Source: a virus
Direction: 5' to 3' (one strand)
Virus record (IMG/VR): IMGVR_UViG_3300012642_000011
Coordinates: 192,001-256,000 of that record
DNA: 64,000 nucleotides
Shown here: positions 1 through 64,000 of the stretch, one piece after another
How positions within the stretch are numbered: the stretch's first letter is position 1
How the letters are laid out: each line of letters opens with the position of its first letter
The notes under the pieces: generated by a model
The model's database searches: none
Seen by the model: only the letters and a program-made list of their open reading frames with translations
What the model was told of the DNA's origin: nothing
Translations under genes and position numbers: made by a program

Positions 1-64
1 GGCTATGGCCTTACTCTGATTGTTTTTGTTAAAATAATGCTGAAACAGAGGAGAATGATAACTT

Positions 65-1057
65 ATGGCACCAAATTTGATTATACCAGATGATTATAGC
101 CCCGTGATTTCTTTAGATGAAGAGGGAATCCACGTGATTGACGAGAAAATTGCGGAGAAGTTGAACAAGAAGTCACTCTCTCCTTCTGCAGTCACGGCCC
201 TCTTGGGATGTCCTGCCAAGTTCCTCTTCTCAAGCTTTGTTGAGAGAGATGTCTTTGATGATAGTGGCAGCATGGCTGCAAAGAAAGGCTCCCTATTCCA
301 CAAAGTCATGGAAGATTTCTTTGCCCTGCCAAATCAAGAGAGAACACCTGAGAGAGTAAAAGAATTTGTCAACAGCACACTTCTGTCAAAAGAATTTTCC
401 TCTATGGCATCAGATGTAGAAGTGATTGCATGGCTTAGAGATGCTGTCAATGGCTACTATTCCATGGGGGCAAAACCTGAAAACGTTGAGATCGCTATGG
501 TTGACCTCGATCACAGAGGAAAACCAAAACCAGGATTGGAAGTCTTCATCAAAGGGCGAATTGGGGAAGCATCAAGAGATACTCTAGGTTTTATTGATAG
601 GCTTACGGTAGATAAGAAAAGCGATGGTAAATCAGTCATTGTCGAAGACTGGAAAACTGGCGAGAAAGCAAAAAGATATACTGTAGGAAGTAAAGATGAA
701 ATGGGTCTCGGAGAAGCAAGACAACAGGTGATATACAAGATCCTTCTAGAGCAAAAAGGAATCTCTGTATCCAAAGCAAGGCTGATTTTTCCTGTTGCCA
801 GAGATATCGTCAACGTTGACGTACACGATGAAAAATTCATCCAGAAAACTGTTAATGACGTAGAAGAAGCAGATAAGGTGCTTTCCAACTCTATTAAGAA
901 CAACACTTTTGAGTATGGCCCTAGTTTTCTGTGCGCATGGTGCCCATTAGTGAAGATTTGCCCTGCTGCAAACACCTCGCAGTTCAGAGGCGGTAAGCCA
1001 TTAAAAGCATTTGAATCCCAGCCGCCTGTAGAAGATCTTCAAAGAATTATTGCTTGA
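65..1057 (+). CDS. Cas4/RecB-family PD-(D/E)XK nuclease with 4-Cys Fe-S cluster
   Basis: Motifs VIVEDWKTG (RecB motif III, ExK), QQVIY (QxxxY), N-terminal Cys plus C-terminal CAWCPLVKIC (CX2CX5C) as in Cas4/AddB nuclease domains; RBS-spaced ATG. Confidence 0.6.
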   Translation: MAPNLIIPDDYSPVISLDEEGIHVIDEKIAEKLNKKSLSPSAVTALLGCPAKFLFSSFVERDVFDDSGSMAAKKGSLFHKVMEDFFALPNQERTPERVKEFVNSTLLSKEFSSMASDVEVIAWLRDAVNGYYSMGAKPENVEIAMVDLDHRGKPKPGLEVFIKGRIGEASRDTLGFIDRLTVDKKSDGKSVIVEDWKTGEKAKRYTVGSKDEMGLGEARQQVIYKILLEQKGISVSKARLIFPVARDIVNVDVHDEKFIQKTVNDVEEADKVLSNSIKNNTFEYGPSFLCAWCPLVKICPAANTSQFRGGKPLKAFESQPPVEDLQRIIA

Positions 1058-1105
1058 TGAGAGATATTCTTAATAATAAAAGTTCAATCATTCAAGGAGT
1101 AAGAT

Positions 1106-1366
1106 ATGAGCGTTGAAGTAGATCCCGCGTCAGGCAAGAGAATTGTTTACGTCAAAGAAAAAAGTCCCATACTGAAGATGGTCATTATCTGCGTAGTGTC
1201 TATGCTCTCTCTATGTTTCCTCGTTGTTCTTGCTGGCTTCATCATGGGACTCAATGGCATGTCAAAAGTACAAATGGACCCGCAAATAATCAATGACGCA
1301 ATTACATGGGCACAAGGAAAGGAACCTGAGCCACTTCCAGATGAATTAACTAAGGTTGATAAATGA
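1106..1366 (+). CDS. small membrane protein (one TM), unknown function
   Basis: ORF with RBS aaggag upstream; hydrophobic core VIICVVSMLSLCFLVVLAGFIMGL. Confidence 0.35.
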   Translation: MSVEVDPASGKRIVYVKEKSPILKMVIICVVSMLSLCFLVVLAGFIMGLNGMSKVQMDPQIINDAITWAQGKEPEPLPDELTKVDK

Positions 1367-1956
1367 CACTCATTAACAGGCAAAGAAAAACAGTAGAAAT
1401 TCCTCAAGACAGACCTCTTAAAGAAAAAGAGTACCAAAGGATTAAAAAATACGCTTACAATACTACGTTATGGTATGCACAGCGTTATCCCTCTGGGAAA
1501 TCAAAACTCATTGATAGACTCATCCGAAAAGGGTATCCTGTTGATGGTGTGATGGTTGAATCAGAAGATGGAGAAGAAGTTAACAAAGATGTCATTGCTG
1601 AAGTCATGCAATCTCTTCAAAGTGATAATGACGAATTGATGAATGAGCATAATATTGCTGAGAATGTGATTAATTCCTACCTTAGATCTGGCAAAAACGT
1701 TAAAAATGCATGGTTTAAATGTATGCAGAAGGGCGTGTCGAGGACAGTTTTTGATGAAGTTGTAGAAAAATATGTCACACAAGAAGATATAAATGATGCT
1801 CTTGACATAGCAGGTCGAAAAATTTTGAGATCGAGCACATACAAGAAGAAGGAAAAAGAGTTTGACAAGAGGAATACATTCTTGAAATCAATGATGACAA
1901 AGGGATTTGATTTCTCAGACGCATCGCAATGGTACGAAGATAACAAAGATGAATGA
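1363..1956 (+). CDS. hypothetical protein
   Basis: 197-aa ORF overlapping the previous stop (operon-like); no recognisable motifs. Confidence 0.4.
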   Translation: MTLINRQRKTVEIPQDRPLKEKEYQRIKKYAYNTTLWYAQRYPSGKSKLIDRLIRKGYPVDGVMVESEDGEEVNKDVIAEVMQSLQSDNDELMNEHNIAENVINSYLRSGKNVKNAWFKCMQKGVSRTVFDEVVEKYVTQEDINDALDIAGRKILRSSTYKKKEKEFDKRNTFLKSMMTKGFDFSDASQWYEDNKDE

Positions 1957-1974
1957 CACAAAGGTGATAGATAC

Positions 1975-2427
1975 ATGGATCTTGATACAGGAAGATTTTC
2001 AGTAAGAAAGGATTTCTTCAACAAAGTTATGATGGGTAAAAATGTCACACCCATCACCGCGTCAGAACAATTGATCCTGAAACAAACCAATAAACTAAAA
2101 GAGATACAAAGGTATCATGATCTCAATTTGTCATCTTTTGTGTTCGATGATCTCGCAAACTGTGTTTTTCCTGATGATGCCATCAAGTTCCTTGTAGAAT
2201 CATACAAGAAAGGGTTAGATGGGTATGCGATTGATATCATGGAAGCATGCCAACGACACAAGAGGAAGTTGTCATTTGATGATCTCATGGAGTCTTTGAC
2301 GATTGTTGCAACAGGTATGAGAACACCTATGATTACTGTAGAATTGTTGGGCGAAGAGGTAGTGGATAAGAACACAAAAAGATATGCTCAAAAGCAATCA
2401 ATTAACTTGGGAAATCTCCATATCTAA
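1975..2427 (+). CDS. hypothetical protein
   Basis: 150-aa ORF in same-strand operon. Confidence 0.35.
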   Translation: MDLDTGRFSVRKDFFNKVMMGKNVTPITASEQLILKQTNKLKEIQRYHDLNLSSFVFDDLANCVFPDDAIKFLVESYKKGLDGYAIDIMEACQRHKRKLSFDDLMESLTIVATGMRTPMITVELLGEEVVDKNTKRYAQKQSINLGNLHI

Positions 2428-2539
2428 TACTACTCAAAAAATTAAATCAACATGTGCCCATCAGAGGCACGAAATATGAGACTGTACGAACCTCTTCTTG
2501 ATAAAATAAGCGTAATGCTAAAGTACAAGGAGAAAATAG

Positions 2540-5299
2540 ATGTCGGATTCACTTTTTGACGCCTTTGATGGCTTTGATGAAAAAACAGACGAGAATAATG
2601 AAGTAGCACAGGATAAGACAACCTCTGTAGAGGACAACCAGAAGAGCGATCAGACCTCATTAGAAGGCATCAGGAAGGCCGCTAGAGACGCTGATGAGAG
2701 GTACACAGAGGAAAGCGACACAGGCAACACTGTAGCCCGTTATACGGCCACTGGTGAGATCCTGACATCAGAGGGAGAGATCATTGACCCCATTACTATT
2801 CCTGATGATAGTGATGAAGAGATGGATGAAGATCCTGACGAAACAGATTTCGCCAAAGAAGTCATCAAAAAGGATGGATCAATCTGGCTTCCTGAAGAGT
2901 ATGAACCTTACACCAAAATGGTTTTGACAGATCGTGCCTTTGCTGATTCTGACGGTCAGAAGCCTGTTAACAGAAGAATCCTTTGGAGCATGTACCAGAC
3001 CAAGGCTACAAGTCAGGATAAGCACGTTAAGGCCGCTAAGATTGTCGGTAACACTATGGGTTCCTATCACCCCCACGGTGATGCAGCAATCTCTGATGCC
3101 CTTGCACGTATGGCGCAGTCCTTTGTTAACAGAGTTCCCCTTGTTGACCCTGAAGGAACAGTTGGAAAGGTAGCAGGAGATGAGGCTGCTGCACCACGTT
3201 ATTGGGAAGCAAGACTCACACCTGCCGCAATGGAACTTCTTTCTGAAGTAAACCAAGGTGCTGCCGTCATGATTGACAGTTATGACGGAGAGAATCAAAT
3301 CCCCGCTATTCTACCATCTCGTTGGCCTGCACTTATTGTCAATGGAACAAGTGGTATTGGTGTTGGGTATGCGTCCAACGTCCCACCTCACAACCCTTCT
3401 GAAGTGATGGATGCTGTAATTGCTTACATCCGAAACCCAGAGATCAGTGTAGATGAAATCCTCAAAATCTCTAAGGGTCCAGACTTCCCTGACGGCGGTG
3501 TAGTTGAAGGTATCGACGGAATCAAGAACTACTATGAAACAGGTAGAGGAACCTTTTATATTAAGGCTCATTATGAGATTGAATATCCTAAGAAGGGGCT
3601 TGCGAAGATTATATTCACAGACATTCCTTATGGTGTGTCAGCAGAGGCTATCAAGAAGAAGGTTCAATCCCTTATTGATCCTAAGCCTACTTCAAAAAAT
3701 AAAAAACCTAAGCCAAATGAGATTCTTGCCAAAGGTCTTTCTTCAATAGAAGATCTCAGTGATAAAGAGACCAACGGAATCCTTATCGAATGCACTGTCA
3801 ACGTAGGGCACAACCCTAAAGATATTGCACGAGAACTGATGGACAAAACGCCATTGAAAACGTCATTCTCTGTCAACAGTAACATTCTTGTTGATGGAAA
3901 AGTTGAGCAAGCATCCATCTTCGACATGATTAGGATCTTTGTTGACTCACGCAGAATCTCAACTGTAAGAAGGCTTGATACAAGGATTGAGAAGATCAGT
4001 GACAAGGTTCATCAACTTGAAGGAATCTTGCTTGCCCTTGTTGACCTTGACAAAGTGATCAAGATTATCCGAGGATCAGAGTCTCAAGCAGAAGCCAAGG
4101 CTGAATTGGTCAAGGAAATGAAACTTTCTGATTCTCAGGCTGATTATATTCTTGCAATGCAGTTGAGAAGGTTGACAAAATCTGATGCTCACGCTATCGA
4201 GAGCGAAAAGAAAGAACTTGATGCAGAAGTCGAGGAGATCAATCGTATTCTTTCAACACCTGAATTGCTTGATGAAAACATCATTGAGGAACTCTTGAAG
4301 ACAAAGAAAGTCATTGATTCTGAAAGAAGAACAACAATTCTTGATGTCACAACAAAAGATGTTGCTGAAAGAAAGAAGAAGGCGCTTCAGATGAGCAGGA
4401 ACGTGTCTAAGAACATTGATTGCTACATTACGAGATTTGCCAATGGACACTTCTTGAAAACCTATGAACCCTTTACCTATGATGACGAGAAGTACAAAAG
4501 AACTCTTGATCACACCCCTGCAATAGAGCAGATCAAGACGAAAACTCAGGAAACTATTGTCATTGTCACCAGTGAGGGAAATGGTCACAGAATCCCTGTT
4601 TCTTACATTCCTGATGACGTTGCTCTTGGTATTCATGCTTTTGGATTGGAGGAGGTCAACCCTGATGAGATAGTTGTAGGAATCTCAAAGGACAAGGTAG
4701 CGCCCAGGGCTAAAGATGTTGGTCTTGCTATCGCTACATCCAATGGTGGAATTAAGATCACCAAGGCAGGAGACTACCCCACAAAGGATACTTTCCCTGT
4801 CATCTCTCTTGCAGAGGGAGAAAAGGTTGTTGGATGCAGATGGATCAGCACACAGGATGACTTGTTGTTCTCTATGGTTTCATCAGATGGAAACATTATT
4901 CTCTTTGAATCATCCAGTGTCAGACCAGCGGGACATAAGGCTGGTTCTGTTAAGGGAATGAAATTGAAGAATGATGATTCTCAGGTGATCTATTTCAATA
5001 CTGTCAACCCTGAAGCAGAAATGAATGTTGTGATCACGCTCTCTGACAAGACCATCAAGCAAACTGGACTGCATGAGATCACAATTAAAGGTCGCGGTGG
5101 AATGGGTGTAGCAACACAGGGATTCCGAAAAGGTGAAGGAAAACTCATTGATGCTTTCGTTGGAAGCAAACCAGTGATTTCTACAGCATCTGATACACAC
5201 GGAAGAATGCTTCTTCCTCAGTTGAAGGCAAGGTCTGTATCAGGAGACCCATTTGAGATGAAAGTTCTTCTTGGGGAAACATCTCCTGAGATAGTGTGA
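2540..5299 (+). CDS. type IIA topoisomerase subunit A (GyrA/ParC-like) with about 140-aa acidic N-terminal extension
   Basis: GyrA/ParC signature block VNRRILWSMYQ...GNTMGSYHPHGDAAISDALARMAQSF..RVPLVDPEGTVG; active-site Tyr in AAAPRYWEARL (Tyr221, nt 3200-3202); C-terminal repeated blades resembling the GyrA beta-pinwheel; no GyrB-like ORF in window. Confidence 0.75.
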   Translation: MSDSLFDAFDGFDEKTDENNEVAQDKTTSVEDNQKSDQTSLEGIRKAARDADERYTEESDTGNTVARYTATGEILTSEGEIIDPITIPDDSDEEMDEDPDETDFAKEVIKKDGSIWLPEEYEPYTKMVLTDRAFADSDGQKPVNRRILWSMYQTKATSQDKHVKAAKIVGNTMGSYHPHGDAAISDALARMAQSFVNRVPLVDPEGTVGKVAGDEAAAPRYWEARLTPAAMELLSEVNQGAAVMIDSYDGENQIPAILPSRWPALIVNGTSGIGVGYASNVPPHNPSEVMDAVIAYIRNPEISVDEILKISKGPDFPDGGVVEGIDGIKNYYETGRGTFYIKAHYEIEYPKKGLAKIIFTDIPYGVSAEAIKKKVQSLIDPKPTSKNKKPKPNEILAKGLSSIEDLSDKETNGILIECTVNVGHNPKDIARELMDKTPLKTSFSVNSNILVDGKVEQASIFDMIRIFVDSRRISTVRRLDTRIEKISDKVHQLEGILLALVDLDKVIKIIRGSESQAEAKAELVKEMKLSDSQADYILAMQLRRLTKSDAHAIESEKKELDAEVEEINRILSTPELLDENIIEELLKTKKVIDSERRTTILDVTTKDVAERKKKALQMSRNVSKNIDCYITRFANGHFLKTYEPFTYDDEKYKRTLDHTPAIEQIKTKTQETIVIVTSEGNGHRIPVSYIPDDVALGIHAFGLEEVNPDEIVVGISKDKVAPRAKDVGLAIATSNGGIKITKAGDYPTKDTFPVISLAEGEKVVGCRWISTQDDLLFSMVSSDGNIILFESSSVRPAGHKAGSVKGMKLKNDDSQVIYFNTVNPEAEMNVVITLSDKTIKQTGLHEITIKGRGGMGVATQGFRKGEGKLIDAFVGSKPVISTASDTHGRMLLPQLKARSVSGDPFEMKVLLGETSPEIV

Positions 5300-5345
5300 C
5301 ATTCCGATATTTCCTTTAAATTGCTAAAGAAAAGGAAATATCTAT

Positions 5346-6296
5346 ATGTCTTTACAGAAGAGTATGACCCATGATTGTGATGAAGAATGCTTCGGGCACA
5401 AAATAGTTCATAGGATAGTCCACAAAGACAGAGATTCTGGCTTCATGGGTTATACTCATGCGCTTAGCGCGTTGGCTGTAGTTACTTTGTCATTAGGCAT
5501 TATCGGATTGGCTTTTGGCGACTTGAAGAATTTTCTTGAATCCACTATTGGCAGTTCTGTGTTCCCTGTTATTATTCTTTCAATCAACGCTGTCTTGGGT
5601 TCAGTTATGTTAAATGACCTTGACAACACATCATCAAGGGCAAGAAACGATCTTGGACTCTTTGGCGTTGCTATCAGTGGTCTCTTCAGGGGAACTTCCC
5701 TTGTCGTCCAGAACACAGTGAGAACAAAGCGTGACCCCGCCGAACCCAACCCACACAGAGGGTTCTATCACACGCTTCCTGGCGCAGCATTGATTTCCTT
5801 GCTCGTATTGCTTGGAACAAGACTTGATCACGAGATATCTTTAAGCATGATCCCTAATCAACCTGTAGTCACTCTAGGTTGGCTGATCGGCATGGTCACT
5901 GTGTTCATTCTCACACACCTTGCTCTGTCAACTCTTGCTAAAGAATACATGGACAAAGTAAGAAAATCAGCCCTCATGGGAGAAGTGATTGCTTTTGGTA
6001 TCTCAGCAGTCATCTCCATTGCATTACTTCTTTCTGTCCCCCAAGGAATCGACTTCTGGTGGCTCTCTGTTGCCATCTTCATCGGTATGACAATTCACGT
6101 CATGGGAGACATTTTCACCACAGCAGGCGCCCCAATCTGGTTCCCCATCCCTATCAACGGAAAAATGTGGTGGAACGTCAGATTGAGTACAATCAAAGCA
6201 GGCGGTGACTTTGAGAACAAAATCCTCGTCAAACTCCTTACAGTATTGTCCGTGATAGGAATTATTTTGACCACTATTGCGTTGATCAAAATGTGA
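5346..6296 (+). CDS. polytopic membrane protein, DUF457/YdjM-like membrane-bound metal-dependent hydrolase (tentative)
   Basis: N-terminal GYTHALSALAV motif followed by multiple TM segments. Confidence 0.35.
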   Translation: MSLQKSMTHDCDEECFGHKIVHRIVHKDRDSGFMGYTHALSALAVVTLSLGIIGLAFGDLKNFLESTIGSSVFPVIILSINAVLGSVMLNDLDNTSSRARNDLGLFGVAISGLFRGTSLVVQNTVRTKRDPAEPNPHRGFYHTLPGAALISLLVLLGTRLDHEISLSMIPNQPVVTLGWLIGMVTVFILTHLALSTLAKEYMDKVRKSALMGEVIAFGISAVISIALLLSVPQGIDFWWLSVAIFIGMTIHVMGDIFTTAGAPIWFPIPINGKMWWNVRLSTIKAGGDFENKILVKLLTVLSVIGIILTTIALIKM

Positions 6297-6374
6297 ACAA
6301 TTTATAAAAGTAAATTAAATTCTTTACCATTGTTTAGATAAACAATAAACTTATTTCTCATGGGAAGGTAAATC

Positions 6375-6929
6375 GTGAAATTCCACATCAACAATAATAA
6401 CGAAGCCAAAAGATGTAGAGCAAAAACCGATGCTTCCTGCCGTTTTGCTTCTAACGATGAAAACCAACACTTCTCTACCCAGAAAGAAGCAGAGCAAGAA
6501 ATCGAAAGAAGAAATAAAACAAGGGAAAAAGCATCCCAAGAACAAAAGACCTTTAATGCTAGGAAAAACAGGATTGCAACAGCACTGGAATCTTTTGGCG
6601 GCATCGATAAGAAGAATCTCGCCCCTGTAAAGAATGAAAAAGAAATGATCAATAAATGGTTCAATGAAGACAAAGAAACTTTTAACCAGTTCATCACCCA
6701 CGTCAACAATGACAAAATAAGTGATCAAACCAAGAAATTCATTGGAACCATGACCATCAAAGGGTTGAACATCGATACCGAAAGCAAAGCCACAGACATC
6801 TCCATGGATAAGTCATGGGATACTGATAGTAACATCAGTCACCTCACTTTCATCGAAGAAGATGATGACAAGGAAACACTTGACAGCATTCTATCAGGAA
6901 AAGAGAAAGCATTCAGTTTCTCCCACTGA
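6375..6929 (+). CDS. hypothetical K/E-rich protein
   Basis: 184-aa ORF; start uncertain. Confidence 0.3.
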   Translation: MKFHINNNNEAKRCRAKTDASCRFASNDENQHFSTQKEAEQEIERRNKTREKASQEQKTFNARKNRIATALESFGGIDKKNLAPVKNEKEMINKWFNEDKETFNQFITHVNNDKISDQTKKFIGTMTIKGLNIDTESKATDISMDKSWDTDSNISHLTFIEEDDDKETLDSILSGKEKAFSFSH

Positions 6930-7008
6930 CCTTATAGTATTTAAAACCAATCGACCATACACGAATTCACCTTATAATTGCTTTCGTCTCACTTTGGTAT
7001 AATCAATC

Positions 7009-8412
7009 ATGGCTAAAAGAGATATAAAAACATACGTACATATTTGCGGTTATGAAAAGAGATCCGCAAACAGACCATCAGGACTCTGCCCGCAATGTGG
7101 AACATACATCACCGATGAGTCCATCAGGGTTGTATCTGATGCGCCTGAAGGAGAAAAGATCTCTACAGGTCTTAAAACGCGATCCACAGGAAGCATTGAA
7201 ACCAGAGCATCCAGCATCAACGAAATCAAAGGGACAGTTCTTGAAAGATTCCAAACAGGTATCGAAGAACTGGATAGAGTTCTGGGTGGTGGCTTTGTCA
7301 CAGGAGAAGTTGTCCTTCTTTCTGGTTTCCCCGGATCAGGAAAGTCCACGCTCAGTTTAAGGATCGCTGAAGAGTTCGCTAAGAGGTCAGGAACAGTTCT
7401 CTACTCATCAGGTGAGGAATCCGTACAGCAGATCGGTATGAGGGCTATGAGAATGAATGTTGACAATGATAACATCAAAGTCATCAATGAAACGAACCTT
7501 TCTACCTTGCATGCTCATATTATGGAAGAAAAACCAAAGTTCATTGTAGTTGACTCCCTACAGACTATTGCATCTGATGATGTCAATTCATCCATTGGTT
7601 CTATTGCACAATCTAAAGAAGCCGCACACTTCCTTACAGCACTTGCAAAGAAGCACGACATCACAATGGTTCTGATTTCACAGGTATCAAAGTCAGGAGA
7701 TTTCTCAGGATCAGAAGCAATTCAGCACATCGTTGACTGTACTCTCATGCTTGAATCTGACAGCAACAGCCCATTGAAGTTCCTCCGAGCAAAGAAGAAC
7801 AGATTTGGAGATACATCTGAAGTCGGAATCTTCCAGCATTCAGATGAAGGACTTACTGAAGTCTCAGACCCCAGTGGAATCTTAATTGATGAAGATGAAG
7901 ATGCCATTCAAGGCGTATCAAGAACTTTCATCAGCGAAGGTGTAAGGCAGATTCCCGTGGAGATACACTCACTGGTCACATCAGAAGCATTCTTCACCAA
8001 TCCGAGGATCACATTTGAAGGCGCAGACTACGGCAGAGGACAAATGATCATTGCAGCAATGAATAAGTACTGCAACCTCAGACTCCAAGATCACGATGTA
8101 TTCGTTGGAACAGTCTCAGGACTCAAAGTACATGATCCCATGTCTGACCTTGCTATTGCTGCAGCTATCATGTCCTCCTTAAAAGACATCAAGAGTAAGA
8201 ACAGAACTGCCTATGTGGGTGAAGTCACACTAACGGGTCAAATACGAGGATCATTCATGATGGAGCAAAAGATCAAAGAAGCAGAAAGACTTGGATTTGA
8301 TCGTATTATTATTCCAGACACCTCCTACAAAAGCATTGACCTCAAGAAGTTCCAGAAAATCAAAATCATTGGAATAAAAAACATTTACGAACTAAAATCA
8401 AAGATTGTATGA
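7009..8412 (+). CDS. radA: DNA repair protein RadA/Sms
   Basis: N-terminal C4 zinc finger (CGYEKRSANRPSGLCPQCGTY), Walker A GFPGSGKST, bacterial RadA KNRFG motif (AKKNRFGDTSE), C-terminal Lon-protease-like domain. Confidence 0.85.
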   Translation: MAKRDIKTYVHICGYEKRSANRPSGLCPQCGTYITDESIRVVSDAPEGEKISTGLKTRSTGSIETRASSINEIKGTVLERFQTGIEELDRVLGGGFVTGEVVLLSGFPGSGKSTLSLRIAEEFAKRSGTVLYSSGEESVQQIGMRAMRMNVDNDNIKVINETNLSTLHAHIMEEKPKFIVVDSLQTIASDDVNSSIGSIAQSKEAAHFLTALAKKHDITMVLISQVSKSGDFSGSEAIQHIVDCTLMLESDSNSPLKFLRAKKNRFGDTSEVGIFQHSDEGLTEVSDPSGILIDEDEDAIQGVSRTFISEGVRQIPVEIHSLVTSEAFFTNPRITFEGADYGRGQMIIAAMNKYCNLRLQDHDVFVGTVSGLKVHDPMSDLAIAAAIMSSLKDIKSKNRTAYVGEVTLTGQIRGSFMMEQKIKEAERLGFDRIIIPDTSYKSIDLKKFQKIKIIGIKNIYELKSKIV

Positions 8413-8475
8413 TGATTTTTCTACCTTTCCTTGATATAAATTCTGAGTAACTTTAAAACAAGACAGCCAGAAAAG

Positions 8476-8913
8476 GTGATTAAATTTATGACTTCGAATA
8501 ACCATTTCAACGATGATGACTGGGATGATCTTCCAGATGAAGAAGAGGACACAGAGCACAGTGATGACGTGTGGGTAACTGACCCTAAAACGGGAAAAAG
8601 ATATAAGAAAATTCACGGTGTAGAATCAGACAAAATAAAGAACTTTATCAAAAGCAAAGGGAATCTTAGCCTTCAACAGATGAAATCTATGATTAAAGAG
8701 GATGACGATGTGAACGGATTCTTCGATCTTGAAGAATCTGCAAAGATATTTCTACCCCATTTGCAAGTGCCACCCACAAAGAAAGAACTCAGCGAACTCA
8801 GAAGAGAAAAACGCGAAAACCAGAAGAAGCAACTTGAAGAGTATAAGAAAGAACAGTTGAGTATCAAGAACAGTAATAGTAAAAAGAATAATTCACCTGA
8901 TGACGACGAATAA
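8476..8913 (+). CDS. acidic hypothetical protein
   Basis: 145-aa ORF, D/E-rich N-terminus, K/E-rich C-terminus. Confidence 0.4.
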   Translation: MIKFMTSNNHFNDDDWDDLPDEEEDTEHSDDVWVTDPKTGKRYKKIHGVESDKIKNFIKSKGNLSLQQMKSMIKEDDDVNGFFDLEESAKIFLPHLQVPPTKKELSELRREKRENQKKQLEEYKKEQLSIKNSNSKKNNSPDDDE

Positions 8914-8971
8914 TTTATCCATATTTTAGAAAATAGTTCATCATCAAATTTAGTACTCAGGAGTATCTTAC

Positions 8972-9172
8972 ATGTCTAAAGCAGTTGAACAAACCAAAGG
9001 AGCATTTAAAGCAATGTTCTTCTTTGCCTTTATTGCAGTCTTCATTATAATGGTGCTGGCAGCATTCAACTATGATCTTGAAGTACTGGTCATGTGGGTT
9101 GCAAACAAGATAGTGGCAATTGGAGAATGGTTCTCAAATCTCGAATTCATCAGGAACTTCTTCCAAGCCTGA
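8972..9172 (+). CDS. small hydrophobic protein (possible Flp-type pilin or membrane peptide)
   Basis: 66 aa, strong SD caggagtatcttacATG, single long hydrophobic helix. Confidence 0.3.
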   Translation: MSKAVEQTKGAFKAMFFFAFIAVFIIMVLAAFNYDLEVLVMWVANKIVAIGEWFSNLEFIRNFFQA

Positions 9173-9304
9173 CTCCTTAACAAAAATATTAAATATCTTT
9201 CTCTGACCTCTCTGATATCATGTGTATCAGAGAGGTCATCTTGTTATAATAACGGTGTAACAAGCTCGATACAAGTTTAAGTCCGAAAAAGGAGAGCAAA
9301 TAAA

Positions 9305-10285
9305 ATGAGCGAGAACACAGCCACATACATGGAACGACCATTCATCTCTTACGACGCACCAGATAATGATGGTGTAAGAGAAGAAATCAAGGTTACTAAG
9401 GGAACAGCCGTCGTTGATAACAGGCAAGAGATCGCTAAAATGGTCAAATACCATTTCATTGCAGACAACCTTAAAAAGCATAATGGATTTCCAGCATCCA
9501 TCTCCAAAGATGATAAAGAAATCATTAGAATTCTTGACGAATCACTTGAAAACGGTACACCTGTCTACGTCCGAAAGGAAACCGTCAGGGATCGTAAGAA
9601 GCATACTGATCGCTCTGTCCCCATCGAAGACATCAAGGACAATGAGAAATTTGCTAGAGTTGCAGCAGTGAAGGATGAAAACGGAGAGTACATTTTCGCC
9701 TCCAACAACATGGCTTTAACCAATCCTAAGGAAGATCCCGTCACTGGACCCAAGTCAGCATTGGACATGGAAATCCCTGATGAGATTCCTGTAAACAACG
9801 CCAAACAGTCTTTCTCAAGTCGCAACACCCATGCTGTCGAACTTCCCGCATGGGAGAAGGAGAACAGAGATGGTGCATCTAATCCCGGATCATTTGTAAC
9901 ACAAGCCAATGTATCAGCATACTTCTTTGCTGTAGAAAAACTCAAGGCTGCTGGACTCAGCACCGATCATGAAGATGTTCTCCCTGTTGCAGAAGAGATC
10001 CTTCGTGCTGCCGACATTCTTCAGTTGCTTGTTTACAAGAAAACAGAAGGCAGAGAAGATGTCCTTGACAGTGCAGACAGGTCAATCAACTCTCACTCCC
10101 GCGCACGACATATCATTTTCGAGATGATCAACAATCTTCACCCCATCACTGAAGATGCTGTTGAGGCTATCAAGAACAAGGAGAAGGCAACAGTACCAAC
10201 CCCTTGGATGAAGGAAATCATTAGTGCTTCCAAGGTTATTTTCTTCTGGTCAAATGGATATGACGAGAGTGGCACTGCCTTCTGA
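9305..10285 (+). CDS. hypothetical protein
   Basis: 326-aa ORF with RBS; followed by intrinsic terminator. Confidence 0.45.
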   Translation: MSENTATYMERPFISYDAPDNDGVREEIKVTKGTAVVDNRQEIAKMVKYHFIADNLKKHNGFPASISKDDKEIIRILDESLENGTPVYVRKETVRDRKKHTDRSVPIEDIKDNEKFARVAAVKDENGEYIFASNNMALTNPKEDPVTGPKSALDMEIPDEIPVNNAKQSFSSRNTHAVELPAWEKENRDGASNPGSFVTQANVSAYFFAVEKLKAAGLSTDHEDVLPVAEEILRAADILQLLVYKKTEGREDVLDSADRSINSHSRARHIIFEMINNLHPITEDAVEAIKNKEKATVPTPWMKEIISASKVIFFWSNGYDESGTAF

Positions 10286-10295
10286 TATCGCACAC

Positions 10296-10336
10296 CTATA
10301 GAAAAACCCCCAATTATTTGGGGGTTTTTCTTTGCT
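10296..10336 (+). terminator. rho-independent terminator
   Basis: aaaaacccccaattatttgggggttttt hairpin with T-tract. Confidence 0.7.
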
Positions 10337-10411
10337 CTAAAGTATAATTCTTTAATTATTTATTTCTGATATTTTTGATTGTAACTTTACAATAAAGTTA
10401 TAACTGTTTCC

Positions 10412-10750
10412 ATGGAACTACTAACAGGAATTGATAACATGAAGAATTTCTTTAACAACATTGAGTCTGTTATCGCTGCATCCAAGGCTCAGGAAGAGCA
10501 GGATCGCGCAGACCTCGTACAGACAATCATCATCATCGCCGGATTCGCAATTGCTGCAATCGCAGTTGTTGGTTGGATCTCAACCGCTCTCTTCGGAATC
10601 GGTGCTGACACTGCTAGGTGCATCACTGGTGTACAGACATATGGCGGATCAGCTGCTACAACACAGGAGAACTGTGAGGCTCAGGGTAACGCTGCGAAAG
10701 CTGATGGTCAAATCACTAATGACGCAGCATACAAAGGCCGCTTTGGCTGA
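10412..10750 (+). CDS. small membrane protein, possible pilin-like subunit
   Basis: TM helix IIIIAGFAIAAIAVVGWISTALF followed by G/A/T-rich tail; start may be the internal Met at 10439. Confidence 0.3.
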   Translation: MELLTGIDNMKNFFNNIESVIAASKAQEEQDRADLVQTIIIIAGFAIAAIAVVGWISTALFGIGADTARCITGVQTYGGSAATTQENCEAQGNAAKADGQITNDAAYKGRFG

Positions 10751-10794
10751 TACCAATAAAGGTCAGGGACTGGTTCATCTGATCTGAAGTTTCA

Positions 10795-10850
10795 GAGACT
10801 CATCTGAAATAAATAAGAGAATCCCACTCTATACGGGTGGGATTCTTTTA
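10795..10850 (+). terminator. rho-independent terminator
   Basis: gaatcccactctatacgggtgggattc hairpin followed by tttta. Confidence 0.6.
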
Positions 10851-10996
10851 TGCCCAATTACCATTGAATTAATTTCTCACAAGAAAACTCTGATCAGAAA
10901 AATAGAAAGAAAACCAGAACGAATCTCTTAGTAAATAAAAGGATATGTTGATATTTCACAACATCAGGATAAGACAAGACAAAAGGACAAAAGACT

Positions 10997-11902
10997 ATGG
11001 ACTACCCTCTCATCATTGGCATACTCGTTGCTCTGATTTTTATCATCATAATGTATGAACTGCTTGTCCCCAAGTCAACTAGAGGACTAGTCTTCCATGA
11101 TGAGAATGCCTTCAATAAGAACCCCATTATGAAAGGATTTGCTGCGTTCGGAAACGAACTCTACACAGCATTACCTGAAGGTGTTCAAGTGGGCAACAAA
11201 GAGCGATACCCTCTCATCGAAGAATTAATTGTCAAATCAGGCAACCCATGGAACATCAACGCAAGAGAATACAAGATGATGCAAATCGTCCTTGCCGTCG
11301 TCGGTGCCATTGTCGGCGTTGCACTCTGGGCATCATTATACTTTGCACAAGGATTAACATGGTTACCATGGTGGGCATGTATTCTCGCCGGTACTGGATT
11401 GGGTTACATCACACCACACTCCAAGTATAAAGAACAAGCCAACCTCAGAGACCTTGAATTCAGAAGGCAACTACCAGAAGCCCTAGACCTTCTCATTATC
11501 ACTGTTGCATCAGGAGCCACAGTAGTCAACGGAATGAAGAACATTCTCCCTGACCTTCAGCCTGGCGTGGTTAAAGAAGAGTTCAAAAACATTGTCACCC
11601 ACGTTGAATCAGGTGGATCATTTGATGCTGCACTAGAAAACCTTGCTCTCAGAGCACCCAATGATGGTGTGGAAACATTCGTCAGGGCGCTTCAGGAAGC
11701 CAACAAGAGAGGATCAGACACTGTGGAGATCCTTGAATCCAGAGCAGAAGAATCCCGAAAAGATTTCTTCACGCTTCTAGAAAAGAAAGTTGCTACACTT
11801 TCCAGTAGGGTATTTATGATCCTCACGCCTACACTTATGCCCGCAGTTATGATTATTGCTATTGCACCATCTGCTGCATCACTTGCCGAGTCCCTTGGAT
11901 GA
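10997..11902 (+). CDS. TadB/TadC-like type II secretion F-domain membrane protein
   Basis: N-terminal TM, central cytoplasmic domain, C-terminal TM pair; position immediately upstream of CpaF-like ATPase. Confidence 0.5.
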   Translation: MDYPLIIGILVALIFIIIMYELLVPKSTRGLVFHDENAFNKNPIMKGFAAFGNELYTALPEGVQVGNKERYPLIEELIVKSGNPWNINAREYKMMQIVLAVVGAIVGVALWASLYFAQGLTWLPWWACILAGTGLGYITPHSKYKEQANLRDLEFRRQLPEALDLLIITVASGATVVNGMKNILPDLQPGVVKEEFKNIVTHVESGGSFDAALENLALRAPNDGVETFVRALQEANKRGSDTVEILESRAEESRKDFFTLLEKKVATLSSRVFMILTPTLMPAVMIIAIAPSAASLAESLG

Positions 11903-14625
11903 TTGGAGAAGAAATGAAGAAATCTATTTTTGACCGTAAGAACAATGAAAACGATAGGGACAGAGGAACCATTGGATCACACCATGATGACCCTATGAGC
12001 GAAACCACAGATGCCCCACGACGCACCACTGGACTGCCTACCAACATCAGCAAGGACTTTGTTGAAATGCTCAATGATGATGCCAGTATGAAAGAGGCAT
12101 CAGAGAAAAGAAAGCAAAGAATTCTTTCATCGCATGATAACGATCCTGTAGCAAAGGCCATTCTTGAACAAGAAGGAAGATTAAAAGAGAAGTATGCTAT
12201 GGGAGGCGCAAGAGCAAAAAGAATACTCACTACAGACATCCTCATTGATGCTCCTAAAGATTATTTCACCAAGTACTATGACTTCGTAGCGAAAGCCGTC
12301 AGTGAGGCCAGAGAAGCCATCACGGCTAGAGGATTCTCCGATCACCTTGCTGATGCACTTGACAACCCCGCTGACGAGAAAATACAAGAAGAAACATACA
12401 GGAAGATTGAAGGAATCATTTCTGAGAAAATAGAAAATTCTCCCTTCACATCTACTATTGATACTCTCATCATTAGAACACTTGCCATTAACGATATCAT
12501 GGGATTCGGAATCATTGACCCATTATGGAGAGATAAAGAAGTATCCGAAATCATCATCAATGGACCTTACGATGTGCAAATTGAAAGACACGGAAAACTT
12601 TCTCGTGTGCCAGGTGCTCAATTCATTGACACTGCGCACCTCTATGACCTTATAGAAAAAATCTATAGGACGACAGGTAAAATGCCTTCTGCAACTTCTC
12701 CTCTCGTCAAAGGAAACCTCCCCGACAAGTCACGTGTCTTTGCTGTGGACACTTCAATTGCACCTGCTGGACCCAACCTCAGCATCAGAAAGCACCCTGA
12801 AAGATACTGGACTCCTGAAGATATGGTGAAACTTGGGTCTGCCAGCGAAGAACTCATGACTTACATAGGAAACCTTATTTACAAGGGCGCATCAGTTCTG
12901 GTTGTAGGCGGAACACACTCAGGAAAAGCACTGACACTTGACACTTTGATCAACACCCCACAAGGTCAAATCTCCATGAATGACATCAAAGAAGGAGATC
13001 AGGTCATTGATCATAATGGCATCATCGGAACTGTGCAAGCAAAGTATCCACAGCCTGCACGTCAAGTGTATGCTGTTGTCTTCTCCAATAAGGAAGTCGC
13101 ATTCTGTGATCTTGAGCACAATTGGTATGTCTATGATACTGATGGTCAATCACATGTAATGACCACAGAAGAAATCATTAACAGCGGAATCAGCAACGGT
13201 GAAGGAGAATACAAATTCAGTATACCATCATTGTCTACCCCTGTAGAATATGAATCAGGAATGACTCCTGATGAATTCGCACATCATCCCTACAAGATAG
13301 GCATTTCAGTTGGAAGAAAATGCGCTCTTCCTGACTACTTAAATGACATTGATTCCCCAAACAATAACAAGTACAGGGCAAACCTCGTCCAGCATGGTAT
13401 TATTGAACGCACTGAAAGCATCGAGAAAATAAAGATCAATGCTGACAGGTATGTTGGCCCACACCACATTGAAGACCAATACAAATTCTCCTCTGTGGAA
13501 TCAAGAAGGCACCTTCTTGCAGGATTAATTGACAGCATTGGATACAGCGGCAACTCCACAGGAACATGGAACCTTAAAGTTACCTCTGAAACACTGGCAT
13601 CTGACATTCAATTCATTGCGTCCTCTCTTGGATACATTGTAGAAATCTGCACTGCAAAGAAAGAAAGTTACGTTCAAGAGGGTACACGAGTTGAAGATGT
13701 AGAACTCTGGGAAGTTAAGATCAATTCCTCAGAAACTCTTGGATACAGCCATATATGGGAAACAATGATCGAAGAGATGGACATTGAGCATCAAGCAACC
13801 AATGTCAACATTGTTTCTATTCAACCCGTTGAGGGAAGAGTTGAGGAAATGGCATGCATCACTGTGGACACACCAGAAAACACCTATACTATAGGCAATG
13901 GGTTTACCACTACTCACAACACTACTCTCCTCAATGCATTCACAGGGTTCTATAAGAACACAGTAAGAATTGTCACCATTGAAGATAACATCGAAATGAA
14001 GCCCAACCCCAAGAAAATGTTGGCTCAAGCCATGGAGACAAAACCTGCATCAAGGAGTTCAAGTTCTACACCTGTAGAGATGACAGACTTGGTAAGGGCA
14101 TCTACACAGATGAGACCTGACGTAATCATTGTTGGTGAGGTTACTGACCAAAGCGCCCTTGACCTCATGGAAGTCATGAATACAGGTCACGCCGGAGCAT
14201 CCACTGTCCACGCTAACACTGCAGGCACATCCGTCAACAGAATGATTTCTCTGGCAAAGAAATCACAATTGGTTGACTACCAGGCAGCACTGGATATGTT
14301 TGCACAGGCATTTGACATCATTGTTGTCACACAATATTCCACTGTTGACCATTCAAGAAGGATTGTGAATGTCTCAGAAGTGGGACATAGACCTACAATC
14401 ATTGATGGTATCCCTACAGTTGAAACCTACCCACTATGGAAGTTCGTCAGCAGTGGAAGAGATGCCAATGGAAAGATTCAAGGAGATTGGGTAAAAGTAC
14501 AAGATATATCTGAAAGAAAGAAAGAAGACAAGAACTTGAACATGGAAGAAGATCTCACATGGGAACAATTGAAAGAAATCAGTAGCATCCCAGAAGAGAT
14601 GCAGCCAAAAATCGAAGATGACTGA
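11899..14625 (+). CDS. CpaF/TadA/VirB11-family secretion ATPase interrupted by an intein
   Basis: Walker A VVGGTHSGK then, after 331 inserted aa, TTLLNAFTGF (canonical GxGKTTLLNAL split); downstream His-box/Asp-box region typical of the VirB11/CpaF fold. Confidence 0.8.
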   Translation: MIGEEMKKSIFDRKNNENDRDRGTIGSHHDDPMSETTDAPRRTTGLPTNISKDFVEMLNDDASMKEASEKRKQRILSSHDNDPVAKAILEQEGRLKEKYAMGGARAKRILTTDILIDAPKDYFTKYYDFVAKAVSEAREAITARGFSDHLADALDNPADEKIQEETYRKIEGIISEKIENSPFTSTIDTLIIRTLAINDIMGFGIIDPLWRDKEVSEIIINGPYDVQIERHGKLSRVPGAQFIDTAHLYDLIEKIYRTTGKMPSATSPLVKGNLPDKSRVFAVDTSIAPAGPNLSIRKHPERYWTPEDMVKLGSASEELMTYIGNLIYKGASVLVVGGTHSGKALTLDTLINTPQGQISMNDIKEGDQVIDHNGIIGTVQAKYPQPARQVYAVVFSNKEVAFCDLEHNWYVYDTDGQSHVMTTEEIINSGISNGEGEYKFSIPSLSTPVEYESGMTPDEFAHHPYKIGISVGRKCALPDYLNDIDSPNNNKYRANLVQHGIIERTESIEKIKINADRYVGPHHIEDQYKFSSVESRRHLLAGLIDSIGYSGNSTGTWNLKVTSETLASDIQFIASSLGYIVEICTAKKESYVQEGTRVEDVELWEVKINSSETLGYSHIWETMIEEMDIEHQATNVNIVSIQPVEGRVEEMACITVDTPENTYTIGNGFTTTHNTTLLNAFTGFYKNTVRIVTIEDNIEMKPNPKKMLAQAMETKPASRSSSSTPVEMTDLVRASTQMRPDVIIVGEVTDQSALDLMEVMNTGHAGASTVHANTAGTSVNRMISLAKKSQLVDYQAALDMFAQAFDIIVVTQYSTVDHSRRIVNVSEVGHRPTIIDGIPTVETYPLWKFVSSGRDANGKIQGDWVKVQDISERKKEDKNLNMEEDLTWEQLKEISSIPEEMQPKIEDD
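12928..13920 (+). mobile_element. intein (331 aa) with LAGLIDADG homing-endonuclease domain, Ala1 (KlbA/class-3-like)
   Basis: Inserted between GK and TTLLNAF of the P-loop; begins ALTLDTLI (block A with Ala1), block B-like DLEHNW, LAGLIDADG motif LLAGLIDSIG (nt 13513-13542), block F MACITVD, ends TTTHN followed by Thr+1. Confidence 0.7.
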
Positions 14626-14640
14626 TGAGAACCAAAGGCA

Positions 14641-14680
14641 GGTTGTCAGCACTAATCGCTGGCAACCTGCCTTTTCGTTG
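14641..14680 (+). terminator. rho-independent terminator
   Basis: ggcaggttgtcagcactaatcgctggcaacctgcc hairpin followed by ttttcg. Confidence 0.65.
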
Positions 14681-14748
14681 ATATATAAAATGAGTTGATT
14701 TCATCTTGAAATCCCCCAATACGAAAACGAGAAAAGGTTGACAAAGAC

Positions 14749-15711
14749 ATGACATTAGATCAACTATTACCCTACATCATCGCAATTCTTTCAGGATTAC
14801 TGGTGGTCGTAGTAGCCTATGCTGTTCAGAAGTATCTTAGACAAAATTCCCTTGATGAGAACTTTCAAGCACAATTTGAAGCAATCACAAGAGATCCTGT
14901 TGACGCTGCCGATGAAGAACTTCTTCAAAAGGAAAAAGGACTGTCCATATTGGACAGATGGAACAGAGGATGGGACAGGAGTTTTAAAGCAGCAGGATTC
15001 AAGAGGTATGCTGAAGACCCCAATAGAGCTGGAACAGATATGCTCATTCTTTCCCTCATACTCATGGTTGCAGCATCAATCTTTGCCAAGAACATTCTTG
15101 CTGGTGTCTTTGGTGTCGTCATTGGAATGTCCATTGTCGGAATGATGGCAAGAAGCGCAGCCAATAAGAAAATTGCTAGAATTGATGAACAACTCAATGG
15201 ATTCCTTTTCTCATTCAAAGCCAACATTCAATCAGGAATGTCAAATGAAATCTCCTTTATCAACATTGTAGACAAGACAAAAGATCCACTTAAAAGCGAA
15301 CTCATACCTGCTAAAAATGATATCTTGTCCAGCAAAGGATTCGTGACATCCCTCATGAACCTCAGAGCGCACACCCCATCAAAAGATCTTCAGTTCCTTT
15401 GCTCATGTCTTATTCAGGGAACACAAAGCGGATCTGGATTAGAAAACCAGATCGACAAAATCCAAGATGTCATGAAATCAAGACGAGATATCAATAATAA
15501 GATTGAAGTTGCCATGAAGGAACCCCAACCAGCCATCTGGTTGTCCAGCTTCATCCTCCCTGCCCTCTTCATCTACTCCTATACTACAAGCCCACCCGGA
15601 TTTTGGTTCGTCAACCCTTGGTCATGGTTAGCATTGGCAGGCGTTGCAATTCTTTACTTCATTGGCATCTTTGTCATGAGAAAGATGGTGGATAAGATCA
15701 AAAACTTGTGA
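14749..15711 (+). CDS. TadC-like polytopic membrane protein
   Basis: 320 aa, N-terminal TM, central soluble region, C-terminal TMs; synteny with Tad components. Confidence 0.4.
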   Translation: MTLDQLLPYIIAILSGLLVVVVAYAVQKYLRQNSLDENFQAQFEAITRDPVDAADEELLQKEKGLSILDRWNRGWDRSFKAAGFKRYAEDPNRAGTDMLILSLILMVAASIFAKNILAGVFGVVIGMSIVGMMARSAANKKIARIDEQLNGFLFSFKANIQSGMSNEISFINIVDKTKDPLKSELIPAKNDILSSKGFVTSLMNLRAHTPSKDLQFLCSCLIQGTQSGSGLENQIDKIQDVMKSRRDINNKIEVAMKEPQPAIWLSSFILPALFIYSYTTSPPGFWFVNPWSWLALAGVAILYFIGIFVMRKMVDKIKNL

Positions 15712-15758
15712 ATAAAACAGTTGATCATAAACGCCAAAAATCAAAGAAAGAGTAAACA

Positions 15759-16316
15759 ATGAAAACAAAAGAATTCCTTTTCACCATCCCAGCAAAGAAA
15801 ATCATCAACTCAAACCAATCTATTCACTTGATGGTCAAATCACAAAGAAGCGCATACCTGAGAAAGATCTCTCAGGATGCCGGTGCTTACGAGCACACTC
15901 AAAAAGAAGAAGCACAACAGTACTTAGATCGTAACAGGGGATTGCAAGAAAGAAGCAATAAAAAGGGATCAGTTACAAAGAAGATGAAGAAAGCAAACTG
16001 CACACCAGAAGAAATTGCAGAAGCAATGGAAGACATTGATAGGACGTTCCCTATTGTTGATACTCCCTCTGGACTTGAATATGAATTCAAAGGAAGATTT
16101 GAAGCAACCTGTATCATACATACTCCCACCAAAAGACACATAGACCCACCAAACCTATGGCCTACAGTAAAACCCCTCCTTGACGGGCTGACAGACAGTG
16201 GGTGGTGGGAAGACGATGATTCTACCAGATTGGTCAGAACCTCTTTTGAAAGAGGGGAGAACTCAACTTCTAAAGGGGACTACCAAATCACCATTATCAT
16301 CAAAGAAATTTCTTGA
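15759..16316 (+). CDS. hypothetical protein
   Basis: 185-aa ORF with RBS. Confidence 0.35.
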   Translation: MKTKEFLFTIPAKKIINSNQSIHLMVKSQRSAYLRKISQDAGAYEHTQKEEAQQYLDRNRGLQERSNKKGSVTKKMKKANCTPEEIAEAMEDIDRTFPIVDTPSGLEYEFKGRFEATCIIHTPTKRHIDPPNLWPTVKPLLDGLTDSGWWEDDDSTRLVRTSFERGENSTSKGDYQITIIIKEIS

Positions 16317-16376
16317 TGATATCAATGAAAAGATACTTAACTAAGACGTAAACAAAGAAGCGGAGAGAATGCCACC

Positions 16377-16847
16377 ATGGAAAAGAACTATATTACGGTC
16401 CAAATGTTCACCGATTTCTTCAACAGGAAGAGATCGATGTATGCAATTGGTGACGTTCGCCTTCCTGCACCCATCCCATTGGCATTCATGGGATGGTTCG
16501 TAGGTGGCTTAATAATTTACTCTATACCTCTGTTCCTTTTCATTGGCATAGAGAACATGTCCCTCATCAACCTTGCTATAATTCTTGGCCCACCCATTCT
16601 TTTTGCATCCATTTCGAGCAAACCTATTTTTGGAGGAAGAAGTTTCCTCGGTTTTCTCAAGTATGCTTTCTCTTACATCACATCACCTAAAGGATGGATT
16701 GACACAGAAGGATATTACAGTAAAGAGGAAGGCAATTATGTAGTCAATTCATACATCTGGATCAGCCGAAGAAGAGAATTCTATCGACTTGCCGAACTTG
16801 AAGATGAGGAAAAAAGAGCTAAAAAGAAAGATCAATCTAATTCATAA
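16377..16847 (+). CDS. membrane protein, unknown function
   Basis: 156 aa, two to three TM helices. Confidence 0.35.
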   Translation: MEKNYITVQMFTDFFNRKRSMYAIGDVRLPAPIPLAFMGWFVGGLIIYSIPLFLFIGIENMSLINLAIILGPPILFASISSKPIFGGRSFLGFLKYAFSYITSPKGWIDTEGYYSKEEGNYVVNSYIWISRRREFYRLAELEDEEKRAKKKDQSNS

Positions 16848-16914
16848 TACACTGAATCATAAATAAAAATTCTATTAAATAAAATTATTTTTCCCCAGTT
16901 AAGGAGAGATTATC

Positions 16915-18111
16915 ATGACAGTAAAATCTACCAGCCTACTCATAGGACAGACAAGCAGAGGCGTAAGGAACCCCGTCCCCTTTGACTTACACACCCCCAT
17001 AAGGAACAATCAACCACCGGGATGTGTCATCACCGGAAAACCAGGATCGGGAAAGACATACCTCCTACAATTGCTCACAACCATGTCAGCGCTGCTTGGT
17101 AAAACAACTATCGTTATTGACCTTAAAGGCGACTTCCTCAACCTGAAGCCTATTGCTGACGAAATCGGAGTAGATGCAAGATTCATTGACATTGCGAAAA
17201 AGAAAGGCGCTCTAGACCCCTTCTACATCGGAGAAAACCCAGGAGACAAACTCAGCCTTATTCTTCAAGTCATTGATACACTTGTTGGTGGCATCACACG
17301 AGATGAATCCACACTGCTCACACCAGAAATCCGAGACCTCATCCAAGCCAGTGAAAATAAAAGAAACCAGATATCACTAACCAATGTTGTCAGCAACCTC
17401 CTAAGATCCACACATAAGGATCTTGTGAACATTGGATCAGAATTAGAATCCATCAGCACACTACCCTATGCTAATCTTCTCTTTGCACCAGGTGGCGGAG
17501 CAAAAAGCAAAATTAATTACTATAAAGGTCTAACCATCTTCCCACTTATAGGACTCAAACTTCCTAACGAAGAGGACTTTGATGAAAATAATTCAAGGAG
17601 ATCAGGCGCTTCAACAAACATCAACGAAAACCTCTCATCAGCAATCATGCTCATGCTCACAGAAGTTGTTTCAAGACTCATGATGAGAGAAACGCCAGAA
17701 CCAAAGACACTGGTCATCGATGAGGCATGGGTATTGGCATCAAACAAATCAGGACAGGAATGTATTAAGAAAATCGCACTTCTAGGAAGAAGCAAGAATA
17801 TTGCTCTCGTCATGGGATCACAGAAGAACTCCCACTACAGTAATTTCGACATTGATGTGACAATCTCCACGAGATTCTGCTTCAAAACAAGTATCAAAGA
17901 AGCAGAAATGCTTGTTAAAGAAATGCAACTACCTGAAGAAGAAGGTTTTGAAAACAACCTCACAGAACTCCAAACAGGAGAATGTCTCATGATGGACTGG
18001 AAAGGAAACTACTCCACAGTACAAATCAAAACCATTAAATCATCATGGCATTACTACTTCAGAAGCGACCCACAAAAGGACGCCGCAATAAGAAGATCCA
18101 AAGGAAAATAA
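16915..18111 (+). CDS. VirB4/TrbE/HerA-like (DUF87-type) secretion/translocation ATPase, short form
   Basis: Walker A GKPGSGKT followed by VIDLKGDF, Walker B LVIDEAW, trailing LLGRSKNIALVMGSQ block typical of VirB4/TraC-type ATPase domains. Confidence 0.5.
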   Translation: MTVKSTSLLIGQTSRGVRNPVPFDLHTPIRNNQPPGCVITGKPGSGKTYLLQLLTTMSALLGKTTIVIDLKGDFLNLKPIADEIGVDARFIDIAKKKGALDPFYIGENPGDKLSLILQVIDTLVGGITRDESTLLTPEIRDLIQASENKRNQISLTNVVSNLLRSTHKDLVNIGSELESISTLPYANLLFAPGGGAKSKINYYKGLTIFPLIGLKLPNEEDFDENNSRRSGASTNINENLSSAIMLMLTEVVSRLMMRETPEPKTLVIDEAWVLASNKSGQECIKKIALLGRSKNIALVMGSQKNSHYSNFDIDVTISTRFCFKTSIKEAEMLVKEMQLPEEEGFENNLTELQTGECLMMDWKGNYSTVQIKTIKSSWHYYFRSDPQKDAAIRRSKGK

Positions 18112-18164
18112 TATGATATTGATTTCATAATGTCTGCTTCACAATACATTCAAAAGGATAAAAA

Positions 18165-19139
18165 ATGAAAAATAAACTCGGCACGAAAAGCGCCAACACA
18201 AACCTCATTATATGGATCGTCGTCCTTCTCATTGCGCTGGCAATCATGTTCCTCGTCGCACTTGTCATGAGGAACGCCACAGAAACAGACCAGTTCTACG
18301 TACTGAACACACCAGTGGCAGCAAAGAGTCAGATCACACCAGAAATGCTTGAACCAATGAACGCAGTCAAAGACCAAGCACCACCTAATGCTCTCGACAT
18401 TGGTGACATTCAAGCAGGTGGAATCTACGCTCAATACCCACTGAACAAGGGTGACATTGTCTCAGGATCAAACGTATCAGGATTCACAGATATCTCAACA
18501 GGAATCCCAGATAACTGGGTTGTCACCAACTTCGCAGTAAGCCCAGACAACGCTGTTGGCGGTAGAATCACCCGAGGCACATACTTCGACATCATGGCAT
18601 ACGATAAAGACAAGGGAGCATACTACCCCTTCGTCAACGTACTTGCACTTGACACCACTGTATCCACCAACAGCCTCTCCAGCGCACAAGCAATTGACAG
18701 CCCAGAGGCACAAGACGGACAGACACAACAATACTACGTTGGCATGTCACCTCAAGATGCAGGAAAACTTCAAGCACTCATGTCATCAGGAGACCAGATC
18801 AAACTTGTCCTCTCCCCACGACAGAATGAGTACCAGAACCCTGACCTCAACGCTTACAAGGGATTCTTCAAGTACGAGAATGACAAGGGTGAAGCCATCT
18901 GGCCAGGTAAGTCTGCAGGAGGAGAAATCACAGACTACACCTTCTCAAAGGTCGAAAGAGATGAATTCGGAAGGCCCCTACAAGGACCAGACGCTGGTAG
19001 CATAGGAAACGCTGGAATCCCAGCAAACGGAAACTCAACCGCGCCAACAGAGGACGCTCCTGAGGAATCCGCAAGCCCATCAGCATCTGAATCCACACCT
19101 ACTGAAAGCGCAAGCCCATCAGCAAGCCCCACAAGTTGA
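18165..19139 (+). CDS. CpaB/RcpC-like pilus assembly protein (SAF domain) with low-complexity Ser/Pro/Ala tail
   Basis: N-terminal TM, FYVLNTPVAAKSQITPEML SAF-like region; C-terminal ESASPSASESTPTESASPSASPTS. Confidence 0.45.
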   Translation: MKNKLGTKSANTNLIIWIVVLLIALAIMFLVALVMRNATETDQFYVLNTPVAAKSQITPEMLEPMNAVKDQAPPNALDIGDIQAGGIYAQYPLNKGDIVSGSNVSGFTDISTGIPDNWVVTNFAVSPDNAVGGRITRGTYFDIMAYDKDKGAYYPFVNVLALDTTVSTNSLSSAQAIDSPEAQDGQTQQYYVGMSPQDAGKLQALMSSGDQIKLVLSPRQNEYQNPDLNAYKGFFKYENDKGEAIWPGKSAGGEITDYTFSKVERDEFGRPLQGPDAGSIGNAGIPANGNSTAPTEDAPEESASPSASESTPTESASPSASPTS

Positions 19140-19149
19140 TAGGGAATAA

Positions 19150-19190
19150 GTAAAATAGGCGGGATGCTCATGTCCCGCCTATTTTGTTGC
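19150..19190 (+). terminator. rho-independent terminator
   Basis: aataggcgggatgctcatgtcccgcctatttt. Confidence 0.7.
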
Positions 19191-19398
19191 TTCTAAACTG
19201 AACGAATATGCTAAAATCATCATAATACAACTCTTGATATGAATCATTGGATAGCAAATAAAAACACACATAAATTAAGAACAAGACATTTAAAATAAAT
19301 ACAGTCAAGGATTCAAGCAAGAAATCACTGGACTCAAAAGAAAGAACAGATATTCACTTATAGTAAAACTGTTCGATGTAAAGACGAGAGGGAGAGGC

Positions 19399-20775
19399 AT
19401 GGTTAACAAGCCCAAAGCAGTATATATAGGACCACCTAAGATCGGTGCTGCAATTATGAAAAGAGTGACAGAATGGTCATTCGTTTACGCAGACTCCACC
19501 ATACAAGGGTTCACAGACAAACTGGACAATGATGAGATCGACAACGACATACAATGTATTCTCATCCACGATTCCCTCTACGTGCCCACAGCAGACAACT
19601 CTCCACAGCCATTCAACGTGTTTGCAGCACAGTACTCACCCTACTGCTTCTTCGGCATTCTAGAGTACCATGAGAACTACACACCAAGGATCAAGGAAGG
19701 CGTCTCATCCATCCTCAGCAACATGACAGGAGAAGATGAAACAGACCTTTACTTCATCTCAAAAGAAAACTTCAAACCAAGGCTCATCTCCAAAGTAGAA
19801 AGCTACATCTCCAAGCACGATAATGAAGTTGCCGCAATACTTGCAGGAAGAGAACCACAAAACATTGTTGACGAAGAAATCGAAACACGAAAAAGAGAAA
19901 TCGAAGACAACAATCACAGGATCGAAGAAGCCAAGTCCAAGTACCAATCAGGAGACCGTGACGGAAAAATCATTGCCTGCACCTCATCCAAGGGAGGATC
20001 AGGAAAATCAACCATCACACTTCTACTTGCAACCTACCTTGCTCATTCATCCATCCAATCTGTCAAAGACGGAGCAGAAAAAGAACCTCTCAAAATCTGC
20101 GTACTCGACCTTGACACCAAGGACGGGCAAATAGGATTCATCACAGGTGCTGTCAAGCCAACCATTACACATCTACAACGACATGGCATCACCAAAGAGA
20201 CAGTTGAACAAACTGCCATCTTCAACGACAGGCTCAAGGTTGACCTCTTCCTTGCTCCACAACGACTGCAAACAGCATTAGAGATCGAAGCAGGATTCTA
20301 CCAAGAACTCATAGCATTCCTGAGAACACAGTATGATTACGTCATCCTCGACACCTCAGTGAACTACTACGACCCCCTCCTTGGACAAGTCGCCTACCCC
20401 ATGGCAGACTTCATCATTTTCGTCACAGACATCGTGATCAACTCCATCTTCTCCATGAGCAGATGGATCACCAACGTCACCATGCCCATTGAGCGAAAAG
20501 GACTCGGAATCCCCAAAAGGAAAATCGGTATCATCATCAACAAAGCATCTACTGGTGTAAACATGCCACCAGAAAGAATCAGCAGCTTTGCAAATGGTGT
20601 CAGAATCATCACCGCAATCCCATCACAAGCCAAACTAATGGCAAACGCAGCCAACACTCAATCAATGGACCAAGCACTCAGAGACCCAACCATTAGAAAA
20701 CGAATAAGGAAGATCGCACAAGGCGTAGCAGGAAGAAACTACAAACTTGCCGAAAACTTCGCCATTGGTAGATAA
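19399..20775 (+). CDS. ParA/MinD-family ATPase with N-terminal extra domain (CpaE/TadZ-like)
   Basis: Deviant Walker A SSKGGSGKSTIT, LDLDTKDG, about 190-aa N-terminal domain as in CpaE. Confidence 0.5.
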   Translation: MVNKPKAVYIGPPKIGAAIMKRVTEWSFVYADSTIQGFTDKLDNDEIDNDIQCILIHDSLYVPTADNSPQPFNVFAAQYSPYCFFGILEYHENYTPRIKEGVSSILSNMTGEDETDLYFISKENFKPRLISKVESYISKHDNEVAAILAGREPQNIVDEEIETRKREIEDNNHRIEEAKSKYQSGDRDGKIIACTSSKGGSGKSTITLLLATYLAHSSIQSVKDGAEKEPLKICVLDLDTKDGQIGFITGAVKPTITHLQRHGITKETVEQTAIFNDRLKVDLFLAPQRLQTALEIEAGFYQELIAFLRTQYDYVILDTSVNYYDPLLGQVAYPMADFIIFVTDIVINSIFSMSRWITNVTMPIERKGLGIPKRKIGIIINKASTGVNMPPERISSFANGVRIITAIPSQAKLMANAANTQSMDQALRDPTIRKRIRKIAQGVAGRNYKLAENFAIGR

Positions 20776-20786
20776 CAATTAAATAC

Positions 20787-20836
20787 ACGACACGCAGAGG
20801 GGCCACTGATAACACTTGCTATCAGTGGCCCCTCTG
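20787..20836. terminator. bidirectional terminator between convergent genes
   Basis: cagaggggccactgataacacttgctatcagtggcccctctg 15-bp stem. Confidence 0.7.
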
Positions 20837-20868
20837 CTATGAACTCAACCATCAGGAAAATCTCAAGA

Positions 20869-22416
20869 TCAAGACTCACCACGCATGATCTTATTGAACA
20901 ATTCCAAATTGGGAGCATAAGAAGCCGCAACCTCCAAAGTACAATCATTCTTCCTCACAGCATTAGCTAAAGCATGCTCCATCGTCAACCCATTCCTAAT
21001 CATATATTGTTTAATAGACCACGTATCACCCTTCAAGATCATGGGCCTGATCTCATCAACAACAGGAAGAGCACAAGATACACTAATCAAGTTACCATTC
21101 TTCTTAGAAGGAACCAATACCTGATTCACCACCCCAATCAACTGCTCATTCAAAGAAGTCAACACCGTCTGCCTCTCCTCACCAGAATACTGAGCAATAA
21201 TTCTCGTAATAGCAGTCTCAGGACTATCAACGTGCATAGTAGACATAGAAAAGTGACCAGACTCAGCAGCCCTCAAAAACTCATCGACCTCAGACCTATC
21301 CCTAATCTCACCCACCATAATCATCTGAGGATGCTGACGCAAAGCACCCTTGATACCATCAGCAAAAGTCCTCAAATCAGTACCCAACTCCCTCTGAACA
21401 ATAAGACCTGCAGAATCATCAAAAACATACTCAATAGGATTCTCCAACGACACAATCTTCTTCGGATCTCTTCTCAAAACCTCATTCACAATAGAAGCAA
21501 ACGTCGTTGACTTACCGGAACCAGTAGCACCACACACCAAAACCATACCAGACGCCCTCTTCACCCACTCCAAAAGATAAGGATGAACACCAATCGCTTC
21601 AGGAGTAGGAATCTTAGAATTAATAATACGGAACGTCATATCCGGCGAATCACTAGTATGAGCAATATTCAACCTCGTCCTCACACCCCTATGCCTACCA
21701 GAATTAATCACATAAGCAGTATCAGCACCACGATTCTGAGCAAACTCACGCCTCTTCACATTACTGACAATCTCCGTCAAAAACCTTTCCACAACAGACA
21801 CAGGAATAACCCCGAAATCATTATAAGAACTCACTTTCTTATTAATCGTCAACCACACAGGAGCATCAGGCTTAATATGCACATCAGAGGCACCCTTATC
21901 AATCCCAAAAGCAAGAATCTCATCAATCTTTATATGAGCATAAGGATCATCTTCTTCATCATCGTCATCCTCATCAAAATAACCCTCAGAAGGATCAAGA
22001 GAGGCACGAGAGAGAATAGCATCCAGATCTGAATCAACTACACCACCACCTGATGAAACCCTCTCAGAATCGCTCTCAGGCTGTTCTACAACACCACCAT
22101 CCCTCAGAGCCAAAATGCTCTCAAAGTCATCCTCATCATCATCGTCATCATCCTCAACGATCTCTACAACCTCTTCCTCAACATCAATATTAGTATCCAT
22201 ATAGACATCAGCAGGAGAACGAGAAAGATCAACAGGAGTATCATCATCAGGCAAATCATCATCCTCATCAGAATCAAACGTAGAATTAATGATTTCCGTC
22301 TTATCCAAAAGACTCTGCTCCCTCAAAGCAAAAAAATCATCATCAGAAAACTCATCATTCTCATCTGGAAGATCATCATTCTCATCAGGCAAATCATCAT
22401 CAAAAGAAAAACTCAT
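20869..22416 (-). CDS. PilT/PilB/GspE-family secretion ATPase with about 160-aa D/E-repeat N-terminus
   Basis: Walker A CGATGSGKSTT, LENPIEY, Asp box VGEIRD, His box GHFSMSTMH; N-terminus DDDLPDENDDLPDENDEFSDDD repeats. Confidence 0.75.
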   Translation of the reverse strand: MSFSFDDDLPDENDDLPDENDEFSDDDFFALREQSLLDKTEIINSTFDSDEDDDLPDDDTPVDLSRSPADVYMDTNIDVEEEVVEIVEDDDDDDEDDFESILALRDGGVVEQPESDSERVSSGGGVVDSDLDAILSRASLDPSEGYFDEDDDDEEDDPYAHIKIDEILAFGIDKGASDVHIKPDAPVWLTINKKVSSYNDFGVIPVSVVERFLTEIVSNVKRREFAQNRGADTAYVINSGRHRGVRTRLNIAHTSDSPDMTFRIINSKIPTPEAIGVHPYLLEWVKRASGMVLVCGATGSGKSTTFASIVNEVLRRDPKKIVSLENPIEYVFDDSAGLIVQRELGTDLRTFADGIKGALRQHPQMIMVGEIRDRSEVDEFLRAAESGHFSMSTMHVDSPETAITRIIAQYSGEERQTVLTSLNEQLIGVVNQVLVPSKKNGNLISVSCALPVVDEIRPMILKGDTWSIKQYMIRNGLTMEHALANAVRKNDCTLEVAASYAPNLELFNKIMRGES

Positions 22417-22488
22417 CCCAACACCACCTCATATATACAATAAAGACAAAAACTTCTCATCATCTATTATCAACCACAAAAAGACAAA

Positions 22489-24540
22489 TCAAATCTTCCA
22501 CAAATCATTCCCCTTGAAAACACCATCCTCAGTAATCACAGGAACAATAGAAATCTTCCTCTTCTGAAAAAGATTAATCGTAGCCTTCTTAGCAATAGAC
22601 TCAAGCTTCATAGCAGCACCACGTGAATGACACACCCACACAACCTTACTATAAATCCTCTCATCATCAGCATAAGCCCTCAACGTTCGCTCATAACTAG
22701 CAGCATCCTTATTAGCAATCTCCACCTCAACAGCAATAGAACGCGGAGAACCATCAGCAGCACGAGGACGTGCAATCACAAGATCAGGAACATGATAAGA
22801 AGAACGCGTCGCCCTCTGCCTAGGCAACAAAGTCCACATAAACTCATTACCCGGCATCATCTCAGGAGAAGGAATTCTAGCACGATCAGAATGAGACAAC
22901 CACGTTTTAAAATCCGCATCCATCCTATTCATGATCTTCGGACGAAAATCATCAGCAACCTCAGTACCCCTCAACCTCGTCAAAGAAGACTGAATCTGCA
23001 ACTCCGAAACCAAATTCTCACCAGAAACACGATTACCACTCACATCAATCCTGTTATCAGAAGGAAAATCATTCAAATACAACACATTCAAACCACCACT
23101 CCACAAATGAGCAGCAACATGATTCGTAGTAAACGTATGATTAAACATAGAATACGTCACACCACTCTTCAACGTCCTCTTCACATCAAGACCAGTCAAC
23201 AACATACCAGCCTCAGTCAAATACCACACACTACCAACATGATAAATCTTCTGCCTCGTCACCAAACCCTGCTTCAACAATTTACCCATTCTCAAATTAG
23301 TCTGATTCTGCTTCGTATTCACCAAAATAGAAATATTCCTCGTCGTAGCATACTTAAACATAGCCAAAAATCTCAAAACCTCAAGATCCTTCGCATTCAC
23401 ACCAGGCAACATCCTACCCTTCTTAAAAGCATCCTCACCCTCAACAATCTGCTCCAACACCCGCACAGCCCGCACACCAGAACCATCCCTCTCCAAAGCC
23501 TTCTGAGCAAACCCCCTCACATCAGGATCATTACGCAACTTATTCACAGAAGAATTCAACCTCTTAAAAAAGTCCACCTCCTGCTCAGCCAACCTCATTC
23601 TAGAACCATCAGAACGCTTCCTACGCACCCTCTTCTGAGCACCAAAAATAATCTCCGTCTCACCATCACCAGAACCAGAATCATCCTCAACAACCATCTC
23701 AAAAGCATCCCTCGACCTAAACTCAGTCTGAGAATCCTGCACGCCAACCTTCTTATGATCATCCGACACAACAACATTAGACTCTAAGAAATCATCCCGA
23801 CGAGCACTCTTCCTACTACTCTTCTTCCTCTTCTCAGTAGCAGACCTCCTAAACTCATCCAACTCCTCACGATGCACCCTAGCCTGAGGAGTCTCAGGAA
23901 CATCCTCCGACAACACATCAGCCAACACATCACGATCCACACCAATAGCAGAATCACCACTAGGATCAGAAACAGCATCAACACCAGAAACAGAAGCATC
24001 AGAAGAAATCACATCAGTAAACTCTTCATCATCCTCATCCTCAAGGAAAAAATCAGACTCCCCATCATCAGAATCATCCTCATCCTCAACAACCAAATCA
24101 GAAGACCCACCAACAACATCATCAACACTTCCCTGACCAGAAGAAACACCCACTGAATCATCAACGCCAACCAAAGCAGACCCCATAGGCAAAGAAGGCA
24201 ACGCATCACCAGAATCAGAAGAAATCACATCAGTAAACTCTTCATCATCCTCATCCTCAAGAAAGAAATCAGACTCCACATCATCAGAATCGGAAATCAA
24301 ATCACCCTCAAAATCAAAATCATCCTCATCAAAATCCTCCCCCAAAGATTCACGCATACGAGCAATCTCCTGACGCATCAAAGCATCCTGCTGCATACGA
24401 TTCTTCTCCATCTCAGCCCTCAACTGATCAGGAGTCAACACAACCTCATCATCCTCAAAAAAGAAATCAGACTCCCCATCCACAGAATCATAATCCGAAT
24501 CACCAAAAGAAGACATACCCCTAGGAATCATCACAATCAC
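22489..24540 (-). CDS. 683-aa acidic-repeat protein with predicted winged-helix and possible C-terminal PD-(D/E)xK-like motif; candidate replication/initiator-type protein
   Basis: Tandem duplicated block GESDFFLEDEDDEEFTDVISSD; wHTH-like segment LEVLRFLAMFKYATTRNISIL; PDLVIARP...SIAVEVEIANK; adjacent to ori-like region. Confidence 0.3.
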   Translation of the reverse strand: MIVMIPRGMSSFGDSDYDSVDGESDFFFEDDEVVLTPDQLRAEMEKNRMQQDALMRQEIARMRESLGEDFDEDDFDFEGDLISDSDDVESDFFLEDEDDEEFTDVISSDSGDALPSLPMGSALVGVDDSVGVSSGQGSVDDVVGGSSDLVVEDEDDSDDGESDFFLEDEDDEEFTDVISSDASVSGVDAVSDPSGDSAIGVDRDVLADVLSEDVPETPQARVHREELDEFRRSATEKRKKSSRKSARRDDFLESNVVVSDDHKKVGVQDSQTEFRSRDAFEMVVEDDSGSGDGETEIIFGAQKRVRRKRSDGSRMRLAEQEVDFFKRLNSSVNKLRNDPDVRGFAQKALERDGSGVRAVRVLEQIVEGEDAFKKGRMLPGVNAKDLEVLRFLAMFKYATTRNISILVNTKQNQTNLRMGKLLKQGLVTRQKIYHVGSVWYLTEAGMLLTGLDVKRTLKSGVTYSMFNHTFTTNHVAAHLWSGGLNVLYLNDFPSDNRIDVSGNRVSGENLVSELQIQSSLTRLRGTEVADDFRPKIMNRMDADFKTWLSHSDRARIPSPEMMPGNEFMWTLLPRQRATRSSYHVPDLVIARPRAADGSPRSIAVEVEIANKDAASYERTLRAYADDERIYSKVVWVCHSRGAAMKLESIAKKATINLFQKRKISIVPVITEDGVFKGNDLWKI

Positions 24541-24544
24541 ACCT

Positions 24545-26050
24545 CACACTAGAATCCCATATACATATAAGATCACAACAATCAACCCTGAACAAAAACA
24601 ATCCCAACAGAAAAATCCAAGATCACGTAATTGAACAGATCAATGTATTGTAACAAAAATAAACCTACCACAACGCAAAAATATACAGCGCAAACTCCAC
24701 ACCACCAACCAAAACAACACCCTCACACAACCACACCACAATACCCAAAACAGACCATCCTATACTTTAAAATAAATAAATAAAAACAGCCAACAACGCA
24801 CACTCAAGCCAACAAACCCACAACCAACATCCAAAGCACCACAATAGACAAACACCACCTACTACACCAAACCATTAAAACAATCAGTACTAAGAACACC
24901 CACACAACAATAAACTTCATAAGCACACCACAACAACCAACAACACTCAAAGACACAAGAACACAAGCACACAAGACAACCAAGCACACAAAAGAAATAC
25001 ACCAGCAGCGCACATAACCTGAGCATAGACATCAAAGCCAAACCACGATTACAAAAACACAAATCAACCCAAAGCCACGCACACACAAAACAAAAATGTA
25101 TAAATTAAAACCTAAAATCAAACATTCAAAACACCAAAACAACGCACACCAAGACTACAAAGAACACAAACAAGCGCCCAAAACCGCCAGTATAAAATCC
25201 CACAACACACAACGTGCTATACAAACCAACCCAACACAAGCACACAAAACAAACTCTTCTACACTATAAAACTACACAACCCAACCTCAATCACGCAACA
25301 CAGTCATCACAATCAAAGCCCAAAAACAAACCTCAAAGACTCCACAGCCCAACCTAAAAACCATATAACCTAAACCAAAAACAACACAACTGAACCTAAA
25401 ACTTTACAACAAGACACTACACAGACAGAAAAATAACTCATTAAAACCTTAAAACCAATCACCACAAATTTTAAACCCAAGCATCACAAACTCCAAAATG
25501 ATGCAACACAAACCTTAAACCAAGTATTAAAAACCGCATGGCACAAAATACAAACTTTAAAATCATGCCTCACAAACTTTAAAATCGCGCCTTACAAAAC
25601 CGCACCACACATATTACAAACTTTAAAACCACGCAACAGAAGACAAAACAACCACGATACAAATACATACTACAGAACACAAACACAGTCAAACCAACAC
25701 TGCAAACACACCCAAACCAATACTTTCAAACATTCAAATCAACTTCGCCAAACACCTAAACTAACACCGCCAAACAATCAACACCAATACCCAAACAACA
25801 CCCTAAAACAAAAAACAAACACTCCAAAATAAAAATCAACAATGAAAACACTACTACACCAACAATGAAAACGCTACTACTACAACCAGAAATAAATCAA
25901 AATTATCAACACCCTGTGCAAAACATGATTCCCAACCCAAAAACCCCAATAACAACACTAAAAAATAGGAAAAAATAGAAACCATTCGAAAACGAATATA
26001 AAAATAGAAACCAGGGTACAAACCAGGTTTTACTGTCAAAAGATTTCAGA
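24545..26050. repeat. about 1.5 kb C+A-rich, G/T-depleted strand-skewed low-complexity non-coding region with short direct repeats
   Basis: Top strand almost devoid of G; repeats such as acaaactttaaaa(t/c)c at least 3 times around 25.5 kb; no credible ORF on either strand. Confidence 0.6.
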
Positions 26051-26126
26051 AGCTTCTGAAATCCTTTGTATCAAAAATCATAATTATCAACAATCCCGCT
26101 CCCGCCACACCCAGAACTACTTCTTC

Positions 26127-26178
26127 TGTGGATAACTAAACAACGAATGTGGATAAGAATACTTCTACATGTGGACAA
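26127..26178 (+). promoter_or_regulatory. cluster of three DnaA boxes (TTATCCACA x2, TTGTCCACA x1 on the minus strand) spaced 21-22 bp
   Basis: tgtggataa at 26127 and 26148, tgtggacaa at 26170, all in the same orientation. Confidence 0.5.
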
Positions 26179-26426
26179 GATGTTAACACTACAACTACAA
26201 CAAACATATATACAAATACAACGACAACAAACACACCTACCACAACTACGAATACCACCACCACGAACACGATCACAGTTAACACGATGAAGACCCTCAC
26301 AGCCTTCATCACAACCAGTACACACGCTCACGCGAACACCCCCACGCGCTCAGTACACGATCTCACGATCATCACCAACCAGCACACGCTCAAGGAACAG
26401 TGACCTGTACATGCTGACATGGGAAG

Positions 26427-26779
26427 GGGTGTGCGCATACTCTTGAGAGGCATGATCACCATGGCATCGAACAGCACCCATGGGAGGGAAGGGGTGTGCG
26501 CACATGGTTGCAAGGTCAGCGTAAGAGGACAATGGTCACGTTGATCTCATGGGGTAACGGGTGTGCGCATATAGTTGGTCTGATGGCAGGGGTCACCACG
26601 TAGGTAAAGAACTCGTGAGAGGTATAAGTCAATGCGTGGTGTTGCTCGTGAGAGAGGTACTGAGTGATGACGCGTGAGCGTGGGGATGGGTGTGCGCATA
26701 CAGTTGATGGGGAGAGTTGATCGGAGAATCTCACCTCGTGGGTAAAGTAATCATGAGGAGGAGAGAACGGGTGTGCGCA
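26427..26779 (+). repeat. five direct 13-bp iterons GGGTGTGCGCA(T/C)A with extended flanking similarity (CATGGG..A.GGGTGTGCGCAYA)
   Basis: Copies at about 26427, 26492, 26559, 26688, 26767; interspersed conserved ctcgtgagagg and gacgcgtgagcg repeats. Confidence 0.65.
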
Positions 26780-26899
26780 CACTGTTGTGAGCAGTAGGTC
26801 AGAGAAATAAAGTGGGACTATGATGAGGTAGGTTCCTCGTGAGAGGTCATCATCTGAAGAAGGGGAATCATGAGGGGGATAGTTTCCGTAGAGAACCTA

Positions 26900-27450
26900 A
26901 AGGGAACTCATGACGCGTGAGCGTTGATCATCACGTTGGTACAGGGGAGCAGAGCGGGTACTCATGAGGGGAACTGGGTACTCACGATGGTTGACTGTTG
27001 GAGGGTACTGATGGTTGCGGGGAGAGATCATGGAGCAGGAGAGATCATCATGAGGCAGGGAGATCACGGTGGAACAGGGAGATCACATGGTGGGCGGAGA
27101 GCGTGGAGATCAGAGCGGGGGAACTCATGGGTCAGTTGGTGGTTGGGGAGCGAGGGGAACTCATGGTATGGGAGGCTACTGTTGAGAGCGAGGGAGGTCA
27201 TGGTGGGAGCAGGAGAGGTCATGGTGGTTGCTGTTGGGAGCGGGAGCAGGGGAGGAGAGTGTGATGGGGAGATGATGATGGCTGAGGGGGAGGTGAGGAG
27301 AGGGTACTGTTGGGAGCAGGGGTGAGGGCGAGGAAGAGCATGATGGCTAGGTGAGGAGGCTGTGTGAGGTTGGGGAGGAGAGGGTGCTGGGGAGAGCGCG
27401 TGAGCGTGTGACGGGGGAGGTTGTTGGTGACGGCGCTGCGCGGGCGGTGT
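26900..27450 (+). repeat. G/A-rich degenerate tandem repeats (GGGAGATCAT / GGGAACTCATGG / GGAGGTCATGGTGG units)
   Basis: Visible periodic repeats; the ORFs called here are low-complexity artefacts. Confidence 0.45.
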
Positions 27451-27831
27451 CGTAGGTTTTTATTTTTTTGAGGGGGCTGCGCTCGCGGTGGGGGAGGTTT
27501 TTTAGGGACACAGTTTGGGGAGAGGAAATAATTTCATGGGGAGAGTAATAATTCTGGTCATGGTAGTGTATGCTGGTGTGGTGTTTTATTTCTTAGGGTG
27601 TGCTGTCGCCGTGGTCAGGTTGGAGTGTGCTGTGGGTTTGTGTTGTGTCGGCGGGGTAGTGAATTCGTGAGTTGACTTTTATTGTTCTCTGTGTGAGCAT
27701 GTTCTCTGTGTGAGCGTGGGAGATATAATTCGGTTGTTGTTGCAGTGTAGTGTTTGTAATGTGGTGCGACCCGCTGTTCTCCCGTGTGGGGTACTGGGCG
27801 GGCCGCTTGTGATCGTGGGGTCAGGCGTCCA

Positions 27832-27933
27832 TGTCGTCCATCTGGTCGGCAACGTAGCCGGAGCTCTTCGTGAGGAGGAAGAGGAAGATGGCGAAGTAGA
27901 GGATGATGAAGATGATTTCCATGATGTTCTCCT
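27832..27933 (-). CDS. 34-aa hydrophobic peptide (MEIIFIILYFAIFLFLLTKSSGYVADQMDDMDA)
   Basis: SD plus ATG preceded by conserved leader (catgatgttctccttgtggagtgtggggg); below the ORF-track size cutoff, translated by hand. Confidence 0.35.
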
Positions 27934-28164
27934 TGTGGAGTGTGGGGGTTTGGTCTCTTCCCTTGCCCTGTTGATGGTTTAATCATAGCATGGGGGACGC
28001 TCCATGCGCAAGGTGGTGTGGGAATTAATTTGTCGTGAAGTGGCCCGCTGTTTTCTCGTGTGAGGTACTAGGACGGGCCGCTTGCTGCCGTGGGACGGAC
28101 ATTTGTGTGCTGCTGGTTGGGTGCAGCAGTGTGTTTCCTTGTGGTTGGTGGTGTTGCCTTTGGT

Positions 28165-28311
28165 GTCAGCCGAGGTTGTTCCAGTGGGTATCGGGGGTGT
28201 GTCGGGGCTGGGTCTTGTCGTATCGCACGGTCTGGGCCTTGGGGGTGGGGTTGAGGGCGAAGAAGGATGCGATCACGAGGGTGGCGATGACGATGAGCAG
28301 GGCGGTCATGG
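28165..28311 (-). CDS. about 48-aa membrane peptide (MTALLIVIATLVIASFFALNP...)
   Basis: SD aaggagaacacc-ATG; hand translated. Confidence 0.35.
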
Positions 28312-28578
28312 TGTTCTCCTTAGGTGTCGTTGTTGGTTTAATCGTATCATGTGGTTTGGGTGTTGTCTATGTGTGCTGGTGTTCGTGTGTGGTTTTATTT
28401 AGGGACACAGGTTTGCGTAGTGGTGGTTTTCGGTTTAATTGTTCATGTTGAGTGTGTGCAAGTGTCCTCTCCGTGCGCAAGTGTCTTCTCCATGCTACCA
28501 CACGCACGCTTGCATATGCAGGAACGCTTGCACACGCCTCCCTGTGCAAGCGTTGTGTGGAGTGTTCTTGTGGGTGTG

Positions 28579-28899
28579 TTAGCCCATGAGGTAGTTGCTG
28601 TATGCGTTGGAGCATCGTGGGGAGCATACGCTGTCGTTTCCGGCGTCTTCTACGGAGAAGGTGTCACCGCAGTTGAGGCATTTGGCCCAGTGTTCTCCGA
28701 GGATAAGGATGCGGAGGTTGATGGCTGCGATTTCTCTGTGTTCTGGGTAATCACTGTTGAGGTTTTCTAGGGTGCTGGTGATGTGTTCTCGTTTGGGGTC
28801 GTTGGGGTCGAGGTTGTTCACGTATTCATTGATGGCGTGGTCTGTGAGGTTGGGGTGGGAGAGGAGGATGTTTACTTTGAGGTTGTTGATGCTTGTCAT
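28579..28899 (-). CDS. 106-aa protein with C-terminal CxxC...CxxxC zinc-ribbon-like motif
   Basis: ORF with SD; CLNCGDTFSV...CSPRC. Confidence 0.45.
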   Translation of the reverse strand: MTSINNLKVNILLSHPNLTDHAINEYVNNLDPNDPKREHITSTLENLNSDYPEHREIAAINLRILILGEHWAKCLNCGDTFSVEDAGNDSVCSPRCSNAYSNYLMG

Positions 28900-29124
28900 T
28901 GTGTTCTTCTTTCTCTTTGTATTGATGTGATGCCGTTTTTTGTTGTGAACGTGGGTAGTGTTGTTGTTTTATCGATTTCTTCTAGTTTCTTTGTCCATTC
29001 TTGTATCTGTTGCTGGTGTTGGTTTTGGTTGGTGTGATGGTGTTCTCCCTGTTGGTGGTTTTGTTTATTGTGTCGTTTGTGTTTTCTTTTCATGTTTTAC
29101 CTAGGGGCTGTATGATTTGTGCTT

Positions 29125-29383
29125 TTAATATGCGTGTTTTATTGGGAGTGTTCCTTTTCGCATGAGTGTGGTGAAGGTCCAGATGCAGGCTAGTGTGGAT
29201 GCCAGCGGCCAGAGTGGGGCGATGATGGCGATGAGGGCACCGATTTTGCGCATGTGTAGTGAGCGGTTTGTGACGTAGTTGGTAGTGTTGCTTCCTACGC
29301 AACCAGCTACGATCCAGAGGGCTACGGTGACAATCGACCATACGGTGAGGATTGTGATGTATAGAGTGTCTGGGTTGTTCATG
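29125..29383 (-). CDS. small 2-TM membrane protein
   Basis: Start at MNNPDTLYITIL; hydrophobic helices. Confidence 0.4.
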
Positions 29384-29384
29384 G

Positions 29385-29846
29385 TTAGTTCTTCCTTACC
29401 TTCCATGTTCCGATGATGACTTTTTCTCGGGCGATGCATTTTCTGATTTCAGAGTCGGATGTCCATATTCCATACCAGTATCCACCTATACCGAGTACGG
29501 CTTTCTGGGTGCGCCATGTTTTTCCGCATACTACGGCTTCGATAAAGTTACGGTTATCTGCGGGGATGATGACTGTTTTTCGTGTCTGGAAGATGGTGTC
29601 AGGCTGTTTCTCGCGTCGGATTGTGAGCGTGATGCCGTCTCCTTCGCCGTAGGTGATCCATCTGCCGTCTTCGCTTCGGCACATACCATAAGCATCTCTG
29701 TGGTGGAAGATTCCTTCGCGGCGTTCGATGACGGTCATCCCGTTCACTTTTCTTTTCCACACCCATGTGAGGTGGTCTCCCAAGATGGCGTCGTTGGCTC
29801 GTGCGTTCTCGATGATCTGCATGTTCGTGTGATCTTGTGTAGTCAT
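29385..29846 (-). CDS. paralog family A member 1 (unknown function)
   Basis: Shares N-terminal M..Q.IENA...D.L.GDH.TW and C-terminal ITIRR..K...T..IIPA motifs with the 30000..30467 and 31186..31638 genes. Confidence 0.55.
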   Translation of the reverse strand: MTTQDHTNMQIIENARANDAILGDHLTWVWKRKVNGMTVIERREGIFHHRDAYGMCRSEDGRWITYGEGDGITLTIRREKQPDTIFQTRKTVIIPADNRNFIEAVVCGKTWRTQKAVLGIGGYWYGIWTSDSEIRKCIAREKVIIGTWKVRKN

Positions 29847-29847
29847 T

Positions 29848-29997
29848 TCGTTTCCTTGACGTCGATGTGGTATGCGGCCATGATGGCTGTGATGAATGCG
29901 CAGTAGGCGGAGATTGTGTATAACTCTTGCGCTCCTGTCTTCAGGCCGATGACGACGAGGGCGAGGAGAATGAAGGTGGCTGCGATGTATTTCATGG
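29848..29997 (-). CDS. about 49-aa membrane peptide (MKYIAATFILLALVVIGLKTG...)
   Basis: Hand-translated small ORF between the two family-A genes. Confidence 0.3.
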
Positions 29998-29999
29998 TT

Positions 30000-30467
30000 C
30001 TACTTTACATGTACCGTTGATGATGTTTTCTGGGGCGACCGAGGTGTGCAGTTTATAGGATATGTCCAATTTCTTATCTGATGTGAGGATAACTTTAAAC
30101 TCTCGCCATGCTGCTTGCCATTGTCCATTGTGGTCAAGGACGGCTTCACGTGCTCTGTACTTTTTCCTTCTACCACGGCTTGGATGCGTTCATGCCCGTC
30201 AGCGGGGATGATGGCTGTCATTGGTTTTGTGGGGAGGGTTGTTTGTAGGGTTCTGTGGATGGTGAGTTCGCTTTCGCCTGCTGTGATCCATGCACCTTCT
30301 TTGTTTTTCCAGTCGCCGTTTGCGTCTTGGTGGTAGGCGGTTCCTTCGCGTTGTTGTGTGACGGTGATCATGCCATCATGGCGGGTCCGTGTCCAGATGA
30401 GGTAGTCACCGGGGAGTACGTCTTTGCATTTGGCGTTCTCGATGGTCTGTATGTTATGATTGCTCAT
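30000..30467 (-). CDS. paralog family A member 2
   Basis: MSNHNIQTIENAKCKDVLPGDYLIWT... homologous to family A members 1 and 3. Confidence 0.55.
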   Translation of the reverse strand: MSNHNIQTIENAKCKDVLPGDYLIWTRTRHDGMITVTQQREGTAYHQDANGDWKNKEGAWITAGESELTIHRTLQTTLPTKPMTAIIPADGHERIQAVVEGKSTEHVKPSLTTMDNGKQHGESLKLSSHQIRNWTYPINCTPRSPQKTSSTVHVK

Positions 30468-30690
30468 TGTGCTCCTGATTATGGGAATATTTACACTACT
30501 GATCTATCCACTGTAGCATATGTGTGTCTCGTTTTCAACCCTATTGGGGATGTTTTCTTTAGGTTGCTGTGAAGTGTTCGTGACTTTGGGGTTAGGTTGC
30601 TGTGGGGACACAATGTTGGGTGTAATAATCTTGTGTTTTCGTCATGGTGTTTTATCTGTTCTGTGTACTTTGTCATCTGTGTGCTTTGTT

Positions 30691-30748
30691 CAATCACTAA
30701 CGGCCCGCTGTCCTCCCGTGTGGGGTTCTAGCGGGCCGTTAGTGATTG
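30691..30748. terminator. long hairpin (18-bp stem) with conserved loop TGTCCTCCCGTGTGGGGTTCTA (type-1 hairpin family)
   Basis: caatcactaacggcccgc[loop]gcgggccgttagtgattg; same loop recurs at about 27756, 28044, 32670, 33540, 34418, 35157. Confidence 0.6.
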
Positions 30749-30787
30749 CTTCTGATGTGCTGACAGGAGTGAGCAGCGTGGGGGCGT

Positions 30788-31191
30788 TCAGTCGTGCGTC
30801 TTGGGGCGTCGAATCGTGATGCCGGTGATTTCTCTCTTGCCATCGCCCCAGTAGTCATCCTTGAGCATGACAGTTCCCCACGTCACATGATCTCCGACTC
30901 GGATGTGCTTGCCGGTATCGTCGTGGATGATTTCCATGTTGTCGTTGATCTGTTGTGCCGTGTTGTTGGGGGTGGCTTTACGGTTCTGCAGGTCGTTGAA
31001 GAAGTACACTCCCCAGATGCAGAGGAAGGGGAGAATCATGAGGCAGATCATGAAGTAGACGGCAGCGGTTGCATCGGTCAGCACGGGGGTGATGTCTGCG
31101 ACCATCCATGCGAGCAGGTTGTTGAAGGGGTGAGAGGCGTGCGCGTAGTTGAGCGTTTCGATGAACGTCTCGATCAGCGTTTCAATCATGA
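30788..31191 (-). CDS. family A-related protein with N-terminal TM extension
   Basis: Start MIETLIETF after SD ggagagagcatc; C-terminal GDHVTWGTVM...ITGITIRRP aligns with family A. Confidence 0.45.
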
Positions 31192-31638
31192 TGCTCTCTC
31201 CTTCGTCTTCCATGTGTCTGGGGTGATGTAGCTGGCGTACATTTCATAGGTCGAGTGGTCGTTCTCGCCCCGCCAGACACCCACCCAGACACCTTCTGTT
31301 GCGTCGTAGGTGGCATGGCGCGTCGTGTAGGTCACCTCGTCCCACACGGCCTCGATAACTCCGTGGGCAGGGATGATCTGTGTGCCGTCCTCCGTGGGGA
31401 GGCTCTTGACGGGGCGGCGGATCGTGATGGCGCTGCCATTGCCGTCGCCACCCGCGATCCACATGCCGTCCTCGGCGCACCAGTCGTCGTCCTCGTTGCG
31501 GTGGTGGGCGATCCCCTCACGGATTTCGGTGCAGGTCACGCCGCGCGCCGCCCAGGTTTTTTTCCAGGTGATGTGGTCGCCGGGGAGCACGTCGTCAGGG
31601 GTCGCGTTCTCGATGGTCTGTACGTTCTGCTCGCTCAT
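31186..31638 (-). CDS. paralog family A member 3
   Basis: MSEQNVQTIENATPDDVLPGDHITWKKTW...ITIRRPVK. Confidence 0.55.
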   Translation of the reverse strand: MSEQNVQTIENATPDDVLPGDHITWKKTWAARGVTCTEIREGIAHHRNEDDDWCAEDGMWIAGGDGNGSAITIRRPVKSLPTEDGTQIIPAHGVIEAVWDEVTYTTRHATYDATEGVWVGVWRGENDHSTYEMYASYITPDTWKTKERAS

Positions 31639-31743
31639 TCTGTTCTCTCCTTCAGAAGAAATTGGTAGGGAGTGCTTTGCTCTGTGTTGTCCTCCCTGTT
31701 AACGTGATTATTTTACCAAGCGAGGGGACGCTCTGCTGTTTAC

Positions 31744-32496
31744 TCAATCGGTGGATCGAATTACAGCGTTGTTCTTCAGCCACGTTTCACCAGACACCAG
31801 CGCATCACCGAATACATCTGCTCGCTCGGATACCCACGCGTTATCACACACGTGTGCATTGCCGGACACATTTGCCATACCGAAAATCATCGCATTACCG
31901 GACACCAACGCATTTCCAGACACGCGTGCGTTACCAAATACCCATGCTGTGCCGATCACTCGTGCATTGCCGTCCACGCCTGCATTGCCAGACACGCATA
32001 CGTTGCCAGATACGTAGGCGTTATCAGTCAGCATGGCCTTACCAACCACCAGTACATAACCGGAAACTCGTGCGTTGCCAGTTACTCGCGCGTTGCCGGT
32101 CACCCACACGTCGTCAGTCACTCGCGCTTCGTACTCCACTGTCGAGTTGCCTTCTACGCGTGCGTTGCCGGACACTTCTGCGTTCTCGAAAACCTCTGCG
32201 TTACCGTACACCCACGCGTTGTCGGTTACTCGCGCGTTATCGTACACCTCCGCTTCACCGGACACTCGCGCGTTGTCGGTTACTCGTGCGTTACCGTAGA
32301 CTACTGCGTAGTCGAATACTCGTGCATCATCGGCTACCCAAGCGTTTCCTGAAAGGTTACCCAGATGTTCCACATATCCGCCGAGATCACCGGCCTTCAC
32401 GTCATGAGTAGGCAGGTCTCGTGTGGCTCGGATACGGTGGAGCGTGCGACCTTCATAGTGAATTGTTTCATCTGTTAATTCGAAGTGAGCGCTCAT
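31744..32496 (-). CDS. hexapeptide-repeat (left-handed beta-helix type) protein, about 29 consecutive [GD]-N-A-x-V-x repeats
   Basis: Strict 6-residue period GNARVT/DNARVS/GNAEVF... after about 60-aa N-terminal domain; SD aaggagag plus ATG; the opposite-strand R/H-rich ORF 31662..32411 is its shadow. Confidence 0.6.
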   Translation of the reverse strand: MSAHFELTDETIHYEGRTLHRIRATRDLPTHDVKAGDLGGYVEHLGNLSGNAWVADDARVFDYAVVYGNARVTDNARVSGEAEVYDNARVTDNAWVYGNAEVFENAEVSGNARVEGNSTVEYEARVTDDVWVTGNARVTGNARVSGYVLVVGKAMLTDNAYVSGNVCVSGNAGVDGNARVIGTAWVFGNARVSGNALVSGNAMIFGMANVSGNAHVCDNAWVSERADVFGDALVSGETWLKNNAVIRSTD

Positions 32497-32723
32497 GTTT
32501 TCTCTCCTTAAGTAAGGTTAACTCTGGTTTGTCATTCTCATTGGTGATCGTATATTACCACAAGAATACGACATAAACAAGACGTGTATAAAACTTATGG
32601 TGCGTATTTGCGCTTGTTATCGTTGTGGACTGTCGTTGTCGATAGGGACACAATCCAGTAATCCGTGAAAGAAGAATGCCCGCTATCCTCCCATGTGAAG
32701 GTCAAGCGGGCATCCGTAGTTCG

Positions 32724-32975
32724 TCAGGGCTGAAGAAGTTCATTCATGTAGTCGTGAGCATCCTTGGCGTTGTCGAACGTGGCGAGGGTCTCGCACGTCT
32801 GATCGTCCCAGATGCTCACGGTAGCGTTCTTATGCGCGAGGTAGAACAGGTTAGAACTCACGTAAATGTTTGCTTCAGTCTGGACATCTCCGAACATGAT
32901 GGATGCGCGAACCACCTCGGGCTTGCTAAGGGAAGTAGTCTCCATCTTGGTCAGTTCATTCAGGACGGTCTCCAT
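32724..32975 (-). CDS. hypothetical 83-aa protein
   Basis: Conserved leader catgatgatctctccttg upstream. Confidence 0.45.
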   Translation of the reverse strand: METVLNELTKMETTSLSKPEVVRASIMFGDVQTEANIYVSSNLFYLAHKNATVSIWDDQTCETLATFDNAKDAHDYMNELLQP

Positions 32976-33077
32976 GATGATCTCTCCTTGTGAATGGTAG
33001 GTGTTCGCCTAAGTTGCTTTTCTTATTGTTGGAATCAATCTATCACGGGGGACGTGACGCGCGCAACTCTTAGGTTT

Positions 33078-33371
33078 TCAGATCAGCACACGCATCATGT
33101 CTGTGTCATCAATGGGGGCAAGCACACCGGCTCTCATCAAGTCGTGAGCAAACGCTGTACCGTACTTGCTTAGCGTCACCACGTTCTCGTGAGCGTGACG
33201 AGGATCGCGGATACCGATGACTTCACCCTCATCAGCAGTCCACGCGAGAAAGCGAAGCAGCAGGGTGCCATCGGTCTTCCAGACGGCGACAGCCTCATTG
33301 AAGTGGTTTCCGATGAAGGGGATCTTGAAGGGTGCAGTGGTAATGGCGGTGGTCTTGAAGATGCTTGCCAT
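33078..33371 (-). CDS. hypothetical 97-aa protein
   Basis: SD aggagaacatcATG. Confidence 0.45.
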   Translation of the reverse strand: MASIFKTTAITTAPFKIPFIGNHFNEAVAVWKTDGTLLLRFLAWTADEGEVIGIRDPRHAHENVVTLSKYGTAFAHDLMRAGVLAPIDDTDMMRVLI

Positions 33372-33615
33372 GATGTTCTCCTATGTTTGTACGGTGAGTA
33401 TCAAGGCAATCGTATCAGGCTATCAGCCTATTGTCTACATCATGTTTCGAGATCATTATGGCTATGTGGGGACACAGTAATAGGCTGCAGGATTGGACTT
33501 TTCCTATACCCGATTGTGTGATTGTTTTCGGATGCTGCGACACAATAGCCCGCCGTTCCATCGTGTGAGGTACTAGGCGGGCCATTGCTTATCTACTGTC
33601 TGCGATCAGCGCGGA

Positions 33616-33825
33616 TCACTCGGAGACGACGTACACGGTTCCGGTGGCAGGCTCGTAGTCTTCGGGGCAATTGTCGCACTGCCACGGGCCTTCCATCTTG
33701 GTGGTGCCGCGAATCTGCTCTTCAGTGTAGAAGTCGATGTGCTTGTTGCAGACCGCGTAGACTTCGTGGCCCTTGTTCGAGAATGCGAACAGGTCAACGA
33801 AAGGTGCGTTCGCGTTCTTCATCAT
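33616..33825 (-). CDS. 70-aa protein with CxxC (CDNC) motif
   Basis: Start MMKNANAPF directly after SD ggagagagcatc; upstream part of the tracked ORF lies before the SD. Confidence 0.45.
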   Translation of the reverse strand: MMKNANAPFVDLFAFSNKGHEVYAVCNKHIDFYTEEQIRGTTKMEGPWQCDNCPEDYEPATGTVYVVSE

Positions 33826-33937
33826 GATGCTCTCTCCTTGAGAGTAGTAGGGATCACTCTGTGTTACTCTCCCTGTTGATGACTCAACTCTACCATGGGG
33901 GACGTGACAAGTGCAACTCGTGCAACACGTTTTATTT

Positions 33938-34315
33938 TCAGTCAATGAAACCGTCCTCGATGATCCTTTCGATCATGTTGGCAGCCATGTTCAGAATGAT
34001 GTATGAATTGTCGTTTGCAAGGTCTGCAGCGTTTCGGAGCACTTCTAGTGCTTGCACGCTTTCCATCTCTGTAGGGGGTACTGTGTCCTCTCCTCCTGTA
34101 CCAGCGATGACAGCCCATGTGGAAATGGTCTGCTCTGCGTTCATGGTGTTGATGACCGTATCCGACCTTGAAAGCAACCAGCGGTAACGGATCTGGCTAA
34201 GGATGATGGCGGCGTTAGTAAGGATGGGGTGTTGCCCACGGATGAGGACGAGTTGACCTTGATCGTCTCTGCCCCATTGTGAGATGTTGATGTGTCGCTC
34301 ATGATTAATGCCCAT
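33938..34315 (-). CDS. hypothetical about 125-aa protein
   Basis: Start MGINHERH after SD ggagacaatc. Confidence 0.4.
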   Translation of the reverse strand: MGINHERHINISQWGRDDQGQLVLIRGQHPILTNAAIILSQIRYRWLLSRSDTVINTMNAEQTISTWAVIAGTGGEDTVPPTEMESVQALEVLRNAADLANDNSYIILNMAANMIERIIEDGFID

Positions 34316-34471
34316 GATTGTCTCCATGTCGATGATTGTTTTATCGAATGATAGCATATGGTTCTTTTGGTAGCAAGGTGGGGGCATGGGGACACGGAAT
34401 TATCACTAGGAAAGAACAACGGCCCGCTGTCCTCCCGTGTGTGGGATTCTAGCGGGCCGTTGCGGTTGGGG

Positions 34472-34885
34472 TCAGTCGCCCTCGCCATCGGCGCTAGTCT
34501 TCACGTCAATGTCCGGCACGACGTTCTCCGGCTTGAAGATGACACGATGATGGTACTCGCTGACATCAGCAGAATCAATCTGCTCCGCAATATAAGTAAC
34601 GTTGTCAGACAGGCCAAGGAAATGCTTCTTGTACTCGTTGGGGCCAATCTTGCATGTTACCTCAAGCTGACCATCTGCATCGACAATAGAGCATCGACCC
34701 TCTACCGTAAGCATGTACTTATCCGTGATTCCATTGTAGAAAACCACACGGCGATTGATTTCAAAGTTGTCTGCAGCAGTCGAAAGATTGTCACTAGCCC
34801 TTGACGCGCCAGACTGACAGCCGGTAAGCCCAAGGACAAGAGCACATGCGGCACCAACAAAAGCAAGGTTCTTCTTCTTATTCAT
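34472..34885 (-). CDS. secreted lipoprotein
   Basis: Signal peptide MNKKKNLAFVGAACALVLGLTGC with lipobox LTGC. Confidence 0.55.
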   Translation of the reverse strand: MNKKKNLAFVGAACALVLGLTGCQSGASRASDNLSTAADNFEINRRVVFYNGITDKYMLTVEGRCSIVDADGQLEVTCKIGPNEYKKHFLGLSDNVTYIAEQIDSADVSEYHHRVIFKPENVVPDIDVKTSADGEGD

Positions 34886-35200
34886 TACTCTCCTAATAGA
34901 TGTTTAAAGATGTGAACGTGGTTGATTCATTCGAGGTGATGGGCGGGTGTTTGTTCACGACATGTTATCTCCTTGAAAGCATTGGTCTTATGTTGTTCTC
35001 TTGATCTGATGCTCTCAATGTACAATAGGAACTCTTCACAGTCAAGTCAAGTCGAAGAAATTGTCGTGACGTGTGTAGGTTTTACGAAGACAAGTGTACG
35101 CTTCACCTTTAGCGGGAGGTTAAGGGACACAATTTAAACATCCCGTTATGAAGACAACGGCCCGCTGTCCTCCCGTGTGGGATTCTAGCGTGCCGCTGGT

Positions 35201-35566
35201 TCAGTAGTACAGGGCGATCCACCCGATGGTTTCCCCGTCATCGTCCTGCACAGTGGTCGTGTAGAAGTGAATCAGATCGGTTTCGGGGTTGTCGTTGAAC
35301 GCTCGTGCGATCATGCCTGCACTGAACACCTCGGAAGTGTGCATGATTGCGCCGTCGTAGCCGTGCTGGTTGCTGGAACCGTGGAGGGTTTTGAGGCCGT
35401 GGGGGATCGTGAGTTCCAACGCGCCATCGTGCTTGTCGTAGGTCTCCACCGTCTCGGGGAAGTCATGCTCAAGGATGGTCTGGTACTCACCGTTGGCACG
35501 GACGAGGACGGCGGCGTACTCGCTGTCGTTGATGGCTTGGGCTGCGTCGTTGTAGATGCTGGACAT
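35201..35566 (-). CDS. hypothetical 122-aa protein
   Basis: Start MSSIYND after conserved leader catgatgttctccttgtggagtgtgggg. Confidence 0.45.
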   Translation of the reverse strand: MSSIYNDAAQAINDSEYAAVLVRANGEYQTILEHDFPETVETYDKHDGALELTIPHGLKTLHGSSNQHGYDGAIMHTSEVFSAGMIARAFNDNPETDLIHFYTTTVQDDDGETIGWIALYY

Positions 35567-35703
35567 GATGTTCTCCTTGTGGAGTGTGGGGCTGATTACT
35601 GATGTAAGCATACCATGTTGACAGGGTGTTGTCTATAGATGGTTTTAATCTGGTCAACCTTTTATTTGGGGACACAGGATTGATCTCTTGCCCCGACGTT
35701 TAG

Positions 35704-35800
35704 GCTGAAGTCACATATCTGTGATTGTTATGTCTCAGTTATGTGACTTCAGCGTGCAACGTAGTCCAGTTATGTGACTTCACCGTGCAGCGTAGGCCGC
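35704..35800. promoter_or_regulatory. 14-bp perfect inverted repeat (GCTGAAGTCACATA / TATGTGACTTCAGC, 22-nt spacer) followed by a tandem 30-bp direct repeat CAGTTATGTGACTTCA(G/C)CGTGCA(A/G)CGTAG
   Basis: Read directly; overlaps the 3' end of the 35780..36043 ORF; terminator and/or operator. Confidence 0.4.
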
Positions 35801-36043
35801 TCGACGCTGTTCCTCATGGGCGGTCACAACGTCCTTGATGATGCGATGATCCAGCAGGATTCCCGTAGCGTCGAAGAGGTCATCCTTCATGGTTTCAAGG
35901 ACGTGGACGCGGGCGCGCTGACGCTGTTCAGCGGCTGTGATGATGGTGCTGCCCCGTCGCTTGCACAGGGTGTTCTTCATCTCCTTGCGATGCGTCTTGT
36001 AGCAGTTGTAGATGCGCTGGGAGATGTCAGGGGTGATGGTCAT
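35780..36043 (-). CDS. hypothetical 87-aa basic protein
   Basis: ORF only; weak SD. Confidence 0.3.
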   Translation of the reverse strand: MTITPDISQRIYNCYKTHRKEMKNTLCKRRGSTIITAAEQRQRARVHVLETMKDDLFDATGILLDHRIIKDVVTAHEEQRRAAYAAR

Positions 36044-36230
36044 GGTGATCGTCTTTTCTGTGCGGTCTATGTTCCCACGGTTGTGGTGTCTTCACACTCT
36101 ACAGTGCGTGGTTCCTGATGTCAACACGGGGGACGGACAATCTGGTTGCTTGTGTTCCTTTCTTGTGGTATGCTTCCATGAGAACACCACGAAGGGGTTC
36201 GCGCAATTACACTTCTCAAGGAGAACAGGC

Positions 36231-36608
36231 ATGACCAAGACCGCTTACCAGACCAACACTGGATCAATCCGAGGAGATGTGGCTCTGCTCAAGGAGACCA
36301 TGGATCGTGAGTTCGCGGTGCTGGTGAATCCGTCGCTGAAGAATCTCGACAAGGCAACAGACACTGCACGCAAGTCGGCAGTGGTGCGTCTGGCGAACTA
36401 CACCGCCAAGATGGAGCTGTGTGACCTCCTTACGCTTCTGGTTCATGAGGATGCTGACGATGACACCATCGTGCGCAATGCTCGCAAGCACATCTACGAT
36501 ACCCTGATCTGCAACCACAACTCGCTGTCCGATCTTCAGGCGGCGCGCCGAGATATGATGGAGAACATGGCGTTTGAATTCAGGTGGATGAGCATTCGCC
36601 CGGAGTGA
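36231..36608 (+). CDS. hypothetical 125-aa protein
   Basis: Start MTKTAYQTN after aaggagaacaggc; terminator hairpin 36615-36656 (aaggccacggtagtc...gactaccgtggcctt). Confidence 0.5.
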   Translation: MTKTAYQTNTGSIRGDVALLKETMDREFAVLVNPSLKNLDKATDTARKSAVVRLANYTAKMELCDLLTLLVHEDADDDTIVRNARKHIYDTLICNHNSLSDLQAARRDMMENMAFEFRWMSIRPE

Positions 36609-36801
36609 GAATCGCTGCAAGGCCACGGTAGTCATTCGAGACTACCGTGGCCTTGTTGTATCTGCATGTACTTTGGTACTTCAACAGGGGACACAGAAAA
36701 CAATAGCCAATGGAGCCACAGTCATCATGACTCCATTGGCTGCTTTTGCGGTCAGATCTTCAACCTCTCTATGATCTACCCTCCTGTCTTGTGTAGGGTG
36801 A

Positions 36802-37077
36802 TCAGTCGAGGGTGATGGTCTCGCGCACCAGATCCATGGAACGGTCCCACGTGTTCTTCTCGACCTCGTTATCGCTGAGGCGGCGGGCGTTCTTGATGCG
36901 ATCCTCCATCACGGCCACAGCCTCAGCCTTGGTCATCTCAGGGGTAAGGTGGTCCGTGAACATGTCAGACGTGTTCCACACGTCCGCCTCGTGGTAAGAC
37001 TCCTCGGTACCCATGTCCGTGGCGATCTTCCAGTTCTGATGGAAAGCGTCCGAGAGGGTCTTTGCGATGGTAGCCAT
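36802..37077 (-). CDS. hypothetical 91-aa protein
   Basis: Conserved leader with GGACGCTCC promoter core upstream. Confidence 0.5.
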   Translation of the reverse strand: MATIAKTLSDAFHQNWKIATDMGTEESYHEADVWNTSDMFTDHLTPEMTKAEAVAVMEDRIKNARRLSDNEVEKNTWDRSMDLVRETITLD

Positions 37078-37180
37078 GGTCTTCTCCTTCTGGATTCGTG
37101 GTGCTTGGCTTTCCTCACACCGTTGATGTTTTCAGTCTACTACGCTGGACGCTCCATGAGCAAGACCAGCGTCGAGTGGA

Positions 37181-37369
37181 TCAGACAGTCTCGATGCGGA
37201 TGATCTGGAAGTTCATGTCATCGACAGTGTCCAGCGCGGTCGCTTGGGAGAAGATCGCCATCGCCTCTGCCATGTCCTTGGCCTCCACCGTCATGGTGGC
37301 GTTCTCGGCAACCGTGTCCTCCAGGTCGGGAGCAAGGATGCGAGCGATGTAACGGAACGTGCGGTTCAT
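37181..37369 (-). CDS. hypothetical 62-aa protein
   Basis: SD aagaggacacc plus ATG. Confidence 0.4.
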   Translation of the reverse strand: MNRTFRYIARILAPDLEDTVAENATMTVEAKDMAEAMAIFSQATALDTVDDMNFQIIRIETV

Positions 37370-37699
37370 GGTGTCCTCTTTCAGTCTAGGATGGTGGTGG
37401 CAGTGTTGCCAATGTCTTCAGGCTACACGGACGACATGGGCGCTGTCAAGTACTCATCTGGAATCAGGTGGGCACGGGTATCCCTTGTCTGTCAGGGGTG
37501 AATTGACAACAAGACGCTCCATCGATGGAATCAATCCATACTACTTTGACAGGACTGCACATTTGTGGAAGGATACTTACAAAGGCAACCATGCCTGGAC
37601 AGGCAACCATCACCTGAAGGAGTAGATGATGAACAACATCACCACCCGCGAGCAGATGCACAATCTGGTGCCTCTGATGAACGCTCTGAACCGTCACCC

Positions 37700-39250
37700 G
37701 CAGTCGCTGATTTTGTTACAATAATCACAATCCTAACAATTTTTACATAAGAGGATTTTCACGATAGTTCTTGATATAATCAAGCATGAGAAAAACACAC
37801 GCACCATTTAGACTTACGCATTATGAGATCCACGAAGGAAAAGCCACCAAAAAGGCAATCCTTCAAGAACTCACACGTATGAGCACATGGATGCGCGCAG
37901 AACAAGAACACTACTTCAAAAGCGACATGAACCGCATCATCCAAGAATTTCACAAAGGTGAAATCTTTACCGGTTCCCTTAACTCCCTCGGACGAACCCT
38001 CAACATACAACCATACAAGAACTACCCACACAATGCCTACAACATGAGCGAAATGCTCAGAACTTCCGTCCTCGCCCGCACCGCCGGACAAATACAAGAT
38101 GCCGCAATCTGCGAAATCATCAACAAAGACAATCAAAATGATACAAAAAAGATCATCCAAGACTTCAAGAATACTTATCCACACCTCAAAAAACCCACAG
38201 AAGCACACACCACAGCAGTAGCCAAAAGGCTCATCGAGAAGGGGGTCATTGCTGGAGAACCTGCTCCTGATGGGATCATTAACCTCTCCGCCACAGATAC
38301 TCACTATTGCAAAATCACAAGAGATAATCGCAATCTTTATTTAACTATTCGCTCCCTTGGAGAGTTAGGGCGAGTTGTGCTGAAGTTCAGAATCCCCAAA
38401 AGCGATAGGTTTAGCGGGGGTAAAATAACACGACCCAATATTGCTATCAAAAATGGGGAACCTGTTTTCTACTTCACTGTTCAACATGAGATTGAAACCT
38501 TACCCTACAACTCCCGCGTTCTCGGAGTAGATCTCGGCAAGATTGAAGAATATGTTGCTACCATTGTTGATGGTAACGAGATGAGCTATAGCGCTCCTTA
38601 TTATGCTCGAAAGAAAGTGAAAAGCATCACTGAACAGATGGATAAACTATGGAGACAGTATAATTCTAATAAATACAAGAAAGAAATGAATGAGAAGTTT
38701 GGTCATTTAAATCGCGCAAGCATTCATAAGACGGAATGCCAGAGAATCAGGTCAAGAATCACTCGGTTGAAGAATGAGAGAGCACTCACTATTGCTGCTC
38801 ATTTGGTAGAGGTTGCTGAGCGCAATGGCGTTAGCCTGATTTCTGTTGAGCAGTTATCATGGTTAGGGTCTAAAGGTGGCAAGTGGGAGCATTCTGCTAT
38901 TCAGAATGCTATGGAGAATCGTGGGAGACGTTCTGGCATCGGGGTGCGTAAAGTGAGTGCTAGGGGGACTTCCACTCATTGTTCTAAGTGTAATAAGGAG
39001 GCTCGTCAGTCTGGGCGTTTTGTGATTTGTGATTCTTGTGGTTTAAAGTTGAATCGTGATGTGTCTGCTTCTCGTAAGGTAGGCGTGAGGGCTATTCCTA
39101 ACGCTACTAAACAGTTTAACCATTATAAGCAGGTTTTATCGGTGATGACGCGATCATCGAGGCGGGTTACTATGGTTCCCTCTCCTTACCTCCAGAGTGT
39201 TACGATTGATTCTCAGGAATCTAAGAATTGTAACAACCTAGAGTAGCGTC
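37700..39250 (+). mobile_element. low-GC IS200/IS605-family IS1341-like element carrying tnpB only (no tnpA)
   Basis: Abrupt AT-rich island in GC-rich context whose boundaries coincide with the tnpB ORF. Confidence 0.55.
37786..39246 (+). CDS. tnpB: TnpB-like RuvC-fold RNA-guided endonuclease
   Basis: RuvC-I LGVDLGK, RuvC-II ISVEQLSW, zinc finger CSKCNKE...CDSCG, RuvC-III NRDVSASRKV. Confidence 0.75.
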   Translation: MRKTHAPFRLTHYEIHEGKATKKAILQELTRMSTWMRAEQEHYFKSDMNRIIQEFHKGEIFTGSLNSLGRTLNIQPYKNYPHNAYNMSEMLRTSVLARTAGQIQDAAICEIINKDNQNDTKKIIQDFKNTYPHLKKPTEAHTTAVAKRLIEKGVIAGEPAPDGIINLSATDTHYCKITRDNRNLYLTIRSLGELGRVVLKFRIPKSDRFSGGKITRPNIAIKNGEPVFYFTVQHEIETLPYNSRVLGVDLGKIEEYVATIVDGNEMSYSAPYYARKKVKSITEQMDKLWRQYNSNKYKKEMNEKFGHLNRASIHKTECQRIRSRITRLKNERALTIAAHLVEVAERNGVSLISVEQLSWLGSKGGKWEHSAIQNAMENRGRRSGIGVRKVSARGTSTHCSKCNKEARQSGRFVICDSCGLKLNRDVSASRKVGVRAIPNATKQFNHYKQVLSVMTRSSRRVTMVPSPYLQSVTIDSQESKNCNNLE

Positions 39251-39255
39251 CGCTG

Positions 39256-39645
39256 TTGAACCATGACATCGAGAACACATGGGGGCTGCATGTTGTCGCT
39301 GTCAGCGTTGATAACCCGAACCTGCTCATCACCACAGACATGATGGGGGAGAGTTCCAAGGTGCTGGTCATCGACGGCGACATTGACTTGCGCGACATGG
39401 ATGACCCTGATTCCTATGATGAGGATGGGTCCATTGCCTCCGATATGGTCTTCAACATCGTGGATGAGGTGATGGGGGTGATGGAGACCAACATCCTCAC
39501 GGACTTCTATCGCCTCTTCCTTGACAAGAACACCAAGGTCGAACTTAACCCCATGCTCATCACAAGCCTGTCGAAGTCGGGGGTGCGGTTGTATGTCGCC
39601 TCTGGTTACGAACTCAAGGTCATGAAGATCGCCCGTCTCGCCTGA
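39256..39645 (+). CDS. hypothetical acidic 129-aa protein (TTG start per ORF track)
   Basis: GC-rich ORF immediately after tnpB, followed by terminator caagaaccccagtcagacataactggggttcttg (39652-39690). Confidence 0.4.
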   Translation: MNHDIENTWGLHVVAVSVDNPNLLITTDMMGESSKVLVIDGDIDLRDMDDPDSYDEDGSIASDMVFNIVDEVMGVMETNILTDFYRLFLDKNTKVELNPMLITSLSKSGVRLYVASGYELKVMKIARLA

Positions 39646-39863
39646 TCTCAAGCAAGAACCCCAGTCAGACATAACTGGGGTTCTTGCTTGGCTCTCAATC
39701 AGGGGACACAATAAGTGACTTCTTCCAACTCGTAACCTTGAACTCTCCTCGCGCTTTCATCTTCTGTAGAAGTCATGTGTCCTTGGACAGCACGCAACCC
39801 CGACTCTACCATGTGTGAAACAAGGTCGGATCGGGGTTGCGTCGTCTATGCGCAGATGAGGCA

Positions 39864-40166
39864 TCAGCAATCGTCAGAGGAGTAGTAACTATACGTGTAA
39901 TCGTAACAGAAAGAGGCGATTTCCGCATAATCCACATAGTACTTTCCGACCTTCGCAACGCGCTTCGGGCTTTCGGTTGCAACGCGAGTGTTGCTGTTGA
40001 TGGCGGTGGCAATCCTCTCAACGGTATCCTTCGCCTCTTGCGCGCTTATCATGTGCGCTTTGATCACATGCCCTGAAGTGAGAACCACAGTGACATAGTG
40101 ATACAGTTTGTAGTTCTCATCAGTCTCGGCTTCAAGGTTGCTGACGTTCTTCATGACCCTTCTCAT
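39864..40166 (-). CDS. hypothetical 100-aa protein
   Basis: SD aaggagg upstream. Confidence 0.45.
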   Translation of the reverse strand: MRRVMKNVSNLEAETDENYKLYHYVTVVLTSGHVIKAHMISAQEAKDTVERIATAINSNTRVATESPKRVAKVGKYYVDYAEIASFCYDYTYSYYSSDDC

Positions 40167-40462
40167 TCCTCCTTGTGTAGTGTGGCGGTTGCAGGATCTT
40201 CCTTGTCCTGTTGCTGATGTGAGTATAACATGCAGTATGCTTCTTGTACAGTGTCGATTCTAAGACTGATCTCTTCACAAGTTCTTGATCGCTTGCGGTG
40301 AAGCAGCAACAGTAGGGGCGCGAGATGGAAGCACTGGGGGACACAGATTGTATTGAATCCTGCATAGTTCTTTGTGTCGCTCACGGCCGTCATAGGACGG
40401 AAGAGCGACAAGAATATCTCCCTGCAAGAGGGGGTGGGGATTATGCCCCACCCCTCACCTTG

Positions 40463-40777
40463 TCAAGCGACGATTTCGAGGATTTCCTCGCGGTGCGGGT
40501 GAATTCTCACCGTGACCCCATGGAAGTCAAGATCAAAGAACCGCTCGCCCTCGAACGCGTCACGACCCACCCCCACCACGGTGGCGACTCGCGGAGCATA
40601 GGCCCCGAGGTAGGCACCGGCGAAATCGGGATTAATCTTCAGCATCCATCCCACGCACTCGATATGATCGGGGTTGTCTTTCGACTTGATGACGCCGTTG
40701 TGCGACTTGACCAGAGCCAGCACGTCGCCTACCTTGATGGCGGACTGAAAGACGGGAGTGGTGTTGTAGTCCTTCAT
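40463..40777 (-). CDS. hypothetical 104-aa protein
   Basis: Start MKDYNTT after conserved module A. Confidence 0.5.
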   Translation of the reverse strand: MKDYNTTPVFQSAIKVGDVLALVKSHNGVIKSKDNPDHIECVGWMLKINPDFAGAYLGAYAPRVATVVGVGRDAFEGERFFDLDFHGVTVRIHPHREEILEIVA

Positions 40778-40860
40778 GTTCTCTCCTTGAGAGTGATGGT
40801 CTTGGGTTGTTCCCTTGACCTGATGAATCAATAGTACCACGAGGGACGCTCCATGTTCAA
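40778..40860 (-). promoter_or_regulatory. conserved promoter-leader module (copy A): -35 TTGAAC, 18-nt spacer containing GGAGCGTCC, -10 TACTAT, leader stem-loop GGTCAAGGGAACAACCCAAGACC, SD AAGGAGAG
   Basis: Near-identical modules at 44490-44573, 45776-45860, 46231-46320, 51853-51930, 52454-52537, 52948-53035, 53523-53607, 55109-55200, 56213-56296, 57233-57300, 61043-61127 and degenerate copies elsewhere. Confidence 0.65.
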
Positions 40861-40934
40861 GTACCCTATGGAGTAATTTTTACGGCACGCTCGGCAGCAC
40901 AATCGCTGCGTCATTACCGTCTTGTAATGCTTGA

Positions 40935-41016
40935 TTGACGAGATTGCGTTTATGGTGTAGGCTGGTTTCAGAACAACAGATCAGGGCGACTCGCCCCTCA
41001 CAGAAACGAGAACATC
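40935..41016 (+). promoter_or_regulatory. plus-strand promoter-leader family copy 1: TTGACG-17-TAGGCT, leader ..TCAGAACAACAGATCAGGGCGACTCGCCCCTCACAGAAACGAGAACATC-ATG
   Basis: About 50-nt leader 90% identical to 41635-41683, including hairpin GGGCGACTCGCCC. Confidence 0.55.
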
Positions 41017-41481
41017 ATGAGCACGAACTTCTACCTTGTCCCCGCCGTTGCCGTGCAGTCGGGAATGGATCTGTCGTGGCTGACGAAGGTTCATCTGGGC
41101 AAGCGCTCCAATGGTCGGGTCATGCTTCAGGCGCTTGTGGGCGAGTGGGACAACGATAACACTGATGTCCTCAAGAAGCAGTCGGATTACGTGAGGATGG
41201 GTGCACCGCAGTTCTCCTTCATGGACGCTCCGGTGATCGACACGTGGGCTGTGATGCGCTCCATGCTGGTTTCCGGCGAGTTCGACGTGGTTGATGAGTA
41301 TGGACGGAGCGGGCTGATGATGGAGTTCATTAAGAGCGTGGAGGTTGACCCCTCTGGCGCTCACAGGGAGATGATGGACTACTTCGATTCGCTGAATCCC
41401 GGACACTACAGCCTGCCTTATCGTGAGCACCACTTCATGGACGATCAGGGATTCTCCTTCTCCGTCTCGGATTTCTCCTGA
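41017..41481 (+). CDS. hypothetical 154-aa protein
   Basis: ORF after conserved plus-strand leader. Confidence 0.5.
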   Translation: MSTNFYLVPAVAVQSGMDLSWLTKVHLGKRSNGRVMLQALVGEWDNDNTDVLKKQSDYVRMGAPQFSFMDAPVIDTWAVMRSMLVSGEFDVVDEYGRSGLMMEFIKSVEVDPSGAHREMMDYFDSLNPGHYSLPYREHHFMDDQGFSFSVSDFS

Positions 41482-41604
41482 TCGTTTCACGTCGGGCGGG
41501 GCTGGCTACGGCTGGCCCCGTTTGATGTTTGGTCAGATCGGGGGACACAGAATCACGCACTACCCACCCCATCGACTCGGTGACAGATTGAAAGAATGAG
41601 CGGT

Positions 41605-41683
41605 TTGTCATCATTGCCATCATGGTGTAATCTGTTCTCAGAACAACCGATCAGGGCGACTCGCCCCTCACAGAAACGAGAAC
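41605..41683 (+). promoter_or_regulatory. plus-strand promoter-leader family copy 2: TTGTCA-17-TAATCT plus the same conserved leader
   Basis: See 40935-41016. Confidence 0.55.
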
Positions 41684-42175
41684 ATGATGACCCTCACTGA
41701 CAAGGATTACAACACCACCACCGTGGTTGACATGGCGGGAGAGAGCCTCTCGCTGATCGAGTTCTTCGGCGACAATGCCAAGCACGGCTCCGTGGAGTTC
41801 TCTGAGGACGGTGATCGCGCCGATGTGATCATCGTGGAGGATCTGGAGTGGCACCAGAAGCGCGATCCCGAGCTGATGGAGAAGCTGACCGATGAGGAGG
41901 GTTGGCTCACCGAGGGCACCCGTGAAATCATCGCGCGTAACCTGTCCAAGATCGTGGGCGGCTCCGTCGAGATCGAGCTGAGCGAGATGGACGCTCACCC
42001 TGACAGCCCCTCCGTTGCCTTCGTCGCCAGCTACCATGTGAACCCTGAGACCACGCTGGGGACGCTCCACGAGATGTCCTACGGGTTCTACGCTGATGTG
42101 ATCAATGTGACTGATCCCGGCACCTTCGACTCCCCCTACGTGTTCGGCACACTGGCGAACCCCAGCTACTCCTGA
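41684..42175 (+). CDS. hypothetical acidic 163-aa protein
   Basis: ORF after conserved leader; followed by hairpin gatcgacccgc...gcgggtcgatc. Confidence 0.5.
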   Translation: MMTLTDKDYNTTTVVDMAGESLSLIEFFGDNAKHGSVEFSEDGDRADVIIVEDLEWHQKRDPELMEKLTDEEGWLTEGTREIIARNLSKIVGGSVEIELSEMDAHPDSPSVAFVASYHVNPETTLGTLHEMSYGFYADVINVTDPGTFDSPYVFGTLANPSYS

Positions 42176-42424
42176 ACGCACGGATCGACCCGCTCTACTC
42201 CTCATAGGGTGGGCGGGTCGATCTTTTGCGCAGGAGCAGGGGACACAGAATGTGAGCATTGACTGCATCTGCACCTGCTTCCCGTGGTGGTGCCACAAAG
42301 CCCCCACTGCTTCCGGGCGCACCACACAGCGCCACACGGTTCTGACTTGCACTCGGCTCATCATGCTGGTAACCTGATTCCTGTCAGCAACCGCTGGCAC
42401 TGCACTCTGAACAAGGAGACCATC

Positions 42425-42844
42425 ATGAGCGTCATCACCTACCGCTACGACCTGTCCGACCGCGACAACGTCATCGCCACCTCTGCGGAGGTCATGCTGT
42501 GGCAGGCAGGCGAGATGATGGATGAGAACGGCGAGATGCTCGCGCAGAAGTGGGAGGATCACTTCGATGAGTCCAACCTGACCGATGAGGCGCGTGAGCG
42601 CATCGTGGAGGACTTCGCCGCGTTCGTGGGCAACGTGAGCGACGGCGACCTGCTGGCCTACGAGGCGGCTGGTGAGACCTCGGCGCAGATGATCCATGAC
42701 TACTGGCTCACGCGCAACAGGCACGGTGCTGGCTTCTGGGATCGTGGTCTGGGGGAGCTGGGGGATCGCCTGACCGAACTGGCGCAGTCGGACGGCACCT
42801 ACAACCTCTTCGAGACCAACGACGGCGAGTGGGACTACATGTGA
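42425..42844 (+). CDS. highly acidic 139-aa protein (candidate DNA-mimic / anti-restriction-like)
   Basis: Start MSVITYRYDL after aaggagaccatc; about 30% D/E; motif RNRHGAGFWDRG. Confidence 0.45.
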   Translation: MSVITYRYDLSDRDNVIATSAEVMLWQAGEMMDENGEMLAQKWEDHFDESNLTDEARERIVEDFAAFVGNVSDGDLLAYEAAGETSAQMIHDYWLTRNRHGAGFWDRGLGELGDRLTELAQSDGTYNLFETNDGEWDYM

Positions 42845-43062
42845 TCCAGTGAGGACGCTCCGCGTGCTACCCGTGACACCACAGGAAGCACGCGGAGCGG
42901 TCGCCGTGAAGGGCTGGCAGGGCGGGAGGCTTCACGGTCTCCCGCTTTTTGTGTCAAGGGCAAGGGGACACAGTTCTCACTGAATCATGCATGCCCTCGT
43001 GTGGCATCCACGGCGGTGATGGTGTAGGATGGGGGAGTCCCACACGGCAAGGAGCGATGACG

Positions 43063-43260
43063 ATGGCGACCATGACCACCGATGTCACCACGGTTCGCAT
43101 TGAGCACATGGTGCGCGTGACCACGTTCGGTCGCAACCACGCCTTCAGCACGCCTCCCATGCTCGCCTCCAAGGGGCGACAGTGGGCGGAGATGGAGTCG
43201 GGTGAGCCGGACACGGTGAAGGTGGTTGTGGAGTGCGATGCCTACTGCTGGTGCCAGTGA
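43063..43260 (+). CDS. small 65-aa protein with C-terminal CDAYCWC
   Basis: SD aaggagcg; start choice between two close ATGs is uncertain. Confidence 0.35.
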   Translation: MATMTTDVTTVRIEHMVRVTTFGRNHAFSTPPMLASKGRQWAEMESGEPDTVKVVVECDAYCWCQ

Positions 43261-43453
43261 GGTGTGTAGGCGGGCGTGAGGGTGAGGGTGGGCAACAGGG
43301 GACACAGAATGTGTTCTTATGCTCGCGCTGTCGCCCTGACGACTGAAACAATGGGAGAGCGCCCTGTTTGACTTCAGTGTGAATGTGTGGCAGACTGTTC
43401 TTCAGTAGGTCGGGGGAGCCGCCCCTGACCATCTACTCTCAAGGGGAGAAAAC

Positions 43454-43906
43454 ATGTCGAAGACCGACTGGACTGCTTTCGTGGATGCCGCCGACTCCAT
43501 CCGCACGCGTGGCGACGAGCAGACGCACCTGATCTACCCGGACGGCACCTTCGAGGTGTTCGAGCGCTACAGCACCGACGCTCCCGACACCCCCGAGGAC
43601 GCGCTTCAGTGGGAGGGCAAGGACGACGAGGAGCGCGACGTGATCACGGGCGCGCAGGGGTGGAGCATCGCCGAGGGAATGAGCGGGGCGTTCCGCTACG
43701 ACGGCCCTCTGATGCACGAGTCGGAGTTCTTCTCCCCCGGCATCCTCTCCTGCCTGATGTGGGACCGGGACGCTCCCCTGCTGGTCGCCACGGCGCATGT
43801 GGCTGACTACTCCCCCGAGGCGTACGACGAGGGCGAGGAGGACTCTCAGGTGGGCGAGGTGTTCTCGTGGGTGACCCTCTACCGCGAGCCGGAGACCGAC
43901 GACTGA
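43454..43906 (+). CDS. hypothetical acidic 150-aa protein
   Basis: SD aaggggagaaaac-ATG; terminator hairpin ccccgcctgactcccacgaggatgatggcgggg downstream. Confidence 0.5.
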   Translation: MSKTDWTAFVDAADSIRTRGDEQTHLIYPDGTFEVFERYSTDAPDTPEDALQWEGKDDEERDVITGAQGWSIAEGMSGAFRYDGPLMHESEFFSPGILSCLMWDRDAPLLVATAHVADYSPEAYDEGEEDSQVGEVFSWVTLYREPETDD

Positions 43907-44108
43907 CCGACACTACCAACGCCCCGCCTGACTCCCACGAGGATGATGGCGGGGCGTTGTGTTGTGGGGGGAATCGGGAACAGGGGACACAATATGTGTC
44001 ATCAACGACAACGGGTTACCACGGCGAACAGGGTGACGCTGTGTGGACATGCGAACGCCCCGCCCGTGCTCCTTGGTCCAAGGGTTCAGGCGGGGCTGTC
44101 GTGCTGGT

Positions 44109-44489
44109 TCAGTTCTCCCAGTAACGCGGGTTGGTCACCTCTTCGCCGTCGTAGTCGAGAGCAAGGATGACGCGGCCGATCTGATCGGCGTAGATGTTGG
44201 AAGCGGTGTAGTGAGTGACGATCTCGCTTGCGCGCTTGTAGGTCACAGTGACCGTATAGGTGTCGGAGAACGTGCAGACGATCTTCACATCCATGATACG
44301 CGCGCAGCCGGAGCGCTTGCCGGTCTTAGTGAAGGGGAGAATGTTTGCATGGAAGGAGAGGCTCCCGCGCTCTTCCGAACCGTAGAGGAAGTCACGCGCA
44401 CCCACGGCGGCGAAGTTCCAGAAGCCGATCTGCTGACGGATGGTATCGGCGACCTGCTTGTACTGGGTATCCTTGATGGTCTGCGACAT
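44109..44489 (-). CDS. hypothetical 126-aa protein
   Basis: Module B upstream; shares its first 6 codons (MSQTIK) with the unrelated 53148..53522 gene. Confidence 0.5.
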   Translation of the reverse strand: MSQTIKDTQYKQVADTIRQQIGFWNFAAVGARDFLYGSEERGSLSFHANILPFTKTGKRSGCARIMDVKIVCTFSDTYTVTVTYKRASEIVTHYTASNIYADQIGRVILALDYDGEEVTNPRYWEN

Positions 44490-44842
44490 GTTCTCTCCTT
44501 GAGAGTTGTGGTCTTGGGTGGCTCCCTCGACCTGATGACTCTTACTCTACAGCACAGGACGCTCCACGGTCAAGTCCCCTATGGAATAATTTTTACGGCA
44601 TGCTCGGTAGGGTAACGCTTAGGGGACACAATGCGCATGGGGCAACCAAGCGCAATGGCGACTGTGAATTCAGGATTGAACCGTAAGTTAAAATCGACAT
44701 TTTGACATAAAATAGCGAGAAAATGCTATAAATGAATGGCGATTTTAACTTCTTTTGCGCAGCCATGGGCGGCATCACGCTTGTCGTGATGCCCCGCCGT
44801 CCTCCCTTGTCGAGAGCGAAGGCGGGGCGCGTGCTCACATGA

Positions 44843-45226
44843 TCACTCGGCGGGAGCGAGGAACGCGGCGACCTCATCATCGGTCAGGGACTCGTAGTGC
44901 GAGTAGCCTTCCTCATCCACGCTCTCACGCACCACCAGCACGGGACCGAACGGGTAAGCCCCCTGCATGATGCCCAGACGGTCGATGACGTGCTTGTGCG
45001 GGTTGGGGCGACCGAACTTGTAGATCCCCTCATCGTCCGCCATGACCTCGATGCCGTCGCCGTAAGCATCGCGCGGCATGTAGGTGATGGTGCCCAGACC
45101 GGCGACCTCACGGAAGGCGGGGAAGTTGTAAGCCTCGGGGTCGGCGTTGATGGTCACCTCGATGGCGCGCGGGGTGGAGTCCAGATCGCCGGGGACGAGA
45201 ACAGCCTTGATGTTCTTCGTGGTCAT
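44843..45226 (-). CDS. paralog family B member 1 (127 aa)
   Basis: MTTKNIKAVLVPGDLDSTPRAIEV... about 65% identical to the 53148..53522 product; real start at Met30 of the tracked ORF after SD ggagagagacc. Confidence 0.5.
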   Translation of the reverse strand: MTTKNIKAVLVPGDLDSTPRAIEVTINADPEAYNFPAFREVAGLGTITYMPRDAYGDGIEVMADDEGIYKFGRPNPHKHVIDRLGIMQGAYPFGPVLVVRESVDEEGYSHYESLTDDEVAAFLAPAE

Positions 45227-45436
45227 GGTCTCTCTCCTTGAGAGTCGTGAGGCTTGCCGGTTGCTTACCCCTTGATGAATCCCACTATACACGACAGTAC
45301 GCGCAGCCGTCAAGCGTATTATCGCCCCTCCAGCAGAGCAATCACTGTATGCTGTGAGGGGACACAGAATTCGAGTTGACGGTTTGAAAAAACCGCCCCA
45401 GTGCTCATAATCAGCACTGGGGCGGCGGGGCGCTTG

Positions 45437-45775
45437 TCAGCGTTCGAGACCAGCCTCGAACGCGGCGATCACGAGGTGTGACACAGTTGAGTAGACATCC
45501 TCGATCCCGCTGTAGCCGGAGCTGTGACCCTCACCATAGGAGTAGTTAAACACTCGATCAGCGATGTGGTCGGGAATGTCGTCGGTCAGGTAGTCATCGC
45601 GGAACTGCTTAGCGTGGCGCTCCCGTTCCTCGCGCTCGATTCGGTAGCGCTCCTCACGCTCGATGCGACGCGCCTCCTGCTTGGCGCGCTCCTCTTCCGC
45701 CTGGGCTTCAGCGAGAGCCTGCTTGGCGGCGTCGAGGGCGGCTTCGGCTGCGATCACTTCTGGGGACTTCTGCAT
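45437..45775 (-). CDS. hypothetical coiled-coil 112-aa protein (AEAQAEEERAKQEARRIEREERYRIEREERER)
   Basis: Conserved module upstream. Confidence 0.5.
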   Translation of the reverse strand: MQKSPEVIAAEAALDAAKQALAEAQAEEERAKQEARRIEREERYRIEREERERHAKQFRDDYLTDDIPDHIADRVFNYSYGEGHSSGYSGIEDVYSTVSHLVIAAFEAGLER

Positions 45776-45999
45776 AATACTCTCCTTGTGGAGTCGTGGT
45801 CTTGGGCTGCTCCCTTGACCTGATGAATCAATAGTACCACGGGGGACGCTCCGCCGTCAAATCTATCAATCGTGGTAGTGCTATAACATCTCGGATTGGT
45901 CGAGGCGCTGGATGACTTAGGTATCAGGGGACACAAGAATTGCGACAACGAGGATAAGAACACGCCCCCATCCTCGCGGTAAGGATGGGGGTGTGTGAG

Positions 46000-46230
46000 T
46001 CAGAATCGGGCGGAACCGGCGAGGATAGCCATGGTGTCAGCCATGGTCTCGCTGTAGCGCATCTTGATCTTCGCGCGCAGGTGCTTCATTCGCAGGATGC
46101 GGCGGATGTGATGCTCGTCCAGTTCAGTCTCACCGGCGAGGGTGTCCAAGTAGATGCCGGAGTACTCGTTGTCGATCTCTTCGGTGATAGCGTCGATGCG
46201 GGCGGCGTCGTCGGCGGTCATCTGCTTCAT
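46000..46230 (-). CDS. hypothetical 76-aa protein
   Basis: Conserved module upstream. Confidence 0.5.
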   Translation of the reverse strand: MKQMTADDAARIDAITEEIDNEYSGIYLDTLAGETELDEHHIRRILRMKHLRAKIKMRYSETMADTMAILAGSARF

Positions 46231-46450
46231 GATTGTCTCTCCTTGAGAGTCGTGGTCTTAGGTTCTTCCCTCGACCTGATGAAAGAAATCTATCACAGAC
46301 ATGGAGCAGGCGTCAAGTCGAGCGGTCAAGATTATTTCATCATCTTCCAGAGGGGACACGGAATATGGTATATGCCACACTTCTTGCATCCATCAGTGTG
46401 AACAGGGCGATGCATGATCACACTGATGGATGCTCACACCTTGCACACTG

Positions 46451-46846
46451 TCAGGAGCGGACTTCCACCATCTCTCCTCGTGAGTTGCACTCCACGGTCT
46501 TACCACTGTAGGTGCCGGAGTCGTGCGTGTAACGGATCAGGCGCTCAGGCAAGTAAGTCCTGCCGTTCGCGCACCAGTATTCGCCGTCATAGACCATCTT
46601 GCTGTAGTGTCCGTCGCCCCATTCGTAGTCCTCCCGCATGGTGACGCTCGTGATCGTGTCACCGATCTCGGACGGGTGCGGGTAAGTGCGCTCTTCCTCC
46701 ACGGTCAGAGCGGCGGTCAGGATTGCGCGCATCCTCTCGACATCATGGTGATCCCACTCATCGAGTTCCCTATGCCCCCATGACGACACGCTGGCGTTCA
46801 GCGCGCGTTCGAGCATGTTATCATCGACTTCGATCATTGTGCTCAT
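46451..46846 (-). CDS. hypothetical 131-aa protein
   Basis: SD aggagagaccATG. Confidence 0.5.
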   Translation of the reverse strand: MSTMIEVDDNMLERALNASVSSWGHRELDEWDHHDVERMRAILTAALTVEEERTYPHPSEIGDTITSVTMREDYEWGDGHYSKMVYDGEYWCANGRTYLPERLIRYTHDSGTYSGKTVECNSRGEMVEVRS

Positions 46847-47219
46847 GGTCTCTCCTTCGAGTTGTGCCCAGCCGTGTGCTGTGCTCTCGTGAGCAATGCT
46901 ACCAGATAATTAACCCGTGGTCAAAGTTGTCTGTCGAGAAGATCAAGGGGACACAATAATGTCCTTGATACCCACACCCGCAGATAACACCACAAGACTG
47001 GGGAACAGCAAGCGGGAACCTTTGCGCAACACGTAGATGGCACACCATATGTGGAGTACAGGTGAGGTGTGCAGGTACTCAAGGGGACACAGTAATTGTA
47101 CTCGGACTGCAGCGTAATCCGCAGAATCACGCTGCTGAACACGCATTGGCGACTTGACCACATCGGTGCTCTGCGGCTACAGTGGAGATAGATCAACACC
47201 CATTTCCAAGGAGAACACC

Positions 47220-47798
47220 ATGACCACCTTGAACAGCCTCCCCATCCGCCATTTCACCAACCACTTCTTCGACATGCACGACAGCGACAGTGTCGAGGTC
47301 GATGGTGAGATCATCACCCAGATCCCCGAGGTGATGGGAACGATGGGGCATGACATCATCAACAAAACCATCTACATCGGTGCAGAGCGCGATGGCAAGG
47401 TCGCTGTGGATGCCTCATGGACGATCACGCTTGACCGCGCTCACCTTGATCGCCTGAAGTCCGAGGGACGTGACAACGCGGTGCTCAACTCGGAGGCGTT
47501 CGAGACCGGCGAGGATTCGTGGTTGGAGGTACACCGTGAGCATATGAAGAGCATCACGGATCACATCAAGTCCGCTGTGCCGTCTGCGCTGGACGTGAGC
47601 GAAGATGAGGGGGAGCATGACCGCTGGGTTGAGGACGTGCCGTTCTCCGTGTTTGCCACCTTCACCGTGAATCCCGATGCCACTATCGGTGACGTGGAGG
47701 AGACGGTGCGCCCGTTCTTCGAGTTCATGGAGAAGGTGACCGCGCCGGACGCGCCGGATGAGGACTACATCTTCGGTCGTGCTGTGCTGGGCAAGTGA
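47220..47798 (+). CDS. hypothetical 192-aa protein
   Basis: Start MTTLNSLPIRHF after caaggagaacacc; an internal segment is duplicated as a fragment at about 49493-49640. Confidence 0.5.
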   Translation: MTTLNSLPIRHFTNHFFDMHDSDSVEVDGEIITQIPEVMGTMGHDIINKTIYIGAERDGKVAVDASWTITLDRAHLDRLKSEGRDNAVLNSEAFETGEDSWLEVHREHMKSITDHIKSAVPSALDVSEDEGEHDRWVEDVPFSVFATFTVNPDATIGDVEETVRPFFEFMEKVTAPDAPDEDYIFGRAVLGK

Positions 47799-48128
47799 GT
47801 ATCGGGGCGACGTGGTGTATAACTGCACCACGTCGCCCCGTAGGTGCCCCTGATGCCTATGTGAGCACATGGATGGCACTAAGGTCTTCAGGCGTCCTCA
47901 TAGGGGTACAGAACGCCGTGTGTGTCGTCGTCTCTGATTCGTGAGGAGATAATTAAGCAGAGCGGTCGAAGGGGTAGTGGTAACGATAGGGGACACGGAA
48001 TCGGATGTAGTAGGCACGAGATCCTTGAACGACTGTACTGCCAATCAAGGATCTCGTGCCTACTCAACCCACTGTACTCATTAGCAGTTGTAGGGAGACT
48101 GCTAAGGGGGACGCTCGTGCGTGGCGAT

Positions 48129-48509
48129 TCAGTTGTCCAGGTGCTTCCGGGCGTAGTCGTAGACGCGAGAGGCTACGATGTTCCCGTCCTCGTCCCTGAA
48201 CGCATCCCAGTGCGTGAACACGTTGCCGTCGTCGTCATCGCGCTCGATGTCGAAAAGGTAATCACCCGCTGAGGTCACTTCCGCGTTCTCGTCGGACTCG
48301 CTCTGAAGCACCTGACACACGCTGTAGTAGCCCTCCTCGCTCACAGAGAGGTCGATGATGGCGTCCTCGGGAATGCCGTTCTCCTGAAGGATGAAGGCGA
48401 GCATCAGACAGTTGTGGTGAGCCTGTGCCTCCTCGTACTCGGTGCGAGCATCCTCAAGACGCTGATCCTGAAGAAGCACAGCCTTTTCAAAAATGTTCTT
48501 GGTCATCAT
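48129..48509 (-). CDS. hypothetical acidic 126-aa protein
   Basis: Start MMTKNIFEK after aaaggaacc. Confidence 0.45.
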   Translation of the reverse strand: MMTKNIFEKAVLLQDQRLEDARTEYEEAQAHHNCLMLAFILQENGIPEDAIIDLSVSEEGYYSVCQVLQSESDENAEVTSAGDYLFDIERDDDDGNVFTHWDAFRDEDGNIVASRVYDYARKHLDN

Positions 48510-49030
48510 GGTTCCTTTGTTTGATCTGTTCGTCTGTCGTCTACCAGTGTAGCAGAACAAGGGGAACAGGGGTAATCCAAGTGGCACGATAGCAATGGGG
48601 ACACAATGCAAACACTCTGATGGGCAGCACGACAGGTAGTACAGCAATTGTCTCCTTGTCCATCATGTCGATCTTGCTGACGGCTTGACCTTCACGGCGG
48701 TCAGAACATGCTCTGGGGTCGCCTATGCGCCCCGTGGAGGCGTTGGGAGCTTGTGGGGGCACTCTTGGACGTTGAAACACTGTGGGTGGCTCTGAAGGGC
48801 GGCAGGGGCTTCGAGGTGTCTGCATGGGCTTGAGGGTGCCGTTTTTTGGTGGCTTGAGGGACGTGACATGGACATCGTTAGCACTCCTCGAAAAAAAATA
48901 TTGGCTCCCGACTTGTGCTCGGATTAAATGTGTGCCATGATGGTTACAACGCAAACGAATAGAGCAACGAAGGACAGGGAGCGCCAGAGAGTTCCCGAAT
49001 CTTCCTGATCACCTACAAAGGAGGTGAAAA

Positions 49031-49234
49031 ATGAAGGTTAACGTCATTCCGACTCCTGCTGAGGCTTTCCCGCGTCAGCACCGGGTCACCGTTGAGATTG
49101 ACGGCATGTGGGGCACCTACCGCAGCGATATGTGGGATCGAGAGGTCACCGCGTTCCTTGCGGAACTCCCCACAACCGAGGGTCTTTCCGACCTTTACTG
49201 CGCCCGCAACTGCTGGTGCGAGGTCGGGGAGTGA
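49031..49234 (+). CDS. hypothetical 67-aa protein
   Basis: Strong SD aaaggaggtgaaaaATG. Confidence 0.45.
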   Translation: MKVNVIPTPAEAFPRQHRVTVEIDGMWGTYRSDMWDREVTAFLAELPTTEGLSDLYCARNCWCEVGE

Positions 49235-49492
49235 TCTCCACGGTCATCAGGCAGGGCAAGTGACCCCACCTGCCGCACGGATACCCCGTGCGGGACGTTC
49301 TACTTCAGGGGCTGGGCACAATGTCCAGCCCCTTTTTCATGCGCTCGATAGGGGACACAGTTTTCACGACCACCTTAGCCCTTTCATGTGTTGACTTCAC
49401 CGAATATGGCAAGGACAGCAAGCCACATCGGAAGGACAAGAAGACGACCATTCTGGGTTGTACAAAGGACACGCTCGATACTGTCACCACGG

Positions 49493-49640
49493 AGGAGATG
49501 GACGATTACGCTTGACCGCGCTCACTTTGACCGCCTGAAGCAAGAGGGACGTGACAACGCGGTGCTCAACTCGGAGGTGTTCGACAACGGTGAGTCGCGG
49601 TTGGAAGTGCGCCGTGAGCACAAGGTTATCAAGCGGGTAG
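49493..49640 (+). pseudogene. duplicated internal fragment of the 47220..47798 gene (WTITLDRAH.DRLK.EGRDNAVLNSE.F..GE..LEV.REH)
   Basis: About 130 nt with over 85% identity to 47410-47550, no upstream start context, ends in hairpin ggttatcaagcgggtagtgtgcttgataacc. Confidence 0.5.
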
Positions 49641-49663
49641 TGTGCTTGATAACCTTGTGCTCG

Positions 49664-50119
49664 TTAGCAGTTGTAGGGGGTCTTCAAACGCTTCAGGCTC
49701 GCCTTGCTGATGGTGCTCGACTCGATGACCTCGAAGGCATCCCACGCGCACACAATGGAGATACTGCCGCAGTCCTCCCACTCGTTATAGTACCCCTGAA
49801 CATCGTAATCAATTCCCCGCCAGATATGGTCTTCATCGTCCTCGATGAAAGGGCTGATCACAGCATCGGGCTTCAGCCGCAGAGCGTGGATGTAGTTCTT
49901 AGTGTCTCCCGTGGCGAAGAGACGCTCATAAGCGGCCATGAGGGTGCCTGCATGGATGTCAAACTTGGCTTCCTTGAGATCATTCTGCCACGTATCGGCA
50001 GGAGTGGCGTGATACCAGATCATGTCCTTCATGGCTTCAGGGTTCGCCGTGATCAACTTTGCCTCATCGGTCAGGATGGGGGAGAATTGGAGGCAGTTGA
50101 TAGACTCACACTCACTCAT
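49664..50119 (-). CDS. hypothetical 151-aa protein
   Basis: ORF with ATG overlapping the upstream gene stop. Confidence 0.45.
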   Translation of the reverse strand: MSECESINCLQFSPILTDEAKLITANPEAMKDMIWYHATPADTWQNDLKEAKFDIHAGTLMAAYERLFATGDTKNYIHALRLKPDAVISPFIEDDEDHIWRGIDYDVQGYYNEWEDCGSISIVCAWDAFEVIESSTISKASLKRLKTPYNC

Positions 50120-50552
50120 TCATGACAAAAAAGAACTCCTCGATCCTCTGGCGATCATCATCGCTCAAGGGAGCCACCGCACGCTCATACAGATCAAGAG
50201 CACGCAGGTAATCGGGGTCATCTTTGTCGATCCAGATTTCCGAACGGAAGTCCCCCTCCCCGCGAACCGTGATGTCCATCATGATAGCGCCCACGACCTC
50301 ATCGTAGGGCAGCCCCAGCGTCTTCACCCGCCACTCATTAGCGGGGTCGTCAGGATCGGCAAGGTAGAAAACCTCGGCGTCTTCACCCTTGGATGCATCT
50401 CCATTGATGCAGATACGATCCTTGGAGACCTCGGGATCACCCTTTCCCGAAGGGCCGAAGACCTGAACGGTAGAGGTATCAATGATCTTGTGGGCATTCT
50501 TGACGGTGGTATCACTGATCTTAGAGTTGTTCCAGAAGTGAAAGTGTCCCAT
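50112..50552 (-). CDS. hypothetical acidic 146-aa protein
   Basis: Start MGHFHFWNN after aaaggacttttc. Confidence 0.45.
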   Translation of the reverse strand: MGHFHFWNNSKISDTTVKNAHKIIDTSTVQVFGPSGKGDPEVSKDRICINGDASKGEDAEVFYLADPDDPANEWRVKTLGLPYDEVVGAIMMDITVRGEGDFRSEIWIDKDDPDYLRALDLYERAVAPLSDDDRQRIEEFFFVMNE

Positions 50553-50693
50553 GAAAAGTCCTTTGATTGGTGGATGGTGTTGCCTCAATGCTACAGCAAG
50601 GAAGCGCTTTCGTCAAGCAATCCAAAGACAGATTTGTTTCGTTCCCTGTGTCCCCTCATGCACACGGAGAGCGGCGGATCGCCCCGCCACTGC

Positions 50694-51248
50694 TCACGCG
50701 GCACAGGTCATCTGATCCAGCGCACTGATAATGTCGCACTCAAAGCGCGCCTCCCTCTTCCCGCGCATCTCCACCGCTTCCAAGCAGTGATCCAGCACCT
50801 CGGAGAGATCCATCTCGCGACAGTCGATGATCTCTGACGGATGCAGAAGCACCTCCCAGTCGGCAGTGTGGTAGTCCCCGATGTTCTCCATGAAGTCCAT
50901 CAGAGGCACCGCGCCCTCCCAGTAAGCGTAGGCATAGGACTCATCACCGGAATCCTTCCACTGCTCATACTTGCTCACCTGATAGGCAAAGACCTCATCA
51001 CACTCCACCTCCACCTCATTGATGACGACAGTCGCGCCACCAGCCACCCCCTTGGTCCAGACCCAACGCATCAGTGCGCTCATGTCGGGAGCAGCGAAGA
51101 AGCAGTGGGAACGGGTGTGGTAACCCATAGTGCGCTGGATCGCAGGGTGACACATCTCGTCAAACTCGCGGTTGATCACGCGCACGTAGTCGTCTCGGAG
51201 GTGGAGGGGAGTCATCTCGCCCACCCTGTAGATCTTCATCGTCGTCAT
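50694..51248 (-). CDS. hypothetical 184-aa Cys/His-containing protein; shares its 5' module and first 13 codons (MTTMKIYRVGEMT) with the 61288..61539 gene
   Basis: Read directly; see finding on the duplicated 5' module. Confidence 0.5.
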   Translation of the reverse strand: MTTMKIYRVGEMTPLHLRDDYVRVINREFDEMCHPAIQRTMGYHTRSHCFFAAPDMSALMRWVWTKGVAGGATVVINEVEVECDEVFAYQVSKYEQWKDSGDESYAYAYWEGAVPLMDFMENIGDYHTADWEVLLHPSEIIDCREMDLSEVLDHCLEAVEMRGKREARFECDIISALDQMTCAA

Positions 51249-51453
51249 GGTGCCAGCCTACAGGACAAGAGGAAATAATGCAAGCCTGATGCTCTGCTTG
51301 TTTTTGCCTCATATTGTGTCCCCTTGGGCGTGCCATCATGTGCGCGCGTGGGGACACAGAATTCGAGAGTAGTCATGAACCACGATGAGCACACACGCGC
51401 CGCCCCGCCGTTCATCCTCTGGGGACTACTTGGCGGGGCGAGCGGCTTGCAGG

Positions 51454-51852
51454 TCAGGCGTCCTCGTTCTTCTTCAGGGCGTTCTTGTCAGCGTCGATTC
51501 CGAAGAGGTCGAGGTGGGTATAGAATACCGCGTAAGCCTTCATCTTTGCCATCTCCTCCACAGTGAAGCGGGGATTGAGTTCGGAGGTGAAAGCGACAAT
51601 CTCGATGACGTAGTTGGACGCGCGGTGCTTCAGGTGGGCGATCACCTTCTCCGCAGAGTAACCCTTGTCCAGAAGCTTCTGCGCGCTGTCAGCAAGAGCC
51701 TTCTGCGCGGTGTAGAACTGCATCGAGGCAGCACGGGAGCCGATGCTGGTCACGATGCCCGCGTCCAGATCGTCCTTGATGATCTGCTTCTGGTTCTCGT
51801 AGAGGGCGTTGGCGTCCTTGATGAACTTGTTGAGTTCGTTGGCGATGGTCAT
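51454..51852 (-). CDS. hypothetical 132-aa protein
   Basis: Conserved module F upstream. Confidence 0.5.
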   Translation of the reverse strand: MTIANELNKFIKDANALYENQKQIIKDDLDAGIVTSIGSRAASMQFYTAQKALADSAQKLLDKGYSAEKVIAHLKHRASNYVIEIVAFTSELNPRFTVEEMAKMKAYAVFYTHLDLFGIDADKNALKKNEDA

Positions 51853-52084
51853 GGTATCTCCTTGAAGAGTGGTGGGTCTTGCCGGTTGCTTGCCCCTTGA
51901 TGACTCCTACTCTACCAGCAAGACGCTCCATTATCCAACCCCAGAGCAATATTGTGTTCTTCAACAGTAAGCGCACACTCGGATGGACGAGTCGCTCTGG
52001 GGACACAAATTAATGCTTAAGTATCCTATACGCACGCATGCCCGCCACCCCTCTGTCGTAGAGTTCTGGCGGGCATGCTGCATG

Positions 52085-52453
52085 TCAGCGAGAGGTGTTC
52101 AGAACCGAAAAAAGGTCATTCATAAGCATGGCGGCAACACGGTTCCGTGACGCCTCATCTGCAGGCACGGGAACGTCCGACATTGCCATGTGGATGAGCC
52201 TCTTCGTCTGGTCAGACAGGAACTCCTCGGCGATCTGGGTATCGGTCGCACCGGCGTCACGCTTTCTCTTGAGGTTGCCAGCAATCATCTTACGATGGCG
52301 GGCGTCCATGAAAGCCTTGAGGTCATGAGAAGAGATCGTTTCAACAAGGTTCGATGTGCTTGCGACCTCTACAGCCGACTTGTAATCCCCCTCAGCACGA
52401 TTGATGAACTGGTCGATGATGAACGTGACGATGTCCTGCTGATCCTGCTCCAT
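52085..52453 (-). CDS. hypothetical 122-aa protein
   Basis: Conserved module G upstream. Confidence 0.5.
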   Translation of the reverse strand: MEQDQQDIVTFIIDQFINRAEGDYKSAVEVASTSNLVETISSHDLKAFMDARHRKMIAGNLKRKRDAGATDTQIAEEFLSDQTKRLIHMAMSDVPVPADEASRNRVAAMLMNDLFSVLNTSR

Positions 52454-52537
52454 GATGTTCTCCTTGAGAGTGTTGGTCTCGGGCTGTTCCCTTGACCTGA
52501 TGAAATGATCTTACCACACGGGACGCTCCACGGTCAA
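52454..52537 (-). promoter_or_regulatory. conserved promoter-leader module (copy G): -35 TTGACC, 18-nt spacer with GGAGCGTCC, -10 TAAGAT, leader hairpin, SD
   Basis: -10 at + strand 52508-52513, -35 at 52532-52537. Confidence 0.65.
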
Positions 52538-52642
52538 TCTTTCCATGAAACTTCATGCATGAATGGTTCCGCGTTCGGACCTATTCATGCATGGCCCCTC
52601 CCCTGTGGGGACACAATATGGGTGACCACTGTGCGCACGATA

Positions 52643-52686
52643 AAGCCCCGCCGTCCCTCCGTGATGGAGTTCAGGCGGGGCGTCGG
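52643..52686. terminator. type-2 hairpin: stem GCCCCGCC/GGCGGGGC with structured loop GTCCCTCCGTGATGGAGTTCAG
   Basis: Immediately 3' of the 52696 stop; identical element at 53095-53138; family also at about 43915, 44055, 44778, 51395, 56380, 56785, 60660, 61240, 63403. Confidence 0.6.
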
Positions 52687-52695
52687 GGGTCAGGA

Positions 52696-52947
52696 TCAGA
52701 GCGTGATGACCTCGATAGCGGCGATCTCCGACAGGTTGATGAACAGGTCAGCGGTGCTCTTGACGACGGCGGGGTACTTACCCTGCGCGTGGTCATCGGT
52801 CAGGATCTGGAAGCCCTCGGCGGACATGCGAGCATCCTCCAGCGGCTCGGGGGCAGTCTTGACCTGCACGCCGGACTTCAGCGTGATGACGACCTGACCC
52901 TCGCGGTGATCGAACTTGTAACCGATAAAGTTCTTGTTCTGCTCCAT
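52696..52947 (-). CDS. hypothetical 83-aa protein
   Basis: Conserved module H upstream. Confidence 0.5.
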   Translation of the reverse strand: MEQNKNFIGYKFDHREGQVVITLKSGVQVKTAPEPLEDARMSAEGFQILTDDHAQGKYPAVVKSTADLFINLSEIAAIEVITL

Positions 52948-53147
52948 GATGTTCTCCTTGAAAGTGTTGGTCTCGGGTGGCTCCCTTGACCTGATGGAAT
53001 GACCTTACCACACAGGACGCTTCTTGTGCAACCCACATTGGAGGAGAAGGGAGGGGACACAAGATGTTGCCACCAGAGCACTACGAACATGACAAAGCCC
53101 CGCCGTCCCTCCGTGATGGAGTTCAGGCGGGGCATTATCGGAGTGAG

Positions 53148-53522
53148 TCACTCCACGGGAGCGAGGATCTGGGCGAGCTCTTCATCGGTCAGCGAGTCGT
53201 AGTGGGACTCACCCTCGTCATCCACGCTCTCGCGGATCACCAGCACCGGACCGAACGGGTACGTTTCGTCCATGAGACCCAGACGATTGATGACGTGCTC
53301 GTGGGGGTTGGGAGTGTCGAACCTGTAGATGCCCTCGTCGTCGGCCACGACCTCGATACCGTCACTGTAGTTCTTACGCGGCATGTAGGTGATCAGACCC
53401 AGCCCCGCGACCTCTCGAAAGACGCGGAATGCGCCAGCACCCTCTTCGATGGTCATTTCCACGGCACGCGGGGCAGAGTCGAGGTTGGCGGGAACAAGCA
53501 CGGCCTTGATGGTCTGCGACAT
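53148..53522 (-). CDS. paralog family B member 2 (124 aa)
   Basis: MSQTIKAVLVPANLDSAPRAVEM...; module I upstream. Confidence 0.5.
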   Translation of the reverse strand: MSQTIKAVLVPANLDSAPRAVEMTIEEGAGAFRVFREVAGLGLITYMPRKNYSDGIEVVADDEGIYRFDTPNPHEHVINRLGLMDETYPFGPVLVIRESVDDEGESHYDSLTDEELAQILAPVE

Positions 53523-53607
53523 GGTATCTCTCCTTGAGAGTTTCGGTCTTGGGCGGTTCCTTCGACCTGATGAGACCATCCTACATGATAGGACGCTCCA
53601 CTGTCCA
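53523..53607 (-). promoter_or_regulatory. conserved promoter-leader module (copy I): TGGACA-18-TAGGAT
   Basis: -10 at 53578-53583, -35 at 53602-53607. Confidence 0.6.
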
Positions 53608-54151
53608 GACCGCACCCAGTCACAGTTGTCGTGGCTGCAGTTACCACTAAAGACATTTTGCTTCCTCAAGGTGTCTTTGAAGTCAATCTGTCCATGAAAG
53701 AGAACGTGATGAATACACTTTGACATTTTGACTCGAAGACTGATTGGACAAATTGATCTGGGGGTGATCCGTAGTGACCCTCCGAACGTCACCACGGCCT
53801 CGTGCATGCTGTGCGGCGCTGTAAGCCTATTTGACGCACTGACATTGCCTCAGCGTCCAAGAGTGCCCTCAGATGTCACCAGAGGCTCACAGAGGCGCTC
53901 ATAGGCTCCTGACGCACTCGGAGAGGGCCACGTGCTCTCGTGCTCTCGTAAAGTCTCCTGCACCCTCACAGGGACCATAATGACCATGTGATGCCATGTG
54001 AGCACGATGGGGCAGGCGCGCAACTGCTGCATCTATCCCTGACGGTGAGAGCGGATAGTGGGCGAGTTGCCATAGGGGACACAAAAGATGATACAAAGAG
54101 ATGACCCCGCTTTGCGATTCAGGTCAGAATCGCAAAGCAGGGTCTAACAGG

Positions 54152-54490
54152 TCACTTCTCGGGGAAGGTGTAGGTCGCCAGCAGTCGCGGAGTCTTGCGC
54201 CCCTCGACGTTCTCGAACACGCGGTACTCAGCGACGGCACCGAACTCGCCCATGCTCTCTGCAACCTTATCGAAGATGTCGAAGGGGTGATGGACGGCAA
54301 AGAGATGCTTTGTAGTCGTCTCGCCATTGCTACCCTCGAAGTAGAACTTCTTGTCGCCATGAAGGCGCACCTTGCCGAAGAACTGGAAAGGGTGGTTCGG
54401 GTTGTTGTTGATTACGCCCTTGTAGTTGACGGTCTTGGCGAACAGGCTGCTCTCCGTGGGAGTGACGTGGGTAACGATGGTCTCAGACAT
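54152..54490 (-). CDS. hypothetical 112-aa protein
   Basis: SD gaggagaaaccATG. Confidence 0.45.
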   Translation of the reverse strand: MSETIVTHVTPTESSLFAKTVNYKGVINNNPNHPFQFFGKVRLHGDKKFYFEGSNGETTTKHLFAVHHPFDIFDKVAESMGEFGAVAEYRVFENVEGRKTPRLLATYTFPEK

Positions 54491-54892
54491 GGTTTCTCCT
54501 CAGAAAATATGGCAGGGTCTTCCTGATCCAGTAATTCGATTCTACTACATCCTCTCTTGCGAGTCAACAACTCCGATGAGACGGTACTGGTGGTTGCCCT
54601 TGCCGTGCCGCTGACACCATTCGGGGACACAGTTAGCACATTGCAGCAAGAGCCACCAAGTAACCCGTAAGGGTGAAAGGTGGCGTAGTGGTCAGTGCTG
54701 ATCAGGTCGATTCCCTTGATGGTGCGCATGATGAGTGCCCTCTTCCTGTTGAGTGATCTTTGTCCATGCAGTCTATCAGGGATGGGGCGAGAGTCAAGTG
54801 GATGTAAAGGTTCCCGAGGGGACACAAGATGATCAGAAAAACACAAGACCCAGCAATTCAACTCACTGGGTCTTGTGTTTGTGCGTGTTCCC

Positions 54893-55114
54893 TCAGTCCT
54901 CGATGTCCTCTGCAACGGTGTAGTCCGCGCTCAGCGACACCCACTTTGCGCCACGGTAGTTGCCCGAGGACAGCGCGACATACTTCATACCATCGAGCTT
55001 AGCCGACTCCAGCATTTCGATCAGCTCGTCGATGCTCTCCGCTGCGTCGTCCAGCGAGTAGGCCAAGCCGCCGCCGCTGAGGATGATGGTATTCTGATCG
55101 GTGATCTCGCTCAT
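54893..55114 (-). CDS. hypothetical acidic 73-aa protein
   Basis: Module J upstream. Confidence 0.45.
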   Translation of the reverse strand: MSEITDQNTIILSGGGLAYSLDDAAESIDELIEMLESAKLDGMKYVALSSGNYRGAKWVSLSADYTVAEDIED

Positions 55115-55201
55115 GGTCTTCTCCTATGAAATGGTGGTCTTGGGGGATTCCTTGACCTGATGATGAAACTCTACACCACAGGACGCTCCATATGCAAACA
55201 A

Positions 55202-55615
55202 TCAGTTCATCGGGATCATCTTGTCCCAGTCACGGACGAACGTCATGTCCTTGAACGCTTCATGATGAGTATCGCCATAGCGGACGCGCCACTGCTGCAT
55301 CGGTACCAGCCCCTCCCCATTGCGCACCAGTCGCTCGTATCCGGTTTTCGTGTAGCACCCCGACGTGTAGAGAATCTTGCCGTCCTCGGACTCCTGGACG
55401 CGCCGGATGATCTCTTTCGCCAGCCCCTTCCCACGATACTCGGGGCGCACCTCAAGGTCGCACAGAGCCAGTCCCTTTTCCTCGCCCTCCACCACGTGAT
55501 TGTCGTCGTGGTGGAAGTAGCAAAGGTAGGCTACCGGAACACCGTCGATCAGCATGAACGTGTCGATCATGGAGTTCGCCCAGCGCTTCTCCTTGTTAAG
55601 TGTGATGGTGCTCAT
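55202..55615 (-). CDS. GNAT-family N-acetyltransferase
   Basis: Acetyl-CoA-binding motif A LEVRPEYRGKGLAKEII (R-x-x-G-x-G/A). Confidence 0.6.
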   Translation of the reverse strand: MSTITLNKEKRWANSMIDTFMLIDGVPVAYLCYFHHDDNHVVEGEEKGLALCDLEVRPEYRGKGLAKEIIRRVQESEDGKILYTSGCYTKTGYERLVRNGEGLVPMQQWRVRYGDTHHEAFKDMTFVRDWDKMIPMN

Positions 55616-56011
55616 GATGTTCTCCTATGGGGAGTGCGGGTTTATTGCTGATGAGTAGCGGGGCGGGGAGAACTACCACTCCCCGCCCCGCCGTGTATCC
55701 GTTCAGGCGCTTGTGGGCTTTCCACAGTGACCATCAACCCATTGGGGAGGATGATCCACCGCATTTGAGCTTCTTCGAGAGGCTTGAGTGGCGCTCTGTC
55801 CTGTTGTCTTGATCGTAGCACCCTTGTGCTCATGGTGTCAATGCGAGTTCTCCACGGACAAGGACGCTCCACTGGTCTTGGTCTGTCACGCGCTGTTCTG
55901 GGTCTCGCTACTGTCCATCTCGTTCTTCATAGAAGGGACACAATCCCTGCACAGCGAGAGAGGGCGGGGCTTCCACCGTCTCCGGCTTCCGCCCCGCCCT
56001 CTTGGGTGAGG

Positions 56012-56212
56012 TCAGTAGTCCTCGTCCCGCGTCTCGACCCACTCGGCGTAACTGGACGGACTCATCCATTCAATCCGCAGCGGCTGGCCGGAGGCGCTGA
56101 ACCACTGCCCGCACGAGCACTGCTGGTCGCCCTGACCACGGTAGCACTCCACGGTCTCGCCGCAGCCACACTCCCACGTGTGGGTGGGGGTCTCGAACTC
56201 GTAATCCGCCAT
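56012..56212 (-). CDS. 66-aa zinc-ribbon-like protein (WECGCGETVEC...CSCGQWF)
   Basis: Module K upstream. Confidence 0.5.
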   Translation of the reverse strand: MADYEFETPTHTWECGCGETVECYRGQGDQQCSCGQWFSASGQPLRIEWMSPSSYAEWVETRDEDY

Positions 56213-56296
56213 GCTGCTCTCCTTGAGAGTGGTGGTCTTGGGATGTTCCCTTGACCTGATGAGACCAGACTACACGATAGGACGCTCCACTGTCCA
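56213..56296 (-). promoter_or_regulatory. conserved promoter-leader module (copy K): TGGACA-18-TAGTCT
   Basis: -10 at 56267-56272, -35 at 56291-56296; leader hairpin GGTCAAGGGAACATCCCAAGACC. Confidence 0.65.
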
Positions 56297-56433
56297 GTCG
56301 AAAACCGAGAATCTTTCTCCAGAAGGCAGACGGAGCGATCAGGGGACACACATCGAGGCGCGTGTGCGAAGCAGAAACGCCCCGCCATCGTCCTCTCGGG
56401 TGAGGAGTCAGGCGGGGCGGTCTCGGAGTGCTC

Positions 56434-56601
56434 ACTTGCTCCCGAAGGCACTCTGTGCGTTGCGGATCGCGGCGCTCTCACGAACCTTCTCGTCCGCCTC
56501 ATCACGCTTGCGAAGAGTCTCGCGCACGGCACGGCCCCACCGCTTGTTCGACTCGCTGATGACGCGGATGCTGATAGTGTTCTTGCTCTCGTTCTCCATG
56601 A
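56434..56601 (-). CDS. 55-aa basic protein (MENESKNTISIRVISESNKRWGRAVRETLRKRDEADEKV...)
   Basis: Hand translated; SD aaggagagcatc. Confidence 0.35.
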
Positions 56602-56842
56602 TGCTCTCCTTGCTCGGAGTTTGATTGACATGACCATGATAGAACGCGTTTGATGTTCATGTCAAGAGGTTTTCCAGAATTCCAGAGAGCGATCTTCGTG
56701 ACGGACTCATCGAGTGAGCGTGGTGGTTGCTGTCTGGGTGAGCAGGGCAAGGGGACACAGTATTCGTGAGCGCGGTAACGCGATGACACCGCCACGCCCC
56801 GCCTGTACTCTACCACAGAGGGACGGCGGGGCGCTGTGTTAT

Positions 56843-57232
56843 TCAGTCCGCGATCAGAACACCCTGCTCAACAAGGTAGTCGATCATCTTGGAGCGCACC
56901 AGCACCCAGCGGGAGCCATCTCCCTCGAAGTCATCACCGATGGTCTCCCACAGGAACTTGGAAGCATCCTCCATGTGCTCGATGCCGTTCGTGTAGAAAG
57001 TCGGAGCGGACTCAAGCGCCTGCTCACTCATGTCCACACCCAGTGCCACCATGATGACACGATCCTCGGGGCCGTCGTAACCGTTGTCCGTGGCCTCCAT
57101 GACCTCGGGGACGGGCACGCCGCGCTCAATGTGAGCCTCGAAGACCTGACTGATGAACTCGATCTCCACCGTGAGGTCGGGGAAGTTGTCGATAGCGTCG
57201 AAGACCTGATGATCGGTGACCTGCTTCATGTA
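56843..57232 (-). CDS. hypothetical acidic 129-aa protein
   Basis: Start MKQVTDHQVF; module L upstream. Confidence 0.5.
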   Translation of the reverse strand, partial: YMKQVTDHQVFDAIDNFPDLTVEIEFISQVFEAHIERGVPVPEVMEATDNGYDGPEDRVIMVALGVDMSEQALESAPTFYTNGIEHMEDASKFLWETIGDDFEGDGSRWVLVRSKMIDYLVEQGVLIAD

Positions 57233-57403
57233 TCTCTCCTTGAGAGTCGTGGTCTTGGGGGAATCCCTTGACCTGATAAGGCCATCGTAGCGCACGTAGT
57301 CCGCTTTGTCGAATCTGCAGACGGGGTAGCCCCAGAGGCCAAAGGGGACACGGAATCAAGGACAACAGAACAGGCGGGGAGTACTATCACTCCCCGCCTA
57401 CTC

Positions 57404-57715
57404 TCAACCTGCGATGTTCTGGGCGCGCTCGAAGTCCCGTGCCAGATTCAAGTCATCCAGAGCAGTGCAGATAGCCTCGTTGTAGGCGGAGATAGCCTTG
57501 CGGGTGCTCTTGTACGACTCGTCGCTGTGCCAGAGAGCGTAGAAGATGTTCAGCGATGTGAAGACGAACGTGACCCCAGAGGTGATGTACAAAGCAACAA
57601 CCAGCGCCACTGCCTCCATCACGCCGAGCACACAGGCAAGCGCGAACACGAGACCACCGGCGATGAAGAACTTAAACGCGCGATGTGAAAAATCATTGGA
57701 CATCTTGCGGTGCAT
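57404..57715 (-). CDS. small 2-TM membrane protein
   Basis: Hydrophobic helices FFIAGGLVFALACVLGV / VALVVALYITSGVTFVF. Confidence 0.4.
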   Translation of the reverse strand: MHRKMSNDFSHRAFKFFIAGGLVFALACVLGVMEAVALVVALYITSGVTFVFTSLNIFYALWHSDESYKSTRKAISAYNEAICTALDDLNLARDFERAQNIAG

Positions 57716-57774
57716 GCGGGCGGCGGCATGGAGCCTCCGAGCACGCGAGGCATCAGGGGTTTGCGGTGTAGAAA

Positions 57775-59120
57775 ACAGATGCTTAATTACATGCTTTTTG
57801 CTATACTATAATGTAGAAACGGGAAGAAGGTGAAAAATGATACTCACAGAGAAGCATGTGATTCGCAAAAATCACATGAACTTCAATGAGTGCGATCATC
57901 TCGCTTTCTTGAGCAAGAATCTTTACAATTCTACTCTTTTTGCCGTTCGCCAGCACTACTTCAGTAATGGTGAATACCTTAACTACAATAATGCAAATAA
58001 AATCTTCACCATAGAGGGACAAAGCGACTATGTTGCCTTGCCCAGAAAAGTCAGCAAACACACAATGATGCTGGTGGATCGTTCTTTCAAATCCTTTTTC
58101 AAACTCTTGGAGAAGAAAAGAAATGGAGAATATGACAAAACCGTAAGAATCCCAAAATACTTAGACAAAACAAAAGGTCGTCAAGTTGTTCATTATGAAA
58201 AAGGGGCATTGTCCTTCAAGAAGAAGGAGGGGTACCTCTATCTTTCACAGACTAACATATATTTGAAAACCAAGGTAACTTCGGATCAAATTCAATTTGC
58301 TAGAATCGTCCCTCGGGGTGAGCATTATGTGATTGAGGTGGGATATAGGGTTCCTCAGGTAGATAATCTTCACGATAATGGGCGATACCTGTCCCTTGAT
58401 CTTGGGGTGAATAATCTTGTCACAGCAGTGAGCAATGTGACAGCCCCGATACTCTTCAATGGGCGACCATTGAAGAGTATCAATCAGTTTTACAATAAGA
58501 GATTTGCATCCCTTCAGTCTAAACTCGGAGAGGAGGTGAAAAGCAGTAAGCAGATCAAGACTTTGCATCAGAGAAGATTGAACAAAATCAATGATTATCT
58601 CCACAAAGCCTCAAGAATGTTGGTGAATCACGCAGTTGAAAACTCTATCAATACTATAGTTATTGGATACAATAAAGAGTGGAAACAAGACATCAACATT
58701 GGGCGAAGAAACAATCAGAATTTTGCCTCTATTCCTTTTGCAAGGCTTATTGAGATGATTGAATACAAGGCTTCTCTTGTTGGTATCAACACCATCAGAC
58801 AGGAAGAGTCCTATACTTCCAAGTGTTCCTTTCTTGACGATGAGCAGGTGAGGAAAGCCAATTCCTATTCAGGAAGAAGGGTGAGTCGAGGTCTTTTCAA
58901 GACTGGGCAAGGACTTCGCGTTAATGCTGATGTGAATGGTGCCTTGAATATCTTAAGAAAAGCACTGAAAGTATCATGGAATGACCAGTTGTGGTCAGAC
59001 TGTGTAGCGGCGTGCAGTGTGCCGAAGCGGGTCAATATACCAGCTTGAAATGTTAATTCATGTTTATCATGTTTTCAACTAACTGTCCATCTTCTCGTTC
59101 ATCGTAAGTATTTTTTCTCC
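57775..59120 (+). mobile_element. second low-GC IS1341-like tnpB-only element (about 1.35 kb, with about 75-nt AT-rich tail after tnpB stop)
   Basis: AT-rich island; tail ...gtaagtattttttctccttgggaatag is the likely right end / omega-RNA region. Confidence 0.55.
57837..59048 (+). CDS. tnpB: TnpB-like RuvC-fold protein (zinc-finger Cys largely lost)
   Basis: RuvC-I LSLDLGVNNLVTAV, C-terminal YTSKCSFL...NADVNGALNILRK; only one Cys where CxxC...CxxC is expected. Confidence 0.75.
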   Translation: MILTEKHVIRKNHMNFNECDHLAFLSKNLYNSTLFAVRQHYFSNGEYLNYNNANKIFTIEGQSDYVALPRKVSKHTMMLVDRSFKSFFKLLEKKRNGEYDKTVRIPKYLDKTKGRQVVHYEKGALSFKKKEGYLYLSQTNIYLKTKVTSDQIQFARIVPRGEHYVIEVGYRVPQVDNLHDNGRYLSLDLGVNNLVTAVSNVTAPILFNGRPLKSINQFYNKRFASLQSKLGEEVKSSKQIKTLHQRRLNKINDYLHKASRMLVNHAVENSINTIVIGYNKEWKQDINIGRRNNQNFASIPFARLIEMIEYKASLVGINTIRQEESYTSKCSFLDDEQVRKANSYSGRRVSRGLFKTGQGLRVNADVNGALNILRKALKVSWNDQLWSDCVAACSVPKRVNIPA

Positions 59121-59152
59121 TTGGGAATAGTGGTTTCCGAGCGTGAAGCGGT

Positions 59153-59479
59153 TCAGAGGCTCGTGATCTGGTAAGTGTAAGACTTCAGGTCACCCTTGGG
59201 CTTCGTGGAGTAATCAACTTCCACAGCGACGATGCTCCCGCTCTTGTCAAGCACCGGACGCGCCAGTTCGAACAGGGAGTAGCGAGGGTCACTCTCTTCA
59301 GCGGCGCGCAGAGCGGCAGGCTGGTGCAGTTGGAACAGGCGAGTGTTGCGCTCATCCTGTGCGGTCTGCGCACGGGGTGTGCTCCGCTTCGGCTTCACCG
59401 TGGCGGTGACCTTGTTCTCGATGATTGCGCGGGCGGTGGGAGTCATCAGGGACAGGCTGTGCCGCGTGGAAGACTTCAT
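59153..59479 (-). CDS. hypothetical 108-aa protein
   Basis: SD aaggagagcatc. Confidence 0.45.
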   Translation of the reverse strand: MKSSTRHSLSLMTPTARAIIENKVTATVKPKRSTPRAQTAQDERNTRLFQLHQPAALRAAEESDPRYSLFELARPVLDKSGSIVAVEVDYSTKPKGDLKSYTYQITSL

Positions 59480-59511
59480 GATGCTCTCCTTAGGGGAATG
59501 ACTGTGTTGTT

Positions 59512-60039
59512 TCAGTCTTCGAAGCGGATAGCAGGAATGATCTTGAAACCATTGTAGCGGGTCTTTTCAAGATAGTCAAGAAGGTCGATTACCAAGTAGC
59601 CCCACGAGGTGTCAGAGGGGATCTTCCAGCCATCCTCGCCAGCATCAAGGACGCGCCGCACGTCAGCATTGAACCTGTGATCGTCTGCCTGCCTCTTGCG
59701 GATACGAGCAGTAGTGTTCTCCACGTAGGTGAGCACTTCCAGAGCCTCGCTCTTGAACGGTTCAGGAAGAGACTGGGCGCTCTCCATCGTGACGTTCTTG
59801 GCGATTTCAAGATCATCGTCATCGAGGTATTGGTTGGAGTTGATGATCTCATCGACCTCACGATCAGCACGAGTGTCGATGAAGTCGTCGCTGCGAAGGA
59901 AGTACTTTTCGCTTGTCATTTTCACCAACTCGGCGTGACAGAATCGAGCGAACTGATCAGGGGAGTTGATGATGTAGTGGTCTCGCTCACGGGTGTCTTC
60001 ACCTGCCAGCGTGACGATGATGGGGTAGTCAATGCTCAT
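59512..60039 (-). CDS. hypothetical acidic 175-aa protein
   Basis: SD aggagaacatc. Confidence 0.5.
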   Translation of the reverse strand: MSIDYPIIVTLAGEDTRERDHYIINSPDQFARFCHAELVKMTSEKYFLRSDDFIDTRADREVDEIINSNQYLDDDDLEIAKNVTMESAQSLPEPFKSEALEVLTYVENTTARIRKRQADDHRFNADVRRVLDAGEDGWKIPSDTSWGYLVIDLLDYLEKTRYNGFKIIPAIRFED

Positions 60040-60226
60040 GATGTTCTCCTAATGAATAATTGATGAGTCTTGTTCAAGTGCAATGCTATACCGTCATATG
60101 TGTTACGTCAAGCCTCATCCGCGAGCGATCAAGGAGTTCTCACATGGGGACACAACTTGAGCGCAAGCGCACCCCTTGAACAGCAAAAAGTGGGCAGCGC
60201 CTCCACTACCCACCCTTGCTCATGAG

Positions 60227-60520
60227 TCAGGCGCTCTTGACGTTCGTCTGCACCCACTCGATTGCGTCTTCGGGGCTGGCGAACGTTCCGAGGATAACAG
60301 GCTGTGACTTGCGCAGTCGGCGCTTGTGGTCGGAGTGCTTCAGGACCGTGACGTAGCCGCCCAGATGGATCATGTAGTCCACATCGTGACCATTGACATG
60401 CATGCTCATGTTGGTGAAGTCAGTCATGAGGACGGAGAGATCATTGAGCGGGTGGTGCTCGAAGTCAACGATCTTGTTCGCGGTCTCGGTCAGGTTCTCG
60501 GTGACATCTACGGTGTTCAT
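60227..60520 (-). CDS. hypothetical 97-aa protein
   Basis: SD aaggagagaac. Confidence 0.5.
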   Translation of the reverse strand: MNTVDVTENLTETANKIVDFEHHPLNDLSVLMTDFTNMSMHVNGHDVDYMIHLGGYVTVLKHSDHKRRLRKSQPVILGTFASPEDAIEWVQTNVKSA

Positions 60521-60712
60521 GTTCTCTCCTTAGAGTGTCTGCGCGGTGTTGCGCTCTGCAATGAACTCTACCCTACGCGGTGGATCATTGTCAAAGCGCA
60601 ACGCAGTGAATGCATATGGGGACACAATACTCGCGGCAGCGCCATGAGCGCAGCAGCACAACGCCCCGCCGTTCATCCTCGGGGGACTACTGGGCGGGGC
60701 GCTGGTGGGGTC

Positions 60713-61042
60713 TTAGCGGGCGAGCAGAGTCCGCACGGACTGGATCATGCGGGTCACGTGCTTGATGCTCTCCTGCGCGTCGTCCGACTCATCGTAGTGA
60801 CGCTCGGCGGTGAAGATGTTGCGATCACCCTGATAGGCGCGGGCATTCACGCGCATGCCGGTGGGGTGGTTCAGGAACACGCTCACATAGACGCGACCGG
60901 CGGGCTCATTGCTGTCCTTGTCGAACAGGTGCTCGAACTCATCGGACAGGTCGAAGTAGGGAGCGCTGAGCGTGTAGCCGAGAGTCTTGTGCTCGTGCAG
61001 GCGGGTGATGGTCTCGTGGATATTCTTGGTCGTCGGCTCCAT
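60713..61042 (-). CDS. hypothetical 109-aa protein
   Basis: Start MEPTTKN; module M upstream. Confidence 0.5.
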   Translation of the reverse strand: MEPTTKNIHETITRLHEHKTLGYTLSAPYFDLSDEFEHLFDKDSNEPAGRVYVSVFLNHPTGMRVNARAYQGDRNIFTAERHYDESDDAQESIKHVTRMIQSVRTLLAR

Positions 61043-61127
61043 GATGGTCTCCTTGGGGAGTTGTGGGGTTCGGCTCTTCCTCATCCCTTGATGAATCCCA
61101 CTTTACCAGACAGACGCTCCGCTGTCC
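61043..61127 (-). promoter_or_regulatory. conserved promoter-leader module (copy M): TGGACA-17-TAAAGT
   Basis: -10 at 61099-61104, -35 at 61122-61127. Confidence 0.6.
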
Positions 61128-61287
61128 AGCCGGAATGAGTAGGGCGAACAACTTTTTCCTCCCTATGCGATGAGGGGGTGGGTGTAGCGTGAGGGGACAC
61201 AGATTGTATGATCACCACATCGGCAACACACACACAACGCCCCGCCGTTCATCCTCTGGGGGACTACTGGGCGGAGCGTGCGGTGGA

Positions 61288-61539
61288 TCAGGCGTTGGTC
61301 TGGTAGCGACGCTCCCACTCGTCCATGATGGAGTTCGCCACGCGGTTGAGGGTGCACGCGTTGGTGTCCATGAGGATGACTCGGTAGCCCTTCTTGCTCC
61401 CCGTGACCGCACCGTAGCGGGTCAGGGTGCGGGCACAGACATGGTTGATGATCTTGGTCACATCCATCTCGTCTGTGCCCTTGAACTGCGGCAGGGTCAG
61501 GGTCATCTCGCCCACGCGGTAGATCTTCATCGTCGTCAT
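61288..61539 (-). CDS. hypothetical 83-aa protein sharing N-terminal MTTMKIYRVGEMT with the 50694..51248 gene
   Basis: See duplicated 5' module. Confidence 0.45.
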   Translation of the reverse strand: MTTMKIYRVGEMTLTLPQFKGTDEMDVTKIINHVCARTLTRYGAVTGSKKGYRVILMDTNACTLNRVANSIMDEWERRYQTNA

Positions 61540-61704
61540 GGTGCCAACCTATAGGATGAGAGGGAATAATGTAAGTCTGATTGCCTGCATATTTTTGTCT
61601 TATATTGTGTCCCCTTGAAGCGAGTCATCATGTGCGCGCGTGCCAGTTGAATGCAAGAGGGCGGGTTTAGCCATGGTGCGCTCAACCCGCCCTCACGCAG
61701 TAGG

Positions 61705-62337
61705 TCACACCTCGAACGACTCCCACGTGATCGAGACCGGACGGCGCACGGCGCGCCACATGTGCTCACTACCCTCATCCTTGGAGTCAGCCATCCAGCC
61801 CATCACCTGTGGCAGAGACATGTCAGAGCGGTGAAGGTCTTCAGAGTTCAGGTGATTCGGCACAGAGTCTGCACGGGCGATGCCATACTGCCAGATCCGA
61901 CCGTTCAGGCGGTTGGTGCGAATCGTCTCCAAAGCGCGCACGTTGATGTCCTCATCGAAGTCAAGCGCCACGCGAGTGGGGAAGATTTCAGGACGATCTG
62001 CACCGTAGAAGATGATAGCTTCGTTGTGAAGGTTGTAGTCACCATCCTCAAGCAGAAGTACACCCTCACCATAGTGGATGATCGCCTTCATGGTGTCAGA
62101 GTCATCATCGAAGATCGAGTGATAACGGTCATCCTTGCTCACGCGAGCCTCGAACACCACGTCCTGACGCAGAGCGTCATGATCCTCCTTGTAGGAGGTC
62201 TCGAACTTCACGCCATGAGCGGAGAGAACGTCGTAGATGCCCTTGGCGTTCTGGTCGATGCAGCCGATCATCTTGGCGAAGTCGGGCACGTGAGCCTTCG
62301 GGATGGTGATGCGGTAGAGGGGGTGGATCTTAGTCAT
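61705..62337 (-). CDS. hypothetical 210-aa protein
   Basis: SD aaggagagagcacc. Confidence 0.5.
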   Translation of the reverse strand: MTKIHPLYRITIPKAHVPDFAKMIGCIDQNAKGIYDVLSAHGVKFETSYKEDHDALRQDVVFEARVSKDDRYHSIFDDDSDTMKAIIHYGEGVLLLEDGDYNLHNEAIIFYGADRPEIFPTRVALDFDEDINVRALETIRTNRLNGRIWQYGIARADSVPNHLNSEDLHRSDMSLPQVMGWMADSKDEGSEHMWRAVRRPVSITWESFEV

Positions 62338-62525
62338 GGTGCTCTCTCCTTGAGTAGCGGAATTCTTACTGATGTAGAGACTACCATCATCTTCTCCTCA
62401 ATGCAAGCCATGCGATCAATCAGCAAAATGAATGCCGGTCGGACTAAAGCGATAGTCCGACCGGCTTAGTCAGAAGCATTGCGCGCTCAAGCACCTATGG
62501 TGCTAACAAGAAGCATTCTTGACTG

Positions 62526-62876
62526 ATGTGTAGAAGCATACATGCTGATCAGGCAGAGCGCAACCGTTGTCTTCGTGAGGTGGGTCACGGTGTCCGACTG
62601 GCGAGGAACGCGGGTGAGGAGAATGACACGCTCATGACCGCGTTGGAGCGCTTCGGCTTCGAGGTGGATGCCGGTTACGAGAACCCCGATGACGTGGTGA
62701 TCACGAACTACAACGACAAGTATGGCGATGAGATCGTCGCCGCTCTGGAGGCACTTGCCCCGTTCGCTGTCGAGGGCACGGGGATGCAGTGGCAGGGCGA
62801 GGACAATTCCTTCTGGAAGATGGAGGTCAAGGGTGGCAAACTGGATGAGAAGAACGGGGATCTCACCTACTCCTGA
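62526..62876 (+). CDS. hypothetical protein (start uncertain; possibly Met at 62632)
   Basis: ORF only. Confidence 0.3.
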   Translation: MCRSIHADQAERNRCLREVGHGVRLARNAGEENDTLMTALERFGFEVDAGYENPDDVVITNYNDKYGDEIVAALEALAPFAVEGTGMQWQGEDNSFWKMEVKGGKLDEKNGDLTYS

Positions 62877-62949
62877 CCCCAGCACCTTGACGAGAATGCC
62901 CCCATGAGGTAGCATGGAGGCAACAAGCACTCACAGCAGACAGGAGAAC

Positions 62950-63225
62950 ATGATGAACAAGGTGGATGAGGTCAAGACCCACGATGACGCTGGTTTCCTC
63001 ATGGGTTACGAGTTCTACGAGGACAACGGGAAGTTCCGCTGGATCTTCACCGAGCACGGTCAGCCGGACGACGTGAGCAGTGCCCGCTTCGACAGTCTGA
63101 TCGATGCTCTGCGCGGGGCTTCGGACAACGCTGAGGACTCCTTCGGCTCTTACGAGGAAGCCAAGCGACTCACGCGCGTGATGCGCGGCAAGGCGACCCG
63201 ACTGGAGAAGAAGAACCAGTCCTGA
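62950..63225 (+). CDS. hypothetical 91-aa protein
   Basis: SD caggagaacATG; followed by terminator gccccgctggtgacaatgccagcgggcgtttt (63232-63266). Confidence 0.45.
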   Translation: MMNKVDEVKTHDDAGFLMGYEFYEDNGKFRWIFTEHGQPDDVSSARFDSLIDALRGASDNAEDSFGSYEEAKRLTRVMRGKATRLEKKNQS

Positions 63226-63452
63226 CGATGAGCGCCCCGCTGGTGACAATGCCAGCGGGCGTTTTCTATATTCACATTTCGTGTCCCCACTCGTCCCACG
63301 GCGCACCCGCAACAGCAATGAGCCCAGATGACAACATGAGAAGGGGATCAGTGGAGAGGTCGCCACAAGGGGACACAATATGACTATTTTTGAGAACACC
63401 ACCGCCCCGCCTGAACTCCGAGAGGGAGGATAAGCGGGGCGGTTGGTATAGA

Positions 63453-63950
63453 TCAGGCCGTGGCGAGCGCCGGAGCGTGGGCGGAGTGGTAGGACTTCTT
63501 CACCGTCTCCGAGACGCGGCCACGGGTGCCCACGGTGAGGCCCTGTGCGATAGCCCACTCGCGGATGCGCGAGTTGGCAGAGAGGATCACCTTCACCGGA
63601 GCGGCCTCGCCGTGAGCCTCACGGTAAGCCTTGACCACGGCGTGCGGGACGCGACCACGCTGACCCGCCTTCAGCAGCCCCTCGGCCTCGGCCCACGCGC
63701 GGATGACGGGGGCGGACTCACCGGCGAGCAGGCCCTTGTCCTCGTTGTAGGCCGCGCCGACAACCTCCCCCTTGTCGAGCAGACGCTCCGCCTTGGACTC
63801 GCGGAAGTTCTTGTCCTTCAGGGCGGCGGCGGTCTTGTCGGTCAGGGCCACGGTGACGCGCTTGCCGTTCACGCGGATGGTGTGCTCGGTCGCGCCGAAG
63901 TGGCCGGTCAGGGCGTCGCGGACGGTGGAGGTGGTCTGGGTCTTCGTCAT
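63453..63950 (-). CDS. lsr2: Lsr2-like nucleoid-associated protein with two tandem C-terminal DNA-binding domains
   Basis: Two copies of the Lsr2 DNA-binding signature: IRAWAEAEGLLKAGQRGRVPHAVVKAYREAHG and IREWAIAQGLTVGTRGRVSETVKKSYHSAHA (cf. IREWA..NG..VS.RGRIP..V..AY). Confidence 0.65.
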   Translation of the reverse strand: MTKTQTTSTVRDALTGHFGATEHTIRVNGKRVTVALTDKTAAALKDKNFRESKAERLLDKGEVVGAAYNEDKGLLAGESAPVIRAWAEAEGLLKAGQRGRVPHAVVKAYREAHGEAAPVKVILSANSRIREWAIAQGLTVGTRGRVSETVKKSYHSAHAPALATA

Positions 63951-64000
63951 GATGTTCTCCTAAGAGTTGTGGAGCCGTGGTGACTCCGTTATGTGGGCTT

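What the first reader, a model, noticed from the sequence alone, without database searches (positions are those of the whole stretch)
12928..13920. Ala1 (KlbA/class-3-like) LAGLIDADG intein inside the P-loop of the CpaF/VirB11-type ATPase
The host protein's Walker A lysine (VVGGTHSGK) is followed directly by a 331-aa insertion. The insertion begins ALTLDTLI and ends TTTHN, with Thr+1 opening the expected TTLLNAF. Ala rather than Cys/Ser at position 1, a Trp right after the block-B His (DLEHNW) and a Cys in block F (MACITVD) resemble the WCT class-3 splicing route. A LAGLIDADG motif (LLAGLIDSIG) indicates a homing endonuclease domain. Inteins in secretion ATPases of mobile elements are rare, and splicing would be obligatory for pilus or T4SS function.
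Basis: partly seen in the sequence, partly recalled or inferred. Interest (0 to 1): 0.6.

Follow-up and report, generated by a model that had tools for sequence, protein, structure and literature searches.

The report
Class 3 intein in pilus ATPase
A self-splicing protein insert (a class 3 intein whose homing endonuclease has decayed) interrupts the ATP-binding loop of a Tad/VirB11-like secretion ATPase on an uncultured large mobile element; it is a genuine but fairly ordinary new example of a well-described kind.

Summary
Nt 12928-13920 encode a 331-aa insert between Lys343 and Thr675 of a 908-aa T2SSE-family ATPase (VVGGTHSGK|ALTLDT…TTTHN|TTLLNAF).

It is a class 3 (WCT) intein, not a KlbA/class 2 one. 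Ala1, Asp61-x-x-His64, Trp66, Cys310, Thr329-His330-Asn331 and Thr+1 align residue for residue with the Msm DnaBi1 class 3 intein (6bs8).

Among 140 nearest relatives, Trp is kept in 139, Cys in 140 and Thr in 137. Residue 1 varies (A, P, S, E, L, M…).

Intein-less homologs read GGTHSGK-TS without a gap. Two roughly 90% identical large contigs differ by a clean 1317-nt intein indel.

The AlphaFold2 model (pLDDT 86) matches PI-SceI and 6bs8.

The LAGLIDADG domain is present, but both catalytic Asp positions are replaced (Arg130, Ile204) and it is shortened. The copy is probably immobile and vertically inherited.

The same-site intein is not rare. It occurs in 24 of the 150 best cluster representatives and in one RefSeq actinobacterial megaplasmid.

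Splicing itself is inferred, not shown. Verdict: a new member of a known kind, of modest interest.

The parts
11899..12927 (+). N-extein of the T2SSE-family ATPase (precursor aa 1-343), ending in Walker A ...GGTHSGK (Lys-1)
   Evidence: ORF; junction; Pfam T2SSE and NCBIfam TadA/FlaI/TrbB/VirB11 hits. The start codon overlaps the stop of the upstream T2SSF gene by 4 nt.
12928..13920 (+). Intein, 331 aa (37.0 kDa): a class 3 splicing domain split by a degenerate LAGLIDADG domain
12928..12966 (+). Block A (ALTLDTLINTPQG); residue 1 is Ala, a non-nucleophile
   Evidence: Aligns with ALALDTPLPTPSG of 6bs8. Residue 1 varies among relatives: A94, P10, S9, E9, L4, M3....
13102..13131 (+). Block B (FCDLEHNWYV): Asp61-x-x-His64 and Trp66 (B:12), plus Cys60
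   Evidence: His is kept in 140/140 and Trp in 139/140 relatives. These residues align with D62, H65 and W67 of Msm DnaBi1 (PMC6195587).
13258..13797 (+). Homing-endonuclease-like domain (intein residues ~111-290), degenerate
   Evidence: PF05204 scores 27.6 bits against a cut-off of 21.1. The profile matches PI-SceI residues 210-406. Identity to P0002/P0003 is only 45-46%, against 64-71% in the exteins. pLDDT is below 50 at residues 131-145.
13285..13326 (+). Remnant of LAGLIDADG motif 1 (HPYKIGISVGRKCA); Arg130 occupies the position of the catalytic Asp
   Evidence: Aligned without gaps to HPYLLGLWLGDGSS of P0004/5/6/9. That motif aligns with PI-SceI LLGLWIGDG, Asp218.
13507..13548 (+). LAGLIDADG motif 2 (RHLLAGLIDSIGYS); Ile204 occupies the position of the catalytic Asp
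   Evidence: Direct alignment to PI-SceI FLAGLIDSDGY, Asp326; relatives have GLIDSDGW.
13840..13896 (+). Block F (VEEMACITVDTPENTYTIG); Cys310 (F:4, nt 13855-13857) is the predicted initiating nucleophile
   Evidence: Cys is kept in 140/140 relatives and aligns with Cys118 of 6bs8.
13900..13920 (+). Block G (GFTTTHN): Thr329 (G:5), His330, Asn331
   Evidence: Thr 137/140, His 139/140 and Asn 140/140; aligns with T137-H138-N139 of 6bs8.
13921..14625 (+). C-extein (precursor aa 675-908 plus stop), opening with Thr+1 (13921-13923), which completes Walker A as GKT-T
   Evidence: Intein-less homologs read GGTHSGK-TSLLNAL. The +1 residue is T in 111, S in 24 and C in 5 relatives.
10997..11902 (+). 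Upstream TadB/TadC-like platform protein (T2SSF)
   Evidence: PF00482, E 1.3e-15.
14749..15711 (+). Downstream TadB/TadC-like platform protein (T2SSF)
   Evidence: PF00482, E 2.2e-7.

Best explanation
The 331-aa insert is a class 3 (WCT) intein sitting in the classic P-loop site, between the invariant Walker A Lys and Thr, of a Tad/VirB11-like secretion or pilus ATPase. The gene is translated as a 101-kDa precursor whose ATP-binding loop is interrupted.

The inferred reaction follows the class 3 pathway established for the MP-Be DnaB, Msm DnaBi1 and Mch DnaB1 inteins:
1. The thiol of Cys310 (block F:4), assisted by His64 and Trp66 of block B, attacks the Lys343-Ala344 peptide bond. This gives a thioester block F branched intermediate.
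2. The N-extein is passed to the hydroxyl of Thr+1, giving the block G branched intermediate.
3. Asn331 cyclises, helped by His330, and releases the 37-kDa intein.
4. An O-to-N acyl shift makes the Lys-Thr peptide bond and restores GGTHSGKTT in a 64-kDa ATPase.

The embedded LAGLIDADG domain has lost both catalytic Asp residues and part of its length. This copy is therefore most likely no longer mobile and is inherited vertically with the ATPase gene. It is kept splicing-competent because the ATPase cannot work otherwise.

What is shown: intein identity, insertion site, class 3 residue signature, fold, presence/absence polymorphism and decay of the endonuclease motifs. What is inferred: that this copy actually splices, the order of the steps, and that the precursor is inactive.
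For: Identity and class:
- Single-sequence PDB search: the best hits are the Ala1 class 3 DnaB inteins 6bs8 and 6rix, aligned at both termini. The profile gives E 2e-21.
- Query D61, H64, W66, C310, T329, H330 and N331 align with D62, H65, W67, C118, T137, H138 and N139 of Msm DnaBi1, whose WCT triplet is defined experimentally (PMC6195587).
- In 140 inteins taken from the best hits of the exhaustive search: His 140, Trp 139, Cys 140, Thr 137, Asn 140. The +1 residue is T111/S24/C5. Residue 1 is a non-nucleophile in 128.
- Within the orthologous ATPase inteins, residue 1 is A, S, E or M, while WCT and Thr+1 are invariant.

Insertion:
- Four intein-less homologs are gapped exactly between GK and T.
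- After in-silico splicing, all family hits become one stretch and TIGR03819 rises from 161 to 176 bits.
- L007 (intein+) and L009 (intein-) have 94.5% identical exteins and collinear flanks at 88-93% identity. They differ by exactly 1317 nt, between AAG and ACN.

Fold:
- AF2 mean pLDDT 86, pTM 0.86.
- Foldseek top hits are PI-SceI (E 2.5e-13, TMq 0.64), TliVMA and PI-PfuI. 6bs8 is covered at TMt 0.78-0.82.

Selection for splicing:
- The C-terminal splicing region (68-71% identity to P0002/P0003) is as conserved as the exteins (64-71%). The N-terminal splicing region is at 53-59% and the HE-like region at 45-46%.

Endonuclease decay:
- Arg130 and Ile204 sit at the positions of PI-SceI D218 and D326.

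Mechanism precedent: PMC2807308, PMC5222942, PMC7664689.
Against: No experiment shows splicing of this protein. [quoted passage not shown] The query lacks the equivalent of Msm DnaBi1 Cys48 (it has Val47), a residue that was essential in that intein (PMC6195587). Block B position 7 is Asp rather than Thr/Ser, although Asp is the commonest residue at that column among the relatives (60 of 140). Loss of endonuclease activity is inferred from two substitutions and a shortened domain, not measured.
Confidence: 0.85

Rival explanations
1. The intein is a splicing-dead relic. The ATPase gene is effectively a pseudogene, or its product works only as an unspliced or cleaved protein. The function would then be supplied by another ATPase, for example the second T2SSE gene at 20869-22416(-).
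For: The endonuclease half is clearly decaying. A second T2SSE-family ATPase with an uninterrupted Walker A (GATGSGKST) lies 6 kb away. Inactive class 3 inteins exist (PMC3196547).
Against: The ORF is intact over 908 codons. Every splicing residue is retained, and the C-terminal splicing block is as conserved as the exteins across relatives that are only 54-56% identical overall. The exact protein recurs on 8 independent metagenome contigs. The exteins keep Walker A (after ligation), the DVIIVGE box and the NTGH...HAN box.
Confidence: 0.08
2. [quoted passage not shown]
For: It starts with Ala1, as KlbA inteins do, and the host belongs to the same broad VirB11/KlbA ATPase superfamily.
Against: Class 2 is defined by lack of the WCT triplet, and its known members use Cys+1 with Asp at F:4 (PMC2807308). 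Here WCT is complete, +1 is Thr, and F:4 is Cys in 140/140 relatives. Even a class 3 intein with a natural Cys+1 could not use the class 2 route (PMC5222942). No KlbA intein chain appeared in the PDB sequence search at E<=10.
Confidence: 0.03
3. The intein is still an active mobile element: its LAGLIDADG domain cuts intein-less alleles and drives homing despite the unusual motifs.
For: PF05204 is above its cut-off. The fold of the domain is predicted with mostly good confidence and matches PI-SceI. Homing at this site clearly happens in the family: a clean indel between ~90% identical elements, with a compositionally foreign intein in L007 (GC 0.413 against 0.522).
Against: Both catalytic Asp positions are substituted (Arg130, Ile204). 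Relatives with intact motifs are 30-130 residues longer in this domain. Intein GC equals extein GC in the window (0.419 against 0.431). The intein's relationships mirror those of the exteins (closest to P0002/P0003 in both), which fits vertical descent.
Confidence: 0.1

Closest known systems
Class 3 P-loop inteins: Mycobacterium smegmatis DnaBi1 (PDB 6bs8), M. chimaera DnaB1 (6rix/6riy), mycobacteriophage Bethlehem DnaB intein
   Same: Non-nucleophilic residue 1 (Ala), the DxxH-x-W block B, Cys at F:4, T-H-N at the C terminus and Ser/Thr at +1. Insertion is between the Walker A Lys and Ser/Thr. These are the best sequence matches and their fold is covered at TMt 0.73-0.82.
   Different: The host is a T2SSE secretion/pilus ATPase rather than a replicative helicase. 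The window intein retains a (degenerate) LAGLIDADG domain, whereas the Msm and Mch inteins are mini-inteins. It lacks the Cys48 equivalent that forms the redox trap in DnaBi1. The BLASTP-type identity was not computed; the HMMER alignments cover only about 70 N-terminal and 25 C-terminal residues.
KlbA (class 2) inteins of archaeal VirB11/KlbA-type ATPases
   Same: Ala1, and a host protein from the same broad secretion-ATPase superfamily. Archaeal VirB11 (21) and CpaF (5) inteins are tabulated in PMC4760082.
   Different: KlbA inteins lack WCT, have Asp at F:4 and use Cys+1 (PMC2807308). The window intein has WCT and Thr+1. No sequence match appeared in the PDB search. Whether the insertion site is the same was not tested.
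Burkholderia vietnamiensis IcmO class 3 mini-intein (type IV secretion coupling protein)
   Same: A class 3 intein in an ATPase of a secretion/conjugation machine, shown experimentally to need Cys F:4 (PMC5222942).
   Different: A different host family (IcmO/DotL coupling protein), Cys+1 instead of Thr+1, and a mini-intein.
PI-SceI (VMA1 intein) and related bipartite LAGLIDADG inteins (PI-PfuI, TliVMA)
   Same: Two-domain architecture: a HINT splicing domain interrupted by a LAGLIDADG endonuclease. These are the top Foldseek hits. The HE region of the family profile matches PI-SceI at E 5e-13.
   Different: PI-SceI is a class 1 intein (Cys1) with catalytic Asp218 and Asp326. The window copy has Arg and Ile at those positions and a shorter domain.
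Same-site intein in Miltoncostaea oceani plasmid NZ_CP064357.1, WP_217924774.1 ('ATPase, T2SS/T4P/T4SS family')
   Same: T2SSE-family ATPase with GEMGAGK|AQSLDS…DEHLW…MVCISID…IVTHN|TSMINM, that is the same site and the same WCT signature. It is flanked by a T2SSF gene and a prepilin peptidase gene.
   Different: Only 23% identity to the window intein. Its LAGLIDADG motifs are intact (LLGLLLGDG, LLDTDG). It comes from a cultured actinobacterium. The record does not annotate the intein.

Membership tests
Intein (HINT splicing domain) | Blocks A, B, F and G with block B His, C-terminal His-Asn and a nucleophilic +1 residue | tested here: met
   His64, His330, Asn331 and Thr+1 are present. They are invariant or nearly so in 140 relatives. 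Profile E 2e-21 to solved inteins.
Intein (HINT splicing domain) | In-frame insertion in a conserved host motif, with homologs lacking it that are colinear across the site | tested here: met
   Intein-less P0010/11/15/20 are gapped exactly at GK|T. L007 and L009 differ by a 1317-nt indel. Family hits become contiguous after removal.
Intein (HINT splicing domain) | HINT fold | tested here: met
   AF2 pLDDT 86. All significant Foldseek hits are inteins, BIL or Hedgehog domains.
Intein (HINT splicing domain) | Autocatalytic excision with extein ligation | not testable with these tools
   Needs expression plus SDS-PAGE/MS; only inferred here.
Class 3 inteins | No Cys/Ser/Thr at residue 1 | tested here: met
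   Ala1. Orthologous inteins have A, E or M, and occasionally S.
Class 3 inteins | WCT triplet: Trp B:12, Cys F:4, Thr G:5 | tested here: met
   Trp66, Cys310 and Thr329 align with W67, C118 and T137 of 6bs8 (PMC6195587). Kept in 139, 140 and 137 of 140 relatives.
Class 3 inteins | Ser or Thr at +1 | tested here: met
   Thr+1.
Class 3 inteins | Absolute requirement for Cys F:4, and a thiol-labile block F branched intermediate | not testable with these tools
   Biochemical criterion (PMC2807308, PMC5222942).
Class 2 (KlbA-like) inteins | No N-terminal nucleophile AND no WCT triplet; Cys+1 attacks the N-terminal junction directly | tested here: not met
   WCT is present and +1 is Thr; definition from PMC2807308.
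Active LAGLIDADG homing endonuclease | Two LAGLIDADG helices, each ending in a catalytic acidic residue (PI-SceI Asp218 and Asp326) | tested here: not met
   Motif 1 is ...GISVGRK (Arg130) and motif 2 is GLIDSIG (Ile204). Relatives P0004/5/6/9 have GDG and SDG. The domain family itself (PF05204) is matched above its cut-off.
T2SSE / PilT-VirB11 superfamily secretion ATPases | Pfam PF00437 above the gathering score; Walker A, Asp/Walker B box and His box | tested here: met
   PF00437 at 100 bits against a cut-off of 24.9. After splicing: GGTHSGKTT, DVIIVGE and NTGH...HAN.
CpaF / TadA / VirB11 / TrbB equivalogs (NCBIfam) | Score above the curated equivalog cut-off | tested here: not met
   The best hit, TIGR03819, scores 176 bits against a cut-off of 373. 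VirB11 scores 141 against 250. All others are also below cut-off, even for the spliced sequence. The flanking T2SSF genes support a Tad-like role.

The most novel reading that the evidence does not exclude
The endonuclease-dead but splicing-competent intein has been retained as a post-translational switch. Because the only initiating nucleophile is a cysteine thiol (Cys310, with a conserved Cys60 next to the block B Asp), oxidants or zinc could reversibly stall splicing, as shown for Msm DnaBi1. That would gate assembly of the Tad-like pilus or transfer machine of a large uncultured extrachromosomal element according to the redox state of its host.
Probability: 0.12. Interest if true: 0.55.

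Novelty: new member of a known kind. Interest (0 to 1): 0.3.

Why it matters
It adds a Tad/VirB11-like secretion ATPase of a large uncultured mobile element to the hosts of class 3 inteins. These were first described mainly in helicases and terminases.

The family gives a compact natural series for the homing cycle at a single site. It contains empty sites, a compositionally foreign intein with an intact endonuclease, full-length inteins with dead endonucleases, and 144-aa mini-inteins.

The free variation of residue 1 (A/S/E/M) against invariant WCT within one orthologous site is clean comparative support for the class 3 mechanism.

In practice, annotation pipelines call such genes simply 'ATPase', as in the RefSeq example. 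The 908-aa product should be read as a 577-aa ATPase plus an intein. None of this changes current understanding of inteins.

Tried and rejected
- Word-indexed homolog search with the intein alone found nothing. The exhaustive search was needed.
- blastn of the gene against the phage and plasmid collections, and megablast of window 40-64 kb against both, gave no match. The element is therefore not a deposited phage or plasmid.
- A scan of GTDB species-representative genomes with the ATPase alignment found no relative.
- A scan with the TnpB-like protein, meant to guess the host, gave only 57% identity to Lachnospiraceae MAGs, which is uninformative.
- I considered the 'Inocle' giant elements of the oral microbiome. 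I rejected that for this window on composition: Inocles are 24-32% GC (PMC12340149), while the window is 41-60%.
- Rfam and tRNA scans of the window were empty.
- Tori & Perler 2011 (PMC3133030), which lists class 3 hosts, is not held. I could not check whether a T2SSE-type host was already listed there.
- The KlbA insertion site could not be compared. No KlbA host sequence was retrieved.
- dN/dS was not attempted, because the nearest DNA relatives with differing inteins are too diverged (51-56% amino-acid identity).
Full report
OBSERVATION. The window contains one uninterrupted ORF at 11899..14625 (+) of 908 codons. Translating 12928-13920 gives 331 residues, ALTLDTLINTPQG…GFTTTHN. In the precursor these are residues 344-674. 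They are preceded by …SVLVVGGTHSGK and followed by TTLLNAFTGFYK. The only imprecision is that Trp66 lies two residues after His64 (block B position 12), not immediately after it.

IT IS AN INSERT IN A SECRETION ATPase.
- Pfam matches T2SSE (PF00437, 100 bits) in two stretches.
- NCBIfam matches the TadA-family conjugal-transfer ATPase, FlaI, TrbB and VirB11 models, each in two stretches that break at the insert.
- After removing residues 344-674 in silico, every hit becomes one contiguous stretch and scores rise. TIGR03819 goes from 161.5 to 176.2 bits and spans profile positions 30-337 of 340.
- The ligated protein reads GGTHSGKTT (Walker A), DVIIVGE and NTGH…HAN.
- No NCBIfam equivalog cut-off is reached. 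The host is therefore a divergent Tad/VirB11-like ATPase, not a strict CpaF or VirB11.
- It is flanked by two T2SSF (TadB/C-like) genes. Nearby are a CpaB-like gene, a ParA/TadZ-like gene, a TcpE-like gene and an AAA_10 ATPase.

HOMOLOGS WITH AND WITHOUT THE INSERT.
- The precursor has relatives of 787-1069 aa that carry an insert at the same place. It also has relatives of 518-608 aa that do not.
- In the alignment, the four intein-less proteins are gapped exactly from after GK to before T.
- On IMG/VR contigs of 117-420 kb, three loci carry an intein and eleven do not.
- L007 (intein+) and L009 (intein-) have exteins 94.5% identical and collinear flanking DNA at 88-93% identity. The only break is a 1317-nt segment lying between AAG (Lys) and ACN (Thr).
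- That intein has GC 0.413 against 0.522 for its exteins. It carries intact LAGLIDADG motifs (LWLGDG, LLDSDGW) and starts with Ser.
- This is the signature of recent gain by homing.

IT IS AN INTEIN OF CLASS 3.
- With the single sequence, the best solved-structure matches are the Ala1 class 3 DnaB inteins 6bs8 (M. smegmatis DnaBi1) and 6rix/6riy (M. chimaera DnaB1). The gp41-1 intein follows. Both termini are aligned.
- A 12-sequence profile raises these matches to E 2e-21. It also matches PI-SceI over the endonuclease part at E 5e-13.
- In the alignment to 6bs8, query Asp61, His64, Trp66, Cys310, Thr329, His330 and Asn331 fall on Asp62, His65, Trp67, Cys118, Thr137, His138 and Asn139. Kelley et al. 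identify Trp67/Cys118/Thr137 as the WCT triplet and Asp62 as part of the DxxH motif (PMC6195587).
- Tori et al. define class 3 by three features: a non-nucleophilic residue 1, the co-varying WCT triplet at B:12/F:4/G:5, and Ser/Thr at +1. Most members sit in ATPase P-loops (PMC2807308).
- Kelley et al. 2016 call the Lys|Thr position the 'classic' P-loop insertion (PMC5050341).
- The exhaustive search found 8290 relatives at E<=1e-3. From the best hits I extracted 140 inteins:
  - block B His 140/140, Trp 139/140, block F Cys 140/140
  - Thr G:5 137/140, His 139/140, Asn 140/140
  - +1 residue T111/S24/C5, and -1 residue Lys in 114
  - residue 1: A94, P10, S9, E9, L4, M3, C3, D2, G2 and others
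- Within the orthologous ATPase inteins, residue 1 is A, S, E or M, while WCT and Thr+1 never change.
- This pattern is what a mechanism that does not use residue 1 predicts.
- KlbA/class 2 membership fails. Class 2 lacks WCT and uses Cys+1 with Asp at F:4 (PMC2807308).

STRUCTURE.
- An AlphaFold2 model built on the 12-sequence alignment has mean pLDDT 86 and pTM 0.86. Low confidence is confined to residues 131-145 and 174-176.
- Foldseek against the PDB returns PI-SceI first (E 2.5e-13, TMq 0.64). Next come the TliVMA/PhoVMA inteins and PI-PfuI. The class 3 mini-inteins are covered at TMt 0.73-0.82.
- Every significant hit is an intein, BIL or Hedgehog domain.

THE ENDONUCLEASE IS DEGENERATE.
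- PF05204 is matched above its cut-off.
- The HE region of relative P0004 aligns with PI-SceI so that LLGLWLGDG falls on LLGLWIGDG (Asp218) and GLIDSDGW falls on GLIDSDGY (Asp326).
- That Asp218 and Asp326 are the catalytic residues of PI-SceI is my own knowledge of the literature.
- The window sequence aligns only weakly to PI-SceI (E 1.3). It has Ile204 at the Asp326 position. In the family alignment it has Arg130 at the Asp218 position (HPYKIGISVGRKCA against HPYLLGLWLGDGSS).
- P0002, P0003, P0007 and P0008 are degenerate in similar ways. P0004/5/6/9 are intact and 30-130 residues longer.
- Identity of the window protein to P0002/P0003 by region:
  - exteins 64-71%
  - C-terminal splicing region 68-71%
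  - N-terminal splicing region 53-59%
  - HE-like region 45-46%
- So splicing function is under constraint and the endonuclease is not.
- The window intein's GC (0.419) equals that of its exteins (0.431). Its closest relatives are the inteins of the closest exteins. Both points fit long vertical residence after loss of homing.

HOW IT MOST LIKELY WORKS. This is inferred from the class 3 literature (PMC2807308, PMC5222942, PMC7664689).
1. Cys310 attacks the Lys343-Ala344 bond with help from His64 and Trp66, giving the block F thioester branch.
2. The N-extein moves to the Thr+1 hydroxyl.
3. Asn331 cyclises with help from His330.
4. An O-to-N shift restores GGTHSGK-TT.
The products are predicted to be 64.4 kDa and 37.0 kDa, from a 101.4-kDa precursor. 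The precursor should be inactive because the P-loop is interrupted. I take this from the RadA P-loop intein precedent cited in PMC6195587. It was not tested here.

HOW UNUSUAL IS IT?
- 24 of the 150 best 50%-identity cluster representatives are T2SSE-like ATPases with an intein at this same site. Their inteins are 144-485 aa, with endonuclease motifs intact, decayed or absent.
- In PLSDB, the Miltoncostaea oceani 815-kb plasmid encodes an 'ATPase, T2SS/T4P/T4SS family' with GEMGAGK|AQSLDS…DEHLW…MVCISID…IVTHN|TSMINM. It lies next to a T2SSF gene and a prepilin peptidase gene. An IncF TraD gene also carries a related intein.
- 577 deposited phage genomes encode relatives at no more than 29% identity, mostly in terminases, helicases and exonucleases.
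- Novikova et al. tabulated VirB11 (21) and CpaF (5) inteins in archaea and VirB4 (5) in bacteria (PMC4760082).
- A class 3 intein in the T4SS coupling protein IcmO is characterised (PMC5222942).
- I found no paper describing a class 3 intein in a bacterial or mobile-element Tad/VirB11-type ATPase.

CONTEXT.
- The exact protein occurs on eight metagenome contigs.
- A relative sits on a 681-kb contig with the same cassette: RadA-like, T2SSF, T2SSE+intein, T2SSF, TcpE, AAA_10, ParA.
- The family is absent from GTDB representative genomes but present on large IMG/VR contigs.
- Neighbours include a PD-(D/E)XK exonuclease, a topoisomerase II/GyrA-like protein, a RadA-like ATPase and a RusA-like resolvase.
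- 'Mobile element' is therefore reasonable. Whether it is a huge phage or a megaplasmid is unresolved.

VERDICT. It is a new member of a known kind. Splicing itself remains to be shown.

Noticed in passing
window 24540-26800: A 1.6-kb non-coding stretch is almost free of G on the + strand (A 50%, C 30%, G 6.6%, T 14%). At about 26.2 kb it flips to G/T-rich sequence, and the cumulative GC skew has its minimum there. At the switch there are five DnaA-box-like sites within 275 nt, including two perfect TTATCCACA on the - strand at 26127 and 26148. They are followed by five exact copies of GGGTGTGCGCA at 26427, 26492, 26559, 26688 and 26769. This looks like a replication origin with iterons. Window-wide, the DnaA-box count is not enriched (20 found against 14.7 expected); only the local cluster stands out.
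   Followed up: partly
window 1-26000 versus 26000-64000: GC content jumps from about 0.40-0.44 to 0.51-0.63 at the same point. Independent contigs that carry the exact ATPase cover only the left part (L002 ends near window 17.1 kb). A mosaic element and an assembly join therefore cannot be told apart here.
   Followed up: no
window 34966-57313: About ten copies of an 60-85-nt intergenic module (…CATGATGTTCTCCTTGAGAGTSGTGGTCTTGGG…CCCTTGACCTGATGA…GGGACGCTCCA). Read on the - strand it ends in AAGGAGA-N-ATG, that is a shared promoter/5'-UTR/RBS cassette in front of many small, often acidic, - strand ORFs. GC-rich hairpin repeats (GCCCCGCCG…CGGCGGGGC) recur between genes like terminators.
   Followed up: partly
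window 37786-39246 (+) and 57837-59048 (+): Two TnpB/IS605-OrfB-like ORFs (phrog_506 transposase) sit in local low-GC pockets. The best genome relatives of the second are only 57% identical (Lachnospiraceae MAGs), so they give no host assignment.
   Followed up: partly
window 20869-22416 (-) and 22489-24540 (-): A second T2SSE-family ATPase has an uninterrupted Walker A (GATGSGKST) and a long, highly acidic N-terminal extension. Next to it is a 683-aa protein with acidic repeats (SDFFLEDEDDEEFTDVISSD occurs twice). Neither carries an intein.
   Followed up: no
window 9305-20775; L001 4676-20347: A hybrid gene cluster combines Tad-like parts (two T2SSF, T2SSE, CpaB-like, ParA/TadZ-like) with Tcp-type conjugation parts (TcpE, AAA_10 ATPase). 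A RusA-like resolvase is embedded at 15759-16316. The arrangement is syntenic with a 681-kb metagenome contig. The family is found on 117-420-kb IMG/VR contigs with GC from 0.28 to 0.55 but not in GTDB representative genomes.
   Followed up: partly
L007 6868-8184 (IMGVR_UViG_3300008485_000052): The same-site intein in this relative starts with Ser1 yet has the full WCT triplet and intact LAGLIDADG motifs. Its GC is 11 points below its exteins. P0005, P0042, P0056, P0092 and P0127 also start with Ser. Whether such Ser1-WCT inteins use the class 1 or the class 3 route is an open point raised in PMC2807308.
   Followed up: no
window 29385-29846, 30000-30467, 31186-31638 (all -): Three paralogous ~150-aa ORFs share an N-terminal QTIENA…D.LPGDH.TW motif (DNA repeat family D9). 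Next to them, at 31744-32496 (-), is a 250-aa protein made of GNA.V-type short repeats. No family search was run on any of them.
   Followed up: no

What the first reader, a model, noticed from the sequence alone, without database searches (positions are those of the whole stretch)
27504..63377. Strand-invariant 9-13 bp motif GGGGACACA(G/A)AAT in nearly every intergenic space of the high-GC gene array
About 43 copies were counted by hand in about 36 kb, one per intergenic region. Each sits between the upstream gene's terminator hairpin and the next promoter, roughly 80-90 bp from the TSS. About 40 copies are in the + orientation whether the flanking genes are on + (41.0-43.9 kb) or - (most of the array). 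The motif is therefore not part of the gene cassette orientation and cannot be a conventional promoter element. The only reversed copies sit in special places. Two lie inside a duplicated 150-bp 5' module, where one forms an inverted pair (TGTGTCCCC-N26-GGGGACACA at 51315-51358). A variant AGGGACACA predominates at 27.5-35.7 kb and GGGGACACA beyond that. Possible roles are a recombination or shuffling site for the cassette array (attC-like), a binding array for a partition, silencing or nucleoid protein (a tandem-Lsr2 gene is present), a polar signal read during ssDNA transfer or replication, or a guide-target signal for the resident TnpB elements.
Basis: seen in the sequence. Interest (0 to 1): 0.85.

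Follow-up and report, generated by a model that had tools for sequence, protein, structure and literature searches.

The report
One-way boundary motif between gene cassettes
A 13-base DNA word that almost always points the same way sits just past the stop signal of most small genes in a gene array of at least 55 kb on an undescribed giant plasmid-like element. It is clearly under selection, but its job is not established; my best guess is a docking site for a protein that separates neighbouring genes.

Summary
The core GGGACAC (consensus W-G-GGGACAC-A-R-W-A-T) occurs 40 times on + and 5 times on - between 27.5 and 63.4 kb, and never in 1-27.5 kb. Followed past the window to 82.5 kb, the count is 64:5. 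GGGGACACA alone occurs 34 times against 0.55 expected.

All copies but one (50544, -, probably chance) lie outside credible genes. They sit 8-35 nt from a terminator hairpin, in the untranscribed gap. The motif is present in 54 of 59 hairpin-containing spacers and in 5 of 20 others. It is usually absent from divergent-promoter spacers and from short operon-like spacers.

Orientation ignores gene strand: 11 of 12 copies next to + genes stay +. In strain variants the 7-nt core never changed (0/371 positions), while other spacer positions changed at 4.5%.

Cassette gain and loss junctions fall at conserved 5'UTR modules and terminators as well as at the motif. It is therefore not a dedicated attC-like site.

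The carrier is an undescribed extrachromosomal element of at least 437 kb, probably actinobacterial. A DnaA-box origin and pilus/conjugation-like ATPases lie next to the array.

The mechanism is unresolved. My best guess is an asymmetric protein-binding boundary site, stoperator-like but with a different orientation rule. Rivals are a signal read on single-stranded DNA, a recombination hotspot, and a promoter for a foreign RNA polymerase.

The parts
27504..63381 (+). The part of the cassette array inside the window. It holds small autonomous genes (72 on -, 17 on + over 29-82 kb), each with its own sigma-70-like promoter, strong SD and terminator hairpin. The array continues to at least 82.5 kb on the source contig.
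27504..27516 (+). motif copy AGGGACACAGTTT
28401..28413 (+). motif copy AGGGACACAGGTT
30604..30616 (+). motif copy GGGGACACAATGT
32644..32656 (+). motif copy AGGGACACAATCC
33468..33480 (+). motif copy GGGGACACAGTAA
34388..34400 (+). motif copy, G variant: GGGGACACGGAAT
35123..35135 (+). motif copy AGGGACACAATTT
35668..35680 (+). motif copy GGGGACACAGGAT
36687..36699 (+). motif copy GGGGACACAGAAA, the single copy in a convergent spacer
39702..39714 (+). motif copy GGGGACACAATAA. Homology with strain variant L174 begins about 9 nt to its left, and the end of the TnpB element lies about 10 nt to its left.
40337..40349 (+). motif copy GGGGACACAGATT
41541..41553 (+). motif copy GGGGACACAGAAT, downstream of the terminator of a + gene
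42239..42251 (+). motif copy GGGGACACAGAAT, downstream of the terminator of a + gene
42964..42976 (+). motif copy GGGGACACAGTTC, downstream of the terminator of a + gene
43298..43310 (+). motif copy GGGGACACAGAAT, downstream of a + gene
43983..43995 (+). motif copy GGGGACACAATAT, a single copy between two convergent terminators
44622..44634 (+). motif copy GGGGACACAATGC
45358..45370 (+). motif copy GGGGACACAGAAT, 22 nt from the terminator at 45392-45426
45927..45939 (+). motif copy GGGGACACAAGAA
46352..46364 (+). motif copy, G variant: GGGGACACGGAAT
46947..46959 (+). motif copy GGGGACACAATAA, left copy of a direct pair. Strain variant L177 lacks the 118 nt at 46961-47078 and keeps one copy (a precise motif-to-motif indel).
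47083..47095 (+). motif copy GGGGACACAGTAA, right copy of that direct pair
47989..48001 (+). motif copy, G variant: GGGGACACGGAAT, in a convergent spacer
48597..48609 (+). motif copy GGGGACACAATGC
49351..49363 (+). motif copy GGGGACACAGTTT, 17 nt after the terminator at 49307-49333 of a + gene
50643..50655 (-). reversed motif copy GGGGACACAGGGA
51311..51323 (-). reversed motif copy GGGGACACAATAT, inside a duplicated 5' module of a leaderless - gene and about 27 nt upstream of its -35
51350..51362 (+). motif copy GGGGACACAGAAT. Homology of the duplicated module with 61502-61642 ends exactly at its left edge.
51999..52011 (+). motif copy GGGGACACAAATT
52607..52619 (+). motif copy GGGGACACAATAT
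53053..53065 (+). motif copy GGGGACACAAGAT, conserved in the 97-98% relatives L110 and L111
54075..54087 (+). motif copy GGGGACACAAAAG. The orthologous copy in the sister element L107 reads GGGGACATAAAAG.
54623..54635 (+). motif copy GGGGACACAGTTA. Homology with L107 and L177 breaks about 27 nt to its left.
54818..54830 (+). motif copy GGGGACACAAGAT. Homology with L177 resumes at its left edge, after a replaced segment.
55934..55946 (+). motif copy AGGGACACAATCC
56342..56354 (+). motif copy GGGGACACACATC
56751..56763 (+). motif copy GGGGACACAGTAT
57344..57356 (+). motif copy, G variant: GGGGACACGGAAT
60146..60158 (+). motif copy GGGGACACAACTT
60618..60630 (+). motif copy GGGGACACAATAC
61193..61205 (+). 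motif copy GGGGACACAGATT
61602..61614 (-). reversed motif copy GGGGACACAATAT, in the second copy of the duplicated leaderless 5' module
63276..63288 (-). reversed motif copy GGGGACACGAAAT, 13 nt after the terminator of + gene 62914-63225. This is the arrangement expected for an inverted standard cassette.
63369..63381 (+). motif copy GGGGACACAATAT, in the same convergent spacer as the reversed copy at 63276
26127..26178 (-). Context: a cluster of three DnaA boxes (TTATCCACA twice, TTGTCCACA once). It sits at the sharp switch from an A/C-rich to a G/T-rich + strand and is a putative replication origin. It defines the + strand of the array as the lagging-strand template.

Best explanation
The motif is a selected, asymmetric cis-element of 13-14 nt that marks the untranscribed gap just beyond intrinsic terminators. 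It sits in an array of at least 55 kb of autonomous one-gene cassettes, on an undescribed extrachromosomal element of at least 437 kb (probable actinobacterial host).

Proposed mechanism (inferred, not shown). The motif is the recognition site of a sequence-specific DNA-binding protein that binds as a monomer or in some other asymmetric way, probably encoded by the element. By sitting where RNA polymerases arrive at the end of a unit, the protein would act as a boundary or roadblock. That would keep strongly promoted neighbouring cassettes independent, or let the whole array be silenced, as the stoperator sites of cluster A mycobacteriophages do.

The constant orientation is not set by the genes. 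Two explanations remain open. It could reflect a polarity of the bound complex relative to the adjacent origin, since the motif lies on the lagging-strand template. Or it could simply follow from the array being built of direct repeats that never invert.
For: Shown:
- About 60-fold enrichment, restricted to the array.
- A compact asymmetric matrix with no dyad and no conserved flanks, as expected for a protein site and not for a larger duplicated module.
- Purifying selection on the core: 0/371 core positions changed in four strain variants, against 578/12,950 other spacer positions (P=9e-8). The degenerate RWAT tail changes at the spacer rate.
- Core-like copies are also present in the spacers of a sister element that uses a different promoter module. 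Its array protein is 63% identical and its T2SSE ATPase 58% identical.
- All copies but one lie outside credible genes.
- The motif is tied to termination zones. It is in 54/59 hairpin-containing spacers against 5/20 others, 8-35 nt from the hairpin. There is one copy per convergent spacer. It is absent from 7/11 divergent-promoter spacers and from 9/12 hairpin-poor tandem spacers, typically about 90-120 nt, operon-like.

Precedent: stoperators are 20-30 asymmetric 13-bp repressor sites spread through an actinobacteriophage genome that block elongation (PMC6550527).
Against: - The stoperator orientation rule (oriented with transcription) is not met. 11 of 12 copies adjacent to the 3' ends of + genes keep the + orientation.
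- No copy overlaps a -35/-10, so there is no operator-type copy.
- No candidate HTH protein is seen among the called genes in 27-82 kb (precomputed Pfam lists).
- A symmetric roadblock function does not by itself explain a 64:5 strand bias.
- No binding or expression data exist.
Confidence: 0.35

Rival explanations
1. Strand-specific signal read on single-stranded DNA. In this reading the array is the first-entering (leading) region of a giant transferable element, or simply the lagging-strand template to the right of the origin. The motif on that strand would recruit a primase or another ssDNA-acting factor, so that each cassette is converted to duplex as its own unit. Priming at the motif and synthesis leftwards would first copy the promoter and then the gene of the unit to its left.
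For: - Orientation is fixed with respect to the replicon, not the genes (64:5).
- The motif strand is the lagging-strand template relative to the DnaA-box cluster and composition switch at 26.1 kb.
- The same strand is the template strand of 72/89 array genes. This is the arrangement reported for leading-region genes (PMC11541004).
- Both IS605-family tnpB genes lie on +, which is the bias expected for ssDNA transposition into the lagging-strand template (established knowledge).
- Pilus and conjugation-like ATPases (TadA-family, TcpF/VirB4-like, PilT/TraJ-like, CpaB) flank the non-coding region.
- The motif is limited to the array and does not extend into the core.
Against: - No relaxase or oriT has been identified.
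- All NCBIfam hits are below their curated cut-offs.
- The hairpin lies 5' of the motif at + genes and 3' of it at - genes, so there is no fixed hairpin-plus-motif geometry of the ssi/G4 type.
- The tie to terminators, and the absence from divergent and operon-like spacers, is explained more directly by a transcription-boundary role.
- The motif has no known primase specificity.
Confidence: 0.2
2. Recombination site or hotspot that defines cassette boundaries. This would be integron-attC-like site-specific exchange, or a Chi-like or nick-initiated hotspot. Direct-repeat orientation is required so that exchange gives insertion and deletion but not inversion.
For: - There is a precise motif-to-motif indel: window 46961-47078 is absent in strain L177, which keeps one hybrid copy.
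- Homology edges fall at or within about 10 nt of a motif at 54816 (L177), 39693 (L174) and 51350 (paralogous module), and at the start of the duplicated block L167 6113 / L006 8366.
- Each extra cassette in the variants brings its own copy in the standard orientation.
- All 29 promoter landmarks are in one orientation, meaning the array does not invert.
Against: - At least four gain, loss or swap events have their junctions elsewhere: in the conserved 5'UTR module or ATG (L167 N1/N2), in conserved terminators (L173 deletion of 34463-35152; L177 insertion at 53131), and in terminator plus 5'UTR (L173 ORF swap at 33616-33825).
- General homologous or microhomology recombination at any conserved linker is therefore sufficient.
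- About 6 of 16 junction ends near a motif is not clearly above the roughly 19% expected within spacers. These are my own tally and estimate.
- The motif has no dyad or attC-like fold.
- No integrase is called in 27-82 kb.
Confidence: 0.15
3. Compact promoter for a non-host RNA polymerase (single-subunit, T7/SP6/K11-like, or another element-encoded enzyme). It would fire rightwards, giving sense transcripts for + genes and antisense transcripts that shut off the - genes late.
For: - The consensus WGGGGACACARWA is compatible with 11 of 13 positions of the SP6 promoter -13..-1 (AGGTGACACTATA) and resembles K11 (AGGGCACACTATA). These are promoter sequences from my own knowledge, compared with the matrix.
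- A G/C-rich recognition part is followed by an A/T-rich tail.
- Every - unit has a copy at its 3' end pointing into it.
Against: - There is no conservation at the positions equivalent to -17..-14 or +1..+6.
- No RNA polymerase gene lies in the roughly 90 kb seen.
- The copies after + terminators have no antisense role.
- Transcription would be antisense to 72/89 genes.
- No terminators exist for such transcripts.
Confidence: 0.1
4. No function of its own. The motif would be a relic that spread with duplicated spacer modules, and its orientation would be frozen because the array never inverts.
For: - The array is built of direct repeats: 29/29 promoter landmarks are in one orientation.
- Conserved promoter and terminator families are present.
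Against: - Homology of the duplicated modules stops short of the motif, which is an isolated island of conservation in otherwise unrelated spacer sequence.
- The core is more conserved than coding DNA in strain variants (0/371 against 1.6% coding and 4.5% spacer).
- It is retained in a sister element with a different promoter module.
Confidence: 0.05

Closest known systems
Stoperators of cluster A mycobacteriophages (L5 gp71 / Bxb1 repressor sites)
   Same: Both are asymmetric sites of about 13 bp without dyad symmetry. Both occur in tens of copies dispersed through non-coding gaps of an actinobacterial mobile element, with a strong orientation bias. Both have sequence variants between related elements (PMC6550527).
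   Different: Stoperators are oriented with the local direction of transcription, sit inside polycistronic units, and one acts as a true operator in the early promoter. Here the orientation ignores gene strand, the sites sit after terminators outside the units, none overlaps a promoter, and the sites are confined to one array. No repressor has been identified.
Integron cassette arrays and attC sites
   Same: There is one site per cassette, all sites are in direct orientation whatever the orientation of the gene inside the cassette, cassette content varies between strains, and one precise site-to-site indel is seen.
   Different: attC is a 57-141-nt imperfect palindrome recombined as folded ssDNA by IntI next to attI (established knowledge). 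Here the site is 13 nt with no fold, no integrase is seen nearby, every cassette has its own promoter and terminator, and many junctions lie at other conserved linkers.
PeSL-type regulatory cassettes of T4-type phages (promoter-early plus stem-loop modules that mediate modular gene shuffling; Arbiol et al. 2010, from my own knowledge)
   Same: The architecture is shared: small ORFans, each flanked by a near-identical early-type promoter/5'UTR module and stem-loop terminators that serve as homologous recombination linkers.
   Different: PeSLs have no additional isolated, strand-fixed 13-nt word between the terminator and the promoter. The motif studied here lies outside the duplicated modules.
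Replichore-polar oligomers (Chi, FtsK KOPS, SpoIIIE SRS, 'architecture imparting sequences')
   Same: Both are short G-rich asymmetric words, strongly skewed to one strand, and on the G-rich (leading-sequence) strand to the right of the putative origin.
   Different: Those words are 5-8 nt, occur through the whole replichore (mostly inside genes), and switch strand at ori and ter (established knowledge). This motif is 13 nt, absent from 33 kb of core DNA on the other side of the origin, and confined to post-terminator gaps.
Leading-region ssDNA elements of conjugative plasmids (Frpo/ssi)
   Same: Both have strand-specific function, lie on the strand that serves as template for the early genes, and are located in a region of small establishment or anti-defence-like genes next to transfer genes (PMC11541004).
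   Different: Frpo/ssi are ssDNA hairpins of a few hundred nucleotides or less that mimic a promoter (and my own knowledge). Here there is a 13-nt unstructured word, and each gene has an ordinary duplex promoter.

Membership tests
Stoperator (cluster A mycobacteriophage repressor site) | Asymmetric site of about 13 bp with no dyad symmetry | tested here: met
   The matrix of 40 copies has 9 near-invariant and 4 degenerate positions, with no second half-site within -25..+35.
Stoperator (cluster A mycobacteriophage repressor site) | Tens of copies dispersed in non-coding gaps across the element | tested here: inconclusive
   There are 69 copies in spacers over 55 kb, but none in 33 kb of neighbouring core DNA. 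The rest of the element (at least 437 kb) was not seen.
Stoperator (cluster A mycobacteriophage repressor site) | Orientation follows the local direction of transcription | tested here: not met
   All four tandem + spacers and all eight convergent spacers that carry the motif have a + copy. 11 of 12 copies next to the 3' ends of + genes have the same orientation as the copies next to - genes.
Stoperator (cluster A mycobacteriophage repressor site) | Some copies act as operators overlapping the early promoter | tested here: not met
   No copy overlaps a predicted -35/-10. The smallest gap between a motif and the promoter landmark GGACGCTCC is 42 nt.
Stoperator (cluster A mycobacteriophage repressor site) | Bound by an element-encoded monomeric repressor that blocks elongation | not testable with these tools
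   This needs EMSA, DAP-seq or reporter assays. No HTH family is listed among the called genes in 27-82 kb.
Integron attC / cassette array | Imperfect palindrome of 57-141 nt with paired core sites | tested here: not met
   Only about 14 nt are conserved, with no dyad. The neighbouring hairpin is a gene terminator at a variable distance, on either side.
Integron attC / cassette array | One site per cassette, all in direct orientation | tested here: met
   The ratio is 64:5, with a median spacing of 685 nt and usually one gene between successive copies.
Integron attC / cassette array | Cassette gain and loss junctions lie at the site | tested here: inconclusive
   There is one precise site-to-site indel and three or four homology edges at a motif. 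At least four events have junctions in 5'UTR modules or terminators.
Integron attC / cassette array | Adjacent integrase and attI with a common promoter | tested here: not met
   No recombinase family is listed among the called genes in 27-82 kb or in 1-27 kb, and every cassette has its own promoter. The far end of the array was not reached.
Chi / KOPS / SRS-type replichore-polar words | Skewed to the leading-sequence strand and switching strand at the origin | tested here: inconclusive
   The motif is on the G-rich strand to the right of the DnaA-box cluster. It is not present at all, in either orientation, in the 33 kb to the left of it.
Chi / KOPS / SRS-type replichore-polar words | Distributed along the replichore irrespective of coding status | tested here: not met
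   There is 1 copy in 32 kb of array coding DNA (3.6 expected by codon shuffling) against 68 in spacers.
T7/SP6/K11-type single-subunit RNA polymerase promoter | Conserved block of about 23 nt from -17 to +6, including the A/T-rich upstream part and the initiating G run | tested here: not met
   Only the part equivalent to about -13..-1 is conserved. The flanks on both sides carry no information.
T7/SP6/K11-type single-subunit RNA polymerase promoter | The element encodes the cognate polymerase | not testable with these tools
   Only about 90 kb of at least 437 kb could be read. No polymerase gene is in that part.
Frpo/ssi single-strand initiation signals | Extended ssDNA hairpin that mimics a duplex promoter or primosome site | tested here: not met
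   The motif has no structure of its own, and the adjacent hairpins are terminators at variable distance and on either side.
DNA uptake sequences (DUS/USS) | Genome-wide, in both orientations, often as inverted pairs forming terminators | tested here: not met
   The motif is confined to the array, has a 64:5 strand bias, and forms only two inverted pairs, neither of which forms the terminator.

The most novel reading that the evidence does not exclude
The motif is a strand-specific signal on the DNA strand that is single-stranded during entry or replication of a giant transferable element. It would divide the establishment (leading) region into one-gene units, each primed or processed separately, so that every cassette becomes expressible on its own. 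That would be a new kind of cis-organisation of a leading region, unrelated to Frpo/ssi hairpins.
Probability: 0.2. Interest if true: 0.85.

Novelty: new variant of a known kind. Interest (0 to 1): 0.7.

Why it matters
Three things would matter if this holds.

- **The rule itself.** A 13-nt word is kept in one orientation in about 70 consecutive post-terminator gaps, regardless of gene direction, and is more conserved than the genes around it. None of the known dispersed-site systems (stoperators, attC, Chi/KOPS, uptake sequences, Frpo) obeys this rule.
- **The carrier.** It is an undescribed extrachromosomal element of at least 437 kb. Its core is about 40% G+C and its hyper-modular array is 50-63% G+C, made of ORFan cassettes that are visibly swapped between strains.
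- **The use.** Finding the factor that reads the motif would show how such an array is insulated, silenced, replicated or transferred. It would also give a compact, orientation-defined boundary element that could be tested directly.

Tried and rejected
- **Literature string search** for GGGGACACA returned only primers and unrelated sequences.
- **Identity with 'Inocle' elements** was rejected. Inocles are 24-32% G+C with Streptococcus hosts.
- **No similar DNA** was found in the phage or plasmid collections. The GyrA is only about 32% identical to its best phage-collection hits.
- **Collection scans.** The IMG/VR 14-mer scan gave only single chance hits, and the two-copy pattern gave nothing. 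The promoter-module pattern gave nothing in the JGI metagenome collection or in GTDB genomes, although it matches the window six times. The two-copy motif pattern in GTDB genomes gave 53 hits, about the number I estimated by chance. The multi-copy hits I looked at are tandem or repeat arrays, not dispersed arrays.
- **SD plus start codon of a small + strand ORF** was rejected. An ATG follows in only about 15 of 40 copies, as a by-product of the ...AT tail, and no ORFs follow.
- **A -35 or -10 element of a sigma-70 promoter** was rejected. There is no partner hexamer at 16-18 nt.
- **A weak DnaA box** was rejected. The motif matches 6-7 of 9 positions of TGTGGACAA, but its conserved positions extend beyond the box.
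- **A CsrA-type GGA site, a gyrase consensus and a poxvirus-type CCCTT topoisomerase site** do not fit the consensus (my own comparison).
- **A TnpB guide or TAM role** was rejected. No flank is conserved. Only one IS end lies near a copy, and L174 is not an empty site.
- **Rfam** finds no family in the window, and there are no tRNAs.
- **Apparent junctions at motifs** in L167 (L006 5171-5932 and 8251-8369) are scaffold N-runs. The 19-nt difference in L166 is an N-run plus a CTGTCTCT insertion, probably adapter-derived.
- **Walking further along the contig failed.** One extra step was possible through a cluster look-up.
- **A distant syntenic relative** (L171, 60-70% G+C) has a small-gene region but no motif array.

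Full report

Yes. GGGGACACA occurs 34 times in the window against 0.55 expected, and RGGGACACA occurs 39 times against 1.35 expected. The 7-nt core GGGACAC occurs 40 times on + and 5 times on -. All copies lie between 27,505 and 63,370, and none lies in the first 27.5 kb.

A position matrix of the 40 + copies gives W-G-GGGACAC-A-R-W-A-T. Nothing is conserved from -25 to -3 or from +13 to +35, and there is no second half-site.

**2. Where does the window come from?**

Its proteins map with 100% identity to a 332,269-bp metagenome contig (ERZ27289831 k141_11150) and to contigs from other samples, the longest of 437,576 bp. No close relative was found in the phage or plasmid collections, IMG/VR, the JGI contig collection or GTDB genomes. 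It is not an 'Inocle', which has 24-32% G+C.

The left 26 kb has about 40% G+C. It carries a PD-(D/E)XK nuclease, a divergent GyrA and a RadA-like ATPase. It also carries a pilus or DNA-transfer-like module: a TadA-family ATPase with an intein, T2SSF proteins, CpaB, a TadZ/ParA-like ATPase, a TcpF/VirB4-like ATPase and a PilT/TraJ-like ATPase. All the NCBIfam matches are below their curated cut-offs. A Pol III alpha gene lies just upstream of the window.

At 24.5-27.5 kb there is a 3-kb non-coding stretch. Its + strand switches abruptly from A/C-rich to G/T-rich. At the switch there are three DnaA boxes within 52 nt (26127, 26148, 26170). They are followed by five GGGTGTGCGCA repeats. I read this as a replication origin, which is an inference. 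It makes the + strand of the array the lagging-strand template.

Three things point to an actinobacterial host, also by inference:
- Lsr2-domain genes in the array.
- Leaderless-type starts on two genes.
- A syntenic relative with 60-70% G+C.

**3. Anatomy of the array**

From 27.5 kb to at least 82.5 kb, G+C is 47-63%, and the end of the array was not reached. The DNA consists of small genes, 72 on - and 17 on +. Nearly all lack a Pfam family.

Most - genes share a conserved promoter/5'UTR module of about 85 nt: TTGACN, the word GGAGCGTCC between the hexamers, TAnnnT, a 55-nt leader and AAGGAGA. Stem-loop terminators also fall into families. The promoter landmark occurs 29 times, always in one orientation, so cassettes are not inverted within the array. 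The + genes use other promoters.

Self-comparison shows that module homology never extends into the motif. The motif is an isolated island of conservation in otherwise unrelated spacer sequence.

**4. Where exactly does the motif sit?**

I used the gene calls stored for the source contigs and removed seven low-GC3 calls that are contradicted by promoters or terminators. All copies but one (50544, -, probably chance) then lie outside genes.

- **Distance to hairpins.** Most copies have a strong hairpin (dG of -24 or lower) 8-35 nt away. It lies on the right for - genes and on the left for + genes.
- **Association with hairpins.** Of 59 spacers that hold a hairpin of dG -20 or lower, 54 carry the motif. 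Of 20 without such a hairpin, 5 do (Fisher 3e-8).
- **Convergent spacers** have one copy shared by two terminators.
- **Divergent-promoter spacers** usually have none (7 of 11).
- **Short tandem spacers** (typically about 90-120 nt) that have a promoter but no strong hairpin usually have none (9 of 12).
- **Distance to the promoter** is variable: 42-206 nt to the GGACGCTCC landmark.

The motif therefore belongs to the termination zone, not to the promoter.

**5. Orientation**

Over 27.5-82.5 kb the count is 64 + to 5 - (binomial 4e-14). Orientation is independent of gene strand. All four tandem + spacers and all eight convergent spacers that carry the motif have a + copy, and 11 of the 12 copies next to the 3' ends of + genes are +.

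The real reversed copies are these:
- 50643-50655.
- Two copies inside a duplicated 5' module of two leaderless - genes (51311-51323 and 61602-61614).
- 63276-63288, which follows the terminator of a + gene in exactly the arrangement expected for an inverted standard cassette.

**6. Is it under selection?**

Four strain variants 94-98% identical to the window were compared (L167, L173, L174, L177).

| Class of position | Changed | Total | Rate |
|---|---|---|---|
| 7-nt core | 0 | 371 | 0% |
| Other spacer positions | 578 | 12,950 | 4.5% |
| Coding positions | 391 | 24,090 | 1.6% |
| Degenerate positions (leading base and ARWAT tail) | 11 | 309 | 3.6% |

The difference between core and other spacer positions has P = 9e-8. 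L173 and L174 overlap, so the comparisons are not fully independent.

A sister element has an array protein 63% identical and a T2SSE ATPase 58% identical, with 38-44% G+C. It has a different promoter module but still carries core-like copies in its spacers: two as GGGGACACGAT and one as GGGGACAT. Two are in the standard orientation and one is reversed. It also carries a second word, GTGTCACGTCCCC, twice. A more distant syntenic relative lacks the motif.

**7. Do cassette junctions fall at the motif?**

Only partly. The events with real sequence on both sides are these:
- L167 has two extra cassettes whose junctions lie in the 5'UTR module or at the ATG.
- L173 lacks 34463-35152, through recombination between two 48-nt terminator copies. 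It also has an ORF swapped between a conserved terminator and a conserved 5'UTR.
- L177 has an extra cassette joined within terminators.
- L177 lacks exactly the 118 nt between the two copies at 46947 and 47083 and keeps one hybrid copy.
- In L177 a replaced segment ends at the left edge of the copy at 54818.
- L174 diverges about 9 nt to the left of the copy at 39702.
- A paralogous module ends at the left edge of the copy at 51350.

Every added cassette brings its own copy in the standard orientation. All three kinds of conserved linker therefore serve as crossover points. This resembles the PeSL modules of T4-type phages (my own knowledge). The motif is one such linker, but not a dedicated attC-like site.

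**8. Mechanism**

What is shown: a selected, asymmetric, strand-fixed word in post-terminator gaps, limited to the array. What is inferred follows.

*Protein-binding boundary or roadblock (0.35).* Its distribution follows the places where RNA polymerase arrives: tandem and convergent spacers, but not divergent or operon-like ones. That fits a protein-binding boundary or roadblock best. The nearest precedent is the stoperator system of cluster A mycobacteriophages. Two defining stoperator features fail here, namely orientation with transcription and an operator copy in a promoter. I therefore claim only that it works like one, at 0.35.

*Signal read on the single-stranded strand (0.2).* The fixed orientation is explained naturally if the motif is read on the strand that is single-stranded during replication or transfer. 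That strand is the lagging-strand template, and it is also the template strand of 72 of 89 genes, as in conjugative leading regions. This reading does not explain the tie to terminators.

*Fixed orientation as architecture.* The fixed orientation may also be purely architectural, because the array never inverts.

*Recombination hotspot (0.15).*

*Promoter for a foreign RNA polymerase (0.1).* The consensus resembles SP6 and K11 promoters at 11 of 13 positions.

*Functionless relic (0.05).*

**9. Novelty**

None of the known dispersed-site systems passes its membership test here. The anatomy is closest to stoperators with a different orientation and placement rule, on an undescribed giant element. 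I rate it as a new variant of a known kind. There is a 0.2 chance that it is a categorically new organiser of a leading region that acts on single-stranded DNA.

Noticed in passing
window 24540-27500: A 3-kb non-coding region. Its + strand is extremely A/C-rich up to about 26.3 kb, with many repeats of about 14-23 nt and one of 66 nt, and is G/T-rich after that. Three DnaA boxes lie at 26127-26178. Five GGGTGTGCGCA repeats lie at 26.43-26.78 kb. G-rich ...TCATG... repeats lie at 26.8-27.4 kb. It is probably the replication origin, and possibly also a transfer origin, of the element.
   Followed up: partly
window 40768-40850, 44492-44552, 45768-45850, 46236-46296, 52445-52527, 52939-53021, 53515-53597, 56204-56286, 57221-57303 and others: A conserved promoter/5'UTR module of about 85 nt, carried by - strand genes only: TTGACN, then GGAGCGTCC between the hexamers, TAnnnT, the leader CATCAGGTCGAGGGAACAGCCCAAGACC..., and AAGGAGA. 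The landmark occurs 29 times on one strand and never on the other. The word inside the promoter spacer looks like an operator, and the leader may fold. In strain variants the module is a recombination junction.
   Followed up: partly
window 11899-14625 (+): A TadA/VirB11-family secretion ATPase interrupted by an intein-like insert (a Hom_end homing endonuclease domain at residues 532-596).
   Followed up: no
window 37786-39246 (+) and 57837-59048 (+): Two different TnpB (IS605 OrfB / Cas12f-like) genes with no TnpA, both on the + strand, in low-GC inserts that interrupt the array. The right end of the first element lies about 10 nt to the left of the motif copy at 39702.
   Followed up: partly
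window 22489-24540 (-): A 683-aa highly acidic, repetitive protein with no family. It lies next to the non-coding region and contributes to the extreme local skew. A 715-aa counterpart occupies the same position in the high-GC relative L171, and a 677-aa one in L172.
   Followed up: no
window 51211-51350 and 61502-61642: A duplicated 5' module (86% identical) of two - genes that appear leaderless. It reads TTGCAT-17-TAGGCT, with the ATG 7 nt after the -10. It carries the motif in reversed orientation, about 27 nt upstream of the -35.
   Followed up: partly
L107 100-122 and 746-760 (sister element, SRR26458596): A second strand-fixed word, GTGTCACGTCCCC, lies upstream of both promoters in the sister element, in addition to GGGGACACGAT copies. 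It may be a diverged or second site for the same kind of factor.
   Followed up: partly
window 63453-63950 (-); source contig at window-equivalent 66979-67497 (+), 72183-72488 (-) and 78338-78709 (+); window 55202-55615 (-), 56012-56212 (-) and 34472-34885 (-): The few array genes with a family are two Lsr2 DNA-binding-domain proteins, a KptA/Tpt1 RNA 2'-phosphotransferase, a cREC_REC protein, a GNAT acetyltransferase, and the Phage_gp86 and Phage_VG64 families. This content suits a host-manipulation, establishment or anti-defence region.
   Followed up: no
window 31744-32496 (-) and source contig at window-equivalent 72763-73488: Paralogous YdcK-type beta-solenoid proteins. The first matches phrog_5070 and phrog_7964 strongly, and the second has thousands of database relatives. 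They are the only array genes tested that have wide homology.
   Followed up: partly
L150 480-1193, L135 (GTDB MAG contigs): An unrelated MAG contig (L150) carries long tandem arrays of TGTGTCCCC-like 9-10-mers. L135 has 26 core copies in 1.3 kb and looks similar. These were picked up by the two-copy pattern scan, are not dispersed intergenic arrays, and have no apparent connection to the finding.
   Followed up: partly
L166 (JGI 3300012292), window-equivalent 55668 and 56844; L167 3622-3722 and 7099-7198: Assembly artefacts in public contigs of the same element: N-runs, and a CTGTCTCT insertion that looks adapter-derived. One N-run in L167 ends exactly at a motif copy.
   Followed up: yes

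What the first reader, a model, noticed from the sequence alone, without database searches (positions are those of the whole stretch)
27756..63440. Two families of terminator-position hairpins with conserved, internally structured loops and covarying inner stems
Downstream of many genes there is a G+C stem enclosing a 20-23 nt loop whose sequence is conserved across copies. Type 1 at 27.7-35.2 kb has stem GGCCCGC/GCGGGCC with loop TGTCCTCCCGTGTGGGGTTCTA; the copy at 30691-30748 has an 18-bp stem. Type 2 at 43.9-63.4 kb has stem GCCCCGCC/GGCGGGGC with loops such as GTTCATCCTCTGGGGGACTACTG or GTCCCTCCGTGATGGAGTTCAG; three copies are near-identical at 51395, 60660 and 61240. Inside the loops a second small stem shows compensatory changes (CTCC/GGAG, CCTCTC/GAGGAG, CTCT/AGAG, CCC/GGG). 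Covariation is a signature of a selected RNA or ssDNA structure rather than a simple intrinsic terminator, and most copies lack a U-tract. The two families partition the array into two sub-arrays that also differ in the GGGGACACA variant used.
Basis: seen in the sequence. Interest (0 to 1): 0.65.

Follow-up and report, generated by a model that had tools for sequence, protein, structure and literature searches.

The report
Repeated two-tier terminator hairpins bounding gene cassettes
About twenty copies of one conserved double-decker hairpin sit just after the stop codons of small genes in a long array on a giant mobile element, where they most likely end transcription of each gene and serve as shared patches at which whole gene cassettes are gained, lost or swapped.

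Summary
A covariance model finds 19 copies in the window, all between 27.7 and 63.4 kb, and 4 more in the 10 kb beyond it. It finds none in the conjugation-gene half and nothing comparable in 298 kb of other DNA. The two "types" are one family: a GC outer stem of 7-11 bp, a purine-rich internal loop, a 3-6 bp inner stem and a 4-6 nt apical loop. Both stems covary. G-U and A-C counts are equal, so RNA and DNA folding cannot be told apart.

The hairpins lie 10-25 nt after stop codons and their 3' flank is U-enriched without a canonical U-run. They occupy the slot that ordinary terminators fill at other cassettes of the array. In a 95-98% identical strain variant, one cassette indel has its junction inside the hairpin.

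Best reading: sequence-conserved intrinsic-terminator-type hairpins. They are the stem-loop half of repeated regulatory cassettes that insulate each gene and mediate modular shuffling, as PeSLs do in T4-type phages. The ssDNA/oriT idea is unsupported.

Still unexplained: the internal loop reads AGUA/GAA or AGAA/GGA, the sarcin-ricin (loop E) signature. The apical domain is also kept across different outer stems, which hints at sequence-specific recognition.

The parts
27768..27804 (-). two-tier hairpin a; internal loop CAGUA/GAAC
   Evidence: model hit of 31.8 bits; fold z -5.8
28042..28079 (-). two-tier hairpin b; degenerate copy, AGUA/AAAC
   Evidence: 29.1 bits; z -3.1
30691..30748 (-). two-tier hairpin c with the outer stem extended to 18 bp; AGAA/GGAC (model core 30702-30737)
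   Evidence: 53.9 bits; -41.7 kcal/mol, z -10
32677..32712 (-). two-tier hairpin d; UGA/GGAU, 5-bp inner stem with a U-G pair
   Evidence: 26.3 bits; the minus strand folds better, -20.4 against -15.9
33547..33583 (-). two-tier hairpin e; UAGUA/GAAC
   Evidence: 30.1 bits. It is an island of homology to L037 9755-9791 between unrelated flanks
34421..34458 (-). two-tier hairpin f; AGAA/GGAC; one boundary of the cassette that is absent in variant L037
   Evidence: 57.5 bits; junction alignment A7
35159..35194 (-). two-tier hairpin g; AGAA/GGAC; the other boundary of that cassette
   Evidence: 52.4 bits; A7
34462..35153 (-). cassette present here and absent in strain variant L037: TGTGTCCC motif, promoter, Phage_VG64-like lipoprotein gene 34472-34885. 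It is flanked by hairpins f and g
   Evidence: blastn of L037 against the window; A7; Pfam PF25682 at 3e-55
43921..43955 (+). two-tier hairpin i, on the plus strand because it follows the plus-strand gene 43454-43906; UGAC/GAU
   Evidence: 28.3 bits on +; the gene is called on that strand in L037 60-512; context
44057..44096 (-). two-tier hairpin j; longer inner stem CCUUGG/CCAAGG
   Evidence: 26.4 bits
44791..44828 (-). two-tier hairpin k; weakest member
   Evidence: 23.7 bits; z -5.2
51402..51439 (-). two-tier hairpin l; AAGUA/GAAC
   Evidence: 40.8 bits
52039..52075 (-). two-tier hairpin m; AGAA/GGGU
   Evidence: 48.5 bits
52645..52681 (-). two-tier hairpin n; UGAA/GGAC
   Evidence: 55.8 bits
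53097..53133 (-). two-tier hairpin o; identical to n although its flanks differ
   Evidence: 55.8 bits; flank alignment A1
56379..56418 (-). two-tier hairpin p; UGAC/CGAU
   Evidence: 29.0 bits
56796..56832 (+). two-tier hairpin q; loop flipped relative to its minus-strand gene 56843-57229
   Evidence: 55.2 bits on + only; context
60663..60700 (-). two-tier hairpin r; CAGUA/GAAC
   Evidence: 43.7 bits
61239..61277 (-). two-tier hairpin s; CAGUA/GAAC
   Evidence: 32.1 bits
63404..63440 (+). two-tier hairpin t; loop flipped. It lies 12 nt after the stop of minus-strand gene 63453-63950. The nearby plus-strand gene has its own terminator at 63236-63259
   Evidence: 27.0 bits on +
27505..63377 (-). 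span that holds about 40 copies of ATTnTGTGTCCCC (GGGGACACA on the plus strand), one per intergenic region, 25-45 nt after the terminator hairpin where that hairpin is a family member. Four reversed copies accompany plus-strand genes
   Evidence: 44 matches against 4.6 expected; logo; relation to hairpins
52449..52537 (-). example of the repeated sigma-70-like promoter and 5' leader module: TTGACC, 18 nt holding GGAGCGTCCC, TAAGAT, then leader TCATCAGGTCAAGGGAACAGCCC and AAGGAG
   Evidence: cross-matches among at least 9 cassettes

Best explanation
The hairpins are one family of sequence-conserved, intrinsic-terminator-type stem-loops. Each closes a monocistronic gene cassette in a hyperplastic array of about 60 small, mostly orphan genes. 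The array lies on a giant (at least 332 kb) conjugative-type element that is probably hosted by an actinobacterium.

Proposed mechanism:
- On the transcript, the GC-rich outer stem forms 10-25 nt after the stop codon. It is stacked through a structured purine-rich internal loop onto a short inner stem.
- Together with a weak U-rich tail (often GUUGU), the hairpin stops or attenuates RNA polymerase and protects the 3' end. Each cassette (TGTGTCCCC motif, own promoter and leader, gene, hairpin) is thereby insulated from its neighbours.
- Because the same 36-42 bp sequence follows many unrelated genes, it also gives patches of homology at which cassettes are deleted, inserted or replaced. The repeated promoter/leader module does the same. 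Recombination and gene conversion then spread and homogenise the hairpin.

This works like the promoter-early stem-loop (PeSL) regulatory cassettes of T4-type phages.

Shown here: existence, fold, covariation, position, U-enrichment, interchangeability with ordinary terminators, and a strain-variant junction in the hairpin.

Inferred: actual termination, the recombination mechanism, and the reason the internal loop is conserved.
For: - Family and fold.
- Restricted to the array: no copy in window 1-27.5 kb; nothing above 24 bits in 298 kb of other DNA.
- Position: 10-25 nt after stop codons on the transcribed strand. Orientation follows the gene in 21 of 23 copies. Copy i at 43921 is on the plus strand behind a plus-strand gene.
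- U-enrichment: 4.26 T in the 10 nt after the hairpin against 2.10 background, p<5e-5. Mycobacterial RNA polymerase terminates at imperfect U-tracts, helped by NusG (PMC3993855).
- Same slot as ordinary terminators: nearly every one of the 40 minus-oriented TGTGTCCC motifs is preceded by a strong hairpin. About 14 of these belong to this family. The rest are unique perfect hairpins, several with U-tracts.
- Not simple segmental duplication: near-identical hairpins have unrelated flanks.
- Strain variant L037 (95-98% identity): the VG64-like cassette at window 34462-35153 is missing, and the junction lies inside the f/g hairpin. One coding sequence is swapped between the conserved leader and hairpin e. 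Three cassettes are absent next to it.
- Orthologous hairpins differ by compensatory or copy-to-copy changes, for example a (CCCC/GGGA) against L037 13666 (CCUC/GAGA).
- Each cassette has its own sigma-70-like promoter: 29 found against 9.1 expected. A leader module is repeated.
- Most cassette proteins have no Pfam family: 15 of 20.
- Precedents: PeSLs are composite promoter and terminator motifs at indel endpoints, with crossovers mapped in the stem-loop (PMC2839356, PMC4122927). TRIT is a sequence-conserved terminator motif with 147 copies in M. tuberculosis (PMC3152330).
Against: - No canonical U-run. About a third of copies have 3 or fewer U in the 10 nt after the stem. Hairpins without U-tracts did not terminate mycobacterial RNA polymerase in vitro (PMC3993855).
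- A plain terminator does not explain why the apical domain (AGAA-UCCC-ACAC-GGGA-GGAC) is kept under four different outer stems. It also does not explain why the internal loop keeps the sarcin-ricin signature.
- Only one strain variant was available, so the link between hairpins and rearrangement endpoints rests on very few events.
- Between the window and L037, hairpins change at least as fast as their flanks, so purifying selection on the sequence is not demonstrated.
- No transcript data.
Confidence: 0.6

Rival explanations
1. The hairpin RNA is a specific recognition element, not only a terminator. Its internal loop folds as a sarcin-ricin / loop E (bulged-G) module displayed between two helices. 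That module is bound by a host or element protein, for example a termination or antitermination factor, a 3'-end-protecting or processing factor such as RNase III, or a loop-E-binding protein. Through it, termination, processing or stability of all cassette transcripts is controlled together. This can coexist with the terminator reading.
For: - Eleven distinct copies read 5'-N-AGUA-[helix]-GAA-C-3' and eight read AGAA/GGA(C/U).
- AGUA-GAA is the canonical sarcin-ricin motif sequence. AGAA-GGA is on the list of sequences derived as compatible with it (PMC1865062).
- Topology and flanks match the 23S rRNA loop CUCC-U-AGUA-C-GAGA-G-GAC-C-GGAG.
- The U.A to A.G switch between the two classes is the kind of replacement expected in that motif.
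- The apical domain is conserved under different outer stems.
- Inner-stem pairs only ever keep the pyrimidine on the 5' side.
- The TRIT authors also proposed a factor that binds a conserved terminator hairpin.
Against: - The two loop classes may be just two lineages, that is one evolutionary event.
- The AGAA/GGAC class is a symmetric 4x4 loop and would need a bulged C to adopt the motif.
- T2 copies have U, not A, at the first loop position.
- Two copies (q, t) are flipped, so their transcripts carry the complement yet stay in place.
- G-U (10) against A-C (11) shows no RNA-strand preference.
- No candidate binding protein was identified, and the 3D fold is untested.
Confidence: 0.2
2. The hairpins are small mobile palindromes of the REP / REPIN / MITE kind. 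They spread on their own into intergenic DNA downstream of genes, in either orientation, moved by a transposase encoded elsewhere on the element. Any terminator activity is secondary.
For: - They are 36-42 nt imperfect palindromes, many copies, extragenic and at gene 3' ends.
- Near-identical copies have unrelated flanks.
- Two copies are in the opposite orientation.
- IS605-family TnpB genes lie in the array.
Against: - No Y1 (RAYT/TnpA) gene was seen in the window. The TnpB elements' flanks show no similar hairpin.
- Copies are single, not paired as in REPINs.
- They always sit at the same place in the cassette plan (stop codon, hairpin, motif). They are absent from the 27 kb of conjugation genes.
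- The flips can be explained by inversion between the perfectly inverted stem arms.
- No copy was found in any other genome or metagenome scanned.
Confidence: 0.1
3. The hairpins act in single-stranded or cruciform DNA. They would be recombination sites for a site-specific recombinase (an integron-attC-like cassette system), or priming or single-strand promoter signals used when the strand enters a recipient during conjugation.
For: - The array lies next to Tcp-like and Tad-like transfer genes.
- Cassette boundaries coincide with hairpins.
- The fold is equally good on both strands.
- Loop flips are what hairpin or cruciform recombination produces.
Against: - No RYYYAAC / GTTRRRY core sites are visible.
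- Cassettes are not promoterless; each has a sigma-70-like promoter.
- No integrase was seen in the window.
- The hairpins are far shorter than single-strand promoters and carry no -35/-10 boxes.
- More than 20 priming sites, one per gene, has no precedent.
- Homologous exchange between 36-42 bp repeats is enough to explain the one clean junction.
Confidence: 0.07

Closest known systems
PeSL (promoter-early stem-loop) regulatory cassettes of T4-type phages (Arbiol et al. 2010, PMC2839356; Comeau et al. 2014, PMC4122927)
   Same: - Repeated intergenic regulatory sequences, made of a terminator stem-loop plus a sigma-70-like promoter and Shine-Dalgarno site, flank small orphan genes in hyperplastic regions.
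- Each gene is a self-contained transcription unit.
- Indels and replacements between close relatives end in the repeated motif, including inside the stem-loop.
   Different: - The carrier is not a T4-type phage. It is a conjugative-type element of at least 332 kb with Lsr2-like genes.
- Hairpin and promoter are not one compact ~100-bp unit. They are separated by 100-200 variable nt that hold an extra oriented motif (TGTGTCCCC).
- The stem-loop is two-tiered with a conserved internal loop rather than polyG/polyC.
- Only about 35-40% of cassettes use this hairpin.
- Mini-circles were not tested.
TRIT, the sequence-conserved Rho-independent terminator motif of Mycobacterium (Gardner et al. 2011, PMC3152330)
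   Same: - A terminator-position hairpin with strong sequence as well as structure conservation and many copies.
- Largely palindromic or bidirectional, with a poor U-tract, in an actinobacterial setting.
- Its authors suggested a factor might bind the conserved hairpin.
   Different: - TRITs are chromosomal, restricted to Mycobacterium, and centred about 8 nt inside the coding sequence.
- These hairpins start 10-25 nt after the stop codon, have a different sequence, and are confined to one mobile element.
- No Rfam family matched the window.
Sarcin-ricin / loop E (bulged-G) RNA module, as in 23S rRNA helix 95
   Same: - The internal loop reads AGUA on the 5' strand and GAA on the 3' strand, with a non-Watson-Crick N.C pair on the outer side and a C-G pair on the apical side.
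- This matches CUCC-U-AGUA-C-GAGA-G-GAC-C-GGAG of E. coli 23S rRNA.
   Different: - There is no GAGA tetraloop; a 3-6 bp stem and a 4-6 nt loop stand in its place.
- Half the copies carry AGAA/GGAC or UGAA/GGAC in a symmetric loop.
- The fold is inferred from sequence only.
REP / BIME elements of enterobacteria
   Same: Short imperfect palindromes repeated at the 3' ends of genes. They stabilise mRNA 3' ends, can terminate transcription, and are hot spots for rearrangement.
   Different: No GTAG head, no paired (REPIN) arrangement and no RAYT gene were seen. The copies are confined to one array and keep a fixed place in a cassette plan.
Integron attC sites
   Same: A structured imperfect palindrome lies at the 3' end of each gene cassette in a co-oriented array. 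In large arrays the copies resemble one another.
   Different: No R/L core sites and no integrase or attI were seen. Every cassette has its own promoter, and the conserved part is the apical domain rather than the base.

Membership tests
Intrinsic (Rho-independent) terminator | Stable GC-rich hairpin shortly downstream of a stop codon on the transcribed strand | tested here: met
   The hairpins start 10-25 nt after stop codons. Energies are -17 to -42 kcal/mol with z -2.9 to -10. They occupy the same slot as canonical terminators of the array.
Intrinsic (Rho-independent) terminator | U-tract of about 7-9 nt directly after the hairpin | tested here: inconclusive
   T content is 4.26 per 10 nt against 2.10 background (p<5e-5). 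There is no canonical run, and about a third of copies have 3 or fewer T. The generic terminator scan misses them because the loop exceeds 8 nt.
Intrinsic (Rho-independent) terminator | Transcripts end at the element | not testable with these tools
   No RNA data are available.
PeSL-type mobile regulatory cassette | Repeated intergenic motif combining a terminator stem-loop with a sigma-70-like promoter and Shine-Dalgarno site, flanking orphan genes in a hyperplastic region | tested here: met
   Hairpin family. Promoter-like sites 29 against 9.1 expected, mostly on the minus strand. Repeated leader module. 15 of 20 cassette proteins have no Pfam family. The hairpin and promoter are separated by variable DNA rather than forming one ~100-bp unit.
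PeSL-type mobile regulatory cassette | Indels and replacements between close relatives have endpoints in the motif | tested here: met
   The junction of L037 against the window lies inside hairpin f/g. A coding sequence is swapped between the leader and hairpin e. Only one variant strain was available.
PeSL-type mobile regulatory cassette | Carried by T4-type myoviruses; cassette mini-circles form | tested here: not met
   The window carries Tcp-like and Tad-like transfer genes and no virion genes. Mini-circles cannot be tested. It is therefore an analogue, not a member.
TRIT (Mycobacterium) | TRIT consensus sequence, positioned around -8 relative to the stop codon | tested here: not met
   These hairpins lie +10 to +25 after the stop codon. 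The sequence is different, and Rfam gave no hit in the window.
Sarcin-ricin / loop E module | AGUA on one strand opposite GAA (or an isosteric variant) between two helices, with the sheared A.G next to the apical helix | tested here: met
   Eleven distinct copies have NAGUA/GAAC and eight have AGAA/GGA(C/U). Both sequences are listed in PMC1865062. The topology equals that of E. coli 23S helix 95. This is a match of sequence signature only.
Sarcin-ricin / loop E module | Bulged-G, cross-strand stacked three-dimensional fold | not testable with these tools
   Needs probing, NMR or a crystal structure.
Integron attC | R''/R' core sites (RYYYAAC ... GTTRRRY), extrahelical bases, promoterless cassettes, adjacent IntI and attI | tested here: not met
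   No core sites are seen at the hairpin bases. Cassettes have their own promoters. No integrase domain was found among the large ORFs scanned. The far end of the array lies outside the data.
REP / REPIN with RAYT | Conserved GTAG head, inverted pairs, associated Y1 transposase | tested here: not met
   No GTAG head is present and the copies are single. A Y1 transposase was not searched for exhaustively. Only TnpB genes were found.
Single-strand promoter (Frpo) or ssi of plasmid leading regions | Long hairpin (over 100 nt) that rebuilds -35/-10 boxes or a primosome site in the transferred strand | tested here: not met
   The hairpins are 36-58 nt with no promoter boxes. No strand preference is seen in pairing. 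oriT was not located.

The most novel reading that the evidence does not exclude
The hairpins are a new class of factor-dependent terminator or insulator. Their RNA would display a sarcin-ricin-type module that a dedicated host or element protein recognises. Together with the oriented TGTGTCCCC sites, which behave like stoperators, this would let the element switch a whole array of more than 60 kb of orphan cassettes on or off. Alternatively the module could decoy a protein that binds the ribosomal sarcin-ricin or loop E region.
Probability: 0.12. Interest if true: 0.75.

Novelty: new variant of a known kind. Interest (0 to 1): 0.5.

Why it matters
If the reading is right, the PeSL principle is not a peculiarity of T4-type phages. 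Under that principle, repeated promoter and terminator modules both insulate accessory genes and act as linkers for shuffling them. Here it also organises a very large accessory-gene array on a giant conjugative-type element from a different bacterial lineage. That would give a concrete, testable mechanism for how such elements turn over orphan and possibly counter-defence genes.

The hairpin is also an unusually clean natural test case for two questions:
- Can terminators with poor U-tracts work?
- Can a recurrent RNA 3D module (sarcin-ricin / loop E) be part of a terminator?

Practically, the covariance model and the TGTGTCCCC motif give markers for delimiting cassettes in this element family.

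Tried and rejected
- Rfam on the whole window: no family. tRNA/tmRNA scan: none.
- Megablast of 40 kb against phages: nothing.
- Exact or degenerate hairpin patterns in public collections: viral contigs gave 0 hits. Metagenome contigs gave 17 single hits, none carrying the TGTGTCCCC motif. GTDB genomes gave 10 single hits in unrelated phyla. All are chance matches, so no divergent relatives could be added and the host is not identified. A leader 16-mer in viral contigs also gave chance hits only.
- Relatives through proteins:
  - A syntenic but distant 65% GC relative of the transfer genes (L036) has no such hairpins.
  - Homologues of the 150-aa cassette protein lie in tightly packed phage-type operons without hairpin or motif (L038, L040, L041, L052-L054).
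  - The third homologue search, with a beta-solenoid protein, was swamped by repeats and did not return the paralogues needed to walk further along the contig.
  - All other contigs carrying window proteins are 99.8-100% identical to the window.
- Strand of folding: energies on the two strands are about equal. G-U cells number 10 and A-C cells 11. Inconclusive.
- MAFFT plus RNAalifold on raw copies misaligned the inner stem. I replaced it with a seed alignment in which one loop nucleotide of class-2 copies was removed, and then with the model-based alignment.
- Link to the two TnpB elements: their flanks show no related hairpin. Rejected.
- Pairing between the apical ACAC and the downstream UGUGU of the motif, and a Shine-Dalgarno role for the GGAGG-like 3' arm: only 3-4 nt of pairing, and no start codons downstream. 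Rejected by inspection.

Full report
**Setting.**
The window has two very different halves.
- Bases 1-26 kb are about 41% G+C. They carry plus-strand genes for a GyrA-like topoisomerase, a KaiC/RadA-like ATPase, T2SSE/T2SSF (Tad-like) proteins (one with an intein), TcpE, an AAA_10 ATPase and a ParA-like protein.
- From about 27.5 kb to the end, G+C is 52-60%. The DNA there is an array of about 60 small genes, nearly all on the minus strand and separated by 150-300 nt spacers.
- The window is part of a 332,269-bp contig (ENA ERZ27289831 k141_11150, positions 123,744-187,743, reversed). One cassette protein (the 150-aa product of 31186-31638) also lies on a contig of 437 kb. The array continues at least 10 kb past the window end.
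- Array proteins include two Lsr2-like DNA-binding proteins (one in the window, 63453-63950; one just beyond it in L013), a Phage_VG64-like lipoprotein, a GNAT acetyltransferase and a YdcK-type beta-solenoid. Fifteen of 20 scanned proteins have no Pfam family. Lsr2 points to an actinobacterial host, but the host was not identified.

**The cassette plan.**
Read on the minus strand, each unit has four parts:
- the motif ATTnTGTGTCCCC;
- after 40-100 nt, a sigma-70-like promoter (for example TTGACC, 18 nt holding GGAGCGTCCC, then TAAGAT) with a leader ending in AAGGAG;
- the gene;
- a strong hairpin 10-25 nt after the stop codon.

The next motif follows 25-45 nt later where the hairpin belongs to the family described here. 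The motif has 44 copies against 4.6 expected. Promoter-like sites number 29 against 9.1 expected.

**Check of the observation.**
- On the transcribed strand the element reads: outer stem (GGCCCGC or GCCCCGCC), internal loop, pyrimidine-rich inner arm, 4-6 nt apical loop, purine-rich inner arm, internal loop, outer stem.
- A covariance model built on 11 copies (A5, R1) recovers 19 copies in the window and 4 in the extension. It finds nothing in window 1-27.5 kb. In 298 kb of other DNA, including GC-rich phage-like contigs, no hit exceeds 24 bits.
- All copies fold as predicted, with z-scores of -2.9 to -10.
Type-1 loops also recur beyond the type-2 region, in L013 at 4259, 4722 and 6326, so the array is not split into two sub-arrays.

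**Covariation.**
- On the model-based alignment, 95.7% of cells are paired against 80.9% in shuffles.
- Nine of 12 pairs show double changes. All four inner-stem pairs alternate between C-G, U-A and G-U. The covariation score is 0.413 against 0.174, and sliding the partners drops pairing to 38-58%.
- Caveats: the alignment is fitted to the model, the copies are related, and every change is a transition.
- C.A mismatches (11 cells) are as frequent as G-U pairs (10 cells). Energies are equal on the two strands. The data support a hairpin but cannot say whether it forms in RNA or in DNA.

**Why a terminator is the best reading.**
- The hairpins lie right after stop codons and follow gene orientation in 21 of 23 cases.
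- The plus-strand copy at 43921 sits behind a plus-strand gene, 43454-43906, which the gene caller also called on that strand in L037.
- The 10 nt after the hairpin hold twice the background T content (4.26 against 2.10, p<5e-5). They often read GUUGU, part of which extends the stem by pairing with an upstream AAC.
- No canonical U-run is present. Actinobacterial RNA polymerase is reported to use imperfect U-tracts but not hairpins with none (PMC3993855). Efficiency may therefore vary among copies.
- Most telling, the slot "gene, hairpin, then the TGTGTCCCC motif" is filled at the other cassettes by unrelated perfect hairpins, several with classic U-tracts. Examples are 54144-54103, 45426-45392, 57404-57367 and 62465-62434.
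- The family accounts for about 35-40% of the array's terminators.

**Why the hairpins are also cassette boundaries.**
- Near-identical hairpins follow unrelated genes and are followed by unrelated spacers. They did not spread by simple segmental duplication.
- One strain variant was found: L037, a 17-kb contig that is 95-98% identical in blocks.
- L037 lacks the cassette at window 34462-35153 (motif, promoter, VG64-like gene). The junction is a single hairpin whose left flank is that of copy g, and whose body and right flank are those of copy f (A7).
- Next to it, the coding sequence between the conserved leader and start codon and hairpin e is replaced by an unrelated 113-codon gene. Three window cassettes (31700-33543) are absent.
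- Orthologous hairpins differ by compensatory or copy-to-copy changes, for example CCCC/GGGA against CCUC/GAGA. This suggests gene conversion among copies.
- The same behaviour is described for PeSLs of T4-type phages. Those are composite terminator and promoter motifs that flank orphan genes in hyperplastic regions, with crossovers mapped in the stem-loop (PMC2839356, PMC4122927).
- This element is an analogue, not a member. The carrier is different. Hairpin and promoter are separated by variable DNA holding an extra motif. The stem-loop has a different build.

**What the terminator reading leaves open.**
- The apical domain AGAA-UCCC-ACAC(AC)-GGGA-GGAC is kept under four different outer stems: GGCCCGCU, GGCACGCU, GGCCCACC and GCCCUGCC. 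That is the opposite of what a plain terminator predicts.
- The internal loop is the most conserved part. Eleven distinct copies read N-AGUA ... GAA-C and eight read AGAA ... GGA(C/U).
- AGUA/GAA is the canonical sarcin-ricin (bulged-G, loop E) motif. AGAA/GGA is on the list of sequences derived as compatible with it (PMC1865062).
- Strand topology and flanking pairs match helix 95 of E. coli 23S rRNA, CUCC-U-AGUA-C-GAGA-G-GAC-C-GGAG. I confirmed that this sequence lies in annotated 23S genes.
- This is a sequence resemblance only. The AGAA class is a symmetric 4x4 loop. The type-2 copies start with U. The two classes may represent a single evolutionary event.
- Two copies (q at 56796, t at 63404) have the loop inverted relative to their gene, so their transcripts carry the complement. 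Such flips are expected from exchange between perfectly inverted stem arms. They show that the position tolerates the inverted loop.
- I therefore keep "specific RNA recognition element" as a rival or add-on at about 0.2.

**Other rivals.**
- A REP/MITE-like mobile palindrome is possible but unsupported. No Y1 transposase was seen, copies are unpaired, their place in the cassette is fixed, and they are confined to the array.
- An integron-like or single-strand DNA role is unlikely. There are no core sites, cassettes have promoters, the hairpins are too short for single-strand promoters, and pairing shows no strand bias.

**Limits.**
- All but one of the public contigs that carry this array are the same clone.
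- Pattern scans of viral, metagenome and GTDB collections gave chance hits only.
- The covariation and rearrangement evidence therefore comes from paralogous copies and one variant strain.
- No transcript data exist, and the far end of the array was out of reach.

**Verdict.**
The element is best described as a conserved two-tier terminator hairpin that serves as the stem-loop half of PeSL-like regulatory cassettes. It is a new variant of a known kind, with an unexplained conserved loop-E-like internal loop that deserves an experiment.

Noticed in passing
window 27505-63377 (44 sites; for example 52608-52615, 60619-60626): The asymmetric motif ATTnTGTGTCCCC (GGGGACACA on the plus strand) has 44 copies against 4.6 expected. 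There is one per intergenic region, co-oriented with transcription. Four reversed copies (50647, 51315, 61606, 63280) lie in regions that hold plus-strand ORFs. A related CGTCCCC lies in the spacer of the array's promoters. This is the pattern of mycobacteriophage stoperators and operators (PMC9283540), so it may be a silencing site for a repressor. No repressor was identified.
   Followed up: partly
window 40804-40852, 45804-45860, 52481-52537, 53551-53607, 56240-56300 (minus strand): A promoter and 5' leader module of about 90 nt is repeated in front of unrelated genes. It reads TTGAC., 18 nt holding GGAGCGTCCC, TAnnAT, then TCATCAGGTCAAGGGAACAGCCC and AAGGAG. In variant L037 a coding-sequence swap starts right at one such leader.
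   Followed up: partly
window 56796-56832 and 63404-63440: Two hairpin copies have the whole loop inverted relative to the gene they follow, while the outer stem is unchanged. This is as expected from a minute inversion between the inverted stem arms.
   Followed up: partly
window 37786-39246 (+) and 57837-59048 (+): Two TnpB-like genes (OrfB_IS605 / Cas12f1-like TNB domains) sit in lower-GC islands (about 47%) inside the array. No TnpA is adjacent. The first is followed by a 129-codon ORF and a hairpin. Related phage-like contigs (L038, L040) also carry a TnpB gene.
   Followed up: partly
window 20800-27500: There is a sharp compositional break and extreme strand skews. GC skew falls to -0.62 and AT skew rises to +0.54 at 24-26 kb, which is A+C-rich with degenerate 17-66 nt tandem repeats. 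A G-rich stretch at 26.9-27.4 kb holds GGAGATCA-type 19-21 nt repeats. The 683-codon ORF 22489-24540 (-) has no Pfam or PHROG match. G+C jumps from about 41% to 52-60% here. It may be an origin, a partition region or a repeat protein; it was not analysed.
   Followed up: no
window 11899-14625 (+): The 908-aa T2SSE-family ATPase carries a homing-endonuclease (intein-type) insertion (PF05204 at residues 532-596).
   Followed up: no
window 29385-29846, 30000-30467, 31186-31638 (minus strand): Three tandem paralogues of a 150-155 aa protein of unknown function. Their homologues (42-71% identity) occur in tightly packed phage-type operons from skin-like metagenome series (L038, L040, L052, L054). 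Those operons lack both the hairpin and the motif.
   Followed up: partly
whole window; contigs ENA ERZ27289831 k141_11150 (332 kb), JGI Ga0118491_100001 (183 kb) and others: The element is recovered at 99.8-100% identity from many samples, and one of its cassette proteins lies on a contig of up to 437 kb. It has no close relative in the phage, plasmid or GTDB collections searched. It looks like an undescribed giant conjugative-type element.
   Followed up: partly
window 42186-42220 (minus strand); L037 1744-1778: A hairpin with a GACCCGC outer stem and a different loop. It folds better on the plus strand (-23.4 against -18.9 kcal/mol, with two G-U pairs) and is not found by the model. It may be a diverged or unrelated terminator.
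   Followed up: no
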